Assembly (NCBI GenBank): GCA_026770705.1
Contig: JANJGN010000150.1
Coordinates: 1,116,001-1,180,000, forward strand
DNA length: 64,000 nt
Direction of reading: 5' to 3'
Source: Isurus oxyrinchus
Lineage: Eukaryota
Part shown: piece after piece, positions 1-64,000 of the stretch
Position numbering within the stretch: the stretch's first letter is position 1
Layout: each line of letters begins with the position of its first letter
Made by a program: the position numbers and the translations under genes
Notes under the pieces: model-generated
Told to the model about the DNA's origin: nothing
Database searches by the model: none
The model's input: the letters and a program-made list of their open reading frames with translations, nothing else

Positions 1-384
1 GTGTCAGTGAATGAATACAAAAAAGAAGCAATTAAAATGCCCTGACATTTCTGTACATTTTTATCAAATTAAATACGTTCTCTAGTGAATAATTCCATTC
101 TCCAAGGCACCACTTCCTGTAGTCACACGCCCTTCTGATTATTTAAATTCCTGTGTCATTGGTAATGGAACATTCCCATGTAAACATGTCACACTGTAAT
201 TACAGCCTCCTGCCAGTGGTGGTGCTCTAGTGTCCTAGTTTTGCTTCTCAGAGACTGGAGGAGATCGATACGTTGTGTTTACAATATGAGTAACACTCAG
301 GGGTGACCAGGGGGATTCTTTCGGCCAAGTTTATGATGTTGCTAAGATACAATGGCCCCATGGGATTTTTCCTACTGCGTTTAC

Positions 385-655
385 AAGGTTGAATTGAAGA
401 GATTTTTGAAGTGTCTGGCACAGTTTTATAAAGGTCCCCGCACTGCGTTCAGGTCTGGGGCCTGCAGCTTAGGAAGGATATATTGTCCATGGAGAGGATG
501 CTGTACCGATTCACCAGAATGATCCCGGGGCTGAAAGGGTTAAATCCCAAGGACAGGTTGCACAGACCAGGCTTGTGTTCCCTCGAGTCTCGAAGATTAA
601 GGGGTGATCTAATCGAGGGGTTTATGATGATTAAAGGCTTTGATATGGGCAATAG
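385..655 (+). mobile_element. CR1-type LINE 3' ORF2 fragment (second copy ~28079-28349)
   Basis: Translates as RFTRMIPGLKGL...SLESRRLRGDLIE, typical of the CR1 ORF2 C-terminus. Confidence 0.8.
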
Positions 656-1520
656 AGAGAACGCAGCAGCTCATTGAACTTTGTCCAGCGCTGATGGGCT
701 TGTATTGCACTCACCACAGCCGCTACTTGAACCCAGGCCCTCTTGGTTGCTGCAGGATCATTACGGTGACCAGCCGAATACAGGGCTGCTCTCCTCTTCT
801 GGATCTCTTCCACCAAAACAGGAAGGTCCTATCAGGAGAGCACGGAGCAGCTGGACCCAGCCATTTCCCAGCGTCCCCGCTGTGTGACATTCTATCAACG
901 GAAAGGTAAGGTGAAAAGGGTCACGGTCCATTCAGATTACAAAGCTCCCGTTGACTTTTGTGTGCTTGTCCACACGAACCATTTTCACTGCATCACCAGT
1001 GATTACTGGGAAGGTTTGGTGGAGAGACCGGCTCTGCATGAATGCTCGGTGCCGGGCATGTTGTGGCTGTGACTCTGTGGGAACACGCGGTGCTCCGTCA
1101 CCACCCACAGCCCTACCAGTTTCCTCCCTCTGACTCACGCTGTTATGTCGTGACAGTGAGCAGCTGCGAGGGACCTGGGCAAGGGTCAACAGTGTGGGCA
1201 CCTGCTGATGGACGGGTGGCAAGGGGGCAAATGGATGTGATAATGAGCATGGCACTGTCCATCATTCGTCCACCCTCTGAGTCTTTGGCAGCTAACCACA
1301 TGACTGCAGAATATCTGTACCAGCGAGTGGTGGTGGGACAATGCCAACTCCGAGTCTGTGTCTTGTGAATCCATCTCATGTTTTCACTTAAGCCCACAGA
1401 AACCCACAGGAAACCCACAGAGTGACAGTCACTGGGAAAGACACTCGCTCCTTGTGGCTTCACGTTTTAACCATATCCTGTCTGAGTGTCTCAAATGTTA
1501 AACACACCAGCCATATTCAG
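656..1520 (-). mobile_element. PIF/Harbinger-type remnant with Myb/SANT-like DNA-binding protein fragment (second copy ~28350-29220)
   Basis: Minus-strand ORF 631-816 VEEIQKRRAALY...KRAWVQVAAVVSA...RWTKFNELLR resembles the Myb/SANT-like protein of Harbinger elements. The extent beyond ~900 is uncertain. Confidence 0.55.
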
Positions 1521-1539
1521 GGAGGTTTCACTCTGAGAA

Positions 1540-1725
1540 NNNNNNNNNNNNNNNNNNNNNNNNNNNNNNNNNNNNNNNNNNNNNNNNNNNNNNNNNNNNN
1601 NNNNNNNNNNNNNNNNNNNNNNNNNNNNNNNNNNNNNNNNNNNNNNNNNNNNNNNNNNNNNNNNNNNNNNNNNNNNNNNNNNNNNNNNNNNNNNNNNNNN
1701 NNNNNNNNNNNNNNNNNNNNNNNNN
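1540..1725. other. Assembly gap (other gaps at 4240-4503 and 29227-29373)
   Basis: Runs of N next to TG microsatellites. Confidence 1.
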
Positions 1726-1944
1726 TCTAGGTGTGTGTATGTGTGTTTGTGAGAGAGAGATTCTAGTGTATGTGTGTGTGTATGTGTTTGAGCATGTGTG
1801 TGTTTGTGTGTATGAGTGTGTGCCTGTATGTGTGTGTGTTTTTGTGCGTGTGTGTGTGTGTGTGTGTTTCTGGTTGTGAGTATGTGTGTGTGTGTGTGTG
1901 TTTGTGTGTTCGTGTGCAGTGTTTGTGTATGTTTATTTGTTGTA

Positions 1945-1987
<43 letters not shown>

Positions 1988-2022
1988 GTGTGTGTTTGTG
2001 CCTCTCTGTGAGACTGTGTGTA
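1726..2022. repeat. Imperfect (TG)n microsatellite (copy at 29374-29654)
   Basis: Directly visible. Confidence 0.95.
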
Positions 2023-2130
2023 TCTGACAGCAGGTCAGGCAGAAATAGTCCAGAATGCGCTGTGGTTTTGTAGCATTGAAAGAATGACATGAACTAAACG
2101 AGTGCTGCACCAAATAAAGACATGGAGTGA

Positions 2131-2170
2131 CCACACCAATAAACCACGTGACTTCCCCAGTTTCACATCT
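2131..2170 (+). promoter_or_regulatory. Candidate promoter of gene A: E-box CACGTG(AC) next to an ETS/PU.1-like site and an IRF-like half site
   Basis: ccacgtgacttccccagtttcac at 2144-2166 (reverse: gtgaaactggggaagtcacgtgg). Identical in gene B at ~29776-29798. Lies ~230 nt upstream of a strong GTAAGT donor. Motif inference only. Confidence 0.35.
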
Positions 2171-2378
2171 CCCTCAAACACAGAAAAACTGGGTTAACAC
2201 TGACCCTCCTCCCAGAGCCAGTTCACCTCGTGTCCGATGCAGTCAGGAGAGGAAGATCATCTCTCCTCCGATCCTGCTAAACTGAACATTTCCAGAATTA
2301 GATCAGCTCCCTGAAGTGTCTCCAGTTAGACATTCATCTGACAGGATTGACTCTACAACCCTGGGGACTCATTCTCCT
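2170..2378 (+). other. Candidate non-coding first exon of gene A (gene B equivalent ends at 30010)
   Basis: Donor cct|GTAAGT at 2379 in non-repetitive sequence. The signal-peptide exon has an acceptor (ttttccatttag, 6230) just before its ATG, implying an upstream exon. Start position is a guess. Confidence 0.35.
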
Positions 2379-2439
2379 GTAAGTAAAACACTTGCTGCTC
2401 CTGTCAAATCTCTTCTGTACAGCATGGTCTCTGGATGTC

Positions 2440-2700
2440 CCAGAACACTTTACAGTTGAGTTCACCCTTTTTTCGAAGTGTGGTTACTGTTGTAAAGTAG
2501 GAAACGCAGCAGCCAATTAGCGCACAGCAAGCTCCCACAAACAGCAATGTGAGCATCTGTTTTTGGTGATGTTGGTTGAAGGATAAATATTGGTCCCAGG
2601 ACACCGGGGAGAACTCCCCCCTGCTCTTCCTCCAAATAGTGGCTGTGGGATCTTTCACACCCGCCCGAGAGGGCAGACGGGGGTCTCGGTTTAGTGTCTA
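2440..2700 (-). mobile_element. SINE-like interspersed repeat fragment (related pieces at ~22750-22890, 30070-30330, 57240-57360, 63725-63845)
   Basis: Shared ggaaacgcagcagccaat..gcacagcaagatcccacaaacagcaatgtga motif recurs at several unrelated sites. Confidence 0.55.
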
Positions 2701-3467
2701 ATATTGGACTAATCTCCAGGCGAGGTTGGCTGGATGGATTATTGACAAGGTCCATTCACCCTGTAAAGAGTTTCTCTGGTTTGAAATACCCGATCAAACA
2801 TCAAGTTCTGTGTCTAAACCTTGTGTTGAAAAGACACCTTTCCAGCTCTTCACCTGCCATTAGCTTGTTGAGTCTTCACATGCTCCGTCTGTCCGTAACC
2901 AACCCCTCTTAGCTCATCCTTTCCTTGTCGTACATCGAGCTGTTCATCCTGACGGGTTCCATCCTTCCCAGTAACACTCCATCTCCGACATCAAACTAAC
3001 TCCCAACACGTTGATGAATTGTATGGATTCCAGCGTCAGTTGGTTCTGTCTGAGGCTGTTTCTCTGATCGGGGACCGAGCTGTTCTGAACGGACATTGTG
3101 TTCAGCAGTTCTTATTGCAGATCAGGCTGTTCAACCAATGCTGCTGTTCACTGAGGTGACTCCGATTCTACATTCACACATTAATGATCTCATGTCCAGC
3201 AGCAAACATCTGAATGAAGCCAGGTTCAAGAAAAAACCCAGCTGCTTGATCCGACAGTTATCTGTTCAGGCATGGCCCCTTGTTCCAAATAACAAACATT
3301 ATTTATAAATAGTCATCACACGAGCCTGGTTTCTAAGGGAATGGAGCCTCAATCAATTTACAGTGAAGTGAAATGTACAGGACTAATCTAGTTATTTTGA
3401 GCTGCTGATATAGAATTATAAATGAGGCATGTTTCTAATTTCTATCATCATCTAAAATACGGCAGTT

Positions 3468-3862
3468 CTGACAGTGCAGCACTCCCTCAGTACTGACCCT
3501 CTGACAGTGCAGCACTCCCTCAGTACTGACCCTCTGACAGTGCAGCACTCCCTCAGTACTGACCCTCTGACAGTGCAGCACTCCCTCAGTACTGACCCGC
3601 CGACAGTGCAGCATTCCCTCAATACTGACCCTCTGACAGTGCAGCACTCCCTCAGTACTGTCCCTCCGACAGTGCAGCACTCCCTCAGTACTGTCCCTCC
3701 GACAGTGCAGCCCTCCCTCAGTACTGACTTTCTGATAGTGCTGTGCCCCCTCAATACTGTCCCTCTGACAGTGCAGCACTCCCTCAGTACTGACCCTCTG
3801 GCAGTGCAGCACTTCCTCAGTACTGACCCTCCAACAATTCTGACATCCCTCAGCACTCCCTC
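3468..3862 (-). repeat. 33-bp minisatellite, reverse orientation (much shorter in gene B, ~31095-31200)
   Basis: Tandem ctgacagtgcagcactccctcagtactgaccct units. Confidence 0.95.
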
Positions 3863-3928
3863 ACTGTGTGTCCAACTGCGTTTTGAGCTGAAATCTTGAG
3901 CAGGTCTTAAAATAACAACCTTCCATGT

Positions 3929-5975
3929 CAGAGAGAGAGAGAGTGTGTGTGGGAGAGAGAGCAAGAGACTGTGTGTGTGAGAGAGTGTGAGAGAGAGAGA
4001 ATGTGAGAGAGTGTGCATGAGAAAGTGTGTGAGAGAGTGTGTGAGAGAGAGAGAATGTGAGAGACTGTATGTAAGACAGTGTGCATGGGAGAGATTGAGA
4101 GTGTGTGCATATTTGAGAGAGGGAGCAAGTGTGTGTGTGAGGAAGTGTGTGTGAGTGTGAGAGAGTGTGTGTGTGTGTGACTGTGCGAGAGTGTGTTTGA
4201 AATAGGGCGAGTGTGCATGTTTGAGAGAGAGAGAGTGTGNNNNNNNNNNNNNNNNNNNNNNNNNNNNNNNNNNNNNNNNNNNNNNNNNNNNNNNNNNNNN
4301 NNNNNNNNNNNNNNNNNNNNNNNNNNNNNNNNNNNNNNNNNNNNNNNNNNNNNNNNNNNNNNNNNNNNNNNNNNNNNNNNNNNNNNNNNNNNNNNNNNNN
4401 NNNNNNNNNNNNNNNNNNNNNNNNNNNNNNNNNNNNNNNNNNNNNNNNNNNNNNNNNNNNNNNNNNNNNNNNNNNNNNNNNNNNNNNNNNNNNNNNNNNN
4501 NNNGTTTGACAGAATGTGTGCATGTGTGAGAGAGTGTGTGTGAGAGAGAGTGTGTGTGTGAGAGTGTGTGTGTGTGACAGTGTGTTTGTTTGATAGAGAC
4601 TGTGCGCATGTGTGAGAGTGTGTGTGAGAGAGTGTGTGTGTGTGACAGTGTGTATGTTTGACAGTGTCTGTGTTTGATAGAGTGTGTGCATGTGTGAGAG
4701 AGAGTGTGTGAGAGAAAGTGTATGTGTGAGAGTGTGTGTGTGTGACAGTGTGTGTGTTTGATAGAGACTGTGTGCATGTGTGATAGAGAGTGTGTTTGAG
4801 AGAGAGTGTGTTTGAGAAAGAGAGAGTGTGTGTGAGTGAGAGTGTGTATGTGTTTGAGATAGAGAATGTCTGTGCGAGAGTGTGTGTTTGAGAGAGGGAT
4901 TGTGTGTGTGAGAGAGTGTGTGTAAGCGAAAGAGTGTGTGTGAGAGAGAGTCTGTACGAGAGTGTGTGTTTGAGAATGTTTGTGAGAGAGAGTTTGTGTG
5001 AGTGAGTATGTATGTGTTTGAGATAGAGAATGTCTGTGCGAGAGTGTGTGTTTGAGAGAGAGGGATTGTGTGTGTGAGAGTGTGTGTGAGCGAAAGTGTG
5101 TGTGTGAGAGAGTGTCTGTACGAGAGTGTGTGTTTGAGAATGTTTGTGAGAGAGAGAGAGTTTGTGTGAGTGAGTATGTATGTGTTTGAGATAGAGAATG
5201 TGCGAGAGTGTGTGTTTGAGAGAGAGATTGTGTGTGTGAGAGAGTGTGTATGAGAGTGTGTCAGTGCGAGAGAGTGTGTGTTTGGGAGAGGGAGCAAGAA
5301 TGTGTGCGTGTGAGAGAGATAGAGCAGAAGAGTGTGATAGAGAGAGATTGTGATTGTTAGAGAGAGAATGTGGGTGAGAGAGAGAGATAGAGCAGAAGAG
5401 TGTGATAGAGAGAGATTGTGAGTGTTAGAGAGAGAATGTGTGTGTGTGAGAGAGAGAGATAGAGCAGAAGAGTGTGATGGAGAGAGCTTGTGAGTGTTAG
5501 AGAGAGAATGTGTGTGTGTGTGAGAGAGAGATAAAGCAGGAGAGTGTGATAGAGAGAGATTCTGAGTGTTAGAGAGAGAATGTGTGTGTGTGAGAGAGAG
5601 ATAGAGCAGAAGAGTGTGACAGAGAGAGATTGTGAGTGTTAGAGAGAGAATGTGTGTGTGTGTGTGAGAGAGATAAAGCAGGAGAGTGTGATAGAGAGAG
5701 ATTGTGAGTGTTAGAGAGAGAGAGAGATAGAGCAGAAGAGTGTGATAGAGAGAGATTGTGAGTGTTAGTGAGAGAACGTGTGCATGTGTGTGTGAGAGAG
5801 AGAGCAGAAGAGTGCAGTAGAGAGAGATTGTGAGTGTTAGAGAGAGAATGTGTCTGTGAGAGAGACAGAGATAGAGCAGAAGAGTGTGATAGAGAGAGAT
5901 TGTGAGTGTTAGAGAGAGAATGTATGTGAGAGAGAGAGAGATAGAGCAGAAGAGTGTGATAGAGAGAGATTGTGA
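3929..5975. repeat. Complex (TG)/(AG) microsatellite with higher-order units (shorter copy 31260-31885)
   Basis: Directly visible. Source of spurious His/Thr/Ser/Leu-rich ORFs. Confidence 0.95.
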
Positions 5976-6244
5976 GGGCTAAACTCACTGAGAGAAAAAT
6001 CTGGACACCCAGCAGAGGGAGTGAGGGAACAATGAATTTTTGCCGTGTTTGGTGAATCAGTTTGCGATGTCCCTTCTCAATCTCTCCTTCCTTGTCTTGA
6101 CATTAGTTTATTCTCTGGGGCTGTTTAATTCACTGAAAGGTGCCATTTAAACACAAGTTGTTGTTGTTTGAGGAAGAAACGCTGGGGACAATTTATGAAA
6201 AAGTCTCTGTCTTTATCATTTTCCATTTAGATGAGGAACTGAAG

Positions 6245-6290
6245 ATGGGAGAGGTCGGTCTGATATTGATCTTCATCAGCTTGCTGCAAG
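6245..6290 (+). CDS. Gene A coding exon 1: signal peptide MGEVGLILIFISLLQ(G)
   Basis: Strong Kozak aagATGg, hydrophobic 15-mer, phase-1 donor caag|GTAC matching the V-set exon acceptor. Confidence 0.85.
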
Positions 6291-6432
6291 GTACAAATTC
6301 ATTACTGATCGGAACTCAGGGAATTGGATTCTTTCCTGGAGTGAGGAAGTGAACATTTAATTTTAGAGAACAGGGTTAGTGATCACACAGAGAGTGAGCG
6401 AATAGCGAGTCAGAGAATATAGCAAAAGAAAA

Positions 6433-6520
6433 AGACTCATACGGACTCGAAACGTCAACTCTGTTTCTCTCTCCACAGATGCTGTCAGACCTGCTGAGTT
6501 TTTCCAGCATTTTCTGTTTG
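6433..6520 (+). mobile_element. Truncated terminal fragment of an interspersed repeat, possibly Penelope-like (copy ~32345-32430)
   Basis: catacggactcGAAACGTCaact...ccacagatgctgtcagacctgctgag. Resembles the 3' half of a hammerhead-bearing repeat but has no CTGANGA box. Confidence 0.4.
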
Positions 6521-6619
6521 TGCATCAGAGAGCTTGTTTCAATAGGAATGACAGTGCATTTATATAGCACCTTTAATGCAGTAAAACATCCTTATTGCGT
6601 CACAGGATTCCCCCACAAG

Positions 6620-7075
6620 GGGTAACATCCCCTCAGCATCGACCCTGTCAAACCCCCCACCACCTCAGAATCTTATATGTTTCAATAAGATCACCTCTCA
6701 TTCTTCTAAACTCCAATGGATACAGGGCCCAACCTGCTCAACATTTCCTCACAGGACAAACCCTTTAATCCCAGGAATCAGCCCAGTGAACCTCCTCTGA
6801 ACTGCCTCCAATGCAGAGTCTATCCCTCCCTAAGTAAGGAGACCAGAACAGTACACACTGCTCCTGATACAATCTCACCAACGCCCTGTACAGTTGTAGC
6901 AAGACTCCCCTCCTTTTATACTCCATCCCTTTGCAATAAAGGCCAACATTCCACTTGTCTTCCTCATTCTGTGCTGTTCCTGAATGCTGACTTTCTGTGA
7001 TTCATGTACAAGGACACCCAGATCCCTCTGTGTCACATTCTGTAGACTCTCTCCATTGAAGTAATATACTGCTTT
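6620..7075 (-). mobile_element. CR1 LINE fragment, antisense (copy ~32530-32985)
   Basis: Gene B copy reads MEYKRRGVLLQLYRALVRLYQEQCVQFWSPY on the minus strand, a CR1 ORF2 signature. Confidence 0.8.
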
Positions 7076-7109
7076 TTGATGTCCTGTCCCCTCCCTTGTT
7101 GCCTTTCAG

Positions 7110-7466
7110 GAGTGACGTCAGAGGGATGGTCTATGAAGGCGCTGCCTCGGAGGGCCATCAGCAGCTCTTGTGTGGTTATTCCGTGTAGCTTTGACTTTCC
7201 TTCCCACTCTTACACAGCACTGCACGGAGCTTGGTATAAATATTGGTATAGATGGAAATATACCATCACATACACCAAAGATCCCAATTATGGGATGGCC
7301 ACATTCGTGGGACGTGCTAAAATAATCGGCGACTTGGAAGGGAAGAATTGTTCGGTGAGGATTGACAGTCTCAGAGCTGAAGATAGTGATGTGTATTACT
7401 TTTATGTGGATGTGGAGGGCTACACAGATCACACTTTTACACAACCAGTCCAACTCCAGGTTCTTG
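7110..7466 (+). CDS. Gene A exon: Siglec/MAG-like V-set Ig domain, essential Arg replaced by Tyr
   Basis: ttcAG| and |GTAAGT boundaries, 357 nt, phase 1-1. Motifs CVVIPCSFDFP, HGAWY, FVGRAKIIGDLEGKNCS, YYFYVDVEGYTDHTF. Siglec cysteine pattern (B-E strand pair plus an inter-domain Cys). Confidence 0.92.
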
Positions 7467-7509
7467 GTAAGTCCCAGTTCCTTTCACACTCAGTCTCTCA
7501 GCACCAGGG

Positions 7510-8470
7510 GCTCATGTTCTCATCTCAGAGCCAGGCAGTCATGGGTTCAATTCCTGCTCCAGGAGATGTCAGAACAAAGTCCAGGATGTGATCAGGCACA
7601 GTACTGAGGGAGTTCCACACTGTCAGAGGGTCAGTATTGAGGGAGTGCTGCAGTGTCAAAGGATCAGTACTGAGGGAGTGCTGCACTGTCAGAGGTCAGT
7701 GAAAAGGGAGTGCTGCACTGTCAGAAGGTCAGTACTGAGGGAGTGCTGCAGTGTCGTATGGTCAGTACTGAGGGAGTGCTGCACTGTCACAAGGTCTGTA
7801 GTGAGAGAGTGCTGCGCTGTCGGAGGGTCAGTACTGAGGAAATGCTGGACTGTCAGAGGGTCAGTACTGAGGGAGTGTTGCACTGTTGGAGGGTCAGGGC
7901 TGAGGGATTGCTGCACTGTCAGAGGGTCATTACTGATGGGGTGCTGCACTGTTGGAGGGTCAGTACTGAGGGAGTGCTGCAGTGTCGGAGTGTCAGTACT
8001 GAGGGAGTGCTGCACTGTCAGAGGGTCAGTACTGAGGGAGTGCTGCACTGTCGAAGGGTCAGTACTGAGGGAGTGCTGCACTGTCAGAAGGTCAGTACTG
8101 AGGGAGTGCTGCATTGTCAGAAGGTCAGTACTGAGGGAGTGCTGCACTGTCGGATGGTCAGTACTGAGGGAGTGCTGCACTGTCAGAGGGTCAGTACTGA
8201 GGGAGTGCTGCACTGTCAGAGGGTCTGTACTGAGGTGGTGCTGCACTGTTAGAGTGTCAATACTGAGGGGGTGCTGCACTTTCAGAGAGTCAGTACTGTT
8301 GGGGTGCTGCACTGTCGGAGGGTCAGTACTGAGGGAGTGCTGCACTGTCAGAGGGTCAGTACTGAGGGAGTACTGCACTATCAGAGTGTCAGTACTGAGG
8401 GAGTGCTGCAGTGTCGGAGTGTCAGTACTGAGGGAGTTCTGCATGGTTGGGGGTCAGTGCTGCGTGAGTG
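7510..8470 (+). repeat. tRNA-derived SINE head followed by a 33-bp minisatellite (copy 33420-34010, shorter)
   Basis: Pol III B-box-like GGTTCAATTCC at 7544-7554, then tandem gtcagtactgagggagtgctgcactgtcagagg. Confidence 0.85.
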
Positions 8471-8529
8471 CTCCACAGTCTGAGGATCATTGGCAAAGCA
8501 GTGGTTAGTGATAAGGAGAGATTGGGCAC

Positions 8530-9550
8530 GAGAGGGGCAGGATTAGGGTGAGGTGGGCAGACACATAGCTGATGCATTTTAGTGCAGTGAAGTGTGAAGT
8601 GACGCACTTTGTCAGGATGAATACAGAAAGATATTGGACACGAACAATTTGGACAAGTGTTGGACAATAGAGACCTGGGCGTCTCTCTGCACTCATTCTG
8701 AAAGATTAAAGGACAACTTGTTGAGGTGATTAAGAAAGAAAATGTCTTCCTTGTGTTAACAGACTAAGGAACCGAGTTAAAAGCAAAGAGATCATGCGGG
8801 AACTTTATAAATCACTGGTTAGAACTCAGCTGGAATATTGTTCAGAACGCTGGGCCCCCACACTTCAGGAAAGATGTAAGATCTTTAGAAAGGGAGCCCA
8901 GAAGGACAGAACAGTAAAAACTGGGACATAAGAGTACCGCTCCAAATTGGTCTTGTATAGCTTAACATATAACACCAGTAAAACTGGGAAATAAGAGTCC
9001 TGGTCCAAACTGGTCTTGTATAGCTTAATATAGAACACCAGGAAAACTGGGAAATAAGAGTCCTGGTCTAAGCTGTTTTTTTGCTTCTGGGTGGAGAGGA
9101 GATTGAGCAGAATGGGTCCAGGGATGAGGGATTTTAGCTACAAGGTTGGGTTGGAGAAGCTGGGGTTGTTCTCCTTGGAGCAAAGGAGATTGAGGGGGGA
9201 TCTGATCGAGGTGTACAAGATGATGATGGGTTTAGATAAGGTAGACAAAGAGAAGCTGTTGCCATTAGCTGATGGGACAAGGACTGGGGGACACAGATTG
9301 AAGGTTTTGTGCAGAGGGGGATGTGAGGAGGAACTTTTTTACACAGCGAGTGGTAATGAGCTGGAAATCGCTGCCTACGAGGATGGTGGAAGTGGAGACG
9401 ATGGGCGATTTCAAAATGAAATTGGACGGACACTTGAGGGAAATAAATTCGCAGGGATACGGGGATAGAGGAGGGGGAATGGGACTGACTGGATTGGTCT
9501 ACAGAGTGACAGCATGGACTCGATGGGCTGAATGGCCTCCTTCTGTGTTC
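8530..9550 (+). mobile_element. Degenerate CR1 LINE fragments (copy ~34270-35220)
   Basis: LEKLGLFSLEQRRLRGDLIEVYKMM...RRNFFTQRVV CR1 signature. Confidence 0.8.
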
Positions 9551-9638
9551 TGAGTGTCTGTGACCCTATTGAAAAATCATAGCACAAATCAAATCTCTCT
9601 TCTACTTGTCTGTTAACATCTGGAACTTTCTATTACAG

Positions 9639-9926
9639 ATGTTCCAGATAAGCCAGTTATTGTGCTCCTGAAGGATTTACAGGAGGGGACTCCTGCACAT
9701 ATCATCTGTAAATGCCTCGACACCTGCCCTGATAACCACCCCAATCTAACCTGGAGTGAATTGCTGACTTCCTCGGTCAGCACCATCACAGAGAACGGTG
9801 GTGAGGTTTCTGCTCTACTGACCTTTAACCCTTCGTTCAAGCATCATGGACGAACTCTCCGCTGTACCTGTGACTACCCTCAAACCAGCCATCGAGTGGT
9901 CAACTCAGTTACTCTGAGTGTAAAGT
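9639..9926 (+). CDS. Gene A exon: Siglec domain-2 type C2-set Ig
   Basis: tacAG| and |GTAAGT, 288 nt, phase 1-1. DVPDKPVI...CKCLDTCPDNHPNLTW...LTFNPSFKHHGRTLRCTCDYP fits the Siglec/MAG D2 pattern. Confidence 0.92.
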
Positions 9927-9984
9927 GTAAGTATTGGTTAGAACATCCTGCTTGTGATGGAGGGGGAGTCAGTCTCCTATTAAA

Positions 9985-10390
9985 TCAGGCATTGGAGAAG
10001 GTGCAAGTGGGATTGACATGGATGATCTCCGAACTGAGAGGTTATAACTAACAGGAAAGACTGAACAAGCTGGGATTCTTGTCTCTAGAAAAGAGAAGGC
10101 TGAGGGGGTGACCTGATCGAGGTCCTTAAAATGATGAAACGGTTTCGATAGGGTAGATGTAGAGAAGATGTTTCCACTTGTTGGAGCGAGGCCAGAACTA
10201 GGATCCATCAATATAAGATAATCATTAATAAATCCAATGGGGAATTCAGGAGAAACTTCTTTACCCAGAGAGTGGGGAGAATGTGGAAGTCGCTCCCACA
10301 GGGAGTGGTAAAGGTGAATAGTATCGATGTATTTAAGGGATAAACACATGAGGGAGAAAGTAAGAAAAGGTTATGGGGATGGGGTGAGAT
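9985..10390 (+). mobile_element. CR1 LINE 3' fragment (copy ~35655-36070)
   Basis: ctagaaaagagaaggctgagggggtgacctgatcgagg...aggagaaacttctttacccagagagtgg CR1 tail. Confidence 0.8.
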
Positions 10391-11111
10391 AGCCACTCGT
10401 AGACTCGCTGTAATTCTGTGTAACATCATCTGCTGGTGAGGAACACAGTGCAGTTTGTACAGGTGCTAGTGTTGGAGCTGTATCCAGTCCATGATTCAAA
10501 ACAGACCCTATCCCAATCTGGATGTTACACCTCATCAGTTCACTCTTTTTTTCATTCTTTTCTGGGATGTGGCCATTACTGGCTGGGGCCAGCATTTATC
10601 ACCCGTTCCTAATTGTCCCTTTGGAAGGTGGTGGTGAGCTGACTTCTGGGACTGCTGCACAGCATGTAGTGAAGGTGCACCAAAAGTGCTTCCTGGAGAG
10701 TGTTCTAGGATTTTGACCCAGAAACAATGAAGTAACAGTGAAATCGTTCCAAGTCAGGATGGTGTGTGGCTTGGAGGGGAACTTACAGGTGGTGATGTTC
10801 CCATGTATCTGCTGCCCTTGTCCTTATAGGTTTCAGAGGTCATGCGTTGGAAGGTGCTGTCTTAAGAGCCTTGGTGAGTTGCTGCAGTGCATCTTGTAGA
10901 TGGTATACATTGCTGATAATGTGCGTCATTGGTGGAGGGAGTGAATGTTGAAGATGGTGGTTGGGATGCCGATCAATTGGGCTTTGTCCTGGATGGTGTC
11001 GAGTTTCTTGGGTGTGTTGGAGCAGCACTCATCCTGGCAACTGGAGGGAATTCCATCACACTCCTGACATTAGCTCAGTGTTTAATGTGTTGATAATTTT
11101 GTATTTGAAAG

Positions 11112-11369
11112 ATTCTCCTCACAACACGTCTGTCAGGCTGACACGGGAAAAAGGAAAGATGATTTCTCTAAGTTGTTCCAGTGACGGGAATCCAGCAGTC
11201 CACAATTTCACCTGGTTTAAGATCTCCCAAGGCAAGGTGACAAATCTGGTGCTCACTGGTCAAACTATTACAGTTCCTTATGGATTCGATGAGGAAATCT
11301 CCTACTACTGTGAAGCAACAAGTATCCTGGGCAGTTCCCAGTCTCTGCCCATTAAAATTCCCACTGAAT
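11112..11369 (+). CDS. Gene A repeated C2-set Ig exon A1 (intact)
   Basis: 258 nt, phase 1-1, aaAG| and |GTGAGT. YSPHNTSV...SLSCSSDGNPAVHNFTWFK...YYCEATS. Confidence 0.9.
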
Positions 11370-11784
11370 GTGAGTACTTTTTTTATTCATACATGCGATG
11401 AAGGTGTCACTGGCTAGACCAACATTTATTGCCCATCCCAAATTATACTGGAACAGAGAGGCTTAGTGGGCCATTTCAGAGGATATTGAGGAGTCAACCA
11501 CGTTGCTGTGGATCTGGAGTCACATGTAAGGCCAGACCAGGTAAGGACAGCAGATTTCCCTCCCTAAAGGACATTAGTGAACCAGATGGGGTTTTAACGA
11601 CAATTGGCAATGTTTTCATGGTCAACAATAGACTTTCAATTACAGATTCTCATTGAATTGGTTGGAAAGTGGACATTTGAACACTATGGCCACAATTTGT
11701 CCACAATTATCTGTTGCCAGCCAATCAGCACCCTCTTCTCATGCAGTATAATTTGTTCTCCCTTTGAGATTTGGTAATCTTGCA

Positions 11785-11826
11785 ATTCTGTCCTGATGAG
11801 TGAAAGATGAAAAGCTTTGACAGAAT
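11785..11826 (+). ncRNA. Minimal type I hammerhead ribozyme-like motif, repeated in array introns
   Basis: attctgtc-CTGATGA-gtgaaagat-GAA-AAGCTT-t-gacagaat: 8-bp helix I, both core boxes, palindromic helix III. Well-paired copies at 14570, 16261, 19644, 39196, 42583, 44290, 47690. Activity unknown. Confidence 0.65.
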
Positions 11827-12827
11827 GTCTCCTTTTTCACCAATGCTCAGGTTCTGTCCTGCCAAGTGACTGTAAACATCGTCTTCTGTAAATCAAAATC
11901 CTGAATACACTCGTAAATGACTAACATATCATTCCTGGTACACAAATCAGAGAAAGTTAGAATGCAGGTGCAGCATGTGGTTAGGAAGGCAAATGAAACA
12001 TTGGTGTTTATTGCAAGGGAGATTGAGTGTAAAAGTAGAGACGCATGTTACAACTGTACAGGCTATTGGTGAGACTGCATCACGAGTACTGTGTACAGTC
12101 CTGGCTTCTGACATAGAAAAGATGGGCCGAATGCGCAGCTGTAGACTATCTTTAATTCTGTGTAACATTATCTGCTGGTGGGTAATACAGTGCAGTTTGT
12201 ACGTGTGCTAGTGTTGGAGCTGTATGCAGTCCATGATTATATAAAGAGACTATTGAAATCTAGAGTTTAAACCACATGAGTTTGCCCATATTTAATTCAT
12301 TTGCTGATATGGGCAACATTTATTGCCCATCCCTAATTACCCCTTGAGACATTGTCTTGAACCGCTTCACTACATGTGCTGTAGGTACACCCACAGCAAT
12401 GTTAGGCAGGGAGTTCCAGGATTTTGTCCCAGTGATAGTGAAGGAACAGCAATAGATTTCCAAGTCAAGGTGGTGTGTGGCTTGGAGGAGAACTTGCAGG
12501 TGGTGGTGTTCCCATGAATCTGCTGCCCTTGTCCTTCTAGATGTTAGAGGTCACAGGTTTGGAAGGTGCTGCTTAAGGAGCCTTGGTGAGCAGTTGCAGT
12601 GCATCTTGTAGATGGTACACACTGCTGCTACTGTGCGTCGGTGGTGGAGGGAGTGAATGATGAAGATGGTGGGTGGGATGCCAGTCAAGTGGGCTGCTTT
12701 GTCCTGGATGGTGTCGAGCTTCCTGAGTGTTGTTGGAGCTGCACTCATCCCAGCAACTGGAGAGTGTTCCATCACACTCCTGACTTTAGCTCAGTGGTTA
12801 ATGTGTTGATAATTTTGGATTTGAAAG

Positions 12828-12875
12828 AATCTCCTCACAACACGTCTGTCAGGATGACACTGGAAAAAGGAAAGA
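12828..12875 (+). pseudogene. Gene A pseudo-exon A2 (48-nt remnant after a ~650-bp deletion)
   Basis: Acceptor kept. The exon breaks at ggaaaga and joins downstream intron sequence. Donor lost. Splicing in would create TAA at the junction. Confidence 0.9.
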
Positions 12876-13896
12876 ATATTTGAAGAGCTTTGACAGAATG
12901 TCTCCTTTCTCACCAATGCTCAGGTTCTGTGCTGCCAAGTGACTGTAAACATCGTCTTCTGTAAATCAGAATCCTGAATACTCTCTCCAATGACTAACAC
13001 ATCATTCCTGGTACAAGAATCAGAGAACGTTAGTATGCAGGTGCAGCAAGTGGTTAGGAAGGCAAATGGAATGTTGGTGTTTATTGTAAGGGAGCTTGAG
13101 TGTAAAAGTAGGGACACATGTAACAACTGTACAGGCACTGGGTGAGACTGCATCACGAGTACTGTGTACAGTCTTGGCTTCTGACATAGAAAAGATGTGC
13201 CGAATGTGCAGCTGTAGACTACCTGTAATTCTGTGTAACATTACCTGCTGGTGATGAATACAGTGCAGTTTGTACATGTGCTAGTGTTGGAGCTGTATCC
13301 AGTCCATGATTATATAAAGAGACTGTTCAAATCTAGACTTTAAACCTCATGAGTTTGCCCATATTTAGTTCATTCACAGGATGTGGGAGCTGCTGATATG
13401 GGCGACATTAATTGCCCATCCCTAATTACCCCTTGTCCTGACCTGCTGCAGTCCACATGCTGTACGTATATCCACAGTGCTGTTAGGGAGGGAGTTCCAG
13501 GATTTTGACCCAGCGATAGTGAAGGAACGGCCGATATATTTCCAATTCAAGATGGTGAGAGGCTTGGTGGGGAACTTGCAGGTGGCGTTGTTCCCATTTT
13601 CCTGCTGCCCTTGTTCTTCTAGGTGTTAGGGATTGGAAGGTGCTGTTCAAGGAGCCTAGGTGTGCTGTTACATCTTGTAGACGGTACACACTGCTACCAC
13701 TGTGCATTCATGGTGGAGGGAGTGAATGTTGAAGATGGTGGGTGGGATGCCGTTCAAGTGGGCTGCTTTGTCCTGGATGGTGTCCAGCTTCATGAGTGTT
13801 GCTGGAGCTGCACTCATCCCGGCAAATGGAGAGTGTTCCATCACACTCCTGACTTTAGCTCAGTGGTTAATGTGTTGATAATTTTGTATTTGAAAG

Positions 13897-14154
13897 ATTC
13901 TCCTCACAACACGTCTGTCAGGCTGACACGGGAAAAAGGAAAGGTGATTTCTCTAAGTTGTTCCAGTGACGGGAATCCAGCAGTCCACAATTTCACCTGG
14001 TTTAAGATCTCCCAAGGAAAGGTGACGAAACTGGTGCTCGCTGGTCAAACTATTACAGTTCCTTATGGATTCGATGAGGAAATCTCCTACTACTGTGAAG
14101 CAACAAGTATCCTGGGCAGTTCCCAGTCTCTGCCCATTAGAATTCCCACTGAAT
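13897..14154 (+). CDS. Gene A repeated C2 exon A3 (intact)
   Basis: 258 nt, open frame, canonical splice sites. Confidence 0.9.
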
Positions 14155-15594
14155 GTGAGTACTTTTTTTATTCGTTCATGGGATGAAGATCTCACTGGCT
14201 AGACCAACATTTATTGCCCATCCCAAATTACCCTGGAACTGAATGGCTTGCTGGGCCATTTCAGAGGTCATTGAAGAGTCAACCACATCTCTGTGGGTCT
14301 GGACCTGCATGCAGGCCAGACCAGGTAAGGACGGCAGATTTCCCTCCCTAAAGGACATTAGTGACCCTGATGGGTTTTTAATGACAATCGGTAATGTTTT
14401 CATGGTCATCGTTAGAAATTCAATTCCAGGTCCTAATTGAATTGGTTGGCAAGTGGACATTTGACACTTTATCCACAATTTGCCCTCAATTATCTGCTTT
14501 CCAGGCAATCAGCACCACCTCCTCATGCAATCTCGATTGTTGTTCCCTTTGAGATTTGGTATTCTTGCAATTCTGTCCTGATGAGTGAAAAATGAAAAGC
14601 TTTGACAGAATGTCTCCTTTCTCACCAACGCTCAAATTTTTTACTGCCAAGTGACTATAAATATCTTCTTCTGTAAATTCTCCTGAATGCTCTCCCAATT
14701 GACTAATATATAATTTCTGGTACATGAAACATAGAAGGTTCGTATGCAGGTGCAGCAAGTGTTTAGGAAGGCAAATGGAATGTTGGTGTTTATTGCAAGG
14801 GAGATTAAGTAAAAGTATTAGGGATGTAGGGTGGAGGTGTACAGGTTCTTTTTGAGACTGCATCAGGAGTACTGTGTATAGTCTTGGCTTCTGACATAGA
14901 AAAGATGGGCTGAATGCGCAGTTGTAGACTACCTGTAATACTGTGTAACATTATCTGCTGGTGAGGAATACAGTGCAGTTTGTACTTGTGCTAGTGTTGG
15001 AGCTGTATCCAGTCCATGATTATATAAAGAGACTATTCAAATCTAGATTTTAAACCTCATGAGTTTGCCCATATTTAATTCATTTGATGATATGGGCAAC
15101 ATTTATTAGCCATCCTTAATTACCCCATGAGCCACTGTATTCAACTGCTGCAGTCCATGTGCTGTAGGTACACCCACAGCAATGTTAGGGAGGGAGTTCC
15201 AGGATTTTGACCCAGTGACAGTGAAGGAATGGCGATAGATTTCCAAGTCAGGATGGTGAGTGGCTTGCAGGGGATCTTGCAGGTGGCATTGTTCCTACCT
15301 ATCTGCTCCCCTTGTCCTACTTGATGTTAGGGTTTGGAAGGTGCTGTTCAAGGAGCCTTGGTGAGCTGTTGCAGTGCATCTTGTAGATGGTACACACTGC
15401 TGCCACTGTGCACCAGGGAGTGAATGTTGACTATGGTGGGTGGGGTACCGTTCAAGTGGGATGCTTTGTCCTGGATGGTGTCGAGCTTCCTGAGTGTTGC
15501 TGGAGCCGCACTCATCCCGGCAACTGGAGAGTGTTCCATCACACTCCTGACTTTAGCTCAGTGGTTAATGTGTTGATAATTTTGGATTTGAAAG

Positions 15595-15853
15595 ATTCTC
15601 CTCATAACACGTCTGTCAGGATGACACTGGAAAAAAGGAAAGATGATTTCTCTAAGTTGTTCCAGTGACGGGAATCCACCAATCCACAATTTCACCTGGT
15701 TTAAGAGCTCCCAAGGAAAAGTGATGAATTTGGTGCTCGCTGGTCAAACTATTACAGTTCCTTCTGGATTTGATGAGGAAATCTCCTACTACTGTGAAGC
15801 AACAAGTATCCTGGGCAGCTCCCAGTCTCTGCCCATTAGAACTCCCACAGAAT
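15595..15853 (+). pseudogene. Gene A repeated C2 exon A4 with +1 frameshift
   Basis: 259 nt. A6 instead of A5 run at 15631-15636 gives a stop at 15666-15668. Could be a homopolymer sequencing error. Confidence 0.65.
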
Positions 15854-17293
15854 GTGAGTAATTTTTTTATTCGTTCATGGGATGGAGGTGTCACTGACTA
15901 GACCAACATTTATTGCCCATCCCAAGTTACCCTGGAACAGAGTGGCTTGGTGGGCCATTTCAGAGGGTATTGAAGAATCAACCACATTGCTGGAGTCACA
16001 GGTACGCCAGAGCAGGTAAGGACAGCAGATTTCCCTCCCTAAAGGACATTAGTGACCAAGATGGGGTTTTAACGACAATCAGCACTGTTTTCATGGTCAT
16101 CATTAGACTTTCAATTCCAGATTCTAATTGAATTGGTTGGCAAGTGGACATTTGACCACTTTGGCCACAATTGGTCCACAATTATCTGTTGCCAGCTAAT
16201 CAGCACCCTCTTCTCATGCAGTATCAATTGTTGTTTCCTTTGAGATTTGGTATTCTGGCAATTCTGTCCTGATGAGTGAAAGATGAAAAGCTTTGACAGA
16301 ATGTCTCCTTTCTCACCAATGCTCAGGTTCTGTGCTGCCAAGTGATTGTAAACATCATCTTCTGTAAATCAGAATCCTGAATACTCTCTCCAATGACTAA
16401 CACATCATTCCTGGTACACGAATCAGAGAACGTTAGTATGCAGGTGCAGCAAGTGGTTAGGAAGGCAAATGGAACGTTGCTGTTTATTGTAAGGGAGCTC
16501 GCGTGTAAAAGTAGGGACGCATGTTACAACTGTACAGGCTCTTGGTGAGTCTGCATCACGAGTACTGTGTACAGTCTTTGATTCTGACATAGAAAAGATG
16601 GGCCAAATGTGCAGCTGAAGGCTACCTGTAATACTGGGTAATGTTATCTGCTGGTGAGGAATACAGTGCAGTTTCTACTTGTGCTAGTGTTGGAGCTGTA
16701 TCCAGTCCATGATTATATAAAGAGACTATTCAAATCTCGATTTTACACCTCATGAGTTTGCCCATATTTAATTCATTCACAGGATGTGGGAGCTGCTGAT
16801 ATGGGTAACATTTATTGCCTATCCTTAATTACCCCTTGTCCTGACCTGCTGCAGTCCATGTGCTGTACGTATACCCACAGTGCTGTTAGGGAAGGGGTTC
16901 CAGGATTTTGACCCAGCGATAGTGAAGGAACGGCCGATACATTTCCAATTCAGGATGGTGAGAGGCTTGGCGGGGAACTTGCAGGTGGCATTGTTCCCAT
17001 TTTTCTGCTGCCCTTGTTCTTCTGGTATTAAGGAATGGAAGGTGCTGTTCAAGGAGCCTTGGGGAGCTGTTGCAGTGCATCTTGTAGATGGTACACACTG
17101 GACATTCATGGTGGAGAGAGTGAATGTTGTAGATTGTGGGTGGGATGACGTTCAAGTGGGCTGTTTGTCCTGGATGGTGTCGAGCTTCCTGAGTGTTGCT
17201 GGAGCCGCACTCATCCAGGCAACTGGAGAGTGTTCCATCACACTCCTGACTTTAACTCAGTTATTAATGTGTTGATAATTTTGTATTTGAAAG

Positions 17294-17551
17294 ATTCTCC
17301 TCACAACACGTCTGTCAGGATGACACTGGAAAAAGGAAAGATGATTTCTCTAAGTTGTTCCAGTGAAGGGAATGCAGTAGTCCACAATTTCACCTGGTTT
17401 AAAATCTCACAAAGAAAAGTGACGAATCTGGCACTCGCTGGTCAAACTATTACAGTTCCTTATGGATTTGAAGAGCAAATCTCCTACTACTGTGAAGCAA
17501 CAAGCATCCTGGGCAGTTCCCAGTCTCTGCCCATTAGAATTCCCTCTGAAT
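17294..17551 (+). CDS. Gene A repeated C2 exon A5 (intact)
   Basis: 258 nt, open frame, canonical splice sites. Confidence 0.88.
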
Positions 17552-18975
17552 GTGAGTACTTTTCTTCATTTGTTCATGGGATGGAGGTGTCACTGGCTAG
17601 ACCAACATTTATTGCCCATCCCAAATTACCCTGGAACTGAATGGCTTGCTGGGCCATTACAGAGTGTATTGAAGAGTCAACCACATCTCTGTGGGTCTGG
17701 ACTTGCATGTAGGCCAGACCAGGTAAGGACAGCAAATTTCCCTCCCTAAAGAACATTAGTGACCCAGATAGGTTTTTAACGACAATCGGTAATGTTTTCA
17801 TGGTCATCGTTAGAATGTCAATTCCAGATTCTCATTGAATTGGTTGGCAAGTGGGCATTTGACACTTTATCCACAATTTGTCCACAATTATCTGCTTGCC
17901 AGCTAATCAGCACATTCTCCTCATGCAGTATCAATTGTTGTTCCCTTTCAGATTTGGTATTCTTGCAATTCTGATGAGTGAAAGATGAAAAGCTTTGACA
18001 GAATGTCTCCTTTCTCACCAATGCTCAGGTTCTGTGCTGCCAAGTGACTATAAACATCGTCTTCTGTAAATCAGAATCCTGAATACTCTCTCCAATGACT
18101 AACACATCATTCCTGGTACATGAATCATAGAAAGTTAGTATGCAGGTGCAGCAAGGTGTTAGGAAGGCAAATGGAACGTTGGTGTTTATTGTAAGCAAGC
18201 TTGAGTGTAAAAGTAGGGATGCATGTTACAACTCTATAGGCTCTTGGTGAGACTGCATCAGGAGTACTGTGTACAGTCTTGGCTTCTGACATAGAAAAGA
18301 TGGGCCGAATGCGCAGCTGTAGACTACTTGTAATTCTGTGTAACATTATCTGCAGGTGAGGAATACAGTGCAGTCTGTACATGTGCTAGTGTTGGATCTG
18401 TATCCAGTCCATAATTATATAAAGAGACTATTCAATTCTAGATTTTAAACCACATGAGTTTGCCCATATTAAATTCATTTGCTGATATGGGCAACATTTA
18501 TTGCCCATCCCTAATCACTCCATGTGCTGTAGGTACACCCACAGCAATGTTAGGCAGGGAGTTCCAGGATTATGACCCAGTGACAGTGAAGGAAATGACG
18601 ATAGATTTCCAACTCAGGATGGTGTGTGGATTGGAGGGGAACTTGCAGGTGGTTGTGTTCCCATGAACAGATGCCCTTGTCCTTCTAGATGTTAGAGGTG
18701 ATAGGTTTGGAAGGTGCTTTTCAAGGAGCCTTGGTGAGCTGTTGCAGTGCATCTTGTAGATGGTACACACTGCTGCTACTGTGCATTCAAGGTGGAGGGA
18801 GTGAATGTTGAAGATGGTGGGTGGGATGCCAATCAAGTGGGCTGCTTTGTCCTGGATGGTGTCGAGCTTCATGAGTGTTGTTGGAGCTGCACTCATCCCG
18901 GCAACTGGAGAGTGTTCCATCACACTCCTGACTTTAGCTCATTGGTTAATGTATTGATAATTTTGTATTTGAAAG

Positions 18976-19233
18976 ATTCTCCTCGCAATACGTCTGTCAG
19001 GATGACATGGGAAAAAGGAAAGATGATTTCTCTCAGTTGCTCCAGTGACGGGAATCCAGCAGTCCACAATTTCACCTGGTTTAAGATCTCCCAAGGAAAG
19101 GTCATTAATCTGACACTCACTGGTCAAACTATTATGGTTCCTGATGGAGTCGATGAGGAAATCTCCTACTACTGTGAAGCAACAAGTATCCTGGGCAGTT
19201 CCAAGTCTCTGCCCATTAGAATTCCCACAGAAT
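18976..19233 (+). CDS. Gene A repeated C2 exon A6 (intact)
   Basis: 258 nt, open frame, canonical splice sites. Confidence 0.88.
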
Positions 19234-19705
19234 GTGAGTAATTTTTTTATTTGTTCATGGGATGAAGGTCTCACTGGCGAGACCAACATTTATTGCCCAT
19301 CCCAAATTACCCTGGAACAGAGTAGCTTGCTGTCCATTTCAGAGGGTTTTGAGGAATCAACCTCTTTGCTGTGGGTCTGGAGTCACATGTACACCAGACC
19401 AGGTAAGGATGGCAGATTTCCCCCCCTAAAGGACATTAGTGACCCAGATGGGGTTTTAGCGACAATCAGCAATGTTTCCATGGTCAAAGTTAGACTTTCA
19501 ATTCCAGATTCTAATTGAATTGGTTGGCAAGTGGACATTTGACACTTGGGCCACAATTTGTCCACAATTATCTGCTTGCCAGCCAATCAGCACATTCTTC
19601 TCATGCAGTATTGTTGTTCCCTTTGAGATTTGGTATTCTTGCAATTCTGTCCTGATGAGTGAAAGATGAAAAGCTTTGACAGAATGTCTCCTTTCACACC
19701 AATAC

Positions 19706-20855
19706 TCAGTGCCGGAAAAGGATGAATGATCTCCTCCGTTCCACCAGCGTAAGTCACCCTTTTCATCACTCCTAACTCACACACTCACAAACACATCACA
19801 CACCCACAGGGCCCTCACTCACTGCCAGCGCAAGAGATATCACCATTCACTCTCTCACTCACACCGTCATTGTCCACATCCCATCTGTAGGACCACTCAC
19901 CACCCACACAGGTCAGGCATACTTATCATCTGGCCTGGCAGGCATCCTGATACACTCTCCCCATCTCTATCCATGCAGGACAAACTGGCTCACAACAGGA
20001 GGGGAAGGTCACAGACAGGTGGAGAGATGTCGGAGATCAAAGCTCTGACAGAATTGGAAAACAGAGTCATCCAGCTGGCCGGCAATGACCGGGATCGGTC
20101 CTGTGCTGACAGTGAGTTCAGCGCTGCTTTCCCAAGTGAGGATCCAGAAGTGCAACATCCATCAAACAACCATGCTGTGAGTGATGTGTCCTCTTTCACA
20201 GGCCACTGCCATGCACTAATTAGCTCCCAATGCTTTCACAGACACATCTGGGAAGCAGCAGACAGAGTCCACGACCCAGAACCTCCAAGCAAGCTCCGAA
20301 GAAACCTCTGAAGAGGAATCTGAAGGCACCCTCCCTGAACTCCCCTCACAGCGCTCATCCTCACCCTCCATCAGCGCAGAGACACACACCTCGGTGGGAC
20401 CTAGCTTTAGAGTAGCCTCTGGTGAGCACATCGCACTGTTTGATTCACAGCAGGCTGAGGCAGGGACCTACCAGGTCCCCGGCACTCGGAGGACTGCTGG
20501 AGGCCAGAACGTTGCTGAGTCCGAGTCGGATGATGAGCTTCTGACTCAGTAATGTCACAGTTGCTGGAGCTGCAAAGGCAAGCTGGGGAACATCAGGAAG
20601 GGATGTCCGCTGCACTCCTCAGATTGCAAGGCATGATGGAGGAGTCCGTCTGCCTTCAGGTTGAGGTGATAGTGCCAGCATGGCAACGCACTGAGGTCAA
20701 CACTGGCAGGATGACGGCCGCCATGGAGACCTTGGTCCAGGACGTTGCTCACGTACTGCTACACGGGTTTAACCCCATCTCTAATGTCATAGTTGGCCTC
20801 CTACAGTGTTCAGGTGAGAGGGATGCTGGGCAGCTCAATCTCACTCTACCTACAC
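19706..20855 (+). mobile_element. PIF/Harbinger remnant: spliced Myb/SANT-like accessory protein pseudogene, 5' truncated
   Basis: QCRKRMNDLLRSTS|GTAAGT at ~19706-19748, then AG|DKLAHNRRGRSQTGG...LTELENRV at 19979, as in Harbinger Myb-like proteins. Confidence 0.7.
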
Positions 20856-22000
20856 CCCATCTCTCATCCCCATTGATGTCCTCCTTATCAGAGGAGACCT
20901 CCAGCTCCTCCATCTCCTCCTCAGCCAGCTCCTCTCCCAGTTGCAGCGCCTGGTTGTAAAGGGCGCAGCAGACAATGACGATGTGCGATACCCTCTGCGG
21001 ACTGTATTGCTGGGCTCCACTAGACTGGTCCAGGCACCGCAACCACATCTTCAGCATCCCGGGTCTGTGCTACCAAGTTACGAGTTGCTGCCTGAGCCTC
21101 ATTATAGCGTCGCTCTGCTGCAGTCTGAGGCCTCTGCACGCGTGTCATCAGCCACAACCACTGTAGTCCTTGTCCCCAAGGAGCCAACACTGCAGCCTCT
21201 GTGGACCCTGGAAAACTGCAGGGATCTGAGAGTGACTCAGGATGTAGGCAATGTGCGCACTCCCTGTAAACCGTGTGCATACCACAGAATGTGTTGCTGC
21301 TGGTCACATACCAACTGCATATTCAATGAGTGGAAACCCTTGTGGTTGATGAAGTCCACTGGGTGTAGCGATGGAGACCTGAGCGCCACATGAGTGCAGT
21401 CAATCGTACCCTGCACCTATGGGAATCCCGAGATCAGGGCAAATCGAAAGGCCCTTGCATCCTGGCTGTCCGGGTCCCGGGCGAAATGCATAAAGTTGTT
21501 GCCATTGGAGAAGATGCATCCGGGACCTCATGGATGTATTTGTGGGTGGAGAATTGTGATATCCCACAGAGGTTGCCTGTGGAGCCCTGAAAGGAGACAC
21601 TGGCAGAGAAATTGAGCACCACGGTCACTGTCACAGGCACTGGCAGTGGATGCCCTCTATGTTCCCTTGGATCCAAGTCCTGCAGTAAGTGGCAGATGTG
21701 AGCCAACAGGTCCCTAGACATGCACAGACATCAGTGACTCTGGTTCTCAGTCATCTGCAGGAATGACAGGCGGTGTCTATAGACTCTGGGTGTCGCTAGG
21801 CGCTGACCAGCCACGGCTCACTGTCGCTCCTCGACAGCGTATGCGAGACCTCCACTGCCCCTTCTTCATGAGGTTGCTGTTCCTGCCTTTGTGCGGTCAG
21901 GAGCCTCAGTCACTCTCTCCTCCGTCTTCTAAAGTCTCCGTGGACCATCAGGCACACAGCTAGGTCACCAGGGTCCATCATCCCGACATGGCCCTCCTGC
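20856..22000 (-). mobile_element. PIF/Harbinger DDE transposase pseudogene (HARBI1-like), convergent with the Myb-like ORF
   Basis: Minus-strand motifs VQGTIDCTHVAL (~21415-21380), KGFHSLNMQLVCD, LLGDK, LKMWLRCLDQSSGAQQYSPQRVSHIVIVCCALYN. Frameshifted. Confidence 0.88.
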
Positions 22001-22229
22001 ACCATGAAAAAGAGAGAGAGAGAGACTTGGTTATCGTGGCTGTACTTAGCACCTTTCCTGGCCCTGTGTGACTGCCCCTCAATGCTTCCCGGGAAGTGCT
22101 GGTCACCGCTTGGACGGCCAGAGATGAGTGCGCTGCATGGCTGCCCTCTCAACCCGTGACATGCGGGACACTGGTCCAAACCGAGATGCTGAGAGACCTG
22201 AGAGAGTTTTGTCTGTGGAAGTCAGAGGC

Positions 22230-22607
22230 TTGTAACGTCAAAGCAGCTGTAAGCCTACACCTGTCTGCAAAGGAACCAAAGTGAAAGGAACCTCATTTGG
22301 AATTTGTGAGGTTAAAATGCTTTGCCTGGTGTCTGCTTAAAGTCTATGGGTTGTCTTAGAGGAGATTAGTTTGGGAATTTGATAAAAAGTTTTGATCATT
22401 GTAACTTTTAGCCATGTGTCTATATTTAACTTGTTATAAGTTGGCAAATTTAGTTTGATATAAAAACCTCTAGAGAACCGGTGGTCTTATTCCTGAATTT
22501 TGAGCTGCATCTCAAACATTCCACTGGGAAATATAGGTTTTAACAGTTGTTTAAAGTTCCCCTCTGGGATTTTAAACCACAGCTTTTACCAACTGCTGTA
22601 TTGTAAC
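22230..22607 (+). mobile_element. Possible LTR-like repeat fragment
   Basis: Ends in tgtaaca and loosely resembles ~26270-26640. Family not identified. Confidence 0.3.
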
Positions 22608-23227
22608 ATCTATAAATGTTACATAGATTACATCGATAAATATTATATATAAATATTACAAAGATTACATCGATAAATATTACATATAAATATTAGATAG
22701 GTTATATGGAAATGCAAGAAGTTTATTCATAAATTGCTTAGAAATTCCTGAAACTCTCAACAGCCAATGAAGCAGTTTCGAAGTGAGCTCACTGTTGTAT
22801 TGTTGGAAACGCAGCTACTGATTTGTGCACAGCAAGATTCCAACAATCAGCATTGTGATAATGAACTGATAATCGATAATTTTAGTGAGGTTAGTTGATT
22901 CATACAAAGAGATTACATTTAGGAGGTGGATCACTAATAACCTTTTAGGGAGGGAAACCTGTCTGGGTGTATATGTGACTCCAGTCTCAAACACCAATGT
23001 AATTAACTCTGACCTGCCCTCTGAACTGGTCTCCCAGTTTGGGACAAACCAGTGGTTCAGGAGGAAGACCCCCCACCACCTTCTCAAGGGGAAACTAGGG
23101 ATGGACAATAAATATCAGCATTGCCCGAGAATGAGTATTTAAACATTGAGTGAGTGTATCGCTTCTCGAGATACATCGGAGCATCATTCTAAACCTGTAG
23201 TGCAGTAATTAATGGCTGTTTTTACAG

Positions 23228-23324
23228 GTAGAGACTGCAGTAAATGGACAGTAGGATTGCTCACGGCTGGGATCATGTTGAGTGTTTTCCTGGCTGGAAT
23301 CTTCATCTTCATCTGTGTGAGAAA
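23228..23324 (+). CDS. Gene A transmembrane exon: CRDCSKWTVGLLTAGIMLSVFLAGIFIFICVRK
   Basis: tttttacAG| and |GTAAGT, phase 1-2. About 23 hydrophobic residues followed by a basic stop-transfer signal. Confidence 0.88.
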
Positions 23325-23354
23325 GTAAGTCTGAAGATTTAACTTGATTTTAAT

Positions 23355-23680
23355 ATAAACATTTGCTTCAATGTTCTTTCCTTAAGTCGGTGATTGTTTC
23401 CCTTGGGATCAGCACCAGGTCCCTCTCGGTAAGTGGTCCCTGTGTCCACTCTGATCCGGAGAGAACCTTTCATTGTCCTGTATCCAGGTAAACAATCACG
23501 AGACCCAGAGATTCCTCACTCTGCACGAATACTCCTGGATAAATATTTGCTTCAATGTTCTTTCCTGAAGTCGGTGATTGTTTCCCTTGTGTTAAGCGCC
23601 AGATGCCTCTCCGTAACTGGTCTCTTTGTCCCTTATGATCCAGAGAGTGTTTTTCATTGCCCGTTATCCAGATGAATAAT
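23355..23680 (+). repeat. Diverged ~183-bp tandem duplication in intron
   Basis: atttgcttcaatgttctttcc.taagtcggtgattgtttcccttg occurs at ~23361 and ~23545. Confidence 0.8.
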
Positions 23681-24189
23681 AATCAGTTGCTGTGATCTGG
23701 AAGGTGCTGCCTGAAAGGGAGGTGGAAGCAGATTCAATAGGAACTTTCAAAAGGGGAATTGGATAAATACTTGAAGGGGGAAAATTTGAAGGGCTATGGG
23801 GGCAAGAGCAGGGGTGGAGGGGGGGTCAAAGATATGGCATGTTATTATAATGATATTATACCTTGGGCTTATTTACTGTACAAGACACAAAGCACCAATC
23901 GCACACAGGGATTGGGTGAGAATGTTATGGGCTCGTTTATCAAGAACAGTTATACATACGGATAAAGCTTGGAGGCATCAGAGCTGTGAGTGTGTGCTCT
24001 GCTCAAAGCAAAAGTGAAACTAAGATTGGATCACATGACACACTTCCATTATAGTGATGTCACGCTGATATCCCTTATTGGAACTAGAGACAGTCCAGTC
24101 ATTGGTGTAAGGTTACAGTGGGCTTTGTGTCTGTGCTGCACTGACTCTCTGCTATATGATAACCACAGTGTGATATTGTGTTATTGCAG

Positions 24190-24271
24190 GAGAAAGACAG
24201 CGATGGAGGAGAGAGTTTCAGGGACCAGAGACATTGCATTGACCCCCAGTCCACTCTCTGTGAAGCAGCAG
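24190..24271 (+). CDS. Gene A cytoplasmic exon 1 (KRKTAMEERVSGTRDIALTPSPLSVKQQ)
   Basis: ttgcAG| and cag|GTACAG, phase 2-0, in frame with the TM exon. Confidence 0.75.
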
Positions 24272-24445
24272 GTACAGGAGCTGTTTACACTCACTCCAAA
24301 GCTTCAACCCCAGTGTGTAGACAACACGTGTCCCAGATTCTCAGCCAGGTTACCCACTGACTTCTAACTGTGGAGTCAGCAATGGCTCAGTTTTTAGCAT
24401 TGTCTCTTGCTCTCTCTCTCTCTCCCTCAGTCTCTCTTTCTCCAG

Positions 24446-24478
24446 AAACCTGAGCACAAAAATGCCGATACATCTGAG
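24446..24478 (+). CDS. Gene A candidate 33-nt cytoplasmic mini-exon (KPEHKNADTSE)
   Basis: Long pyrimidine tract ending ctccAG|, donor gag|GTCAGC, phase 0-0. Confidence 0.55.
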
Positions 24479-24504
24479 GTCAGCACTGGGGGAGAGCAAC
24501 ACAG

Positions 24505-24835
24505 AAGGAGAATCAGTACTGAGGGTGTGCTGCACCATTGGAGGGTCAGTAATGAGAGAGTGATGCATTGGAGAAGGCTCAGTACTGAGAGAGTGCTGCA
24601 CTGTCAGAGGGTCAGTACTGAGAGACTGCTGCACTATCGGAGGGTCAGTACTGAGGGGGTGCTGCACTGTCGGAGGGTCAGAACTGAGGGAGTGCTGCAC
24701 TATCGGATGTTCAATACTGAGGGAGCGCCGCACGGTTGGAGGGTCCATATTGAAGGAATGCTGCCCTCTCGAAGGGGCAGTTCCAAGGGAGTGCCGCACT
24801 GTCAGGAGCCAGCACTGAGAGAACGTTGCATTGTT
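24505..24835 (+). repeat. Degenerate 33-bp minisatellite
   Basis: Same unit as 7600-8470. Confidence 0.85.
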
Positions 24836-25192
24836 CAAAGTGCCATCTTGCAGAACAGTTGTGTAATGCTGACCATGTTTACCCTCTCAGGTGGGCATAT
24901 AAGATCCAACATTATAGCAGTGACACACTTCAATAAAATTCCTTCATTGGCGTGAGGTGTTTTGGATGCCTGTGTTTGTGATGAATGGAGCACAAATCTC
25001 ATGATTCAGATGGTAACTAGGACTTCCAGACTCAGGTGAGCAAGAGAGAGAGAGAGAGAGGGAAAGAGAGAGAGCGAAAAAAGGGTTAAACCCACTGAGC
25101 CACGACTGACACTAACGAGGCTGCACAATAATTTAACCCTATCAGTGCCAGTAAATGATGTGAGGATGTCTTCTGTTTCCATTTCTCTGTAG

Positions 25193-25441
25193 GATGAACA
25201 GAACATGCTGATTACTGAGCCCCGGGACACAACCAGAGACACAACTAGTGAGGGGCAGACCCTAGCTCCCCGGGGTCTCTCTGAAAGTCCAGTGGGAGGC
25301 GATGCTGGACATGGGAACCCCGACAATCCCGACGACCTTCTCTACGCCAACATCAACTTTTCAAAGCTGCCCAGCGGTGACAGGACTGTGCACAGGAGCG
25401 AGGACACGGAATACACACTGATTGGATTCCAGAAAAACTGA
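25193..25441 (+). CDS. Gene A terminal exon with ITIM (LLYANI, 25337-25354) and ITSM-like motif (TEYTLI, 25406-25423)
   Basis: tttctctgtAG| phase-0 acceptor, open frame to TGA at 25439-25441. Confidence 0.88.
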   Translation, partial: DEQNMLITEPRDTTRDTTSEGQTLAPRGLSESPVGGDAGHGNPDNPDDLLYANINFSKLPSGDRTVHRSEDTEYTLIGFQKN

Positions 25442-25631
25442 GTGTGAAACAGGGAGCGGGGCTGTGGGGTGTGTGCAGCCAACATGGTCAAATAGTAATG
25501 AACAGAAATATGATGTTGCTCAATTTTTTTTATCAGTTCTGAGTGAGCTTTCTGAATGCTGCACCTTTTTCCATGCTGTAAAAGATTGTGAGAAGCTTAT
25601 GAATTATGTATAATTTTACATCTGTTAATAC

Positions 25632-27720
25632 AAGGTGAGGTGAGAGTGACTGCCTTTGACATCAAGGCTGCATTTGACCGAGTGTGGCATCTAGGAGCCC
25701 GAGTAAAACTGGAGTCAATGTGAATCAGGGGTGGTATGAAAATCCAATAACTTTCATAATATTTTTCTGGTTTGTTGTAAAGTAGGTTTATGGGTGTGAG
25801 TGTAGATGGGTCTGTCTGTGTGGTTTAATTACATCTGGAGTCAGGTAGACTATAAGCTTGAGATTATCAAAAGAAGCTAGGTGTAGAAATGTACTGGAAA
25901 TGTTGAAATGGAGGCTGTCTCAGCATGTAAGGTGTGAAGAGAATTTGCATTTTTAGATAAGTTAAGGGATTGTTTGGATTTCAAAGGCACGCTGGTCTGT
26001 TTACAACTGTCCTGATAAGCAAGGCTGAGGAGTGTTTTAATTTTTCCCAAAGTTTACTGACAATATTGGCAACATAAAAGTTATTATATTATTAGAAAGT
26101 TACAGTTCCAAAGACATATAAACAATCGAATTTACACATCAAAGAGGGAGAAACACATTTAAAGGAGAATGAAAGGCTATGTTGGGGGCCATGTAAGATC
26201 TAACAGGAGTGTGTGAAACAGGCTTGAAGAAGCCTCCAGGCATTTGTGCAAAAGTTTGTTATATTGAGTAAATAAAGTTGGAGAAACCCGTTTAGAATTC
26301 CAGTGTCAAGTGTGTGCTGTGTTAACTCGCTGGGTTTGTTTTTAATCTAAAATCTTATTTTGGACTGTTGCCTTAAACGGGGTATGTAACTGGGAGTCAG
26401 GTTAATTAGGAATGTTAGGATTTGTTTTAGTAGTAACTGCTGCCTTAGATACGTGCTTGAAATCTTTTATTTTGTCAATAAATATTTTAAATTAGTTTTT
26501 AAGATCTCTAGATGTCTTCATCGATTAATTTCTCCTGAATTCAGTACATGCATCTCGTAATAAATATAAATTGCAAAACTGTTGTGATAGCACAATCAAG
26601 TTGCCATTGTGGATTTCGCACACATCATCTGCCATGTCATAAGGTGGGGGGGAAACACTCAGCTGGTTCGATTCGTACCTAGCACAAAGGTTGTGGTTGT
26701 TGGAGGTCATTCATCTCAGTTCCAGGACATCACCGCAGGAGTTGCTCAGTGTAGTGTCCTCGGCCCAACCATCTTCAGCTGCTTCATCAATGACGTTCAT
26801 TCTATCAGAAGGTCAGAATTATGGATGTTCGCTGATGATTGCACAATGTTTAGCACCATTCGTGACTCATCAGATACTGAAGCAGCCCATGTCCAAATAT
26901 AGCAAGACCTGGCCATTATCCAGGCTTGGCCTGACAAGTGGCAAGTAACTTTCATGCCACACAATTGCCAGGCAAAGACCATCTCCAACCAGAGAGAATC
27001 TATTAATTTCCCCTTGACATTCAATGGCATTACCATTGCTGAATCCCCCACTATCAACATTCTGGGGGTTACCATTGACCAGAAACTGAACTGGACTAGC
27101 CATATAAATACTGTGGCCACAACACCAGGCCAGATGCTGGGAATCATGTGGTGAATAACTCACCTCCTGATTCCCCAAAGCCTGTCCACCATCTTCAAGG
27201 CACAGGTCAGGAGTGTGATGGAATACTCCCCACTTGCCTAGGTGGGTGCAGCTCTCACAACAGACAAGAAGCTCGACACCGTCCAGGACAAAGCATCGCG
27301 TCTGATTGGCACCTCATCCACAAACATTCTCTCCCTCCACAACTGACGCACAGTGGCAGCAGTGTGTGTACCATCTACAAGATGCACCGCAGGGGCTCAC
27401 CAACACTCCTTAGACGGCACCTTCCAAACACATGATCACTACCATCTCGAAGGACAAGGGCAGCAGACACATGGGAACACCACCACCTGGAAGTTCCCCT
27501 CCAAGTCACTCAGCATCCTGACTTGCAAATATATCACCGTTCCATCACTGTCGCTGGGTCAGAATCCTGCAACTCCCTCCCAAACAGTTCTGTGGGTGTA
27601 CATACACCACAGGGACTGCAGCAGCTCAAGAAGGCAGCTCACCCCCATATTCTCAAGGACAATTAGGGATGGGCAATAAATTCTGGCCTAGCCAGTGTCA
27701 GTGAATGAATAAAAAAAAGA
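25632..27720 (+). mobile_element. 5'-truncated CR1/L2-superclade LINE (RT and 3' end), interrupted by an insertion at ~25732-26643
   Basis: VTAFDIKAAFDRVWH at ~25645 resumes at ~26650 (ETLSWFDSYL), then VLGPTIFSCFIND and MFADD. Tail caattagggatgggcaataaa...tgaatgaat. Confidence 0.85.
25732..26643. mobile_element. ~0.9-kb insertion nested in the LINE, possibly a solo LTR
   Basis: Splits a contiguous RT reading frame. Imperfect inverted ends tggtatga...tcataa. No coding signal. Confidence 0.45.
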
Positions 27721-29582
27721 AGCAATTAAAATGCCCTGACATTTCTGTACATTTTTATCAAATTAAATACGTTCTCTAGTGAATAATTCCATTCTCCAAG
27801 GCACCACTTCCTGTTTTCACATGCCCTTCTGATTATTTAAATTCCTGTGTCATTGGTAATGGAACATTCCCATGTAAACATGTCACACTGTAATTACAGC
27901 CTCCTGCCAGTGGTGGTGCTCTAGTGTCCTAGTTTTGCTTCTCAGAGACTGGAGGAGATCTATACGTTGTGTTTACAATATGAGTAACACTCAGGGGTGA
28001 CCAGGGGGATTCTTTCGGCCAAGTTTATGATGTTGCTAAGATACAATGGCCCCATGGGATTTTTCCTACTGCGTTTACAAGGTTGAATCGAAGAGATTTT
28101 TGAAGTGTCTGGCACAGTTTTATAAAGGTCCCCGCACTGCGTTCAGGTCTGGGGCCTGCAGCTTAGGAATGATATATTGTCCATGGAGAGGATGCTGTAC
28201 CGATTCACCAGAATGATCCCGGGGCTGAAAGGGTTAAATCCCGAGGACAGGTTGCACAGACCAGGCTTGTGTTCCCTCGAGTCTCGAAGATTAAGGGGTG
28301 ATCTAATCGAGGGGTTTATGATGATTAAAGGCTTTGATATGGGCAATAGAGAGAACGCAGCAGCTCATTGAACTTTGTCCAGCGCTGATGGGCTTGTATT
28401 GCACTCACCACAGCCGCTACTTGAACCCAGGCCCTCTTGGTTGCTGCAGGATCATTACGGTGACCAGCCGAATACAGGGCTGCTCTCCTCTTCTGGATCT
28501 CTTCCACCAAAACAGGAAGGTCCTATCAGGAGAGCACGGAGCAGCTGGACCCAGCCATTTCCCAGCGTCCCCGCTGTGTGACATTCTATCAACGGAAAGG
28601 TAAGGTGAAAAGGGTCACGGTCCATTCAGATTACAAAGCTCCCGTTGACTTTTGTGTGCTTGTCCACACGAACCATTTTCACTGCATCACCAGTGATTAC
28701 TGGGAAGGTTTGGTGGAGAGACCGGCTCTGCATGAATGCTCGGTGCCGGGCATGTTGTGGCTGTGACTCTGTGGGAACACGCGGTGCTCCGTCACCACCC
28801 ACAGCCCTACCGGTTTCCTCCCTCTGACTCAAGCTGTTATGTCGTGACAGTGAGCAGCTGCGAGGGACCTGGGCAAGGGTCAACAGTGTGGGCACCTGCT
28901 GATGGACGGGTGGCAAGGGGGCAAATGGATGTGATAATGAGCATGGCACTGTCCATCATTCGTCCACCCTCTGAGTCTTTGGCAGCTAACCACATGACTG
29001 CAGAATATCTGTACCAGCGAGTGGTGGTGGGACAATGCCAACTCCGAGTCTGTGTCTTGTGAATCCATCTCATGTTTTCACTTGAGCCCACAGAAACCCA
29101 CAGGAAACCCACAGAGTGACAGTCACTGGGAAAGACACTCGCTCCTTGTGGCTTCACGTTTTAACCATATCCTGTCTGAGTGTCTCAAATGTTAAACACA
29201 CCAGCCATATTCAGGGAGGTTTCACTNNNNNNNNNNNNNNNNNNNNNNNNNNNNNNNNNNNNNNNNNNNNNNNNNNNNNNNNNNNNNNNNNNNNNNNNNN
29301 NNNNNNNNNNNNNNNNNNNNNNNNNNNNNNNNNNNNNNNNNNNNNNNNNNNNNNNNNNNNNNNNNNNNNNNNNTCTAGGTGTGTGTATGTGTGTGTGTGA
29401 GAGAGAGATTCTAGTGTATGTGTGTGTGTATGTGTTTGTACATGTGTGTGTTTGTGTGTATGAGTGTGTGCCTGTATGTGTGTGTGTTTTTGTGCGTGTG
29501 TGTGTGTGTTTCTGGTTGTGTGTATGTGTGTGTGTGTGTTTGTGTGTTCGTGTGCAGTGTTTGTGTATGTTTATTTGTTGTA

Positions 29583-29619
<37 letters not shown>

Positions 29620-31282
29620 GTGTGTGTTTGTGCCTCTCTGTGAGACTGTGTGTATCTGACAGCAGGTCAGGCAGAAATAGTCCAGAATGCGCTGTGGTTT
29701 TGTAGCATTGAAACAATGACATGATCTAAATGAGTGCTGCACCAAATAAAGACATGGAGTGACCACACCAAAAAACCACGTGACTTCCCCAGTTTCACAT
29801 CTCCCTCAAACACAGAAAAACTGGGTTAACACTGACCCTCCTCCCAGAGCCAGTTCACCTCGTGTCCGATGCGGTCAGGAGAGGAAGATCATCTCTCCTC
29901 CGATCCTGCTAAACTGAACATTTCCAGAATTAGATCAGCTCCCTGAAGTGTCTCCAGTTAGACATTCATCTGACAGGATTGACTCTACAACCCTGGGGAC
30001 TCATTCTCCTGTAAGTAAAACACTTGCTGCTCCTGTCAAATCTCTTCTGTACAGCATGGTCTCTGGATGTCCCAGAACACTTTACAATTGAATTCACCCT
30101 TTTTTCGAAGTGTGGTTACTGTTGTAATGTAGGAAACGCAGCAGCCAATTAGCGCACAGCAAGCTCCCACAAACAGCAATGTGATCATCTGTTTTTAGTG
30201 ATGTTGGTTGAGGGATAAATATTGGTCCCAGGACACGGGGAGAACTCCCCCCTGCTCTTCCTCCAAATAGTGGCTGTGGGATCTTTCACACCCGCCCGAG
30301 AGGGCAGACGGGGGACTCGGTTTAGTGTCTAATATTGGACTAATCTCCAGGCGAGGTTGGCTGGATGGATTATTGACAAGGTCCATTCACCCTGTAAAGA
30401 GTTTCTCTGGTTTGAAATACCTGATCAAACATCGAGTTCTGTGTCTAAACCTTGTGTGGAAAAGACACCTTTCCAGCTATTCACCTGCCATTAGCTTGTT
30501 GAGTCTTCACACGCTCCGTCTGTCCGTAACCAACCCCTCTTAGCTCATCCTTTCCTTGTCGTACATCGAGCTGTTCATCCTGACGGGTTCCATCCTTCCC
30601 AGTAACACTCCATCTCCGACATCAAACTAACTCCGAACACGTTGATGAATTGTATGGATTCCAGCGTCAGTTGGTTCTGTCTGAGGCTGTTTCTCTGATC
30701 GGGGACCGAGCTGTTCTGAACGGACATTGTGTTCAGCAGTTCTTATTGCAGATCAGGCTGTTCAACCAATGCTGCTGTTCACTGAGGTGACTCTGATTCT
30801 ACATTCACACATTAATGATCTCATGTCCAGCAGCAAACATCTGAATGAAGCCAGGTTCAAGAAAAAACCCAGCTGCTTGATCCGACAGTTATCTGTTCAG
30901 GCATGGCCCCTTGTTCCAAATAACAAACATTATTTAAAAATAGTCATCACATGAGCCTGGTTAACAAGGAAATGAAACCATGAACAATTTGCAGTAAAGT
31001 GAAACGTACAGGACTAATCTATTTATATTGAGCTGATGATATAGAATTTTACACGAGGCATGTTTCTAATTTCTAACATCATCTAAAATACGGCAGTTCT
31101 GACAGTGCAGCACTCCCTCAGAACTAACCCTCTGGCTGTGTAGCACTCTCTCAGTACTGACCCTCCGACAATTCAGCCCTCCGTCAGCACTCCCGCACTG
31201 TATCCATCTGCGTTTTGAGCTGAAATCTTGAGCAGGCCTCCAAAACACAATCTTCCGTGTCAGAGAGAGAGAGAGAGAGACA

Positions 31283-31323
<41 letters not shown>

Positions 31324-32155
31324 TGTGAGAGAGAGAGAATGTGAGAAATTGTGTGTGAGACAGTGTGCATGTGAGAGAGTGAGAGTGTGTGTGTATTTGA
31401 GAGATGGAGCAACAGTGTGTATGTGAGAGAGTGTGTGTGAGAGAGAGGGTGTGTTTGAGAGAGAAAGAGAGAGTGTGCATGTTTGATAGAGTGTATGTGT
31501 GAGAGAGTGTGTGTGTGAGACAGTGTGTGTTTGAGAGTGTGTGTTTGAGAGAGAGTGTGCGCGTGTGTGAGAGAGCGTGTGCTTGAGAGAGAGGGTGTGT
31601 TTGAGAGAGAGTGTGTATGTGTTTGAGATAGAGAATGACTGTGCGATGGAGTGTGTGTTTGAGAGAGAGAATGTGTGTGTGAGAAAGTGTGTTTGAGAGG
31701 GTGTGTGTGAGAGAGAGAGTGCCAGTGCGAGAGAGTGTGTGTTTGTGAGAGGGAGCGAGAATATGTGTGTGAGAGAGAGAGATAGAGCAGAAGACTGCGA
31801 TAGAGAGAGATTGTGAGTGTTAGAGAGAGAATGTATGTGAGAGAGAGAGAGATAGAGCAGAAGAGTGTGATAGAGAGAGATTGTGAGGGCTAAACTCACT
31901 GAGAGAAAAATCTGGACACCCAGCAGAGGGAGTGAAGGAACAATGAATTTTTGCCGTGTTTGGTGAATCGGTTTGCGATGTCCCTTCTCAATCTCTCCTT
32001 CCTTGTCTTGACATTAGTTTATTCTCTGGGGCTGTTTAACTCCCTGAAAGGTGCCATTTAAACACAAGTTGTTGTTGTTTGAGGAAGAAACGCTGGGGAC
32101 AATTTCTGAAAAAGTCTCTGTCTTTATCATTTTCCATTTAGATGAGGAACTGAAG

Positions 32156-32201
32156 ATGGGAGAGGTCGGTCTGATATTGATCTTCATCAGCTTGCTGCAA
32201 G
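32156..32201 (+). CDS. Gene B coding exon 1: signal peptide, identical to gene A
   Basis: MGEVGLILIFISLLQ(G), phase-1 donor at 32202. Confidence 0.85.
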
Positions 32202-33021
32202 GTACAAATTCATTACTGATTGGAACTCAGGGAATTGGATTCTTTCCTGGAGTGAGGAAGTGAACATTTAATTTTAGAGAACAGGGTTAGTGATCACACA
32301 GAGAGTGAGTGAATAGCGAGTCAGAGAATTTAGCAAAAGCAAAAGCCTCATACGGACTCGAAATGTCAACTCTGTTTCTCTCTCCACAGATGCTGTCAGA
32401 CCTGCTGAGTTTTTCCAGCATTTTCTGTTTGTGCATCAGAGAGCTTGTTTCAATAGGAATGACAGTGCATTTATATAGCACCTTTAATGCAGTAAAACAT
32501 CCTTATTGCTTCACAGGATTCCCCCACAAGGGGTAACATCCCCTCAGCATCCACCCTGTCAAACCCCCCACCACCTCAGAATCTTATATGTTTCAATAAG
32601 ATCACCTCTCATTCTTCTAAACTCCAATGGATACAGGGCCCAACCTGCTCAAGATTTCCTCATAAGACAAACCCACTTCATCCCAGGAATCAGCCCAGTG
32701 ATCCTCCTCTGAGCTGCCTCCAATGCAGAGTCTATCCCTCCCTAAGTAAGGAGACCAGAACTGTACACACTGCTCCTGATACAATCTCACCAACGCCCTG
32801 TACAGTTGTAGCAAGACTCCCCTCCTTTTATACTCCATCCCTTTGCAATAAAGGCCAACATTCCACTTGCCTTCCTCATTCTGTGCTGTTCCTGAATGCT
32901 GACTTTCTGTGATTCATGTACATGGACACCCAGATCCCTCTGTGTCACATTCTGTAGACTCTCTCCATTGAAGTAATATACTGCTTTTTGATGTCCTGTC
33001 CCCTCCCTTGTTGCCTTTCAG

Positions 33022-33378
33022 GAGTGACGTCAGAGGGATGGTCTATGAAGGCGCTGCCTCAGAGGGCCATCAGCAGCTCTTGTGTGGTTATTCCGTGTAG
33101 CTTTGACTTTCCTTCCCACTCTTACACAGCACTGCACGGAGCTTGGTATAAATATTGGTATAGATGGAAATATACCGTCACATACACCAAAGATCCCAAT
33201 TATGCGATGGCCACATTCGTGGGACGTGCTAAAATAATCGGCGACTTGGAAGGGAAGAATTGTTCGGTGAGGATTGACAGTCTCAGAGCTGAAGACAGTG
33301 ATGAGTATTACTTTTACGTGGATATGGAGGGCTACACAGATCACACTTTTACACAACCAGTCCAACTCCAGGTTCTCG
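33022..33378 (+). CDS. Gene B Siglec/MAG-like V-set exon, essential Arg replaced by Tyr
   Basis: 357 nt, phase 1-1. By eye, 8 nt differences from gene A (5 non-synonymous, 3 synonymous). Confidence 0.92.
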
Positions 33379-35307
33379 GTAAGTCCCAGTTCCTTTCACA
33401 CTCAGTCTCTCAGCACAAGGGGGTCATGTTCTCATCTCAGAGCCAGGCAGTCATGGGTTCAATTCCTGCTCCAGGAGATGTCAGTACAAAGTCCAGGATG
33501 TGATCAGGCGCAGTACTGAGGGAGTACTGCACTGTCAGGGTCAGTAATGAAGGAGTGCACTGTCAGAGGATCAGTACTGAGAGAGTGCTGCACTGTCAGA
33601 AGGTCAGTACTGAAGGATTGCTGCACTGTCACAGGGTTAGTACTGAGAGAGTGCCGCACTGTCGGAGGGTCAGTAGTGAGGGAGTGCTGCACTGTTGGAG
33701 GGTCAGTACTGAGGGAGTGCTGCACTGTCACAAGGTCTGTACTGAGAGAATGCTGCGCTGTCGGAGGGTCAGTACTGAGGAAATGCTGGACTGTCAGAGG
33801 GTCAGTACTGAGGGAGTGTTGCACTGTTGGAGGGTCAGCGCTGAGGGATTGCTGCACTGTCAGAGGGTCATTACTGATGGGGTGCTGCACTGTTGGAGGG
33901 TCAGTACTGAGGGAGTGCTGCAGTGTCGGAGTGTCAGTACTGAGGGAGTGCTGCACATTTGGAGGATCAGTACTGAGGGAGTGCTGCAGCGTTGGAGGGG
34001 TCAGTGCTGAGTGACTGCTGCACAGACTGAAGATCATTACTTGTGTCAAAAAGTTTTAGTTTACTTTTTGTTCCAACTTATGCAGCAACTGCACCACATC
34101 CCCATGTGTTAACTGGAGCATGTCAGCCTGGAGTTACATGGAATTCCAGAGCAGAATCTGCTATCATAGATTGAAGCTGGCATCACTAAGTGTCCCTCAG
34201 TGATGATCTTTTCTGATGGAATGAAACTTGGAAAAGCAGTGGGTAGTGATAAGGAGAGATTGGGCACGAGAGGGGCAGGATCAGGGTGAGGTGGGCAGAC
34301 ACATGGCTGATGCAGTTCAGCGCAGTGACATGTGAAGTGACGCACTTTGTCAGGATGAATACAGAAAGTTATTGGACACGAACAATTTGGACAAGTGTTG
34401 GATAATAGAGACCTGGGCGTCTCTCTGCACACATCCTGAAAGATTAAAGGGCAACTTGTTGAGGGGATTAAGAAAGCAAATATTTTCCTTGTGTTTATAG
34501 ACTGAGGAACCGAGTTAAAAGCAAAGAGATCATGCTGGAACTTTATAAATCACTGGTTAGAACTCAGCTAGAATATTGTTCAGAACCCTGGGCCCCCACA
34601 CTTCAGGAAAGATGTAAGAGCTTTAGAAAGGGAGCCCAGGAGGACAGAACAGTAAAAACTGGGACATAAGAGTACCGCTCCAAACTGGTCTTGTATAGCT
34701 TAACATATAACACCAGTAAAACTGGGAAATAAGAGTCCTGGTCTGAACTGTTTTTTTGCTTCTGGGTGAGGAGGAGATTGAGCAGAATGGGTCCAGGGAT
34801 GAGGGATTTTAGCTAGAAGGTTGGGTTGGAGAAGCTGGGGTTGTTCTCCTTGGAGCAAAGGAGATTGAGGGGGGGGGATCTGATCGAGGTGTACAAGATG
34901 ATGACGGGTTTAGATCAGGTCGACAAAGAGAAGTTCTTGCCATTAGCTGATCATACAAGGACTGGGGGACACAGATTGAAGGTTTTGGGCAGTGGGGAAT
35001 GTGAAGAAGAACTTTTTTACACAGCGAGTGGTAATGAGCTGGAACTCGCTGCTATGAGGATGGTGGAAGTGGAGACGATGGGCGATTTCAAAATGAAATT
35101 GGATGGACACTTGAGGGAAATAAATTCGCAGGGATAGAGGAGGAGGAATGGGACTGATTGGATTGCTCTGCAGAGATACAGCATGGACTCGATGGGCTGA
35201 ATGGCCTCCTTCTGTGTTCTGAGTGTCTGTGACCCTATTGAAAAATCATAGCACAAATCAAATCTCTCTTCTACTTGTCTGTTAACATCTGGAACTTTCT
35301 ATTACAG

Positions 35308-35595
35308 ATGTTCCAGATAAGCCAGTTATTGTGCTCCTGAAGGATTTACAGGAGGGGACTCCTGCACATATCATCTGTAAATGCCTCTACACCTGTCCTG
35401 ATAACCACCCCAATCTAACCTGGAGTGAATTGCTGACTTCCTCGGTCAGCAACATCACAGAGAACGGTGGCGTGGTTTCCGCTCTACTGACCTTTAACCC
35501 TTCGTTCAAGCATCATGGACGAACTCTCCGCTGTACCTGTGACTACCCTCAAACCAGCCATCGAGTGGTCAACTCAGTTACTCTGAGTGTAAAGT
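35308..35595 (+). CDS. Gene B Siglec domain-2 type C2-set exon
   Basis: 288 nt, phase 1-1. Three amino-acid differences from gene A, including a gained NIT sequon. Confidence 0.92.
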
Positions 35596-36800
35596 GTAAG
35601 TATTGGTTAGAACATCCTGCTTGTGATGGAGAGGGAGTCGGTCTCCTATTAAATGAGGCATTGGAGAAGGTGCAAGTGGTATTGACAAGGACGATCCCAG
35701 AACTGAGAGGTTATAACTAACAGGAAAGACTGAACAAGCTGGGATTCTTTCCTCTAGAAAAGAGAAGGCTGAGGGGGTGACCTGACTGAGGTCTTTAAAA
35801 TGATGAAAGTGTTTCGATAGGGTAGATGTAGAGAAGATGTTTCCACTTGTCGGAGTGAGGCCAGAACTAGGATCCATCGATATAAGATAATCACTAATAA
35901 ACCAAAGGGGAATTCAGGAGAAACTTCTTTACCCAGAGAGTGGTGAGAATGTGGAACTCGCTCCCACAGCGAGTGGTCGAGGTGAATAGTATCGATGTAT
36001 TTAAGGGGTGAGCTGGATAAACATATGCGGGCGAAAGCAAGAAAAGGTTATGGGGATGGGGTGAGATATCCACTCATAGACTCGCTGTAATTCTGTGTAA
36101 CATCATCTGCTGGTGAGGAACACAGTGCAGTTTGTACAGGTGCTAGTGTTGGAGCTGTATCCAGTCCATAATTCAAAACAGACCCTATCCCAATCTGAAT
36201 GTTAAACCTCATCAGTTCACTCTTATTTTCATTCTTTTTTGGGATGTGGCCATTACTGGCTGGGCCCAACATGATAAATGATAAACCGAATCCTAATTGT
36301 CCCTTAGGAAGGTGGTGGTGAGCTAACTTCTTGGACTGCTGCAGAGCAAGTAGTGAAGGTGCACCAAAAGTGCTTCCTGGAGAGCGTTCTAGGATTTTGA
36401 CCCGGCAACAATGAAGTAACAGTGAAACTGTTCCAAGTCAGGCTGCTGTGTGGCTTGGAGGGGAACGTGCAGGTGGTGATGTTCCCATGTATCTGCTGCC
36501 CTTGTCCTTCAAGGTTTCAGAGATCATGAGTTTGGAAGGTGCTGTTCAAGGAGCCTTGCTGAGTTGCTGCAGTGCATCTTGTAGATGGTACACACACTGC
36601 TGCCACTGTGCTTTCATGGAGGAGGGAGTGAATATTGAAGATGTTGGGTGAGATGCCATTCAAGTGGGCTGCTTTGTCCTGGATGGTGTTGAGCTTCTTG
36701 AGTGTTGTTGGAGCCACACTCATCTAGGCAAGTGGAGAGTGTTCCATCACACTCCTGACTTATCTTGTGTTTAATGTGTTGATAATTTTGTATTTGAAAG

Positions 36801-37058
36801 ATTCTCCTCGCAAGACATCTGTCAGGATGACACTGGAAAAAGGAAAGATGATTTCTCTAAGTTGTTCTAGTGATGGGAATCCAGCAGTCCACAATTTCAC
36901 CTGGTTTAAGATCTCCCAAGGCAAGGTGACAAATCTGGAGCTTGCTGGTCAAACTATTACAGTTCCTTACGGATTTGAAGAGGAAATCTCCTACTACTGT
37001 GAAGCAACAAGTATCCTGGGCAGTTCCCAGTCTCTGCCCATTAGAATTCCCACTGAAT
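36801..37058 (+). CDS. Gene B repeated C2 exon B1
   Basis: 258 nt, open, AG/GT, phase 1-1. Confidence 0.9.
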
Positions 37059-38521
37059 GTGAGTAATTTTTTTATTCATTCATGGGATGGAGGTGTCACT
37101 GGCTAGACCAACATTTATTGCCCATCCCAAATTACCCTGGAACAGAGTGGCTTGCTGGGCCATTTCAGAAGTCATTGAAGAGTCAACCACATTGCTGTGG
37201 GTCTGGAGTCATATGTAGGCCAGACCAGGTAAGGACGGCAGATTTCCCTCCCTAAAGGACATTAGTGACCCAGATGGGGTTTTAACGACAATCGGCAATG
37301 TTTTCATGGTCATCATTAGACTTTCAATTCCAGATTCTAATTGAATTGGTTGGCAAGTGGACATTTGACCACTTTGGCCACAATTGGTCCACAATTGTCT
37401 GTTTACCTGTCAATCAGCACCCTCTACTCATGCAGTATCAATTGTTGTTCCCTTTGAGATTTGGCATTCTTGCAATTCTGCCCTGATGAGTGAAAGATGA
37501 AAAGCTTTGACAGAATGTCTCCTTTCACACCAATGCTCAGGTTCTGTGCTGCCAAGTGACTGTAAACATCGTCTTCTGTAAATCAGAATCCTGAATACTC
37601 TCTTAAATGACTAACACATCATTCCTGGTACATGAATCGTAGAAAGTTAGTATGCAGGTGCAGCAAGGTGTTAGGAAGGCAAACCTGGAATGTTGGTGTT
37701 TATTGCAGAGCTTGAGTGTAAAAGTAGGGACGTATCATATTCTACAACCGTACAGGCTCTTGGTGAGATTGCATCAAAAATACTGTGTACAGTCTTGGCT
37801 TCTGACATAGAAAAGATGGGCCAAATGTGCAGCTGAAGGCTACCTGTAATACTGTGTAACATTTTCTGCTGGTGAGGAACACAGTGCAGTTTGTACTTCT
37901 GCTAGTGTTGGAGCTGTATCCAATCCATGATTATATAAAGAGACTATTCAAATCTAGACTTTAAACCTCATGAGTTTGCCCATATTTAATTCATTCACAG
38001 GATGTGGGAGCTGCTGATATGGGCAACATTTATTGCCCATCCCTAATTACCCTTTGTCCTGAACTGCTGCAGTCCATGTGCTGAACGTATACCCACAGTA
38101 CTGATAGGGAGGGAGTTCCAGGATTTTGACCCAGCAATAGTGAAGGAATTGCGATAGATTTCCAAGTCAAGATGGTGAGTGGCTTGGTGGGGAACTTGCA
38201 GGTGGCGTTGTTCACATTTTTCTCCTGCCCTTGTTCTCCTAGGTGTTAGGGTTTGGAAGTTGCTGTTAAAGGAGCCTTGGTAAGCAGTTGTAGTGCATCT
38301 TGTAGATGGTACACACTGCTGCCACTGTGCATTCATGGTGGAGGGAGTGAATGTTGAAAATGATGGGTGGGATGCCGCACAAGCGGGCTGCTTTGTCCTG
38401 GATGGTGTCGAGTTTCTTGAGTGTTGTTGGAGCCACACTCATCCAAGCAAGTGGAGAATATTCCATCACACTCCTGACTTTAGCTCAGTGGTTAATGTGT
38501 TGATAATTTTGTATTTGAAAG

Positions 38522-38779
38522 ATTCTCCTCACAATACGTCTGTCAGAATGACACTGGAAAAAGGAAAGGTGATTTCTCTAAGTTGTTCCAGTGACGGGAA
38601 TCCAACAGTCCACAATTTCACCTGGTTTAAGATCTCCCAAGGCAAGGTGACAAACCTGGATCTCGCTGGTCAAACTATTACAGTTCCTTATGGATTTGAT
38701 GAGGAAATCTCCTACTACTGTGAAGCAACAAGTATCCTCGGCAGTTCCCAGTCTCTGTCCATTAGAATTCCCACTGAAT
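38522..38779 (+). CDS. Gene B repeated C2 exon B2
   Basis: 258 nt, open, AG/GT, phase 1-1. Confidence 0.9.
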
Positions 38780-40219
38780 GTGAGTACTTTTTTTATTCGT
38801 TCATGGGATGAAGATCTCACTGGCTAGACCAACATTTATTGCCCATCCCAAATTACCCTTGAACTGAGTGGCTTGCTGGGCCATTTCAGAGGTCATTGAA
38901 GAGTCAACTACATCTCTGTGGGTCTGGAGTCACATGTAGGCCAGACCAGGTAAGGATGGCAGATTTCCCTCCCTGAAGGACATTAGTGACCGAAATGGGT
39001 TTTTAACGACAATTGGCAATGATTTCAAGGTCATTGTAAGACTTTCAATTCCAGATTCTAATTGAATTGGTAGGCAAGTGGACATTTGACCACTTTGGCC
39101 ACAATTTGTCCATAATTATCTGCTTGCCAGCCAATCAGCACATTCTCCTCATGCAGTATAAATTGTTGTTCCATTTGAGATTTGGTATTCTTGTAATTCT
39201 GTCCTGATGAGTGGAAGATGAAAAGCTTTGACAGAATGTCTCCTTTCTCACCATTGCTATGGTTTTCTTCTGCCAAGTGACAATAAATATTGTCTTCTGT
39301 AAATCAGAATCCTGAAAACCTTCTTAAATTACTGACACAACGTACCTGGTGCAGCAAGTGCTTAGGAAGACAAATGAAACATCGGTGTTTATTGCAAGGG
39401 AGCTTGGCTGTAAAAGTAGGGATGTATACAATACTGCAACTGTACAGGCTCTTGGTGAGACTGCATCAGCAGTACTGTGTACAGTCTTGGCTTCTGACAT
39501 AGAAAAGATGGGCCGAGGGTGCAGCTGAAAGCTACCTGTAATTCAGTGTAACATAATCTGCTGGTGAGGAATATAGGGCAGTTTGTACATCTGCTAATGT
39601 TGGAGCTTTATCCAGTCCACGATTATATAAAGAGTCTATTCATATTTAGATTTTGAATCTCATGCGCTTGCTCATATTTAATTCATTCACAGGATGCAGG
39701 CGTTGCTGATCTCGGCAACATTTAGTGCCCGTCCCTAATTACCCATTGAGCCGTTGTCTTGAACGGCTGCAGACCATGTGCTGTAGGTACACAGACACTG
39801 CTTTTAGGGAGGGAGTTCCAGGATTTTGACACAGCAACAGTGAAGGAATGGCAATAGATTTCCAAGTCAGGATGGTGAGTGACTTGGAGTGGATCTTGCA
39901 GGTGGCGTTGCTCCCTTCTTACTGCTGTCCTTGTCCTTCTAGATGTTAGGGTTTAGAAGGTGCTGTTCAAGGAGCCTTGGTGAGCTGTTGCAGTGCATCT
40001 TTTAGATGGTACACACTGCTGCCACTGTGCACTCACAGTGGAGGGAGTGAATGTTGAAGATGATGGGTGGGATGCCGCTCAAGTGGGCTGCTTTGTCCTG
40101 GATGGTGTTGAGCTTCTTGAGTGTTGTTGGAGCTGCACTCATCCAGGCAAATGAAGAGTATTCCATCACACTCCTGACGAGCTCAGTGATTAATGTGTTG
40201 ATAATTTTGTATTTGAAAG

Positions 40220-40477
40220 ATTCTCCTCACAACACGTCTGTCAGGATGACACTGGAAAAAGGAAAGGTGATATCTCTAAGTTGTTCCAGTGACGGGAATC
40301 CTGCAGTCCACAATTTCACCTGGTTTAAAATCTCCCAAGGAAAGGTGACGAATCTGGCGCTCGCTGGTCAAACTATTACAGTTCCTTATGGATTCGAAGA
40401 GGAAATCTCCTACTACTGTGAAGCAACAAGTATCCTTGGCAGTTCCCAATCTCTGCCCATTAGAATTCCCACAGGAT
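40220..40477 (+). CDS. Gene B repeated C2 exon B3
   Basis: 258 nt, open, AG/GT, phase 1-1. Confidence 0.9.
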
Positions 40478-41916
40478 GTGAGTATATTTTTTATTCTTCA
40501 TGGGATGGAGATGACACTGGCTAGACCAACATTTATTGACCATTCCAAATTACCCTTGAACTGAATGGCTTACTGGCCATTTCAGAGGGTATTCATGAGT
40601 CAACCACGTTGCTGTGAGTCTGGAGTCACATGTAGGCCAGACCAGGTAAGAACGGCAGATTTCCCTCCCTAAAGGACATTAGTGACCCAGACGGGGTTTT
40701 AATGACAATCGGTAATGTTTTCATGGTCTTCGTTAGACTTTCAATTCCAGATTCTCATTGAATTGGTTGGCAACTGGACATTTGACACTTGGGCCACAAT
40801 TTGTCCACAATTATCTGCTTGCCAGCCAATCAGCACACTCTTCTCATGCAGTATAAATTGTTGTTCCTTTTGAGATTTGGTATTCTTGCAATTCTGTCCT
40901 GATGAGTGAAAGATGAAAACCTTTTACAGAATGTATCCTTTCTCACCAACTTTCAAGTTTAGTACTGCCAAGTGACTATAAATATATTCTTCTGTAAATC
41001 AGAATCTTGAATGCTCTCCCAATTGACCAACAATCATTCCTGGTACATGAATCATAGAAAGTTAGTATGCAGGTGCAGCAAGGTGTTAGGAAGGCAAATG
41101 GAACGTTGGTGTTTATTGCAAGGGACCTCAAGTGTAAAAATAGGGACACATGTTACAACTGTACAGACTCTTGGTGAGACTGCATCAGCAGTACTGTGTG
41201 CAGTCTTGGCTTCTGACATAGAAAAGATGGGCCGAATGCGCAGTTGTAGATTAGCTGTAATTCTGTGTAACATTATCTGCAGGTGAGGAATACAGTGCAG
41301 TTTGTATGTGTGCTAGTGTTGGAGCTGTATCCAGTCCAGATTATATAAAAAAAAAATCAAATTTAGATTTTAAACCTCATAAGTTTCCCCAAATTTAATT
41401 CATTTGATGATATGGGCAACATTTATTGCCCCTCCCTAATTACGCCATGAGCCGTTGTCTTCAACTGCAGCAGTCCGTGTGCTGTAGGTAAACCCACAGC
41501 ACGGTTAGGCAGGGAGTCCAGGATTTTGTCCCAGCGACAGTGTAGGAATGGCAATAGATTTCCAAGTCAGGATGGTGAGTAATTTGGAGGGGAACTAGCA
41601 GGTGGTGGTGTTCCCATGAGTCTTCTGTCCTTGTCCTTCTAGATGTTAGAGGTCACAGGCTTGGAAGGTTCTATTAAAGGAGCCTTGGTGAACAAGTGCA
41701 TCTTGTGGAGGGTGATGCCACTGAGTGTCAGCGCTGGAGGGAGTGAATGTTGAAGATGGTGGGTGGATGCTGTTCAAGTGGGCTGCTTTGCCCTGGTTGG
41801 TGTTGAGCCTCTTGAGTGTTGTTGGAGCTGCACTCTTCCAGGCAAGTGGAGAGTGTTCCATCACACTCCTGACTTCAGCTCAGTGTTTAATGTGTTGATA
41901 ATTTTGTATTTCAAAG

Positions 41917-42174
41917 ATTCTCCTCGCAATACATCTATCAGGATGACACTGGAAAAAGGAAAGATGATTTCTCTAAGTTGTTCCAGTGATGGCAATCCAG
42001 CAGTCCACAATTTCACCTGGTTTAAGATCTCCCAAGGCAAGGTGACGAATCTGGCACTCACTGGTCAAACTATTACAGTTCCTTATGGATTTGATGAAGA
42101 AATCTCCTACTACTGTGAAGCAACAAGTATCCTGGGCAGTTCCCAATCTCTGCCCATTAGAATTCACACTGAAT
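41917..42174 (+). CDS. Gene B repeated C2 exon B4
   Basis: 258 nt, open, AG/GT, phase 1-1. Confidence 0.9.
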
Positions 42175-43615
42175 GTGAGTAATTTTTTTATTCGTTCATG
42201 GGATGAAGGTCTCACTGGCTGGACCAACATTTATTGCTCATCCCAAATTACCCTGGCACACAGTGGTTTGCTGGGCCATTTCAGAGGGTATTGAAGAGTC
42301 AACCACTTTGCTGTGGGTCTGGAGTCACATGTAGGCTAGACCAGGGAAGGACAGCAGATTTCTCTCCCTAAAGGACATTAGTGACCCAGACGGGGTTTTA
42401 ATGACAATCGGCAATGTTTTCATGGTCATCGTTAGACTTTCAATTCCAGATTCTAATTGTTTGGCAAGTCAAAATTTGACATTAGGGCTACAATTTTCCA
42501 CAATTATCTGTTGCCAGCTAATCAGCACCCTCTTCTCATGCAGTATAAATTGTTGTTCCTTTTGAGATTTGGCATTCTTGCAATTCTGTCCTGAGGAGTG
42601 AAAGATGAAAAGCTTTGACAGATTGTCTCCTTTCTCACCAACGCTCAAGCTTTGTGGTGTCAAGCAGCTGTAAATATCATCTTCTGTAAATCAGAGTCCT
42701 GAATACCTTCTGAAATGACTAACACGTCAATCCTGGTACATGAATAATAGAAAGTTAGTATGCAGGTGCAGCAAGTGATTAGGAAGGCAAGTGGAATGTT
42801 GGTGTTTATTGCAATGGAGCTTCAGTGTAAAAGCTGGGACACATGTAACAACTGTACAGGCTGTTGGTGAGACTGCATCAGGAGTACTGTGTACAGTCTT
42901 GCCTTCTGACATAGAAAAGATCGGCGAATGCGCAGCTGTAGACTACCTGTAATTCTATGTAACATTATCTGCAAGTGAGGAATACAGTGCAGTTTGTATG
43001 TGTGCTAGTGTTGGAGCTGCATCCAGTCCATGATTATATAAAGAGACTATTCAAATCTAGATCTTAAACCTCGTGAGTTTGCCCACATTTAATTCATTTT
43101 CTGATATTGGCAACATTTAGTGCCCATCCCTAATTACCCCTTGAGCCTGAACTGTTGCAGCTCATGTGCTGTAGGTATACCCACAATGCTGTTAGGGAGG
43201 GATTTCCAGGATTTTGACTCACAACACTGAAGGAATGGTGATAGATTTTCAAATCAGGATGGTAACTGCCTTGGAGGGTAACTTGCAGGTGGAGGTGTTC
43301 CATTTATCTGCTGCCCTTGTCCTTCTAGATGTTAGAGGTCATGGGTTTGGAAGGTGCTGTCTTAGGAGCCTTGGTGAGTTGTTGCAGTGCATCTTGTAGA
43401 CGGTACACACTGCTGCCAATGTGCATTCATGGTGGAGGGAGTGAATGTTGAAGATGGTGGGTGGGATGCCGATCAATCCGGCTGCTTTGTCCTGGATGGT
43501 GTCGAGCTTCCTGAGTGTTGTTGGAGCTGCACTCATCTCAGCAACTAGTGAGAATTCCATCACACTCCTGACTTTAGCTCAGTGGTTAATGTGTTGATAA
43601 TTTTGGATTTGAAAG

Positions 43616-43873
43616 ATTATCCTCACAACATGTCTGTCAGGATGACACTGGAAAAAGGAAAGATGATTTCTCTAAGTTGTTCCAGTGACGGGAATCCAGC
43701 AGTCCACAATTTCACCTGGTTTAAGATCTCCCAAGGCAAGGTGACGAATCTGGCACTCGCTGGTCAAACTATTATGGTTCCTTATGGATTTGAAGAGGAA
43801 ATCTCCTACTACTGTGAAGCAACAAGTATCATGGGCAGTTCCCAGTCTCTGCCCATTAGAATTCCCACAGAAT
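43616..43873 (+). CDS. Gene B repeated C2 exon B5
   Basis: 258 nt, open, AG/GT, phase 1-1. Confidence 0.9.
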
Positions 43874-45317
43874 GTGAGCAATTTTTTTTATTTGTTGATG
43901 GGATGGTGGTCTCACTGGCTAGACCAACATTTATTGCCCATCCCAAATTACCCTTGAACTGAGTGGCTAACTGGGCCAATTCGGAGGGAATTGAAGTGTC
44001 AGCCACATCACTCTGGGTCTGGAGTCACATGTTGGCTAGACCCGGTAAGGACGGCAGATTTCCCTCCCTGAAGGACATTAGTGAACCAAATGGGTTTTTA
44101 ACGACAATTGGCAATGTTTTCGTGGTCATTGTTTGAAGTTTAATTCAAGATTCTAACTGAATTGTTTGACAAGTGGACATTTGACAATTTGGCCACAATT
44201 TGTCCACAATTATCTGCTTAACAGCCAATCAGCAAACTCTTCTCATGCATATAAATTGTTGTTCCTTTTGAGATTTGGTATTCTTGCTTTTCTGTCCTGA
44301 TGAGTGAAAGATGAAAAGCTTTGACAGAATGTCTCCTGTCTCACCAATGCTTAAGTTTAGTACTGCCAAGTGACTATAAATATCTTCTTCTGTAAACCGG
44401 AATCCTGAGTGCTTTCCCAATTGACTAACACATCATTCCTGGTACATGAATCATAGGAAGTTAGTATGCAGGTGCAGCAAGTGGTTAGGAAGGCAAATGG
44501 GACATAGGTGTTTATTGCAAGGGAGCTCGAGTGTAAAAGTAGGGACACATGTAACAACTGTACAGGCTCTTGGCGAGACTGCAGCAGGAGTACTGTGTGC
44601 AGTCTTGGCTTACGACATAGAAAAGATGGGTCGAATGTGCAGTTGTAGATTACCTGTAATTCTGTGTAACATTATCTGCAGGTGAGGAATACAGTGCAGT
44701 TTCTACGTGTGCTAGTGTTGGAGCTGTATCCAGTCCACGATTATATGAAGAAATCTAGATTTTAAACCTCATGAGTTTCCCCATATTTAAAACATTTGAT
44801 GATATGGGCAACATTTATGGCCCATCCCTAATTACCGCTTGAGCCGTTGTCTTCAACTGCTGCAGTCCATGTGCAGTAGGTACACCCACTATTAGAGTGT
44901 GAGGTCCAAGATTTTGACCCAGTGATAGTGTAGGAATGGCAATAGATTTCCAAGTCGGGATAATGAATGACTTGGAGAGGAACTTACAGTTGGTGGTGTT
45001 CCCATGAGTATTCTTTCCTTGTCCTTCTAGATGTTAGAGGTCACAAGCTTGGAAGGTGCTGTTAAAGGAGCCTTGGTGAGCAGTTGCAGTGCATCTTGTA
45101 GAGGGTACACACTGATGCCACTGTGCGTTCATGGTGGAGGGAGTGAATGATGAAGTTGATGGGTGGGATGCCAGTCAAGTGGGCTGCTTTGTCCTGGATG
45201 GTGTCGAGCTTCCTGAGTGTTGTTGGAGCTGCACTTTTCCAGGCAAGTGGAGAGTATTCCATCACAATCCTGACTTTAGCTCAGTGAATAATTTGTTGTT
45301 AATTTTGTATTTGAAAG

Positions 45318-45575
45318 ATTCTCCTCACAATACGTCTGTCAGGATGACACTGGAAAAAGGAAAGATGATTTCTCTAAGTTGTTTCAGTGACGGGGATCCA
45401 GCAGTCCACAATTTCACCTGGTTTAAGATCTCCCAAGGAAAGATGATGAATTTGGCACTCGCTGGTCAAACTATTACAGTTCCTTATGGATTCGATGAGG
45501 AAATCTCCTACTACTGTGAAGCAACAAGTATTCTGGGCAGTTCCCAGTCTCTGCCCATTAGAATTCCCACTGAAT
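45318..45575 (+). CDS. Gene B repeated C2 exon B6
   Basis: 258 nt, open, AG/GT, phase 1-1. Confidence 0.9.
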
Positions 45576-47019
45576 GTGAGTAATTTTTTTATTCATTCAT
45601 GGGATGGAGGTGCCACTGGCTAGACCAACATTTATAGCCCATCCCAAATTACCCTGGAACAGAATGGCTTGCTGGCCATTTCAGAGGGTATTGATAAGTT
45701 AACCACATAGCTGTGGGTCTGGAGTCATATGTAGGCCAGACCAGGTAAGGACAGCAGATTTCCCTCCCTAAAGGACATTAGTGACCCAGATGGGGTTTTA
45801 ACGACAATCGGCAATGTTTCCATGGTCATCGTTAGACTTTCAATTCCAGATTCTCATTGAATTGGTTGGCAAGTGGACATTTGACCACTTTGGCCACAAT
45901 TTGTCCACAATTATCTGCTTGCCAGCTAATCAGCACATTCTCCTCATGCAGTATAAATTGTTGTTCCCTTTGAGATTTGGTATTCTTGCAATTCTGTCCT
46001 GATGAGTGAAAGATGAAAAGCTTTGATAGAATGTCTCCTTTCTCACCAATGCTAAGGTTCTGTGCTGCCAAGTGACTGTAAACATCGTCTTCTGTAAATC
46101 AGAATGCTGAATACTCTCTCAAATGACTAACAAATTATTCCTGGTACATGAATCATACAAAGTTAGTATGCGGTTTGGAAAGCAAATGGAACGTTGGTGT
46201 TATGGCAAACAAACTTGAGTGTAAAAGTAGAGACATATACTATACTACAACTGTACAGGGTCTTGGTGAGACTGCATCAGGAATACTGTGTACAGTCTTG
46301 TCTTCTGACATAGAAAAGATGGGCCAAAAGTGCAGCTGAAGGCTAGCTGTAATTCTGTATAACATTATCTGCAGGTGAGGAATACAGTGCAGTTTGTATG
46401 TGTGCTAGTGTTGGAGCTGTATCCAGTCCATGATTACATAAAGAGACTATTCAAATCTAGAGTTTAAACCTCATGAGTTTGCTCATTTTTGATTCATTCA
46501 CAGGATGTGAGACCTGCTGATATGGGTAATATTTATTGCCCATCCCTAATTACCCCTTGTCCTGAACTGCTGCAGTCCATGTGCTGTACGTATACCCACA
46601 GTGCTGTTAGGGAGGGAGTTCCAGGATTTTGACCCAGCGATAGTGAAGGAAAGGCCGATACCTTTCCAATTCAGGATGGTGAGAGGCTTGGTGGGCAACT
46701 TGCAGGTGGTGTTGTTCCCATTTTTCTGCTGCCCTTGTTCTTCTTAGGGTTTGGAAGGTGCTGTTCAAGGAGCCTTGGTGAGCTTTTGTAGTGCATCTTG
46801 TAGATGGTACACAATGCTGCCCATGTGCGTTCATGGTGGAGGGAGTGAATGTTGAAGATGGTGGGTGGGATGCCATTCAAGTGGGCTGATTTGCCCTGGA
46901 TTGTGTTGAGCTTCTTGAGTGTTGTTGGAGCTGCACTTTTCCAGGCAAATGGAAAGTATTCCATCACACTCCTGACTTTAGCTCAGTGGTTAAAGTGTTG
47001 ATAATTTTGTATTTGAAAG

Positions 47020-47277
47020 ATTCTCCTCACAACACGTCTGTCAGGATGACACTGGAAAAAGGAAAGATGATTTCTCTAAGTTGTTTCAGTGATGGGAATC
47101 CAGAAGTCCACAATTTCACCTGGTTTAAGATCTCCCAAGGCAAGGTGACGAATCTAGCGCTCGCTGGTCAAACTATTACGGTTCCTTATGGATTTGAAGA
47201 GGAAATCTCCTACTACTGTGAAGCAACAAGTATCCTGGGCAGTTCCCAGTCTCTGCCCATTAGAATTCCCACAGGAT
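47020..47277 (+). CDS. Gene B repeated C2 exon B7
   Basis: 258 nt, open, AG/GT, phase 1-1. Confidence 0.9.
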
Positions 47278-48836
47278 GTAAGTAATTTTTTTATTCTTCA
47301 GGGGATGGAGATGTCACTGGCTAGACCAACATTTATTGCCCATCCCAAATTACACTTGAACTGAATGGCTTGCTGGGCACTTCAGAGGGTATTCATGAGT
47401 GAACCTCATTGCTGTGGGTCTGGAGTCACATGTAGGCCAGACCAGGTAAGGACGGCAGATTTCCCTCCCTAAAGGACATTAGTGACCCAGATGGGGTTTT
47501 AACGACAATCGGCAATGTTTTCATGGTCTTCGTTAGACTTTCAATTCCAGATTCTCATTGAATTGGTTGGCAAGTCGACATTTGACATTTTATCCACAAT
47601 TGGTCCACAATTATCTGTTGCCAGCTAATCAGCACCCTCTCCTCATGCAGTATAAATTGTTGTTCCCTTTGAGATTTGGTATTCTTGTAATTCTGTCCTG
47701 ATGAGTGAAAGATGAAAAGCTTTGACAGAATGTCTCCTTTCTCATCAATAGCTCAGGTTCTGCGCTGCCAAGTGACTGTAAACATCGTCTTCTGTAAATC
47801 AGAGTCCTGAATACTCTCTCAAATGACTAACACATCATTCCTGGTACATGAATCGTAGAAAGTTAGTATGCAGGTGCAGCAAGGTGTTAGGAAGGCAAAC
47901 CTGGAATGTTGGTGTTAATTGCAGAGCTTGAGTGTAAAAGTAGGGACGTATCATATTCTACAACCGTACAGGCTCTTGGTGAGATTGCATCAAAAATACT
48001 GTGTTAGGAAGGCAAATGGAACGTTGGTGTTTATTGTAAGCAAGCTTGAGTGTAAAAGTAGGGACGCATGTTACAACTCTATAGGCTCTTGGTGAGACTG
48101 CATCAGGAGTACTGTGTACAGTCTTGTTTTCTGACATAGAAAAGATGGGGCTGAATATGCAGCTGTAGACTACCTGTAATTCTGTGTAACATTATCTGCA
48201 AGTGAGGAATACAGTGCAGTCTGTACATGTGCTAGTGTTGGAGCTGCATCCAGTCCATGATTATATAAAGAGAGTATTCAAATCTAGATCTTAAACCTCA
48301 TGAGTTTGCCCACATTTAATTCATTTTCTGATATTGGCAACATTTAGTGCCCATCCCTAATTACCCCTTGAGCCTGAACTGTTTCAGCTCATGTGTTGTA
48401 GGTGTACCCACAATGCTGTTAGGGAGGGATTTCCAGGATTCTGACTCAGCGACGCTGAAGGACTGGTTTTAGATTTCCAAATCAGAATGGTGACTGGCTT
48501 GGAGGGTAACTTGCAAGTGGAGGTGTTCCCATTTATCTGCTGCCCTTGTCCTTCTAGATGTTAGAGGTCAAGGGTTTAGAAGGTGCTGTTCAAGGTGCCT
48601 TGGTGAGTTGTTGCAGTGCATCTTGTACATGGTACACAGTGCTGCCACTGTGCATTCATGGTGGAGGGAGTGAATGTTGAAGATGGGATGCCACTCAAGT
48701 CAGCTGCTCAGCCTGGATGGTGTTGAACTTCCTGAGTGTTATTGGAGCTGTACTCATCCAGGCAACTGGAGAGAATTCCATCACACTCCTGACTTTAGCT
48801 CAGTGGTTAATGTGTTGATAATTTTGGATTTGAAAG

Positions 48837-49094
48837 ATTCTCCTCACAACACGTCTGTCAGGCTGACACGGGAAAAAGGAAAGGTGATTTCTCTAAGTTG
48901 TTCCAGTGACGGGAATCCAGCAGTCCACAATTTCACCTGGTTTAAGATCTCCCAAGGCAAGGTGACGAATCTGGCACTCGCTGTTCAAAATATTACAGTT
49001 CCTTATGGATTTGAAGAGGAAATCTCCTACTACTGTGAAGCAACAAGTATCCTGGGCAGTTCCCAGTCTCTGCCCATTAGAATTCCCACTGAAT
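48837..49094 (+). CDS. Gene B repeated C2 exon B8
   Basis: 258 nt, open, AG/GT, phase 1-1. Confidence 0.9.
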
Positions 49095-50546
49095 GTGAGT
49101 ACTTTTTTTTATTTGTTGATGGGATGGAGGTCTCACTGGCTAGACCAACATTTATTGCCCATCCCAAATTACCCTTTAACTGAGTGGCTTGCTGTGCAAT
49201 TTCGGAGGGTATTGAAGTGTCAACCACATCACTCTGGGTCTGGAGTCACATGTTAGCTAGACCCGGTAAGGACGGCAGATTTCCCTCCCTGGAGGACATT
49301 AGTGGACCAAATGTATTTTAACAACAATCGGCAATGTTTTCGTGGTCAGTTAGTATTTTAATTGCAGATTCTAATTGAATTATTTGACAAGTGGACACTT
49401 GACACTTTGGCCACCATTTGTCCACAATTATCTGCTTGCCAGCCAATTAGCACACACTATTCATGCAGTATCAATTGTTCCTTTTGAGATTTGGTATTCT
49501 TGCAATTCTGTTCTGATGAGTGAAAGATGAAAAGCTTTTACAGAACATCTCCTTTTACACCAATGCTCAAGTTCAGTACTGCCAAGTGACTATAAATATC
49601 TTCTTCTGTAAATCAGAATCCTGAATACTCTCTCAAATGACCAACACATCATTCCTGGTACATGAATCATAGAAAGTTAGTATGCAGGTGCAGCAAGTGG
49701 TTAGGAAGGCAAATGGAACGCTGGTGTTTATTGCAAGGGAGCTTGAATGTAAAAGTAGGGACGTATGTAACAACTGTACAGGCTCTTGGTGAGACTGCAT
49801 CAGGTGTACTGTGTACAGTCTTGGCTTCTGACATAGAAAAGATGGGTCTGAATGTGCAGCTGTAGACTACCTGTAATTCTGTGTAACATTATCTGCAGGT
49901 GAGGAATACAGTGCAGTTTGTACATGTTATATTGTTGGAGCTGTATCCAGTCCATGATTATATAAAGAGACTATTCAAATCTAGATTTTAAACCTTATGA
50001 GTTTCCCCATATTTAAAACATTTGATGATATGGGCAACATTTATGGCCCATCTCTAATTACCCCTTGAGCCGTTGTCTTCAACTGCTGCAGTCTATGTGC
50101 AGTAGGTACACCCACAGTGCAGTTAGGCAGTGAAATCCAGGATTTTGGCCCAGTGACAGTGTAGGAATGGCAATAGATTTCCAAGTCAGGATGGTGATGA
50201 TTTGGAGGGGAACTTGCAGGTGGTGGTGTTCCCATGAGTCTTCTGTCCTTGTCCTTCTAGATGTTAGAGGTCACAGATTTGGAAAGTGCTGTTAAAGGAG
50301 CCTTGGTGAGCAGTTGCAGTGCATCTTGTAGATGGTACACACTGCTGCCACTGTGCATCGGCGGTGGAGAGAGTGAATGTTGAAGATGGTGGGTGGATGC
50401 CGTTCACGTGGGATGCTTTGTCCTGGATGGTGTCGAGCCTCTTGAGTTTTGTTGGAGTTGCACTCATCCAGGCAAGTGGAGAGTGTTCCATCACACTCCT
50501 GACTTTAGCTCAGTGTTTAATGTGTTGATAATTTTGTATTTCAAAG

Positions 50547-50804
50547 ATTCTCCTCGCAATACATCTATCAAGATGACACTGGAAAAAGGAAAGATGATTT
50601 CTCTAAGTTGTTCCAGTGACGGGAATCCAGCAGTCCACAATTTCACCTGGTTTAAGATCTTCCAAGGCAAGGTGACGACTCTGGTGCTCACTGGTCAAAC
50701 TATTACAGTTCCTTATGGATTTGATGAGGAAATCTCCTACTACTGTGAAGCAACAAGTATCCTGGGCAGTTCCCAGTCTCTGCCCATTAGAATTCCCACT
50801 GAAT
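50547..50804 (+). CDS. Gene B repeated C2 exon B9
   Basis: 258 nt, open, AG/GT, phase 1-1. Confidence 0.9.
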
Positions 50805-52264
50805 GTGAGTAATATTTTTATTCGTTCATGGGATGGAGGTGTCACTGACTAGACCAACATTTATTGCCCATGCCAAATTACCCTGGAACAGAATGGCTTG
50901 CTGGGCCATTTCAGAGGGTATTGAAGAGACAACCACATTGCTGTGAGTCTGGAGCCACATGTAGGCCAGACCAGGTAAGGACAGCAGATTTCCCTCCCTA
51001 AAGGACATTAGTGACCCAGATGGGGTTTTAACAACAATCGGCAATGTTTTCATGGTCATCGTTAGACTTTCAATTCCAGATTCTAATTGAATTGGTTTGC
51101 AAGTGGACATGTGACACTTTGGCAAAAATTTGTCCACAATTATCTGCTTCCAAGGCAATCAGCACACTCTACTCATGCAGTATCAATTGTTATTCCTTTT
51201 GAGATTTGGTATTCTTGCAATTCTGTTCTGATGAGTGAAAGATGAAAAGCTTTTAGAGAATGTCTCCTTTTACACCAATGCTTAAGTTTAGCACTGCCAA
51301 GTGACTATAAATATCTTCTTCTGTAAATCAGAATCTTGAATACTCTCTCAAATGACTAACATATCATTCCTGGTACAAGAATCAGAGAAAGTTAGTATGC
51401 AGCTGCAGCAAGTGGTTAGGAAGGCAAATGGAACGTTGGTGTTTATTGCAAGCAAGCTTGAGTGTAAAAGTAGGGACACATGTAACAACTGTACAGGCTC
51501 TTGGTGAGACTGCATCAGGAGTACTGTGTACAGTCTTGGCTTCTGACATAGAAAAGATGGGGCTGAATATGCAGCTGTAGACTACCTGTAATTCTGTGTA
51601 ACATTATCTGCAGGTGATGAATACAGTGCAGTTTGTACTTGTTCTAGTGTTGGAGCTGTATCCAGTCCATGATTATATAAAGAGACTATTCAAATCTAGA
51701 TTTTAAACCTCATGGGTTTGCCCATATTTAACTCATTTGCTGATATGGGCAACATTTATTGCCCATCCCTAATTTCCCCTTGAGCCATTGTCTTGAACTG
51801 CTGCAGTTCATGTGCAGTAGATACAACCACAGTGCAGTTAGGCAGTGAGTTCCAGGATTTTGGCCCAGTGACAGTGTAAGAATGGCAATAGATTTCCAAG
51901 TCAGGACGGTGAATGACTTGGAGGGGAACTTGCAGGTGGTGGTGTTTCCATGAGTCTTCTGTCCTTGTCCTTCTAGATGTTAGAGGTCACAGGCTTGGAA
52001 GCTGCTGTTAAAGGAGCCTTGGTGAGCAGTTGCAATGCATCTTGTAGATGGTACACACACTGCTGCCACTGTGCATCGGCGGTGGAGAGAGTGAATGATG
52101 AAGATGGTGGGTGGATGCTGTTCAAGTGGGCTGCTTTGTCCTGGATGGTATCGAGCCTCTTGATTTTTGTTGGAGCCGCACTCATCCAGGCAAGTGGAGA
52201 GTGTTCCATCACACTCCTGACTTTAGCTCAGTGGTTAATGTGTTGATAATTTTGTATTTGAAAG

Positions 52265-52522
52265 ATTCTCCTCGCAATACATCTGTCAGGATGACACTAG
52301 GAAAAGGAAAGATGATTTCTCTAAGTTGTTCCAGTGACGGCAATCCAGCAGTCCACAATTTCACCTGGTTTAAGATCTCCCAAGGCAAGGTGACGAATCT
52401 GGCACTCGCTGGTCAAACTATTACAGTGCCTTATGGATTTGATGAGGAAATCTCCTACTTCTGTGAAGCAACAAGTATCCTGGGCAGTTCCCAATCTCTG
52501 CCCATTAGAATTCACACTGAAT
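52265..52522 (+). CDS. Gene B repeated C2 exon B10
   Basis: 258 nt, open, AG/GT, phase 1-1. Confidence 0.9.
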
Positions 52523-53970
52523 GTGAGTAATTTTTTTTTTTCGTTCTTGGGATGAAGGTCTCACTTGCTAGACCAACATTTATTGCCCATCCCAAATTAC
52601 CCTGGAACAGAGTGGTTTGCTGGGCCATTTCAGAGTGTATTGAAGAGTCAACCACATTGCTGTGGGTCTGGAGCCACATGTAGGCCAGACCAGGTAAGCA
52701 CAGCAGATTTCCCTCCCTAAAGGACATTAGTGAACCAGATGGGTTTTTAACAACAATCGGAAATGTTTTGGTCATTGTTAGAATTTTAATTCCAGATTCT
52801 AATTGAATTGCTTGGCAAGTGGACATTTGACACTTTGGCAACAATTTGTCCACAATTATCTGCTTCCAAGGCAATCATCACACTCTACTCATGCAGTATC
52901 AATTGTTGTTCCTTTTGAGATTTGGTATTCTTGCAATTCTGATCTGATGAGTGAAAGATAAAAAGCTTTTACAGAATATCTCATTTCACACCATGCTCAA
53001 GTTTAGTACTGCCAAGTGACTATAAATATCTTCTTCTGTAAATCAGAATCCTGAATACTCTCTCAAATGACTAACACATCATTCCTGGTACATGAATCAT
53101 AGAAAGTTAGTATGCAGGTGCAGCAAGTGGTTAGGAAGGCAAATGGAACGTAGGTGTTTATTGTAAGGGAGCTCGAGTGTAAAAGTAGGGACGCATGTTA
53201 CAATTTTACAGGCTCTTGGTGAGACTGCATCAGGAGTACTGTGTACAGTCTTGGCTTCGGACATAGAAAAGATCCGGCTGAATATGCAGCTGTAGACTAC
53301 CTGTAATTCTGTGTAACATTATCTGCAGGTGAGGAATACAGTGCAGTTTGTACTTGTGCTAGTGTTGGAGCTGTATCCAGTCCATGATTACATAAAGAGA
53401 CTATTCAAATCTAGATTTTAAACCTCATGAGTTTGCCCATATTTAATTCATTTGCTGATATGGGCAACATCCCTAATTACCGCTTGAGCCATTGTCTTGA
53501 ACTGCTGCAGTCCATGTGCATTAGGTACAACCACAGCAATGTTAGGCAGTGAGTTCCAGGATTTTGACCCAGTGACAGTGTAAGAATGGCAATAGATTTC
53601 CAAGTCAGGATGGTGAATGACTTGGAGGGGAACTTACAGGTGGTGGTGTTTCCATGAGTCTTCTGTCCTTGTCCTTCTAGATGTTAGAGGTCACAGATTT
53701 GGAAAGTGCTGTTAAAGGAGCCTTGGTGAGCAGTTGCAGTGCATCTTGTAGATGGTACACACACTGCTGCCACTGTGCATCGACGGTGGAGAGAGTGAAT
53801 GTTGAAGATGATGAGTGGTATGCCACTCAAGTGGGCTACTTTGTCCTGGATGGTATCAAGCTTCTTGAGTGTTGTGGGAGCTGCACTCATCCAGGCAAGT
53901 GGAGAGTATTCTATTCACACCCCTGACTTCAGCTCAGTGTTTAATGTGTTGATAATTTTGTATTTGAAAG

Positions 53971-54228
53971 ATTCTCCTCACAACACGTCTGTCAGGATGA
54001 CACTGGAAAAAGGAAAGATGATTTCTCTGAGTTGTTCCAGTGACGGGAATCCAGCAGTCCACAATTTCACCTGGTTTAAGATCTCCCAAGGCAAGGTGAC
54101 GAATCTCGCGCTCGCTGGTCAAACTATTGCAGTTTCTTATGGATTCGATGAGGAAATCTCCTACTACTGTGAAGCAACAAGTATCCTGGGCAGTTCCCAG
54201 TCTCTGCCCATTAGAATTCCCACTGAAT
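53971..54228 (+). CDS. Gene B repeated C2 exon B11 (last)
   Basis: 258 nt, open, AG/GT. Downstream intron leaves the unit consensus just after the donor. Confidence 0.9.
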
Positions 54229-54464
54229 GTGAGTAATTTCAATCCTGACTTTTAAACAATTCCACATCTTGTCCAAACTCCGAGGTGAACCAAATCTCCC
54301 CTTGGGTGTTGCTGAAAACATGCTGTCGAAGGTTTCAATCCTCGTCAGGACAGAGTCACGAGAAAACCCAATCTCAAAGGGAACAGCCATTTCTGATGCG
54401 GGGGAAGAGGGCGTGCTGATTGGCTGGCAAGTCGACATTTCTCCACAGTTTGTTCACAATTCTC

Positions 54465-54742
54465 AGTGATGGTGACCGTGAAACTGCCAGATTGCTGTAA
54501 AAACCCATCTGGTGCACAAATCTCCTTTAGGGAGGGAATTCTGCCATCCTTACCCGGTCTGGCCTACATGTGACTCCTGACCCACAGCGATGTGGGTGAA
54601 TCTTAACTGCCCCTCTGAATGGGCCGGGCATGCCACTCAGTTGTATTCGAGCGGGCGGCTCACCACCGCCTTCTCAAGGGGCAACTAGGGATGGGCAATA
54701 AACGCTGGCCCTGCCAGTGATGCCCACATTACTGAATGAATT
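54465..54742 (+). mobile_element. SINE 3' portion sharing its tail with the LINE at 26650-27720 (same family is antisense in the array units)
   Basis: ggtgaccgtgaaact...ccttacccggtctggcctacatgtgactcc...gggatgggcaataaacgctggcc...tgaatgaa. Confidence 0.7.
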
Positions 54743-54814
54743 CCAATAGAAGAGGAATCCTCCCATTCTAGAGATTGGCGATCCATACACTGGGCTGACA
54801 TTCCCAGTCATTCA

Positions 54815-55445
54815 ATAATCAGCCTGTTCCCCCATTCAATCAGATCACGGCTGGTCTGTATATTAACCCCATCCACCCACCTCGGTTCCTTAAACCTTAA
54901 ACACCCCCCGACCCAACAAAAATCTCTCAATCTCGGTTTTGAAATTTACGATTGACCCCTCCCAGCCTCGACAGCTTTTTCTGGGGGAGAGAGTTCCAGA
55001 TTTCCACCCCCGCTTTGTGTGAAGAAGTGCTTCCTGACATCACCCCCTGAACGGCCTGGCTCCAATTTTAAGGTTCTGCCCCCTTGTTCTGGACCCCCCC
55101 CCCACCTCAACCCCACCACCAGGGGAAATAGTTTCTCTCTGTCAACCCCATCGAATCCTTTAATCATCTTAAACCCCTCGATTAGATCACCCCTTAATCT
55201 TCGAGACTCGAGGGAACACAAGCCTGGTCTGTGCAACCTGTCCTCGGGATTTAACCCTTTCAGCCCCGGGATCGTTCTGGTGACTCTGGGCTGCAGCCCC
55301 TCCAAGGACAATATATCCTCCCTGAGGGGCGGGACCCACAACTGAAGCCATTAACTGCAGGTGGGCTCTGAGCAGAGATTTATAACCTGACGCATCACTC
55401 CGACCCTCTTTGTATCCCCGCTTCCTTGGGGTAAAGGCCCCTATT
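54815..55445 (-). mobile_element. CR1 LINE 3' fragment, antisense
   Basis: ORF 54946-55341: SLESRRLRGDLIEGFKMIKGFDGVDREKLFPL...RKHFFTQ. Confidence 0.85.
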
Positions 55446-55526
55446 CCATCGGAATTCTCTATTGCGACGGTGTGACTGACACGGGATATATTAACGGGAG
55501 GTTTTCCTCTGAACTGTATCTCACAG

Positions 55527-55832
55527 ATGGTGCGGTCATACTGCCAGAGTCCAGGTGTACACAGTATCTGACCAACCTCACCTGCCTCTGTCTGGTCCGT
55601 GCAAACTCCTCAGTCCACATCACGTGGGCTCTGCCGGGAAGGACGCTCAGACAGACAGGATCGGACGGGATCTACAAGACGGTGTCGGCCAGGGTCGGTC
55701 CCTTGGTAACCAACACGCTGACCATCAGTGGGAGCAACATGGCCGTTCAGACGGTGAACTGCTCTGTGGTGAATGATCGAGGGGACAGATACTTACAGAG
55801 GCGATTGGAAATCCAGGCTGTGGGGGAACAAG
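55527..55832 (+). CDS. Gene B membrane-proximal Ig exon, MAG domain-5-like (absent from gene A)
   Basis: cacAG| and caag|GTCAGT, 306 nt, phase 1-1. YGAVILPESRC...TCLCLVRAN...LVTNTLTI...VNCSVVNDRG parallels MAG D5 (ESHC...CLCVVKSN...LTSILTL...VICTARNLYG, recalled). Confidence 0.88.
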
Positions 55833-56014
55833 GTCAGTCCCTGCCCAAGGTCATTAAAGAGTAAATGACCATTGGATAGTGGACACACGGGGGATTCAGA
55901 AACCTGTCCCTATTCAGGACAAAACAAGGTCACGTTATTATAGTGCGGGACCAAGACACATCCCGAAAGACATTCCCATCGTATCCACGTCAGACGTTGA
56001 AGGCTGTGGCAGAG

Positions 56015-56701
56015 TGTGGCGCTGTCGGAGGGTCAGTACTGAGGGAGTGCTGCACTGTCGGAGGGTCAGTACTGAGGGAGTGCTGCACTGTCGGAGGGTC
56101 AGTACTGAGGGAGTGCTGCACTGTCGGAGGGTCAGTACTGAGGGAGTGCTGCACAGTCGGAGGGTCAGTACTGAGGGAGTGCTGCACAGTCGGAGGGTCA
56201 GTACTGAGGGAGTGCTGCACTGTCGGAGGGTCAGTACTGAGGGAGTGCCGCACTGTCTGAGGGTCACTACTGAAGGAGTGCTGCACTGTCGGAGGGTCAG
56301 TACTGAGGGAGTGCTGTACTGTCGGAGGGTCAGTACTGTTGGGAGTGCTGCACTGTCTGAGGGTCACTACTGAAGGAGTGCTGCACTGTCAGAGGGTCAG
56401 AACTGAGGGAGTGCTGCACTGTCAGAGGGTCAGTACTGAGGGTGTGCTGCACTGTCAAAGGGTCAGTACTGAGGGAGTGCTGCACTGTCGGAGGGTCAGT
56501 AATGAGAGAGTGCTACACTGTCAGAGGGACAGTACTGAGGCAGTGCTGCACTGTCAGAGGGTCAGTACTGAGGGTGTGCTGCACTGTCAGAGGGTCAGTA
56601 CTGAGGGAATGCCGCACTGTCTGAGGGTCACTACTGAAGGAGTGCTGCACTGTCAGAGGGTCAGTACTGAGGGTGTGCTGCACTGTCACAGAGTCAGTAC
56701 T
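56015..56701 (+). repeat. 33-bp minisatellite
   Basis: About 20 homogeneous gtcagtactgagggagtgctgcactgtcggagg units. Confidence 0.97.
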
Positions 56702-56704
56702 AAA

Positions 56705-57150
56705 GGAGGTTACAATTCTCAGGAAAGACTGAACAAGCTGGGATTCTTTTCTCTAGAAAAGAGAAGGCTGAACGGTGACTTGATTGAGGTCTTTAAAATG
56801 ATGAAAGCGTTTCAATAGGGTAGACGTAGAGATGATGTTTCCACTTATGGATGAGAACAGAACTAGGGGCCATCGATATAAGACCATCATTAATAAATCC
56901 AATGGGAAATTCAGGAGAAACTTCTTTACTCAGAGAGTGGGGAGAATGTGGGACTCGCTCCCACAGGGAGTGATCGAGGTGAATAGTGTTGATGTATTTA
57001 AGGGGGAAGCTGGATAAACACCTGAGTGAGAAAGGGGTAGAAGGACATGGTGATGGGGTGAGATAGAGAGGGGGTGGGGGGAGGCTCGTGTGGAGTAGAA
57101 ACACCAGCACAGAGCAGATGGGCTGAACGGTCTTTTGCTGTGCTGGAAGT
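56705..57150 (+). mobile_element. CR1 LINE 3' fragment
   Basis: ERLNKLGFFSLEKRRLNGDLIEVFKMMK...FRRNFFTQRV. Confidence 0.85.
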
Positions 57151-57584
57151 GAACTTTATCCTGTGATAATTCTAGGTCTCCTGCATTTATTCAATGCGCT
57201 GAGAACCTGAGGACACCCCAAAGAGCGTTCCAGCCTTTGCTTGGAGTGTGGTCACAGCCCTACTTCTGCACAGCAAGATCCCACAAATGCCAATGGCCAA
57301 ATAATCAGTTGATAATTATTTTATGTTAACTGTTGTGCTTTCAGGGCTGAGAGAACTCCCCCTGCACCCATCGTCTTTGCTCTTCTGCGCCTGGCCAAGA
57401 GACCTTGAGCGGACCAGGCTCATTATCTGTGATGCCTCCCACAGTAGGATAGCCAGCTGAGTAGGCTGCCACTTGACGATAATTGTGTGACGCTTGGTGA
57501 TTTATGGGAAGTGATCTTTACAGGGTGCGCGTGAGAATTTAAGGGATTTCTCACCTGATCATTTCACATTCTTCTCCTCCTTAG

Positions 57585-57705
57585 CTGGAACAACGTCTGG
57601 CCTGATGTGGAAAATTGGATTAGGTTCTGTGGGAGGGGCTGTCCTGCTCATCACTACGACAATCACGATTTACCTCATTACAAAGACATTCAGGAGAACG
57701 GACAA
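57585..57705 (+). CDS. Gene B transmembrane exon: AGTTSGLMWKIGLGSVGGAVLLITTTITIYLITKTFRRTDK
   Basis: cttctcctccttAG| and |GTGAGT, phase 1-2. Hydrophobic span then basic residues. LMWKIG resembles the start of the MAG TM. Confidence 0.85.
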
Positions 57706-57732
57706 GTGAGTGTGGGCACAACTGGGAAATCA

Positions 57733-60700
57733 ACCCTCCCTTTCTCTGTAACCTACTCCAATCCTTACACACCTCCCTATTTCTGTAACCTCCTCCAGTC
57801 CCTACAACCCTCCCTTTCTCTGTAACCTCCTCCAGCCCCTACAACCCTCCCTATCTCTGTAACCTCCTCCAGCCCCTACAACCCTCCCTATCTCTGTAAC
57901 CTCCTCCAGTCCCTACAACCCTCCCCATCTCAGTGACCCACATCAGACCCTACAACCCTCCCTATCTCTGTAACCTCCTCCAGCCCCGACAACCCTCCCT
58001 ATCTCTGTAACCTCCTCCAGCCCCGACAACCCTCCCTATCTCTGTAACCTCCTCCAGCCCCAACAACCCTCCCTTTCTGTAACCTCCTCCAGCCCCTACA
58101 ACCCTCCCTATCTCTGTAACCTCCAGCCCCTACAACCCTCCCTATCTCTGTAACCTCCTCCAGCCCCTACAACCCTCCCTTTCTCTGTAACCTCCTCCAG
58201 CCCCTACAACCCTCCTTATCTCTGTACCCTCCTCCAGCACCTACAACCCTCCCTTTCTGTAACCTCCTCCAGTCCCTACAACCCTCCCCATCTCAGTGAC
58301 CCACATCAGACCCTACAACCCTCCCTATCTCTGTAACCTCCTCCAGCCCCTACAACCCTCCCTATCTCTGTAACCTCCTCCAGCCCCTACAACCCTCCCT
58401 ATCTCTGTAACCTCCTCCAGCCCCTACAACCCTCCCTATCTCTGTAACCTCCTCCAGCCCCTACAACCCTCCCTATCTCTGTAACCTCCTCCAGCCCCTA
58501 CAACCCTCCCTATCTCTGTAACCTCCTCCAGCCCCTACAATCCTCCCTTTCTGTAACCTCCTCCAGCACCTACAACCCTCCCTATCTCTGTAAACTCCTC
58601 CAGCCCCTACAACCCTCCCTATCTCTGTAACCTCCTCCAGCCCCGACAACTCTCCCTATCTCTGTAACCTCCTCCAGCCCCTACAACCCTCCCTATCTCT
58701 GTAACCTCCTCCAGCCCCTACAACCCTCCCTATCTCTGTAACCTCCTCCAGCCCCTACAACCCTCCCTATCTCTGTAACCTCCTCCAGTCCCTACAACCC
58801 TCCCCATCTCAGTGACCCACATCAGACCCTACAACCCTCCCTATCTCTGTAACCTCCTCCAGCCCCGACAACCCTCCCTTTCTGTAACCTCCTCCAGCCC
58901 CTACAACCCTCCCTATCTCTGTAACCTCCTCCAGCCCCGACAACCCTCCCTATCTCTGTAACCTCCTCCAGTCCCTACAACCCTCCCTATCTCAGTGACC
59001 CACATCAGACCCTACAACCCTCCCTATCTCTGTAACCTCCTCCAGCGCCTACAACCCTCCCTATCTCTGTAACCTCCTCCAGCCCCTACAACCCTCCCTA
59101 TCTCTGTAACCTCCTCCAGCCCCTACAACCCTCCCTATCTCTGTAACCTCCTCCAGCCCCTACAACCCTCCCTATCTCTGTAACCTCCTCCAGTCCCTAC
59201 AACCCTCCCCATCTCAGTGACCCACATCAGACCCTACAACCCTCCCTATCTCTGTAACCTCCTCCAGCCCCGACAACCCTCCCTTTCTGTAACCTCCTCC
59301 AGCCCCTACAACCCTCCCTATCTCTGTAACCTCCTCCAGCCCCGACAACCCTCCCTATCTCTGTAACCTCCTCCAGTCCCTACAACCCTCCCTATCTCAG
59401 TGACCCACATCAGACCCTACAACCCTCCCCATCTCTGTAACCTCCTCCAGCGCCTACAACCCTCCCTATCTCTGTAACCTCCTCCAGCCCCTACAACCCT
59501 CCGTATCTCTGTAACCTCCTCCAGCCCGGACAACCCTCCCTATCTCTGTAACCTCCTCCAGCCCCGACAACCCTCCCTATCTCTGTAACCTCCTCCAGCC
59601 CCGACAACCCTCCCTATCTATATAGCCTCCTGCATCCTGCCAGAATCAGGAAAAGAACCGGAGGGGGAGATGAGGGGAATTTTATTTTGACACAGCGAGT
59701 TGTTGTGATCTGGAAGGCGCTGCCTGAAAGGGCGGTGGAAGCAGATTCAATAGCAACTTTCACAAGGGGGAATTGGATAAATACTCAAAGGGGAAAATTT
59801 TGCAGGTCTATGAGTGAAAGAGTGGGGTCACGGACATTCGGGACTAATTGGACAGATCTTTCAAAGAGCCAGCACAGGCACAATGGGCTGAATGGTTTGT
59901 TTTGTCTCCTTATTCCTCCTCCCTATCTCTGTAACCTCCTCCAGCCCCGACAACCCTCCCTATCTCTGTAACCTCCTCCAGTCCCTACAACCCTCCCTAT
60001 CTCAGTGACCCACATCAGACCCTACAACCCTCCCCATCTCTGTAACCTCCTCCAGCGCCTACAACCCTCCCTATCTCTGTAACCTCCTCCAGCCCCTACA
60101 ACCCTCCGTATCTCTGTAACCTCCTCCAGCCCGGACAACCCTCCCTATCTCTGTAACCTCCTCCAGCCCCTACAATCCTCCCTATCTCTGTAACCTCCTC
60201 CAGCCCCTACAACCCTCCCAATCTCTGTAACCTCCTCCAGCCCCGACAACCCTCCCTATCTCTGTAACCTCCTCCAGCCCCGACAACCCTCCCTTTCTCT
60301 GTAACCTCCTCCAGCCCCGACAACCCTCCCTATCTATATAGCCTCCTGCATCCTGCCAGAATCAGGAAAAGAACCGGAGGGGGAGATGAGGGGAATTTTA
60401 TTTTGACACAGCGAGTTGTTGTGATCTGGAAGGCGCTGCCTGAAAGGGCGGTGGAAGCAGATTCAATAGCAACTTTCACAAGGGGGAATTGGATAAATAC
60501 TCAAAGGGGAAAATTTTGCAGGTCTATGAGTGAAAGAGTGGGGTCACGGACATTCGGGACTAATTGGACAGATCTTTCAAAGAGCCAGCACAGGCACGAT
60601 GGGCTGAATGGTTTGTTTTGTCTCCTTATTCCTCCTCCCTATCTCTGTAACCCCTCCAGCCCCTACAACCCTCCCTATCTCTGTAACCCCTTCCAGCACC

Positions 60701-60783
60701 TACAACTCTCCCTATCTCTGTAACATCCTCCAGCACCTACAACCCTCCCTATCTCTGTAACCTCCTCCATCCCCTACAACCCT
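57733..60783 (+). repeat. 37-bp C-rich minisatellite with an internal 716-bp duplication containing a CR1 fragment
   Basis: Unit ccctccctatctctgtaacctcctccagcccctacaa. ORFs at 59687 and 60403 are near-identical. Confidence 0.97.
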
Positions 60784-61074
60784 CGAGATCTCAGCGCTCC
60801 TCCAATTCAGGCATCTCGATCATACCGATACCCATCGCTCCACCATTGGCGGATGTGCAAACAGCTGCCTGGGGCCCTAAGCTCGACAATTCCCTCTCTA
60901 AACCTCTACACCTCTCTCTCTCCTCCTTAAAAATATATCATTGATCGAGTTTTTTGCTGCTCGTGCTTTCACAACTTAATGTCAAATTTTGTGCAATAAT
61001 TGCTTCTCGGATGTTTTATCTCATTAACAGTGCTATAGATAAACATAAGTTGGTGTTGTGGTTGAAGTCCTATT

Positions 61075-61640
61075 AATCTGGGGGGTTATATCCAATTCTG
61101 GGCGTGTTGCACTTTGGGAAGGATGTCAGGGCCTTGGAGAGGGTGCAGAGGAGATTTACCAGGATGTTCCCAGGAATGAGGGACTTCAGATCATGTGGAG
61201 AGACTGGAGAAGCTGGGATTGTTCTCCTTCGAGCAGAGAAGGTTAAGGGGGAGATTGAATTGAAGCGTTCAAAATCATAAGGGGTTTGGATAGAGTAAAT
61301 AAGGAGAAACTGTTTCCAGTGGCAGGATGGTCGGTAAACAGAAGGACATAGATTGATGAGAATTGGTAAAAGAACCAGATGGGGAGATAAGAATTTTTTT
61401 TTTACACAGCGAGTTGTTGTGATCTGGAAGGCGCTGCCTGAAAGGGCGGTGGAAGCAGATTCAATAGCAACTTTCACAAGGGGGGAATTGGATAAATACT
61501 CAAAGGGGAAAATTTTGCAGGTCTATGAGGGAAAGAGTGGGGTCACGGACATTCGGGACTAATTGGACAGATCTTTCAAAGAGCCAGCACAGGCACGATG
61601 GGCTGAATGGTTTGTTTTGTCTCCTTATTCCTCCTCCTGA
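61075..61640 (+). mobile_element. CR1 LINE 3' fragment
   Basis: gccttggagagggtgcagaggagatttaccagg...FFTQRVVVIWKALPERAVEA. Confidence 0.85.
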
Positions 61641-61917
61641 AATATATCACCTCTGAATTCTCTGAATTAAATGTCATCTCTCTGTCCAAACTCCCAATTA
61701 GTCCCTGTCCTCCTGAAGTCACTGACCCATCCTTTTCCCAGTTTGTCATGTTCCTGAACTCAACACCAATCCGGAGTTGGGAAAATTTCAGACAGTGAAC
61801 CAACCACAAGAATTAAAATTCAGTCACAATATTATAATCTGGTTGCAACCTCCAGCATTACAATGGGAATCTTATCATTTCCCTGGCTTGTAATTTTATC
61901 TTAACCTACGTCCTCAG

Positions 61918-62050
61918 ACCAGGAGGAATTGGAATAAAACAGACAGGAAAGGCGATCCCAGAGGAGCAGCCTGAAATGATGTCCGTGAGACAGAAACCAA
62001 ACAGAATGAAATGTGTTGAAATATTCTCTCCCCTTCCCAAAATGGGCCAG
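61918..62050 (+). CDS. Gene B candidate cytoplasmic exon 1 (KPGGIGIKQTGKAIPEEQPEMMSVRQKPNRMKCVEIFSPLPKMGQ); gene probably continues beyond the window
   Basis: tcctcAG| and cag|GTAATA, 133 nt, phase 2-0, open and in frame with the TM exon. Non-repetitive sequence. Confidence 0.6.
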
Positions 62051-62299
62051 GTAATAACTTTCCCCATGGCTGATGCATGTGGTGCAATTACTCCTTCACC
62101 TCATAGATGGAGTACCAGATGCTAAGGTTAAGGACAGACATCCATTTATACGGCACATTCCCCTTCTCTCTCGATAAGGCTTCAGTTATTACATGTTAAA
62201 CAGGAGCCATGGAGCACAGTGCGCTGAGGAGTGACAATAGTTAACAGGGCTCCCATTAACATAACTCACCTTCACCCTATTAGGCTGACAAGTCCCTAG

Positions 62300-63705
62300 G
62301 TTCTCATGAGCTGCATCTTCACACCTTAAATGTGGCTGCAGAGAAAGTAGATGTGTTGCTTGTAATTTTCCAAAACTCCCTAGATTCTGGAAAAGTCCCA
62401 GCAGATTGAAAAAAATCTCAAATGTAACATTTCTATTCAAGAAAGGAGGGAGACAGAAACAGGAAAGTACAGGCCACTTAGTCCAACACCTGTGATAGGG
62501 AAAATACTAGAATCTATTAATAAGGAGGTTAGAGAGAACATTTAGCAAATCTAAATGCAATCAGGCAGAGTCACCATGGTTTTGCATTCTTTAACAAAGT
62601 ATCAAGCAACTGTGGATAAAGGAGATGTGGTATACTTGGATTTACATAAGGCATTCAACACGGTGTCACTTCAAAGGTTACAAGTCAAAATATGAGCTCC
62701 TGGTGTCAGGGGTAACATATTAGCGTGCAGAGAGGATTGGTTCAGGAACAGGAGCATAGAATAGGGATAAGCAGGTTATTTTCGGGTTAGCAGGGTTTAA
62801 TGAGTGCAATGCAATAGGGATCAGTGCTGGAGCCTCAACTATTTACAACTTACGTCAATGACTTAGATGAAGGGACCGAATGTATTGTTGCTAACGTTGC
62901 TGATGACACAAAGAAAGGCAGGAGAGTGAGTTGTGAAGAGGACATAAGGAGTCTGCAAAGGGATATAGATAGGCTAAGTGAATGGGTACAAAATTGGCAG
63001 ATGGAGCATAAGGTGGGAAAATATGACCTTGTCCACTTGGGCAGGAGAAGAGAAAAGCAGCAAATGATCTAAATGGAGAGAGATTGCAGAACTTTAAGGT
63101 ACAGAGGGATCTGGGTGTCCTGGTACATGAATCACAATAAGTTAGTAAGCAGATGCAGCAAGTGATTAGGAAGGCAAATGGAATGTTGCCATTTATTGCG
63201 AGGGGACTGGAATATAAAAGTAGGGATGTTTTTTCTACAGTTGCACAGGGCATTGGTGAGACCACATCTGGAAAACTGTGCACAGTTTTGGTCCCATTTT
63301 AGAAAGGACATTATTGCATTAGTCGCAGTTCAGAGAAGGTTCGCTCGACTGGTTCCTGGAACGTGGGGGTTATCTTACGAGGAAAGGTTGGACAGGCTGG
63401 GCCTGAAGCCATTGGAGGCAACACAGTTTCAAAATAAGGAGCCTTCCATTTAAAATGGTGATGAGGAGGGATTATTTCCCCTCAGGGATTCTTCAGTATT
63501 TGGAATTCTCCTACCCTGGCAGCAGTGGATGCTGGATCATTGAACGTGTTTAAGGCTGAGTTAGTTGGATTCCTGACTGACAAGACAGCTAGGGGTATAG
63601 GAGGTAAACGGGAAAGTTGTGTTAAGGCCACAGTCAGATTAACCATGATCATATAAAATGGTGGAACAGGCTCGAGGGGCCGAAAGGTCTGTGTCTGTCC
63701 CTAAT
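62300..63705 (+). mobile_element. Degenerate CR1 LINE ORF2 (RT) and 3' end
   Basis: VLEPQLFTTYVNDLDEGTECIVANVADDTK and LHRALVRPHLENCAQFW, with many stops and frameshifts. Confidence 0.9.
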
Positions 63706-63906
63706 TCATATGTGCGTGTGTCCCAGAGCATTTCACAGCCAATGAAGTAATTTTGAAGAGTAGTCATATGTTGTAACGTAGGATACGAGGCAGCCAATTC
63801 TTACACAGCAAGATCCAACAAACAGCAATGTGATAATGACCCAGGTCACCTGTGTGGATCTGCTGATCGAGGAAAACTCAACCGCACATCTTTAGAAGTA
63901 AAAGTA

Positions 63907-64000
63907 TCAATAATCAAACCCCATTCAGTATCAACAATAAAACCCCGTTCAGCATCAATAATCAAACCCCGTTCAGCATCAATAATCAAACCCCGTTCAG
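63907..64000. repeat. 24-bp minisatellite running off the window end
   Basis: caataatcaaaccccgttcagcat, about 4 copies. Confidence 0.85.

What the first reader, a model, noticed from the sequence alone, without database searches (positions are those of the whole stretch)
6245..62050. Paired Siglec/MAG-like receptors: shared head, different stalk length, unrelated TM and tail
Seen: two tandem genes share an identical signal peptide, ~98% identical V-set and D2 exons and the same repeated C2 exon, then diverge completely. Gene A goes straight to a TM and an ITIM+ITSM tail (6 intact Ig domains). Gene B adds a MAG-D5-like domain, a different TM and a different tail (14 Ig domains). Known: a shared ligand-binding end with divergent signalling ends is the paired-receptor design of mammalian Siglec-5/14 and Siglec-11/16. 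Inference: an independently evolved paired or decoy receptor system in a probable cartilaginous fish, built from MAG-like parts. I do not know of such a system being described, but cannot check.
Basis: partly seen in the sequence, partly recalled or inferred. Interest (0 to 1): 0.85.

Follow-up and report, generated by a model that had tools for sequence, protein, structure and literature searches.

The report
Shark Siglec-like twins with swapped tails
Two neighbouring shark genes encode almost the same MAG-like, arginine-less Siglec head on stalks of different length and on two different membrane and tail modules. This is a real modular receptor pair, but it is not shown to be an inhibitory/activating pair, and automatic shark annotations already predict the design.

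Summary
Gene A (6245-25441) and gene B (32156 to beyond 62050) share:
- an identical signal exon;
- V exons that are 97.8% identical;
- D2 exons that are 97.9% identical;
- the same 258-nt phase-1 C2 exon in a 1.7-kb tandem array.

Gene A has 4 intact C2 copies, one frameshifted and one truncated. Gene B has 11 intact copies. Their 3' parts share no exon.

Gene A ends in a CD33-related-type TM plus ITIM/ITSM cassette. Gene B keeps a MAG-D5-like domain, a MAG-type TM and its own tail, which runs off the window.

The gap at 29227-29373 is intergenic. Each gene lies in one contig, so only their adjacency rests on the scaffold join.

Both heads carry Tyr where Siglecs have the sialic-acid-binding Arg. 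So do all shark and ray relatives found.

Basking-shark models show both architectures, including the C2-to-TM-A junction. RNA contigs show C2-to-C2 and TM-A-to-cyt1 splices, but not C2-to-TM-A.

Nothing marks gene B as activating. The scan has already found similar Siglec pairs on other DNA of this genome. No paper on them was found.

The parts
6245..6290 (+). Gene A signal-peptide exon (ATG at 6245, phase-1 donor)
   Evidence: Read directly. It is identical to 32156-32201.
7110..7466 (+). Gene A V-set exon of Siglec/MAG type, with Tyr at the canonical Arg position (YYFYVD)
   Evidence: Pfam V-set and Ig_CD22. The best solved relative is MAG at E 2e-14, with MAG R118 aligned to Tyr. Splice sites were read.
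9639..9926 (+). Gene A D2 (C2-set) exon, phase 1-1
   Evidence: Borders. The best solved relative is MAG D2 at E 2e-4, followed by Siglec-8, -10 and -5.
11112..19233 (+). Gene A stalk array of six 1.7-kb units. Intact 258-nt C2 exons lie at 11112, 13897, 17294 and 18976. A relic at 12828 is truncated. The exon at 15595-15853 is frameshifted by one extra A at 15631-15636.
   Evidence: pN/pS among gene A exons is 0.52. A C2-to-C2 splice joint (19233 to 18976) appears in RNA contigs of 4 runs.
23228..23324 (+). Gene A TM exon (TM-A cassette, phase 1 to 2): RDCSKWTVGLLTAGIMLSVFLAGIFIFICVR
   Evidence: It is 90-97% identical to the TM of Cetorhinus and Carcharodon Siglec-like models. The joint 23324 to 24190, with GT..AG ends, appears in RNA contigs of 3 runs.
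24190..24271 (+). Gene A cytoplasmic exon 1 (phase 2 to 0)
   Evidence: It is 85-93% identical to the relatives. The spliced joint was seen.
25193..25441 (+). Gene A last coding exon, with ITIM LLYANI, ITSM TEYTLI and the stop codon
   Evidence: It is 83-85% identical to the tails of Cetorhinus P0014, P0180, P0183 and P0181. Poly(A) signals start at 26271.
29227..29373 (.). Assembly gap or masked stretch between gene A and gene B. It is intergenic.
   Evidence: The paralogous spot in the upstream copy is also N (1540-1725). It was not filled and not looked up.
32156..32201 (+). Gene B signal-peptide exon
33022..33378 (+). Gene B V-set exon, also with Tyr at the Arg position. Two of its 5 aa differences from gene A flank that Tyr (V>E and V>M).
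35308..35595 (+). Gene B D2 exon
36801..54228 (+). Gene B stalk array: 11 intact 258-nt C2 exons at 36801, 38522, 40220, 41917, 43616, 45318, 47020, 48837, 50547, 52265 and 53971
   Evidence: pN/pS is 0.31. B-only clades in the unit tree point to block duplications.
55527..55832 (+). Gene B membrane-proximal Ig exon, homologous to MAG D5
   Evidence: The only solved relative is MAG residues 397-482, E 9e-8. It is 97% identical to the Cetorhinus B-type models.
57585..57705 (+). Gene B TM exon (TM-B, phase 1 to 2): GTTSGLMWKIGLGSVGGAVLLITTTITIYLITKTFRRTD, with a MAG-type LMW(A)K[IV]G motif
   Evidence: It is 92% identical to Cetorhinus. The motif is shared with frog and gecko MAG.
61918..62050 (+). 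Gene B cytoplasmic exon 1 (no Tyr, phase-0 donor). The gene continues beyond the window.
   Evidence: It is 47% identical to the same tail part of S. canicula and C. punctatum relatives.

Best explanation
Gene A and gene B are two real, tandem members of an elasmobranch family of MAG-like Siglec-type receptors. In this family the V-set carries a conserved Tyr in place of the sialic-acid-binding Arg.

**How the pair is built.**
- The ectodomain stalk is built from a tandem array of interchangeable phase-1 C2 exons. Unit gain, loss or skipping therefore changes stalk length without breaking the frame.
- Gene B keeps the family's own MAG-like base: a D5-like domain, a MAG-type TM and its own tail.
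- Gene A is a chimera. The same head and stalk are joined to the TM + ITIM/ITSM cassette that many neighbouring CD33-related-type shark Siglec genes use.
- The heads stay nearly identical through recent duplication or gene conversion over the 5' region.

**Inferred function.**
- Both proteins bind the same or a very similar ligand, which need not be sialic acid in the canonical mode.
- They present the head at different heights: about 6-7 Ig domains in gene A against 14 in gene B.
- Gene A signals through SHP-type phosphatases recruited to its ITIM/ITSM.
- Gene B's output is different and still unknown. Nothing shows it to be activating.
For: **Anatomy and frames.**

**Family placement.**
- The V exon matches MAG best, then sialoadhesin and Siglec-5, with Arg replaced by Tyr.
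- D2 matches MAG D2, and the D5-like exon matches MAG D5 only.
- Tyr is conserved in relatives from Cetorhinus, Scyliorhinus, Chiloscyllium, Stegostoma, Pristis and Amblyraja.

**Selection.** C2 exons are under purifying selection: pN/pS is 0.31-0.52, and exons are 93.6% identical against about 79% for the aligned introns (85-91% for whole units by blastn).

**Head similarity.**
- A tract of about 98% identity covers promoter, signal exon, intron 1 and V exon.
- The two heads are closer to each other (95.8% in V, 96.8% in D2) than to any Cetorhinus head (84-94%).

**Both architectures in the basking shark.**
- Models P0180 and P0187 have signal peptide, Y-type V, D2, one C2, then 'C'-RDSSKW TM-A and the ITIM/ITSM tail. 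P0183 also shows the C2-to-TM-A junction.
- P0001 and P0152 are B-type, with 8-9 C2 domains, D5 and TM-B. All lie on the same contig with neighbouring accession numbers.
- The TM-A cassette also sits behind Arg-type V heads and behind I-set arrays.

**RNA.** Contigs show exact C2-to-C2 and TM-A-to-cyt1 splice joints.
Against: - No C2-to-TM-A joint (19233 to 23228) was listed in the four runs. One contig carries about 296 nt upstream of the TM-A exon that were not reported as lying on the C2 exon. The cassette may therefore be used by another head or by a paralogue.
- Gene A has one frameshifted C2 exon that keeps its splice sites, and one truncated C2 exon.
- Gene B's last exon or exons lie outside the window.
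- Adjacency rests on a scaffold join.
- No binding, expression-site or signalling data exist.
- Gnomon models are predictions.
Confidence: 0.62

Rival explanations
1. Gene A and gene B form a classical inhibitory/activating (or decoy) pair. Gene A inhibits through its ITIM/ITSM. Gene B couples through its TM lysine to a DAP12-, DAP10- or FcR-gamma-like adaptor, or has a short silent tail, as Siglec-14 and Siglec-16 do.
For: - Near-identical heads on linked genes with a conversion-like tract.
- A Lys precedes TM-B and is conserved in catshark and bamboo-shark relatives.
- Cetorhinus B-type models end in a short Tyr-free tail...TDKRKMRRIRK.
- The in-window tail exon has no Tyr.
- Other clusters of this genome were noted to have Arg-bearing activating-type anchors.
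Against: - The Lys sits at the outer boundary, not inside the hydrophobic core. An equivalent Lys occurs in gene A's TM (SKWTVGLL) and in MAG (LMWAKVG), so it does not set gene B apart.
- Gene B's cyt1 exon has an open phase-0 donor. Its homologues go on to NLYENY...LVYTNI or DLYANC.
- An earlier unchecked note places a tyrosine-motif terminal exon about 600 nt beyond the window.
- No short-tail exon like the Cetorhinus one was found in 57.7-64 kb.
Confidence: 0.1
2. Gene A is a decaying or non-functional copy. Its head and stalk array are no longer joined productively to the TM-A cassette. That cassette is either an orphan or serves another transcript.
For: - One C2 exon is frameshifted yet keeps its AG/GT borders, and one is truncated.
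- pN/pS is higher in gene A (0.52) than in gene B (0.31).
- No C2-to-TM-A joint was listed, and a contig has about 296 nt of unexplained sequence upstream of TM-A.
- A loose end at 24187 shows a read-through from another cassette's tail (EEETEYAQI-R) into a cyt1 exon. This matches the Carcharodon model P0176.
Against: - The frameshift is a single A in a 5/6-A homopolymer in an otherwise open exon, so it could be an assembly error or very recent.
- All other exons, splice sites and the whole 716-codon chain with 4 C2 exons are intact.
- Gene A's V exon is closer to Cetorhinus heads than gene B's is.
- The same architecture is modelled in three Cetorhinus genes.
- Contigs built from k-mers break at repeated exons, so a missing joint is weak evidence.
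Confidence: 0.2
3. Assembly artefact: one locus was falsely duplicated, or two unlinked contigs were joined at the gap.
For: - The N runs at 1540-1725 and 29227-29373 sit at the same paralogous place, next to TG-rich repeats.
- The contig ends 1-1532 and 27695-29226 are 99.3% identical.
Against: - Gene A and gene B differ by 2-15% along 11 kb and have different array structure and non-homologous 3' exons.
- Each gene lies within one contig.
- Cetorhinus has both types on one contig with neighbouring accession numbers.
- Array units differ by 9% or more, which is enough for long reads to separate.
Confidence: 0.05

Closest known systems
Primate paired Siglecs (Siglec-5/14, Siglec-11/16)
   Same: Linked genes with near-identical first two Ig domains. 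A high-identity tract covers the 5' region, as produced by gene conversion. One partner has an ITIM plus ITSM-like tail (PMC5701461, PMC4042635, PMC13358205).
   Different: The second partner here has no demonstrated charged-TM, short-tail activating module. Stalk lengths differ by 7-8 Ig domains. The head lacks the canonical Arg.
Myelin-associated glycoprotein (MAG, Siglec-4)
   Same: MAG is the best solved relative of the V, D2 and D5-like exons. Gene B's TM shares the LMW(A)K[IV]G juxtamembrane motif.
   Different: MAG has 5 Ig domains, Arg118 and a single conserved gene. Here there are 6-7 or 14 Ig domains, Tyr at that position, and a multigene tandem family. Gene A carries a non-MAG TM and tail.
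Basking shark (Cetorhinus maximus) Gnomon models XP_078389716-725 ('B-cell receptor CD22-like') and XP_078389731-733 ('Siglec-13')
   Same: The same two architectures occur: Y-type head, C2 repeats, D5 and TM-B; and Y-type head, C2 and TM-A with ITIM/ITSM. Domain identity is 84-97%.
   Different: Copy numbers differ: 8-9 C2 and 1 C2 there, against 11 and 4-5 here. The Cetorhinus A-type and B-type heads are less alike (91.5% in V) than the two heads here (95.8%). These are predictions and are not described in any paper found.
Sialoadhesin (Siglec-1) and CD22
   Same: A long stalk of repeated C2 domains holds a Siglec V-set far from the membrane. The repeated C2 exon resembles CD22 d6-d7.
   Different: The stalk here is a young tandem array of near-identical exons (93.6% identical), not 16 old, diverged domains.
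Arg-less Siglecs (for example human Siglec-XII; recalled, and mentioned in PMC8615218's abstract)
   Same: The essential arginine is replaced while the rest of the receptor is kept.
   Different: In human it is a recent loss. Here Tyr is fixed across sharks and rays, which points to a maintained alternative binding mode.

Membership tests
Siglec family (I-type lectins) | N-terminal V-set domain of Siglec type, with CxxxPC and the E-strand Cys pattern, and Siglec V-sets as best matches | tested here: met
   Pfam V-set and Ig_CD22. The top PDB hits are MAG, sialoadhesin, Siglec-5, CD33 and Siglec-7, -8 and -10, with CVxIPC and NC(S/T) aligned.
Siglec family (I-type lectins) | Conserved F-strand arginine that binds the sialic-acid carboxylate | tested here: not met
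   MAG R118 and sialoadhesin R97 align to Tyr (YYFYVD) in gene A, gene B and all elasmobranch relatives.
Siglec family (I-type lectins) | Binds sialylated glycans | not testable with these tools
   Needs glycan arrays or cell binding with and without sialidase.
MAG (Siglec-4) orthologue | Five Ig domains (V + 4 C2) with the MAG D5 and TM | tested here: not met
   Gene B has MAG-like V, D2, D5 and TM but 14 Ig domains. Gene A lacks the D5 and has a different TM.
MAG (Siglec-4) orthologue | Single-copy gene in conserved synteny | not tested
   This is a multicopy tandem family here and in Cetorhinus.
Paired immune receptors (Siglec-5/14 type) | Closely linked genes with near-identical ligand-binding domains | tested here: met
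   Signal exon 100%, V 97.8% and D2 97.9% identical, with a tract of about 98% over the 5' region. Linkage depends on the scaffold join at 29227-29373.
Paired immune receptors (Siglec-5/14 type) | One partner with a cytoplasmic ITIM | tested here: met
   Gene A has LLYANI plus TEYTLI, 24 residues apart. The TM-A-to-cyt1 splice is seen in RNA contigs. The link of this tail to this head in RNA was not seen.
Paired immune receptors (Siglec-5/14 type) | Other partner with a short tail and a charged TM residue that recruits an ITAM adaptor | tested here: inconclusive
   Gene B has only a boundary Lys, which gene A and MAG share. Its tail is at least 45 aa and continues outside the window. Its homologues carry Tyr motifs.
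CD33-related Siglecs (for gene A's 3' cassette) | Membrane-proximal ITIM plus distal ITSM-like motif | tested here: met
   The same cassette follows Arg-type V-set heads in Cetorhinus, Carcharodon and Scyliorhinus models named Siglec-8, -12, -13 or CD33-like.
CD33-related Siglecs (for gene A's 3' cassette) | Arg-bearing V-set head of CD33 type | tested here: not met
   No Arg-type V exon lies in the window. Gene A's head is the Y-type MAG-like one.

The most novel reading that the evidence does not exclude
An elasmobranch-wide, arginine-less MAG-like Siglec lineage has evolved a new conserved ligand-binding mode. In lamniform sharks it works as a height-coded pair. Gene conversion keeps the same head on a short ITIM/ITSM receptor and on a long 14-domain MAG-type receptor. 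Stalk length is tuned by an 'accordion' of interchangeable exons, so that cis and trans (or near and far) ligand are read out through different signals.
Probability: 0.2. Interest if true: 0.75.

Novelty: new variant of a known kind. Interest (0 to 1): 0.5.

Why it matters
Paired and modular Siglecs are usually described as a fast-evolving mammalian feature. A study of teleost Siglecs states that fish genomes lack CD33-related Siglecs (PMC7226832).

This locus shows several things in a shark, and so near the base of jawed vertebrates:
- a CD33-type ITIM/ITSM cassette already exists;
- that cassette is shuffled between different heads;
- near-identical heads are kept on different signalling modules;
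- stalk length changes through an exon array;
- an arginine-less head has been kept since before sharks and rays split, which argues for a non-canonical ligand worth finding.

The novelty is limited. Gene predictions with both architectures are already public, and the scan found similar Siglec pairs elsewhere in this genome.

Tried and rejected
- **V exon word-index search.** A search with the V exon alone found nothing because of the length window. The full scan of representatives worked.
- **B-type tail search.** A search with the catshark protein returned only catshark proteins, so no lamniform B-type tail end was obtained.
- **TM-B against gecko MAG.** BLASTP gave no alignment because the query is short and hydrophobic. 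Only a motif match and a small global alignment support the MAG-type TM. In one search two short TM peptides were typed into the script.
- **Relics of the other gene's 3' exons.** tblastn at relaxed E-values found no relic of gene B's D5, TM or tail behind gene A's array. It found no TM-A cassette behind gene B.
- **Short Cetorhinus-type tail.** The motif RKMRRIRK was not found in 57.7-64 kb.
- **GC-rich block.** ORFs in 19.7-22.3 kb have no Pfam match.
- **Rfam.** No family matched at gathering threshold.
- **False duplication.** Rejected on divergence and on the different 3' ends.
- **Spliced models.** Every exon was searched by reference on its own.
- **N runs.** They were neither filled nor looked up.

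Full report
**Layout and the gap**

The window has three N runs: 1540-1725, 4240-4503 and 29227-29373. It therefore consists of four contigs.
- Gene A lies wholly in 4504-29226.
- The in-window part of gene B lies wholly in 29374-64000.
- The flagged gap is intergenic. It sits 3.8 kb after gene A's stop codon at 25441 and 2.8 kb before gene B's ATG at 32156. No exon or reading frame crosses it.
- Its flanks are colinear with the paralogous copy at 1-3560, which has its own N run at the same paralogous place. Both right flanks start in the same TG-rich repeat.

The gene models do not depend on the gap. The order and adjacency of the two genes do.

**Observation**

A self-comparison shows a segmental duplication, 1-12874 against 27695-38568, followed by 1.7-kb tandem arrays.

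Exon by exon:

| Exon | Gene A | Gene B | Difference |
|---|---|---|---|
| Signal | 6245-6290 | 32156-32201 | identical |
| V | 7110-7466 | 33022-33378 | 8 of 357 nt, 5 of 118 aa |
| D2 | 9639-9926 | 35308-35595 | 6 of 288 nt, 3 of 95 aa |

The repeated C2 exon is 258 nt, phase 1-1, with AG/GT borders.
- Gene A has four intact copies.
- Gene A has one relic cut after about 50 nt at a deletion junction.
- Gene A has one copy with a single extra A in an A5/A6 homopolymer, and that copy is otherwise open.
- Gene B has eleven intact copies.

The 3' parts share only a 33-bp minisatellite and interspersed repeats.

Gene A continues as follows:
- a TM exon at 23228-23324;
- a 27-codon exon at 24190-24271;
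- a last exon at 25193-25441, carrying LLYANI (ITIM) and TEYTLI (ITSM) 24 residues apart.

With four C2 exons the chain is 2148 nt and stays in frame.

Gene B continues as follows:
- an Ig exon at 55527-55832;
- a TM exon at 57585-57705;
- a Tyr-free exon at 61918-62050, whose phase-0 donor shows that the gene runs on beyond the window.

**What the parts are**
- The V exon's best solved relatives are MAG (E 2e-14), sialoadhesin and Siglec-5.
- In those alignments the sialic-acid-binding arginine (MAG R118, sialoadhesin R97) is a tyrosine in both genes.
- D2 matches MAG D2 best.
- Gene B's extra domain matches only MAG D5.
- The repeated C2 exon is a generic C2/I-type Ig domain, with VEGFR2 and then CD22 d6-d7 as its nearest solved relatives.
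- Gene B's TM shares the LMW(A)K[IV]G juxtamembrane motif with frog and gecko MAG. Gene A's TM does not. This is motif-level evidence only.

**Relatives**

A full scan found close relatives only in elasmobranchs. They are NCBI models from these species:
- Cetorhinus maximus (92% identity in V);
- Scyliorhinus canicula;
- Chiloscyllium punctatum;
- Stegostoma tigrinum;
- Pristis pectinata;
- Amblyraja and Leucoraja.

The models carry various names: 'CD22-like', 'MAG-like', 'Siglec-13' and 'sialoadhesin-like'. All have Tyr at the Arg position. The replacement is therefore old and maintained, not a recent loss.

Cetorhinus B-type models have 8-9 C2 domains, the D5-like domain and TM-B.

Gene A's TM, cyt1 and cyt2 exons are 83-97% identical to a cassette found in many Cetorhinus and Carcharodon models. 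In those models the cassette follows different ectodomains:
- Arg-type tandem V-sets ('Siglec-12', 'Siglec-13', 'CD33-like');
- arrays of I-set domains;
- the same Y-type head, D2 and one C2 (XP_078389731, XP_078389732 and XP_078389733). Here the junction reads ...PTE-C-RDSSKW..., which is the C2-to-TM-A junction predicted for gene A.

No Arg-type V exon exists in the window. Both architectures therefore coexist on one Cetorhinus contig, with neighbouring accession numbers.

Gene A is best read as a chimera of the family's head and stalk with the CD33-related-type inhibitory cassette. Gene B keeps the MAG-like base.

**Evolutionary signals**
- Identity between gene A and gene B is about 98% and uniform from promoter to the end of the V exon, intron 1 included. 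It is 92-98% around D2 and 85-93% in the arrays.
- The two heads are closer to each other (95.8% in V, 96.8% in D2) than to any Cetorhinus head (84-94%). The Cetorhinus A-type and B-type heads are only 91.5% alike.
- This pattern fits gene conversion or a young 5' duplication. It does not prove either.
- C2 exons are far better conserved than their introns and have pN/pS of 0.31 (B-B), 0.40 (A-B) and 0.52 (A-A). Both arrays have therefore been kept as coding sequence.
- B-only clades in the unit tree indicate block duplications inside gene B's array.

**RNA**

The runs offered were Logan contigs of uncertain type from two coded organisms. I laid four of them on 18950-24949.
- They gave exact-border joints for C2-to-C2 (19233 to 18976, in all four runs).
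- They gave exact-border joints for TM-A-to-cyt1 (23324 to 24190, GT..AG, in three runs). Spliced RNA of such genes therefore exists.
- No 19233-to-23228 joint was listed, although 36 joints were not shown.
- One 449-nt contig has about 296 nt upstream of the TM-A exon that were not reported on the C2 exon.

The link between this head and this tail thus remains unshown in RNA. It rests on intact splice sites and frames and on the Cetorhinus models.

**Is it a paired receptor?**

By the definition in PMC13358205:
- linkage and near-identical binding domains are met;
- an ITIM partner is met;
- an activating partner is not shown.

Gene B's only charged TM-region residue is a boundary Lys that gene A and MAG also have. 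Gene B's tail continues beyond the window. Its catshark and bamboo-shark homologues end in DLYANC or NLYENY...LVYTNI. Cetorhinus models instead end in a short Tyr-free tail, so this question stays open.

**Novelty**

I found no paper on shark Siglec pairs. A teleost study states that fish genomes lack CD33-related Siglecs (PMC7226832). Against that:
- both architectures are already in public automatic annotation;
- the scan has followed up similar Siglec pairs on other pieces of this genome.

What is particular here is the arginine-less MAG-like head, the exon-array stalk with 4-5 against 11 usable units, and the MAG-type partner in place of an Arg-anchored one.

**Limits**
- Function is inferred, not tested.

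Noticed in passing
window 3467-3831 (inverted), 7599-8489, 24470-24830, 33511-34023, 56022-56708: The same 33-bp minisatellite (CAGTACTGAGGGAGTGCTGCACTGTCAGAGGGT) sits in introns of both genes and upstream of them. In the RNA-like contigs the bin 24550-24749 reaches summed depths up to 1.4 million. It is therefore a very abundant, probably transcribed, genome-wide satellite.
   Followed up: partly
window 57731-59631 and 59918-60347: A 37-bp satellite with 52 and 12 copies fills much of gene B's intron between the TM exon and the first cytoplasmic exon. Two copies of a repeat of about 0.7 kb lie at 59204-60792.
   Followed up: no
window 1540-1725 and 29227-29373: The two N runs interrupt the two paralogous copies at the same sequence position, within 7 nt on the left and with identical right flanks. 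This suggests one element that is hard to assemble or was masked on purpose. I did not probe it.
   Followed up: partly
window 24187 (loose end, run X1): A contig joins ...GAAGAGGAGACGGAATACGCACAGAT (EEETEYAQI) to a cyt1-type exon. The product, AQIR-RKTA, is the same tail-to-cyt1 read-through as in the Carcharodon model P0176. Tandem TM-A cassettes seem to be spliced together from a donor inside a paralogue's last exon.
   Followed up: partly
window 23225-23324 (run X2, 449-nt contig): About 296 nt lie upstream of the TM-A exon in this spliced contig and were not reported on the C2 exon. The length would fit the D2 exon (288 nt) plus 8 nt, or part of a V exon. This is unresolved.
   Followed up: no
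window 19730-22300: A GC-rich block (55% GC) in gene A's last large intron has long ORFs on both strands and RNA-like contigs laid on it, but no Pfam match. It is probably a transposon relic.
   Followed up: partly
whole window, notably the array introns (for example 11785-11826): Earlier notes propose hammerhead-ribozyme-like motifs in the array introns. Rfam at gathering threshold finds no family anywhere in the window. A laxer search was not run.
   Followed up: partly
window 1-1532 against 27695-29226, and upstream of the window: The duplication reaches the window's first base at 99.3% identity. Gene A's array ends 7986 nt before 27695. This suggests a further A-type gene copy upstream, so whole-gene tandem units of 26 kb or more.
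   Followed up: no
window 33300-33325 (gene B V exon): Two of the five amino-acid differences between the heads flank the Tyr that replaces the binding Arg: DVYYFYVDVEGY in gene A against DEYYFYVDMEGY in gene B. Both changes are unique to gene B among the relatives seen.
   Followed up: partly

Follow-up and report, generated by a model that had tools for sequence, protein, structure and literature searches.

The Arg that forms the canonical salt bridge in Siglecs is lost from both V-set domains of two tandem Siglec-like genes of Isurus oxyrinchus, and a Tyr stands in its place. The genes, termed here A and B, lie on the forward strand of a 64,000-nucleotide stretch of contig JANJGN010000150.1 (positions 1,116,001 to 1,180,000), which we refer to as the window and to which coordinates refer unless stated otherwise. 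Loss of this Arg is already known, and the known cases are young and usually read as escape or decay; what is new here is an old Tyr lineage that is fixed in all sampled sharks and rays together with a fixed loop. We propose that these old shark and ray receptors bind a conserved, non-sialic self ligand via an aromatic surface and that their tails would signal inhibition, a reading of the predicted proteins that we judge about equally likely to be right or wrong. A bolder version, in our opinion somewhat more likely wrong than right, is that the sugar pocket has been rebuilt since before the shark-ray split as a fixed aromatic surface for another conserved ligand, i.e., a stable switch of ligand class and not a passing loss; in its boldest form, the receptor would also fill the place of MAG. 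If true, this would be a case of the Siglec fold being repurposed for another ligand and kept.

The Tyr is residue 98 of the V domain and is encoded by TAT in gene A (7403..7405, +) and by TAC in gene B (33315..33317, +), in agreement with the first-pass annotation of this DNA. In gene A, positions 7403-7432 translate as YVDVEGYTDH, and the wider segment 7394-7441 reads YYFYVDVEGYTDHTFT. The same annotation gave the F strand as YYFYVDVEGYTDHTF; this is correct for gene A, but gene B has Met for Val (YVDMEG), and the form common to both V exons is YYFYVD(V/M)EGYTDHTF. When the V exon was compared with solved structures using phmmer, the top match was MAG (5LFR, E 2e-14), followed by sialoadhesin and Siglec-5. 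Tyr98 fell opposite the F-strand Arg (MAG R118, sialoadhesin R97) with no gaps, as had been claimed, and His107 (gene A, 7430..7432, +) fell opposite the G-strand Tyr (MAG Y127); the profile version of the alignment agrees at both positions. R118 and Y127 are the names that these MAG residues bear in PMC5150538. An AlphaFold model of the V domain built from 72 alignment rows (pLDDT 89.3), which supersedes an earlier model from 12 rows (pLDDT 62), places Tyr98 on strand 93-102 and fits sialoadhesin and MAG best (Foldseek TM 0.84-0.88). On MAG, 114-115 residues of the model superpose with Z 18.8 and an rmsd of 1.4-1.5 Å, and the structural register taken from the end offset (model 118 = MAG 138) again puts residue 98 at MAG 118. 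There is no other Arg on the F strand: residues 89-118 contain neither Arg nor Lys, which excludes a misalignment.

The replacement of Arg by Tyr takes two or three base changes, consistent with the earlier minimum of at least two. Sequencing error is excluded, as contigs from four runs (three studies) have only TAT or TAC at this codon, and Tyr is present in all 16 full-length copies found in the genome and in database relatives. The first-pass annotation also relied on the sharing of the Tyr by both genes. Both do have it, but their V exons differ at 8 of 354 bases; thus, with exons that are 98% identical, the two Tyr codons record one event and not two independent losses.

Siglec V domains have a characteristic cysteine pattern, with a B-E intra-sheet pair, an extra Cys towards D2, and no F-strand Cys. 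The V-set exon of gene A (7110..7466, +) appears to be of this type: its only cysteines are Cys20, Cys25, and Cys80, which are invariant in the 72 rows and align to those of MAG, and Phe97 occupies the position of the F-strand Cys of other V domains. The order of domains is also that of the Siglec family: a V-set domain at the N-terminus, then more Ig domains, a transmembrane (TM) span, and a tail. At the essential F-strand Arg, a defining feature of the family, there is Tyr98, and for this reason we call the genes Siglec-like rather than Siglecs. Among known systems, the closest are MAG (Siglec-4; 5LFR, 5LFV) and sialoadhesin (Siglec-1; 1QFO), the top matches in both sequence and fold (E 2e-14, Z 18.8, rmsd 1.4-1.7 Å), which share the cysteine pattern; MAG also has an F-G loop of equal length and resembles gene B in the membrane-proximal Ig domain and the start of the TM segment. 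On the other hand, the shark domain differs from both in the Tyr at R118/R97, in having only 31% and 24% identity to them, in its C-C' loop, and in a stalk of 1-11 repeated Ig exons, and it differs from MAG in the missing WxxW motif and in having no supported grouping with it in the tree. Database labels such as "MAG-like", "CD22-like", or "sialoadhesin-like" on Tyr-type shark proteins should not be taken to mean that sialic acid is bound.

The Tyr is present in 27 of 27 relatives in the database, which represent 14 genera of sharks and rays; the change is not local to genes A and B, and its age was underestimated in the first-pass annotation. Proteins of Carcharodon and Cetorhinus are 90-97% identical, which fits a lamniform shark. 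In a tree of 57 chosen V+D2 rows, the 12 rows with Tyr fall into a single clade (support 100/99), within which eight shark rows are arranged by order and four ray rows lie outside them. Because this clade spans sharks and rays, the sampled sequences date the change to before the shark-ray split, approximately 250-300 million years ago. No holocephalan protein was among the matches listed. As the sister of the Tyr clade, neither MAG, nor the Arg-type shark expansion, nor the Trp-type domains of bony fish received support, and a common origin with the latter is thus not supported by the tree. An aromatic replacement at this site is not unique, since Trp, Tyr, and His are frequent there: the essential-Arg column of 524 domains contains Arg in 235, Trp in 155, Tyr in 45, and His in 32 cases, and the non-Arg residues come mostly from multi-V fish proteins. 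Such bony-vertebrate multi-V Siglec-like proteins with Trp, His, or Tyr at the Arg site (e.g., P0027, P0030, P0184) resemble the shark receptors in that their lineages are old and carry an aromatic residue there; however, they occupy separate branches of the tree, are approximately 30% identical, and have a multi-V architecture. In the bony-fish family (P0027-P0083, P0184, and others), which is widespread and has a relative in a frog, several domains have Trp, and the last domain has His, Tyr, Lys, or Arg at the Arg site. A description of the Tyr-type shark lineage was not found in the accessible text, mostly open-access and without supplements, of the literature searched (including PMC7226832, PMC13358205, PMC8455134, PMC7916940, and PMC8672417).

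The age of the clade bears directly on the possibility that the Tyr marks a function lost only recently, or a pathogen-escape allele, in a decaying duplicate, comparable to human Siglec-XII. There are primate precedents, namely R122C in human Siglec-XII, Arg to His in ape Siglec-5/14, and Arg to Trp in human SIGLEC17P (PMC6288428, PMC7379906), as well as an Arg-to-Tyr change in one orangutan SIGLEC14 (PMC7379906). Like the shark receptors, these Siglecs lack the essential Arg and have signalling motifs, and decay is in fact visible in the dead exons of gene A and in approximately 100 truncated genome copies. However, the primate losses are young, species-limited, and often polymorphic or located in decaying genes, whereas the shark-ray Tyr is fixed across sharks and rays and accompanied by its own invariant loop. 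Its presence in 14 genera, in one clade and with open frames, the intact gene B, and the splicing of the shared V exon to its neighbours largely refute a recent loss, which we regard as barely credible.

The strongest case for a conserved ligand, as opposed to decay, comes from the near fixation of the C-C' loop. This loop is a known specificity element and is normally variable (PMC12953582). In gene A, it comprises residues 44-50, Y-W-Y-R-W-K-Y (7241..7261, +), of which Y44, W45, W48, K49, and Y50 are invariant; the 39 invariant columns of 17 Tyr-type rows further include Y54, Y60, Y96, and Y98. Identity in these rows is 81.8% for the loop versus 70.6% for the whole domain, compared with 25.4% versus 62.3% in 14 Arg-type shark domains, a contrast that is inflated because the latter set mixes paralogues as well as first and second V domains and has its insertions dropped. 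The F-G loop, which is acidic in the Tyr-type domain, is alike in the two groups (56.3% Tyr-type versus 55.6% Arg-type). Its residues 105-107 vary, and we therefore dropped the idea, prompted by a resemblance, of a TIM-type metal/lipid pocket in this loop. In comparison with rays, identity is 65-70% for the V domain, 54-58% for D2, and 45-51% for the stalk repeat; in comparison with orectolobiform (carpet) sharks, the V domain (64-72%) is less conserved than the stalk repeat (71-78%). That the altered surface has been preserved for so long speaks for a binding role that was kept.

The course of events that we envisage starts with a presumably ancestral Arg, which would have changed to Tyr once, before sharks and rays separated. 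Y44, W45, W48, Y50, Y96, and Y98, on the C, C', and F strands, would then provide a hydrophobic or stacking patch on what is the sugar face in MAG; these residues are invariant, and the alignment to MAG and sialoadhesin suggests that they come together in one exposed patch. Alternatively, the aromatic residues could be structural instead of ligand-facing. Given the fixed binding loop, the ligand may be a slowly changing host molecule, most likely a cell-surface protein, a membrane lipid, or a neutral glycan, with the class being a guess. A complex prediction for a homodimer formed via the aromatic face, in which the alignment was not used, scored 0.02 and weighs neither for nor against such a dimer. 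The fixed loop also argues against the reading that the receptor senses a conserved microbial pattern instead of self, as binding loops usually become diverse in receptors under pathogen pressure. Furthermore, the back end was read or placed for 12 of the 16 genes with the Tyr head, and no activating partner with a charged TM segment was seen among these. Such a receptor would fit the location of the gene in an expanded and shuffled immune-type cluster, and Siglec-5/14 are known to bind the GBS beta protein without sialic acid (PMC6288428); overall, we consider microbial recognition improbable.

The inference in the first-pass annotation that these receptors have left sialic acid for another ligand is only partly borne out. 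On the one hand, the Arg salt bridge is lost and the surface is conserved. On the other hand, a departure from sialic acid is not proven: ganglioside binding that is independent of the Arg or needs it less is reported for Siglec-6 and, in earlier work, for MAG and Siglec-11 (PMC12953582, PMC10122656), and all 28 Tyr-type rows have Lys49 in the C-C' loop, with Lys43 and Lys56 nearly invariant. The Tyr-type domain might thus bind sialylated glycolipids in a non-canonical way, with the carboxylate held by Lys49 or the backbone and the Trp/Tyr loop inserted in the membrane. This would resemble Siglec-6, whose V domain depends little on Arg122 for ganglioside binding and places a Lys and a Trp (K126/W127) at the membrane (PMC12953582). 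The invariant W48-K49 pair makes Lys49 a candidate replacement for the Arg, MAG, which binds gangliosides, is among the best matches in sequence and fold, and the G-strand register is kept, with H107/T108 opposite Y127/T128. The G-strand change from Tyr to His reported earlier is present in genes A and B but is not fixed (His in 23 and Tyr in 5 of 28 Tyr-type rows). However, Siglec-6 keeps and partly uses its Arg, which it needs for free glycans, and its Lys-Trp pair lies just after the F strand, 4-5 positions after the Arg (PMC12953582), whereas W48-K49 is in the C-C' loop; the acidic F-G loop also speaks against such binding. In MAG, the mutants R118A, Y127A, and T128A all lose GT1b-liposome binding (PMC5150538), and mutation of the Arg abolishes liposome binding of Siglec-1, -5, -7, -9, and -10 (PMC10122656). 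Non-canonical glycolipid binding, the main rival of our reading, is therefore, in our assessment, unlikely but to be taken seriously. Whether for this or for the non-sialic self ligand that we prefer, the Tyr-type domain offers a clean test system, with its Arg-type neighbours in the cluster as controls.

The back ends of the two genes bear on how ligand binding might be transmitted. The earlier claim of intact frames and an inhibitory tail has to be qualified. Gene B, whose frame is intact, consists of exon 1 (32156-32201), the V exon (33022-33378), the D2 exon (35308-35595), eleven open 258-bp Ig exons (36801..54228), a membrane-proximal Ig exon similar to MAG domain 5 (55527-55832), a TM exon with an uncharged span (57585-57705), and a first cytoplasmic exon (61918-62050), all on the + strand; the exon that ends the gene, which encodes DLYANC and SVYGNL, begins just past the window, at contig position 1180615. 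The frame is open over 1401 aa, AG/GT ends flank each of the 17 in-window exons, and SVYGNL matches the ITIM signature given in PMC7226832. In gene A, by contrast, the frame is open (716 aa) only when two dead exons are skipped, and the tail is different. Its + strand exons are exon 1 with the signal peptide (6245..6290) and D2 (9639..9926), both joined to the V exon in contigs, repeated 258-bp Ig exons (11112..19233; those starting at 11112, 13897, 17294, and 18976 are open), a TM exon whose span is without a charged residue (23228..23324), and cytoplasmic exons at 24190-24271 and 25193-25441 with an ITIM-like LLYANI and an ITSM-like TEYTLI. The dead C2 Ig exons are a truncated one (12828-12880) and one with a +1 frameshift (15595-15853), and both defects are probably real, since a copy upstream of gene A has the identical two. 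TEYTLI fits the ITSM consensus, and LLYANI, which ends in Ile, fits only the wider ITIM consensus. Joins at the predicted sites (exon 1-V, V-D2, or both) occur in contigs of four runs (three studies), which are presumed to be RNA runs and whose contigs are not attributable to a single gene copy.

Both genes thus share with inhibitory Siglecs an uncharged TM segment and motifs of ITIM or ITIM-like type, even though they differ in their back ends, that of gene B being MAG-like and gene A having another TM segment and tail. In the genome, the Tyr head is found on three back ends: the A type in four genes (by coordinates), the B type in two, and a third type in all 6 genes fetched for it, 2 of which look damaged. 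Because all three back ends carry Tyr-motif tails and an uncharged TM segment in the genes read, ligation would be expected to recruit SH2 phosphatases, by analogy with inhibitory Siglecs.

The MAG-like back end of gene B also raises the possibility that the receptor takes the part of MAG in elasmobranchs and serves in neural adhesion. Besides the domain-5-like Ig domain and the similar TM start, this idea draws on a frog MAG V domain, whose best genome matches are Tyr-type exons (36-38%; four other MAG-type V domains give 52-53%), and on a genome search with MAG domains 3-4, which returned nothing. Likewise, no canonical MAG exon was found in the genome with two tetrapod MAG queries and a full-length one under a stricter filter; an empty search is not proof of absence. 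However, the Tyr clade is not united with MAG in the tree (support 0.30 in another tree), and Arg-type shark proteins match MAG about equally and share the domain-5-like Ig domain. Moreover, the WxxW C-mannosylation motif at the start of MAG D1 (PMC5150538) is missing, with W6 followed by S-M-K. A role as MAG's stand-in is therefore very improbable.

The genome search with the V domain returned 947 candidates, of which 150 were scored; these comprise 16 full-length near-copies, 103 rows of near-copies that end early, and 31 distant paralogues. Within these 150, Tyr is present in 16 of 16 full-length copies. Some of these may be uncollapsed haplotypes, since contigs C150 and C121 repeat the A-B spacing. 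Among the distant paralogues, 20 of the 31 were fetched, and the essential-Arg site is occupied by Arg in 16 and by Gly in 4 (L034, L035, L039, L040), the latter being a separate loss in a group of Arg-type paralogues. The Arg-type genes share the cluster with Tyr-type genes, and sialic-acid sensing would therefore be covered by other genes. Next to Tyr-type genes, frameshifted V exons of the Arg type are followed by a TM exon that contains an internal Arg (L064, L067, L070, L073, L079), and one lone Arg-bearing V exon lies outside the cluster (L059, C8:88360955-88361293) and is sialoadhesin-like by eye. A pattern search of the genome did no better than the control, and a search of short proteins gave no hit.

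The early-ending copies (approximately 100, on contigs C52, C71, C121, C150, C189, and others; e.g., L017-L030) outnumber the intact ones by approximately 6:1, and all 14 that were fetched end directly ahead of the Tyr codon and run into a stop. The DNA joined to them resembles what we take to be a decayed LTR-retrotransposon gag; Pfam found no domain in it. The truncation junction is present in one contig of run X1.

In the window, a 1.7-kb unit containing one 258-bp Ig exon has been tandemly amplified, to 6 units in gene A and 11 in gene B; stalk length varies with the number of units, which goes down to a single one in orthologues from other sharks. The intron of gene A between 19700 and 22200 contains an insert with long frames on both strands, which is probably a transposon remnant, and the intron that follows the TM exon of gene B contains a 37-bp minisatellite array (57730-60790).
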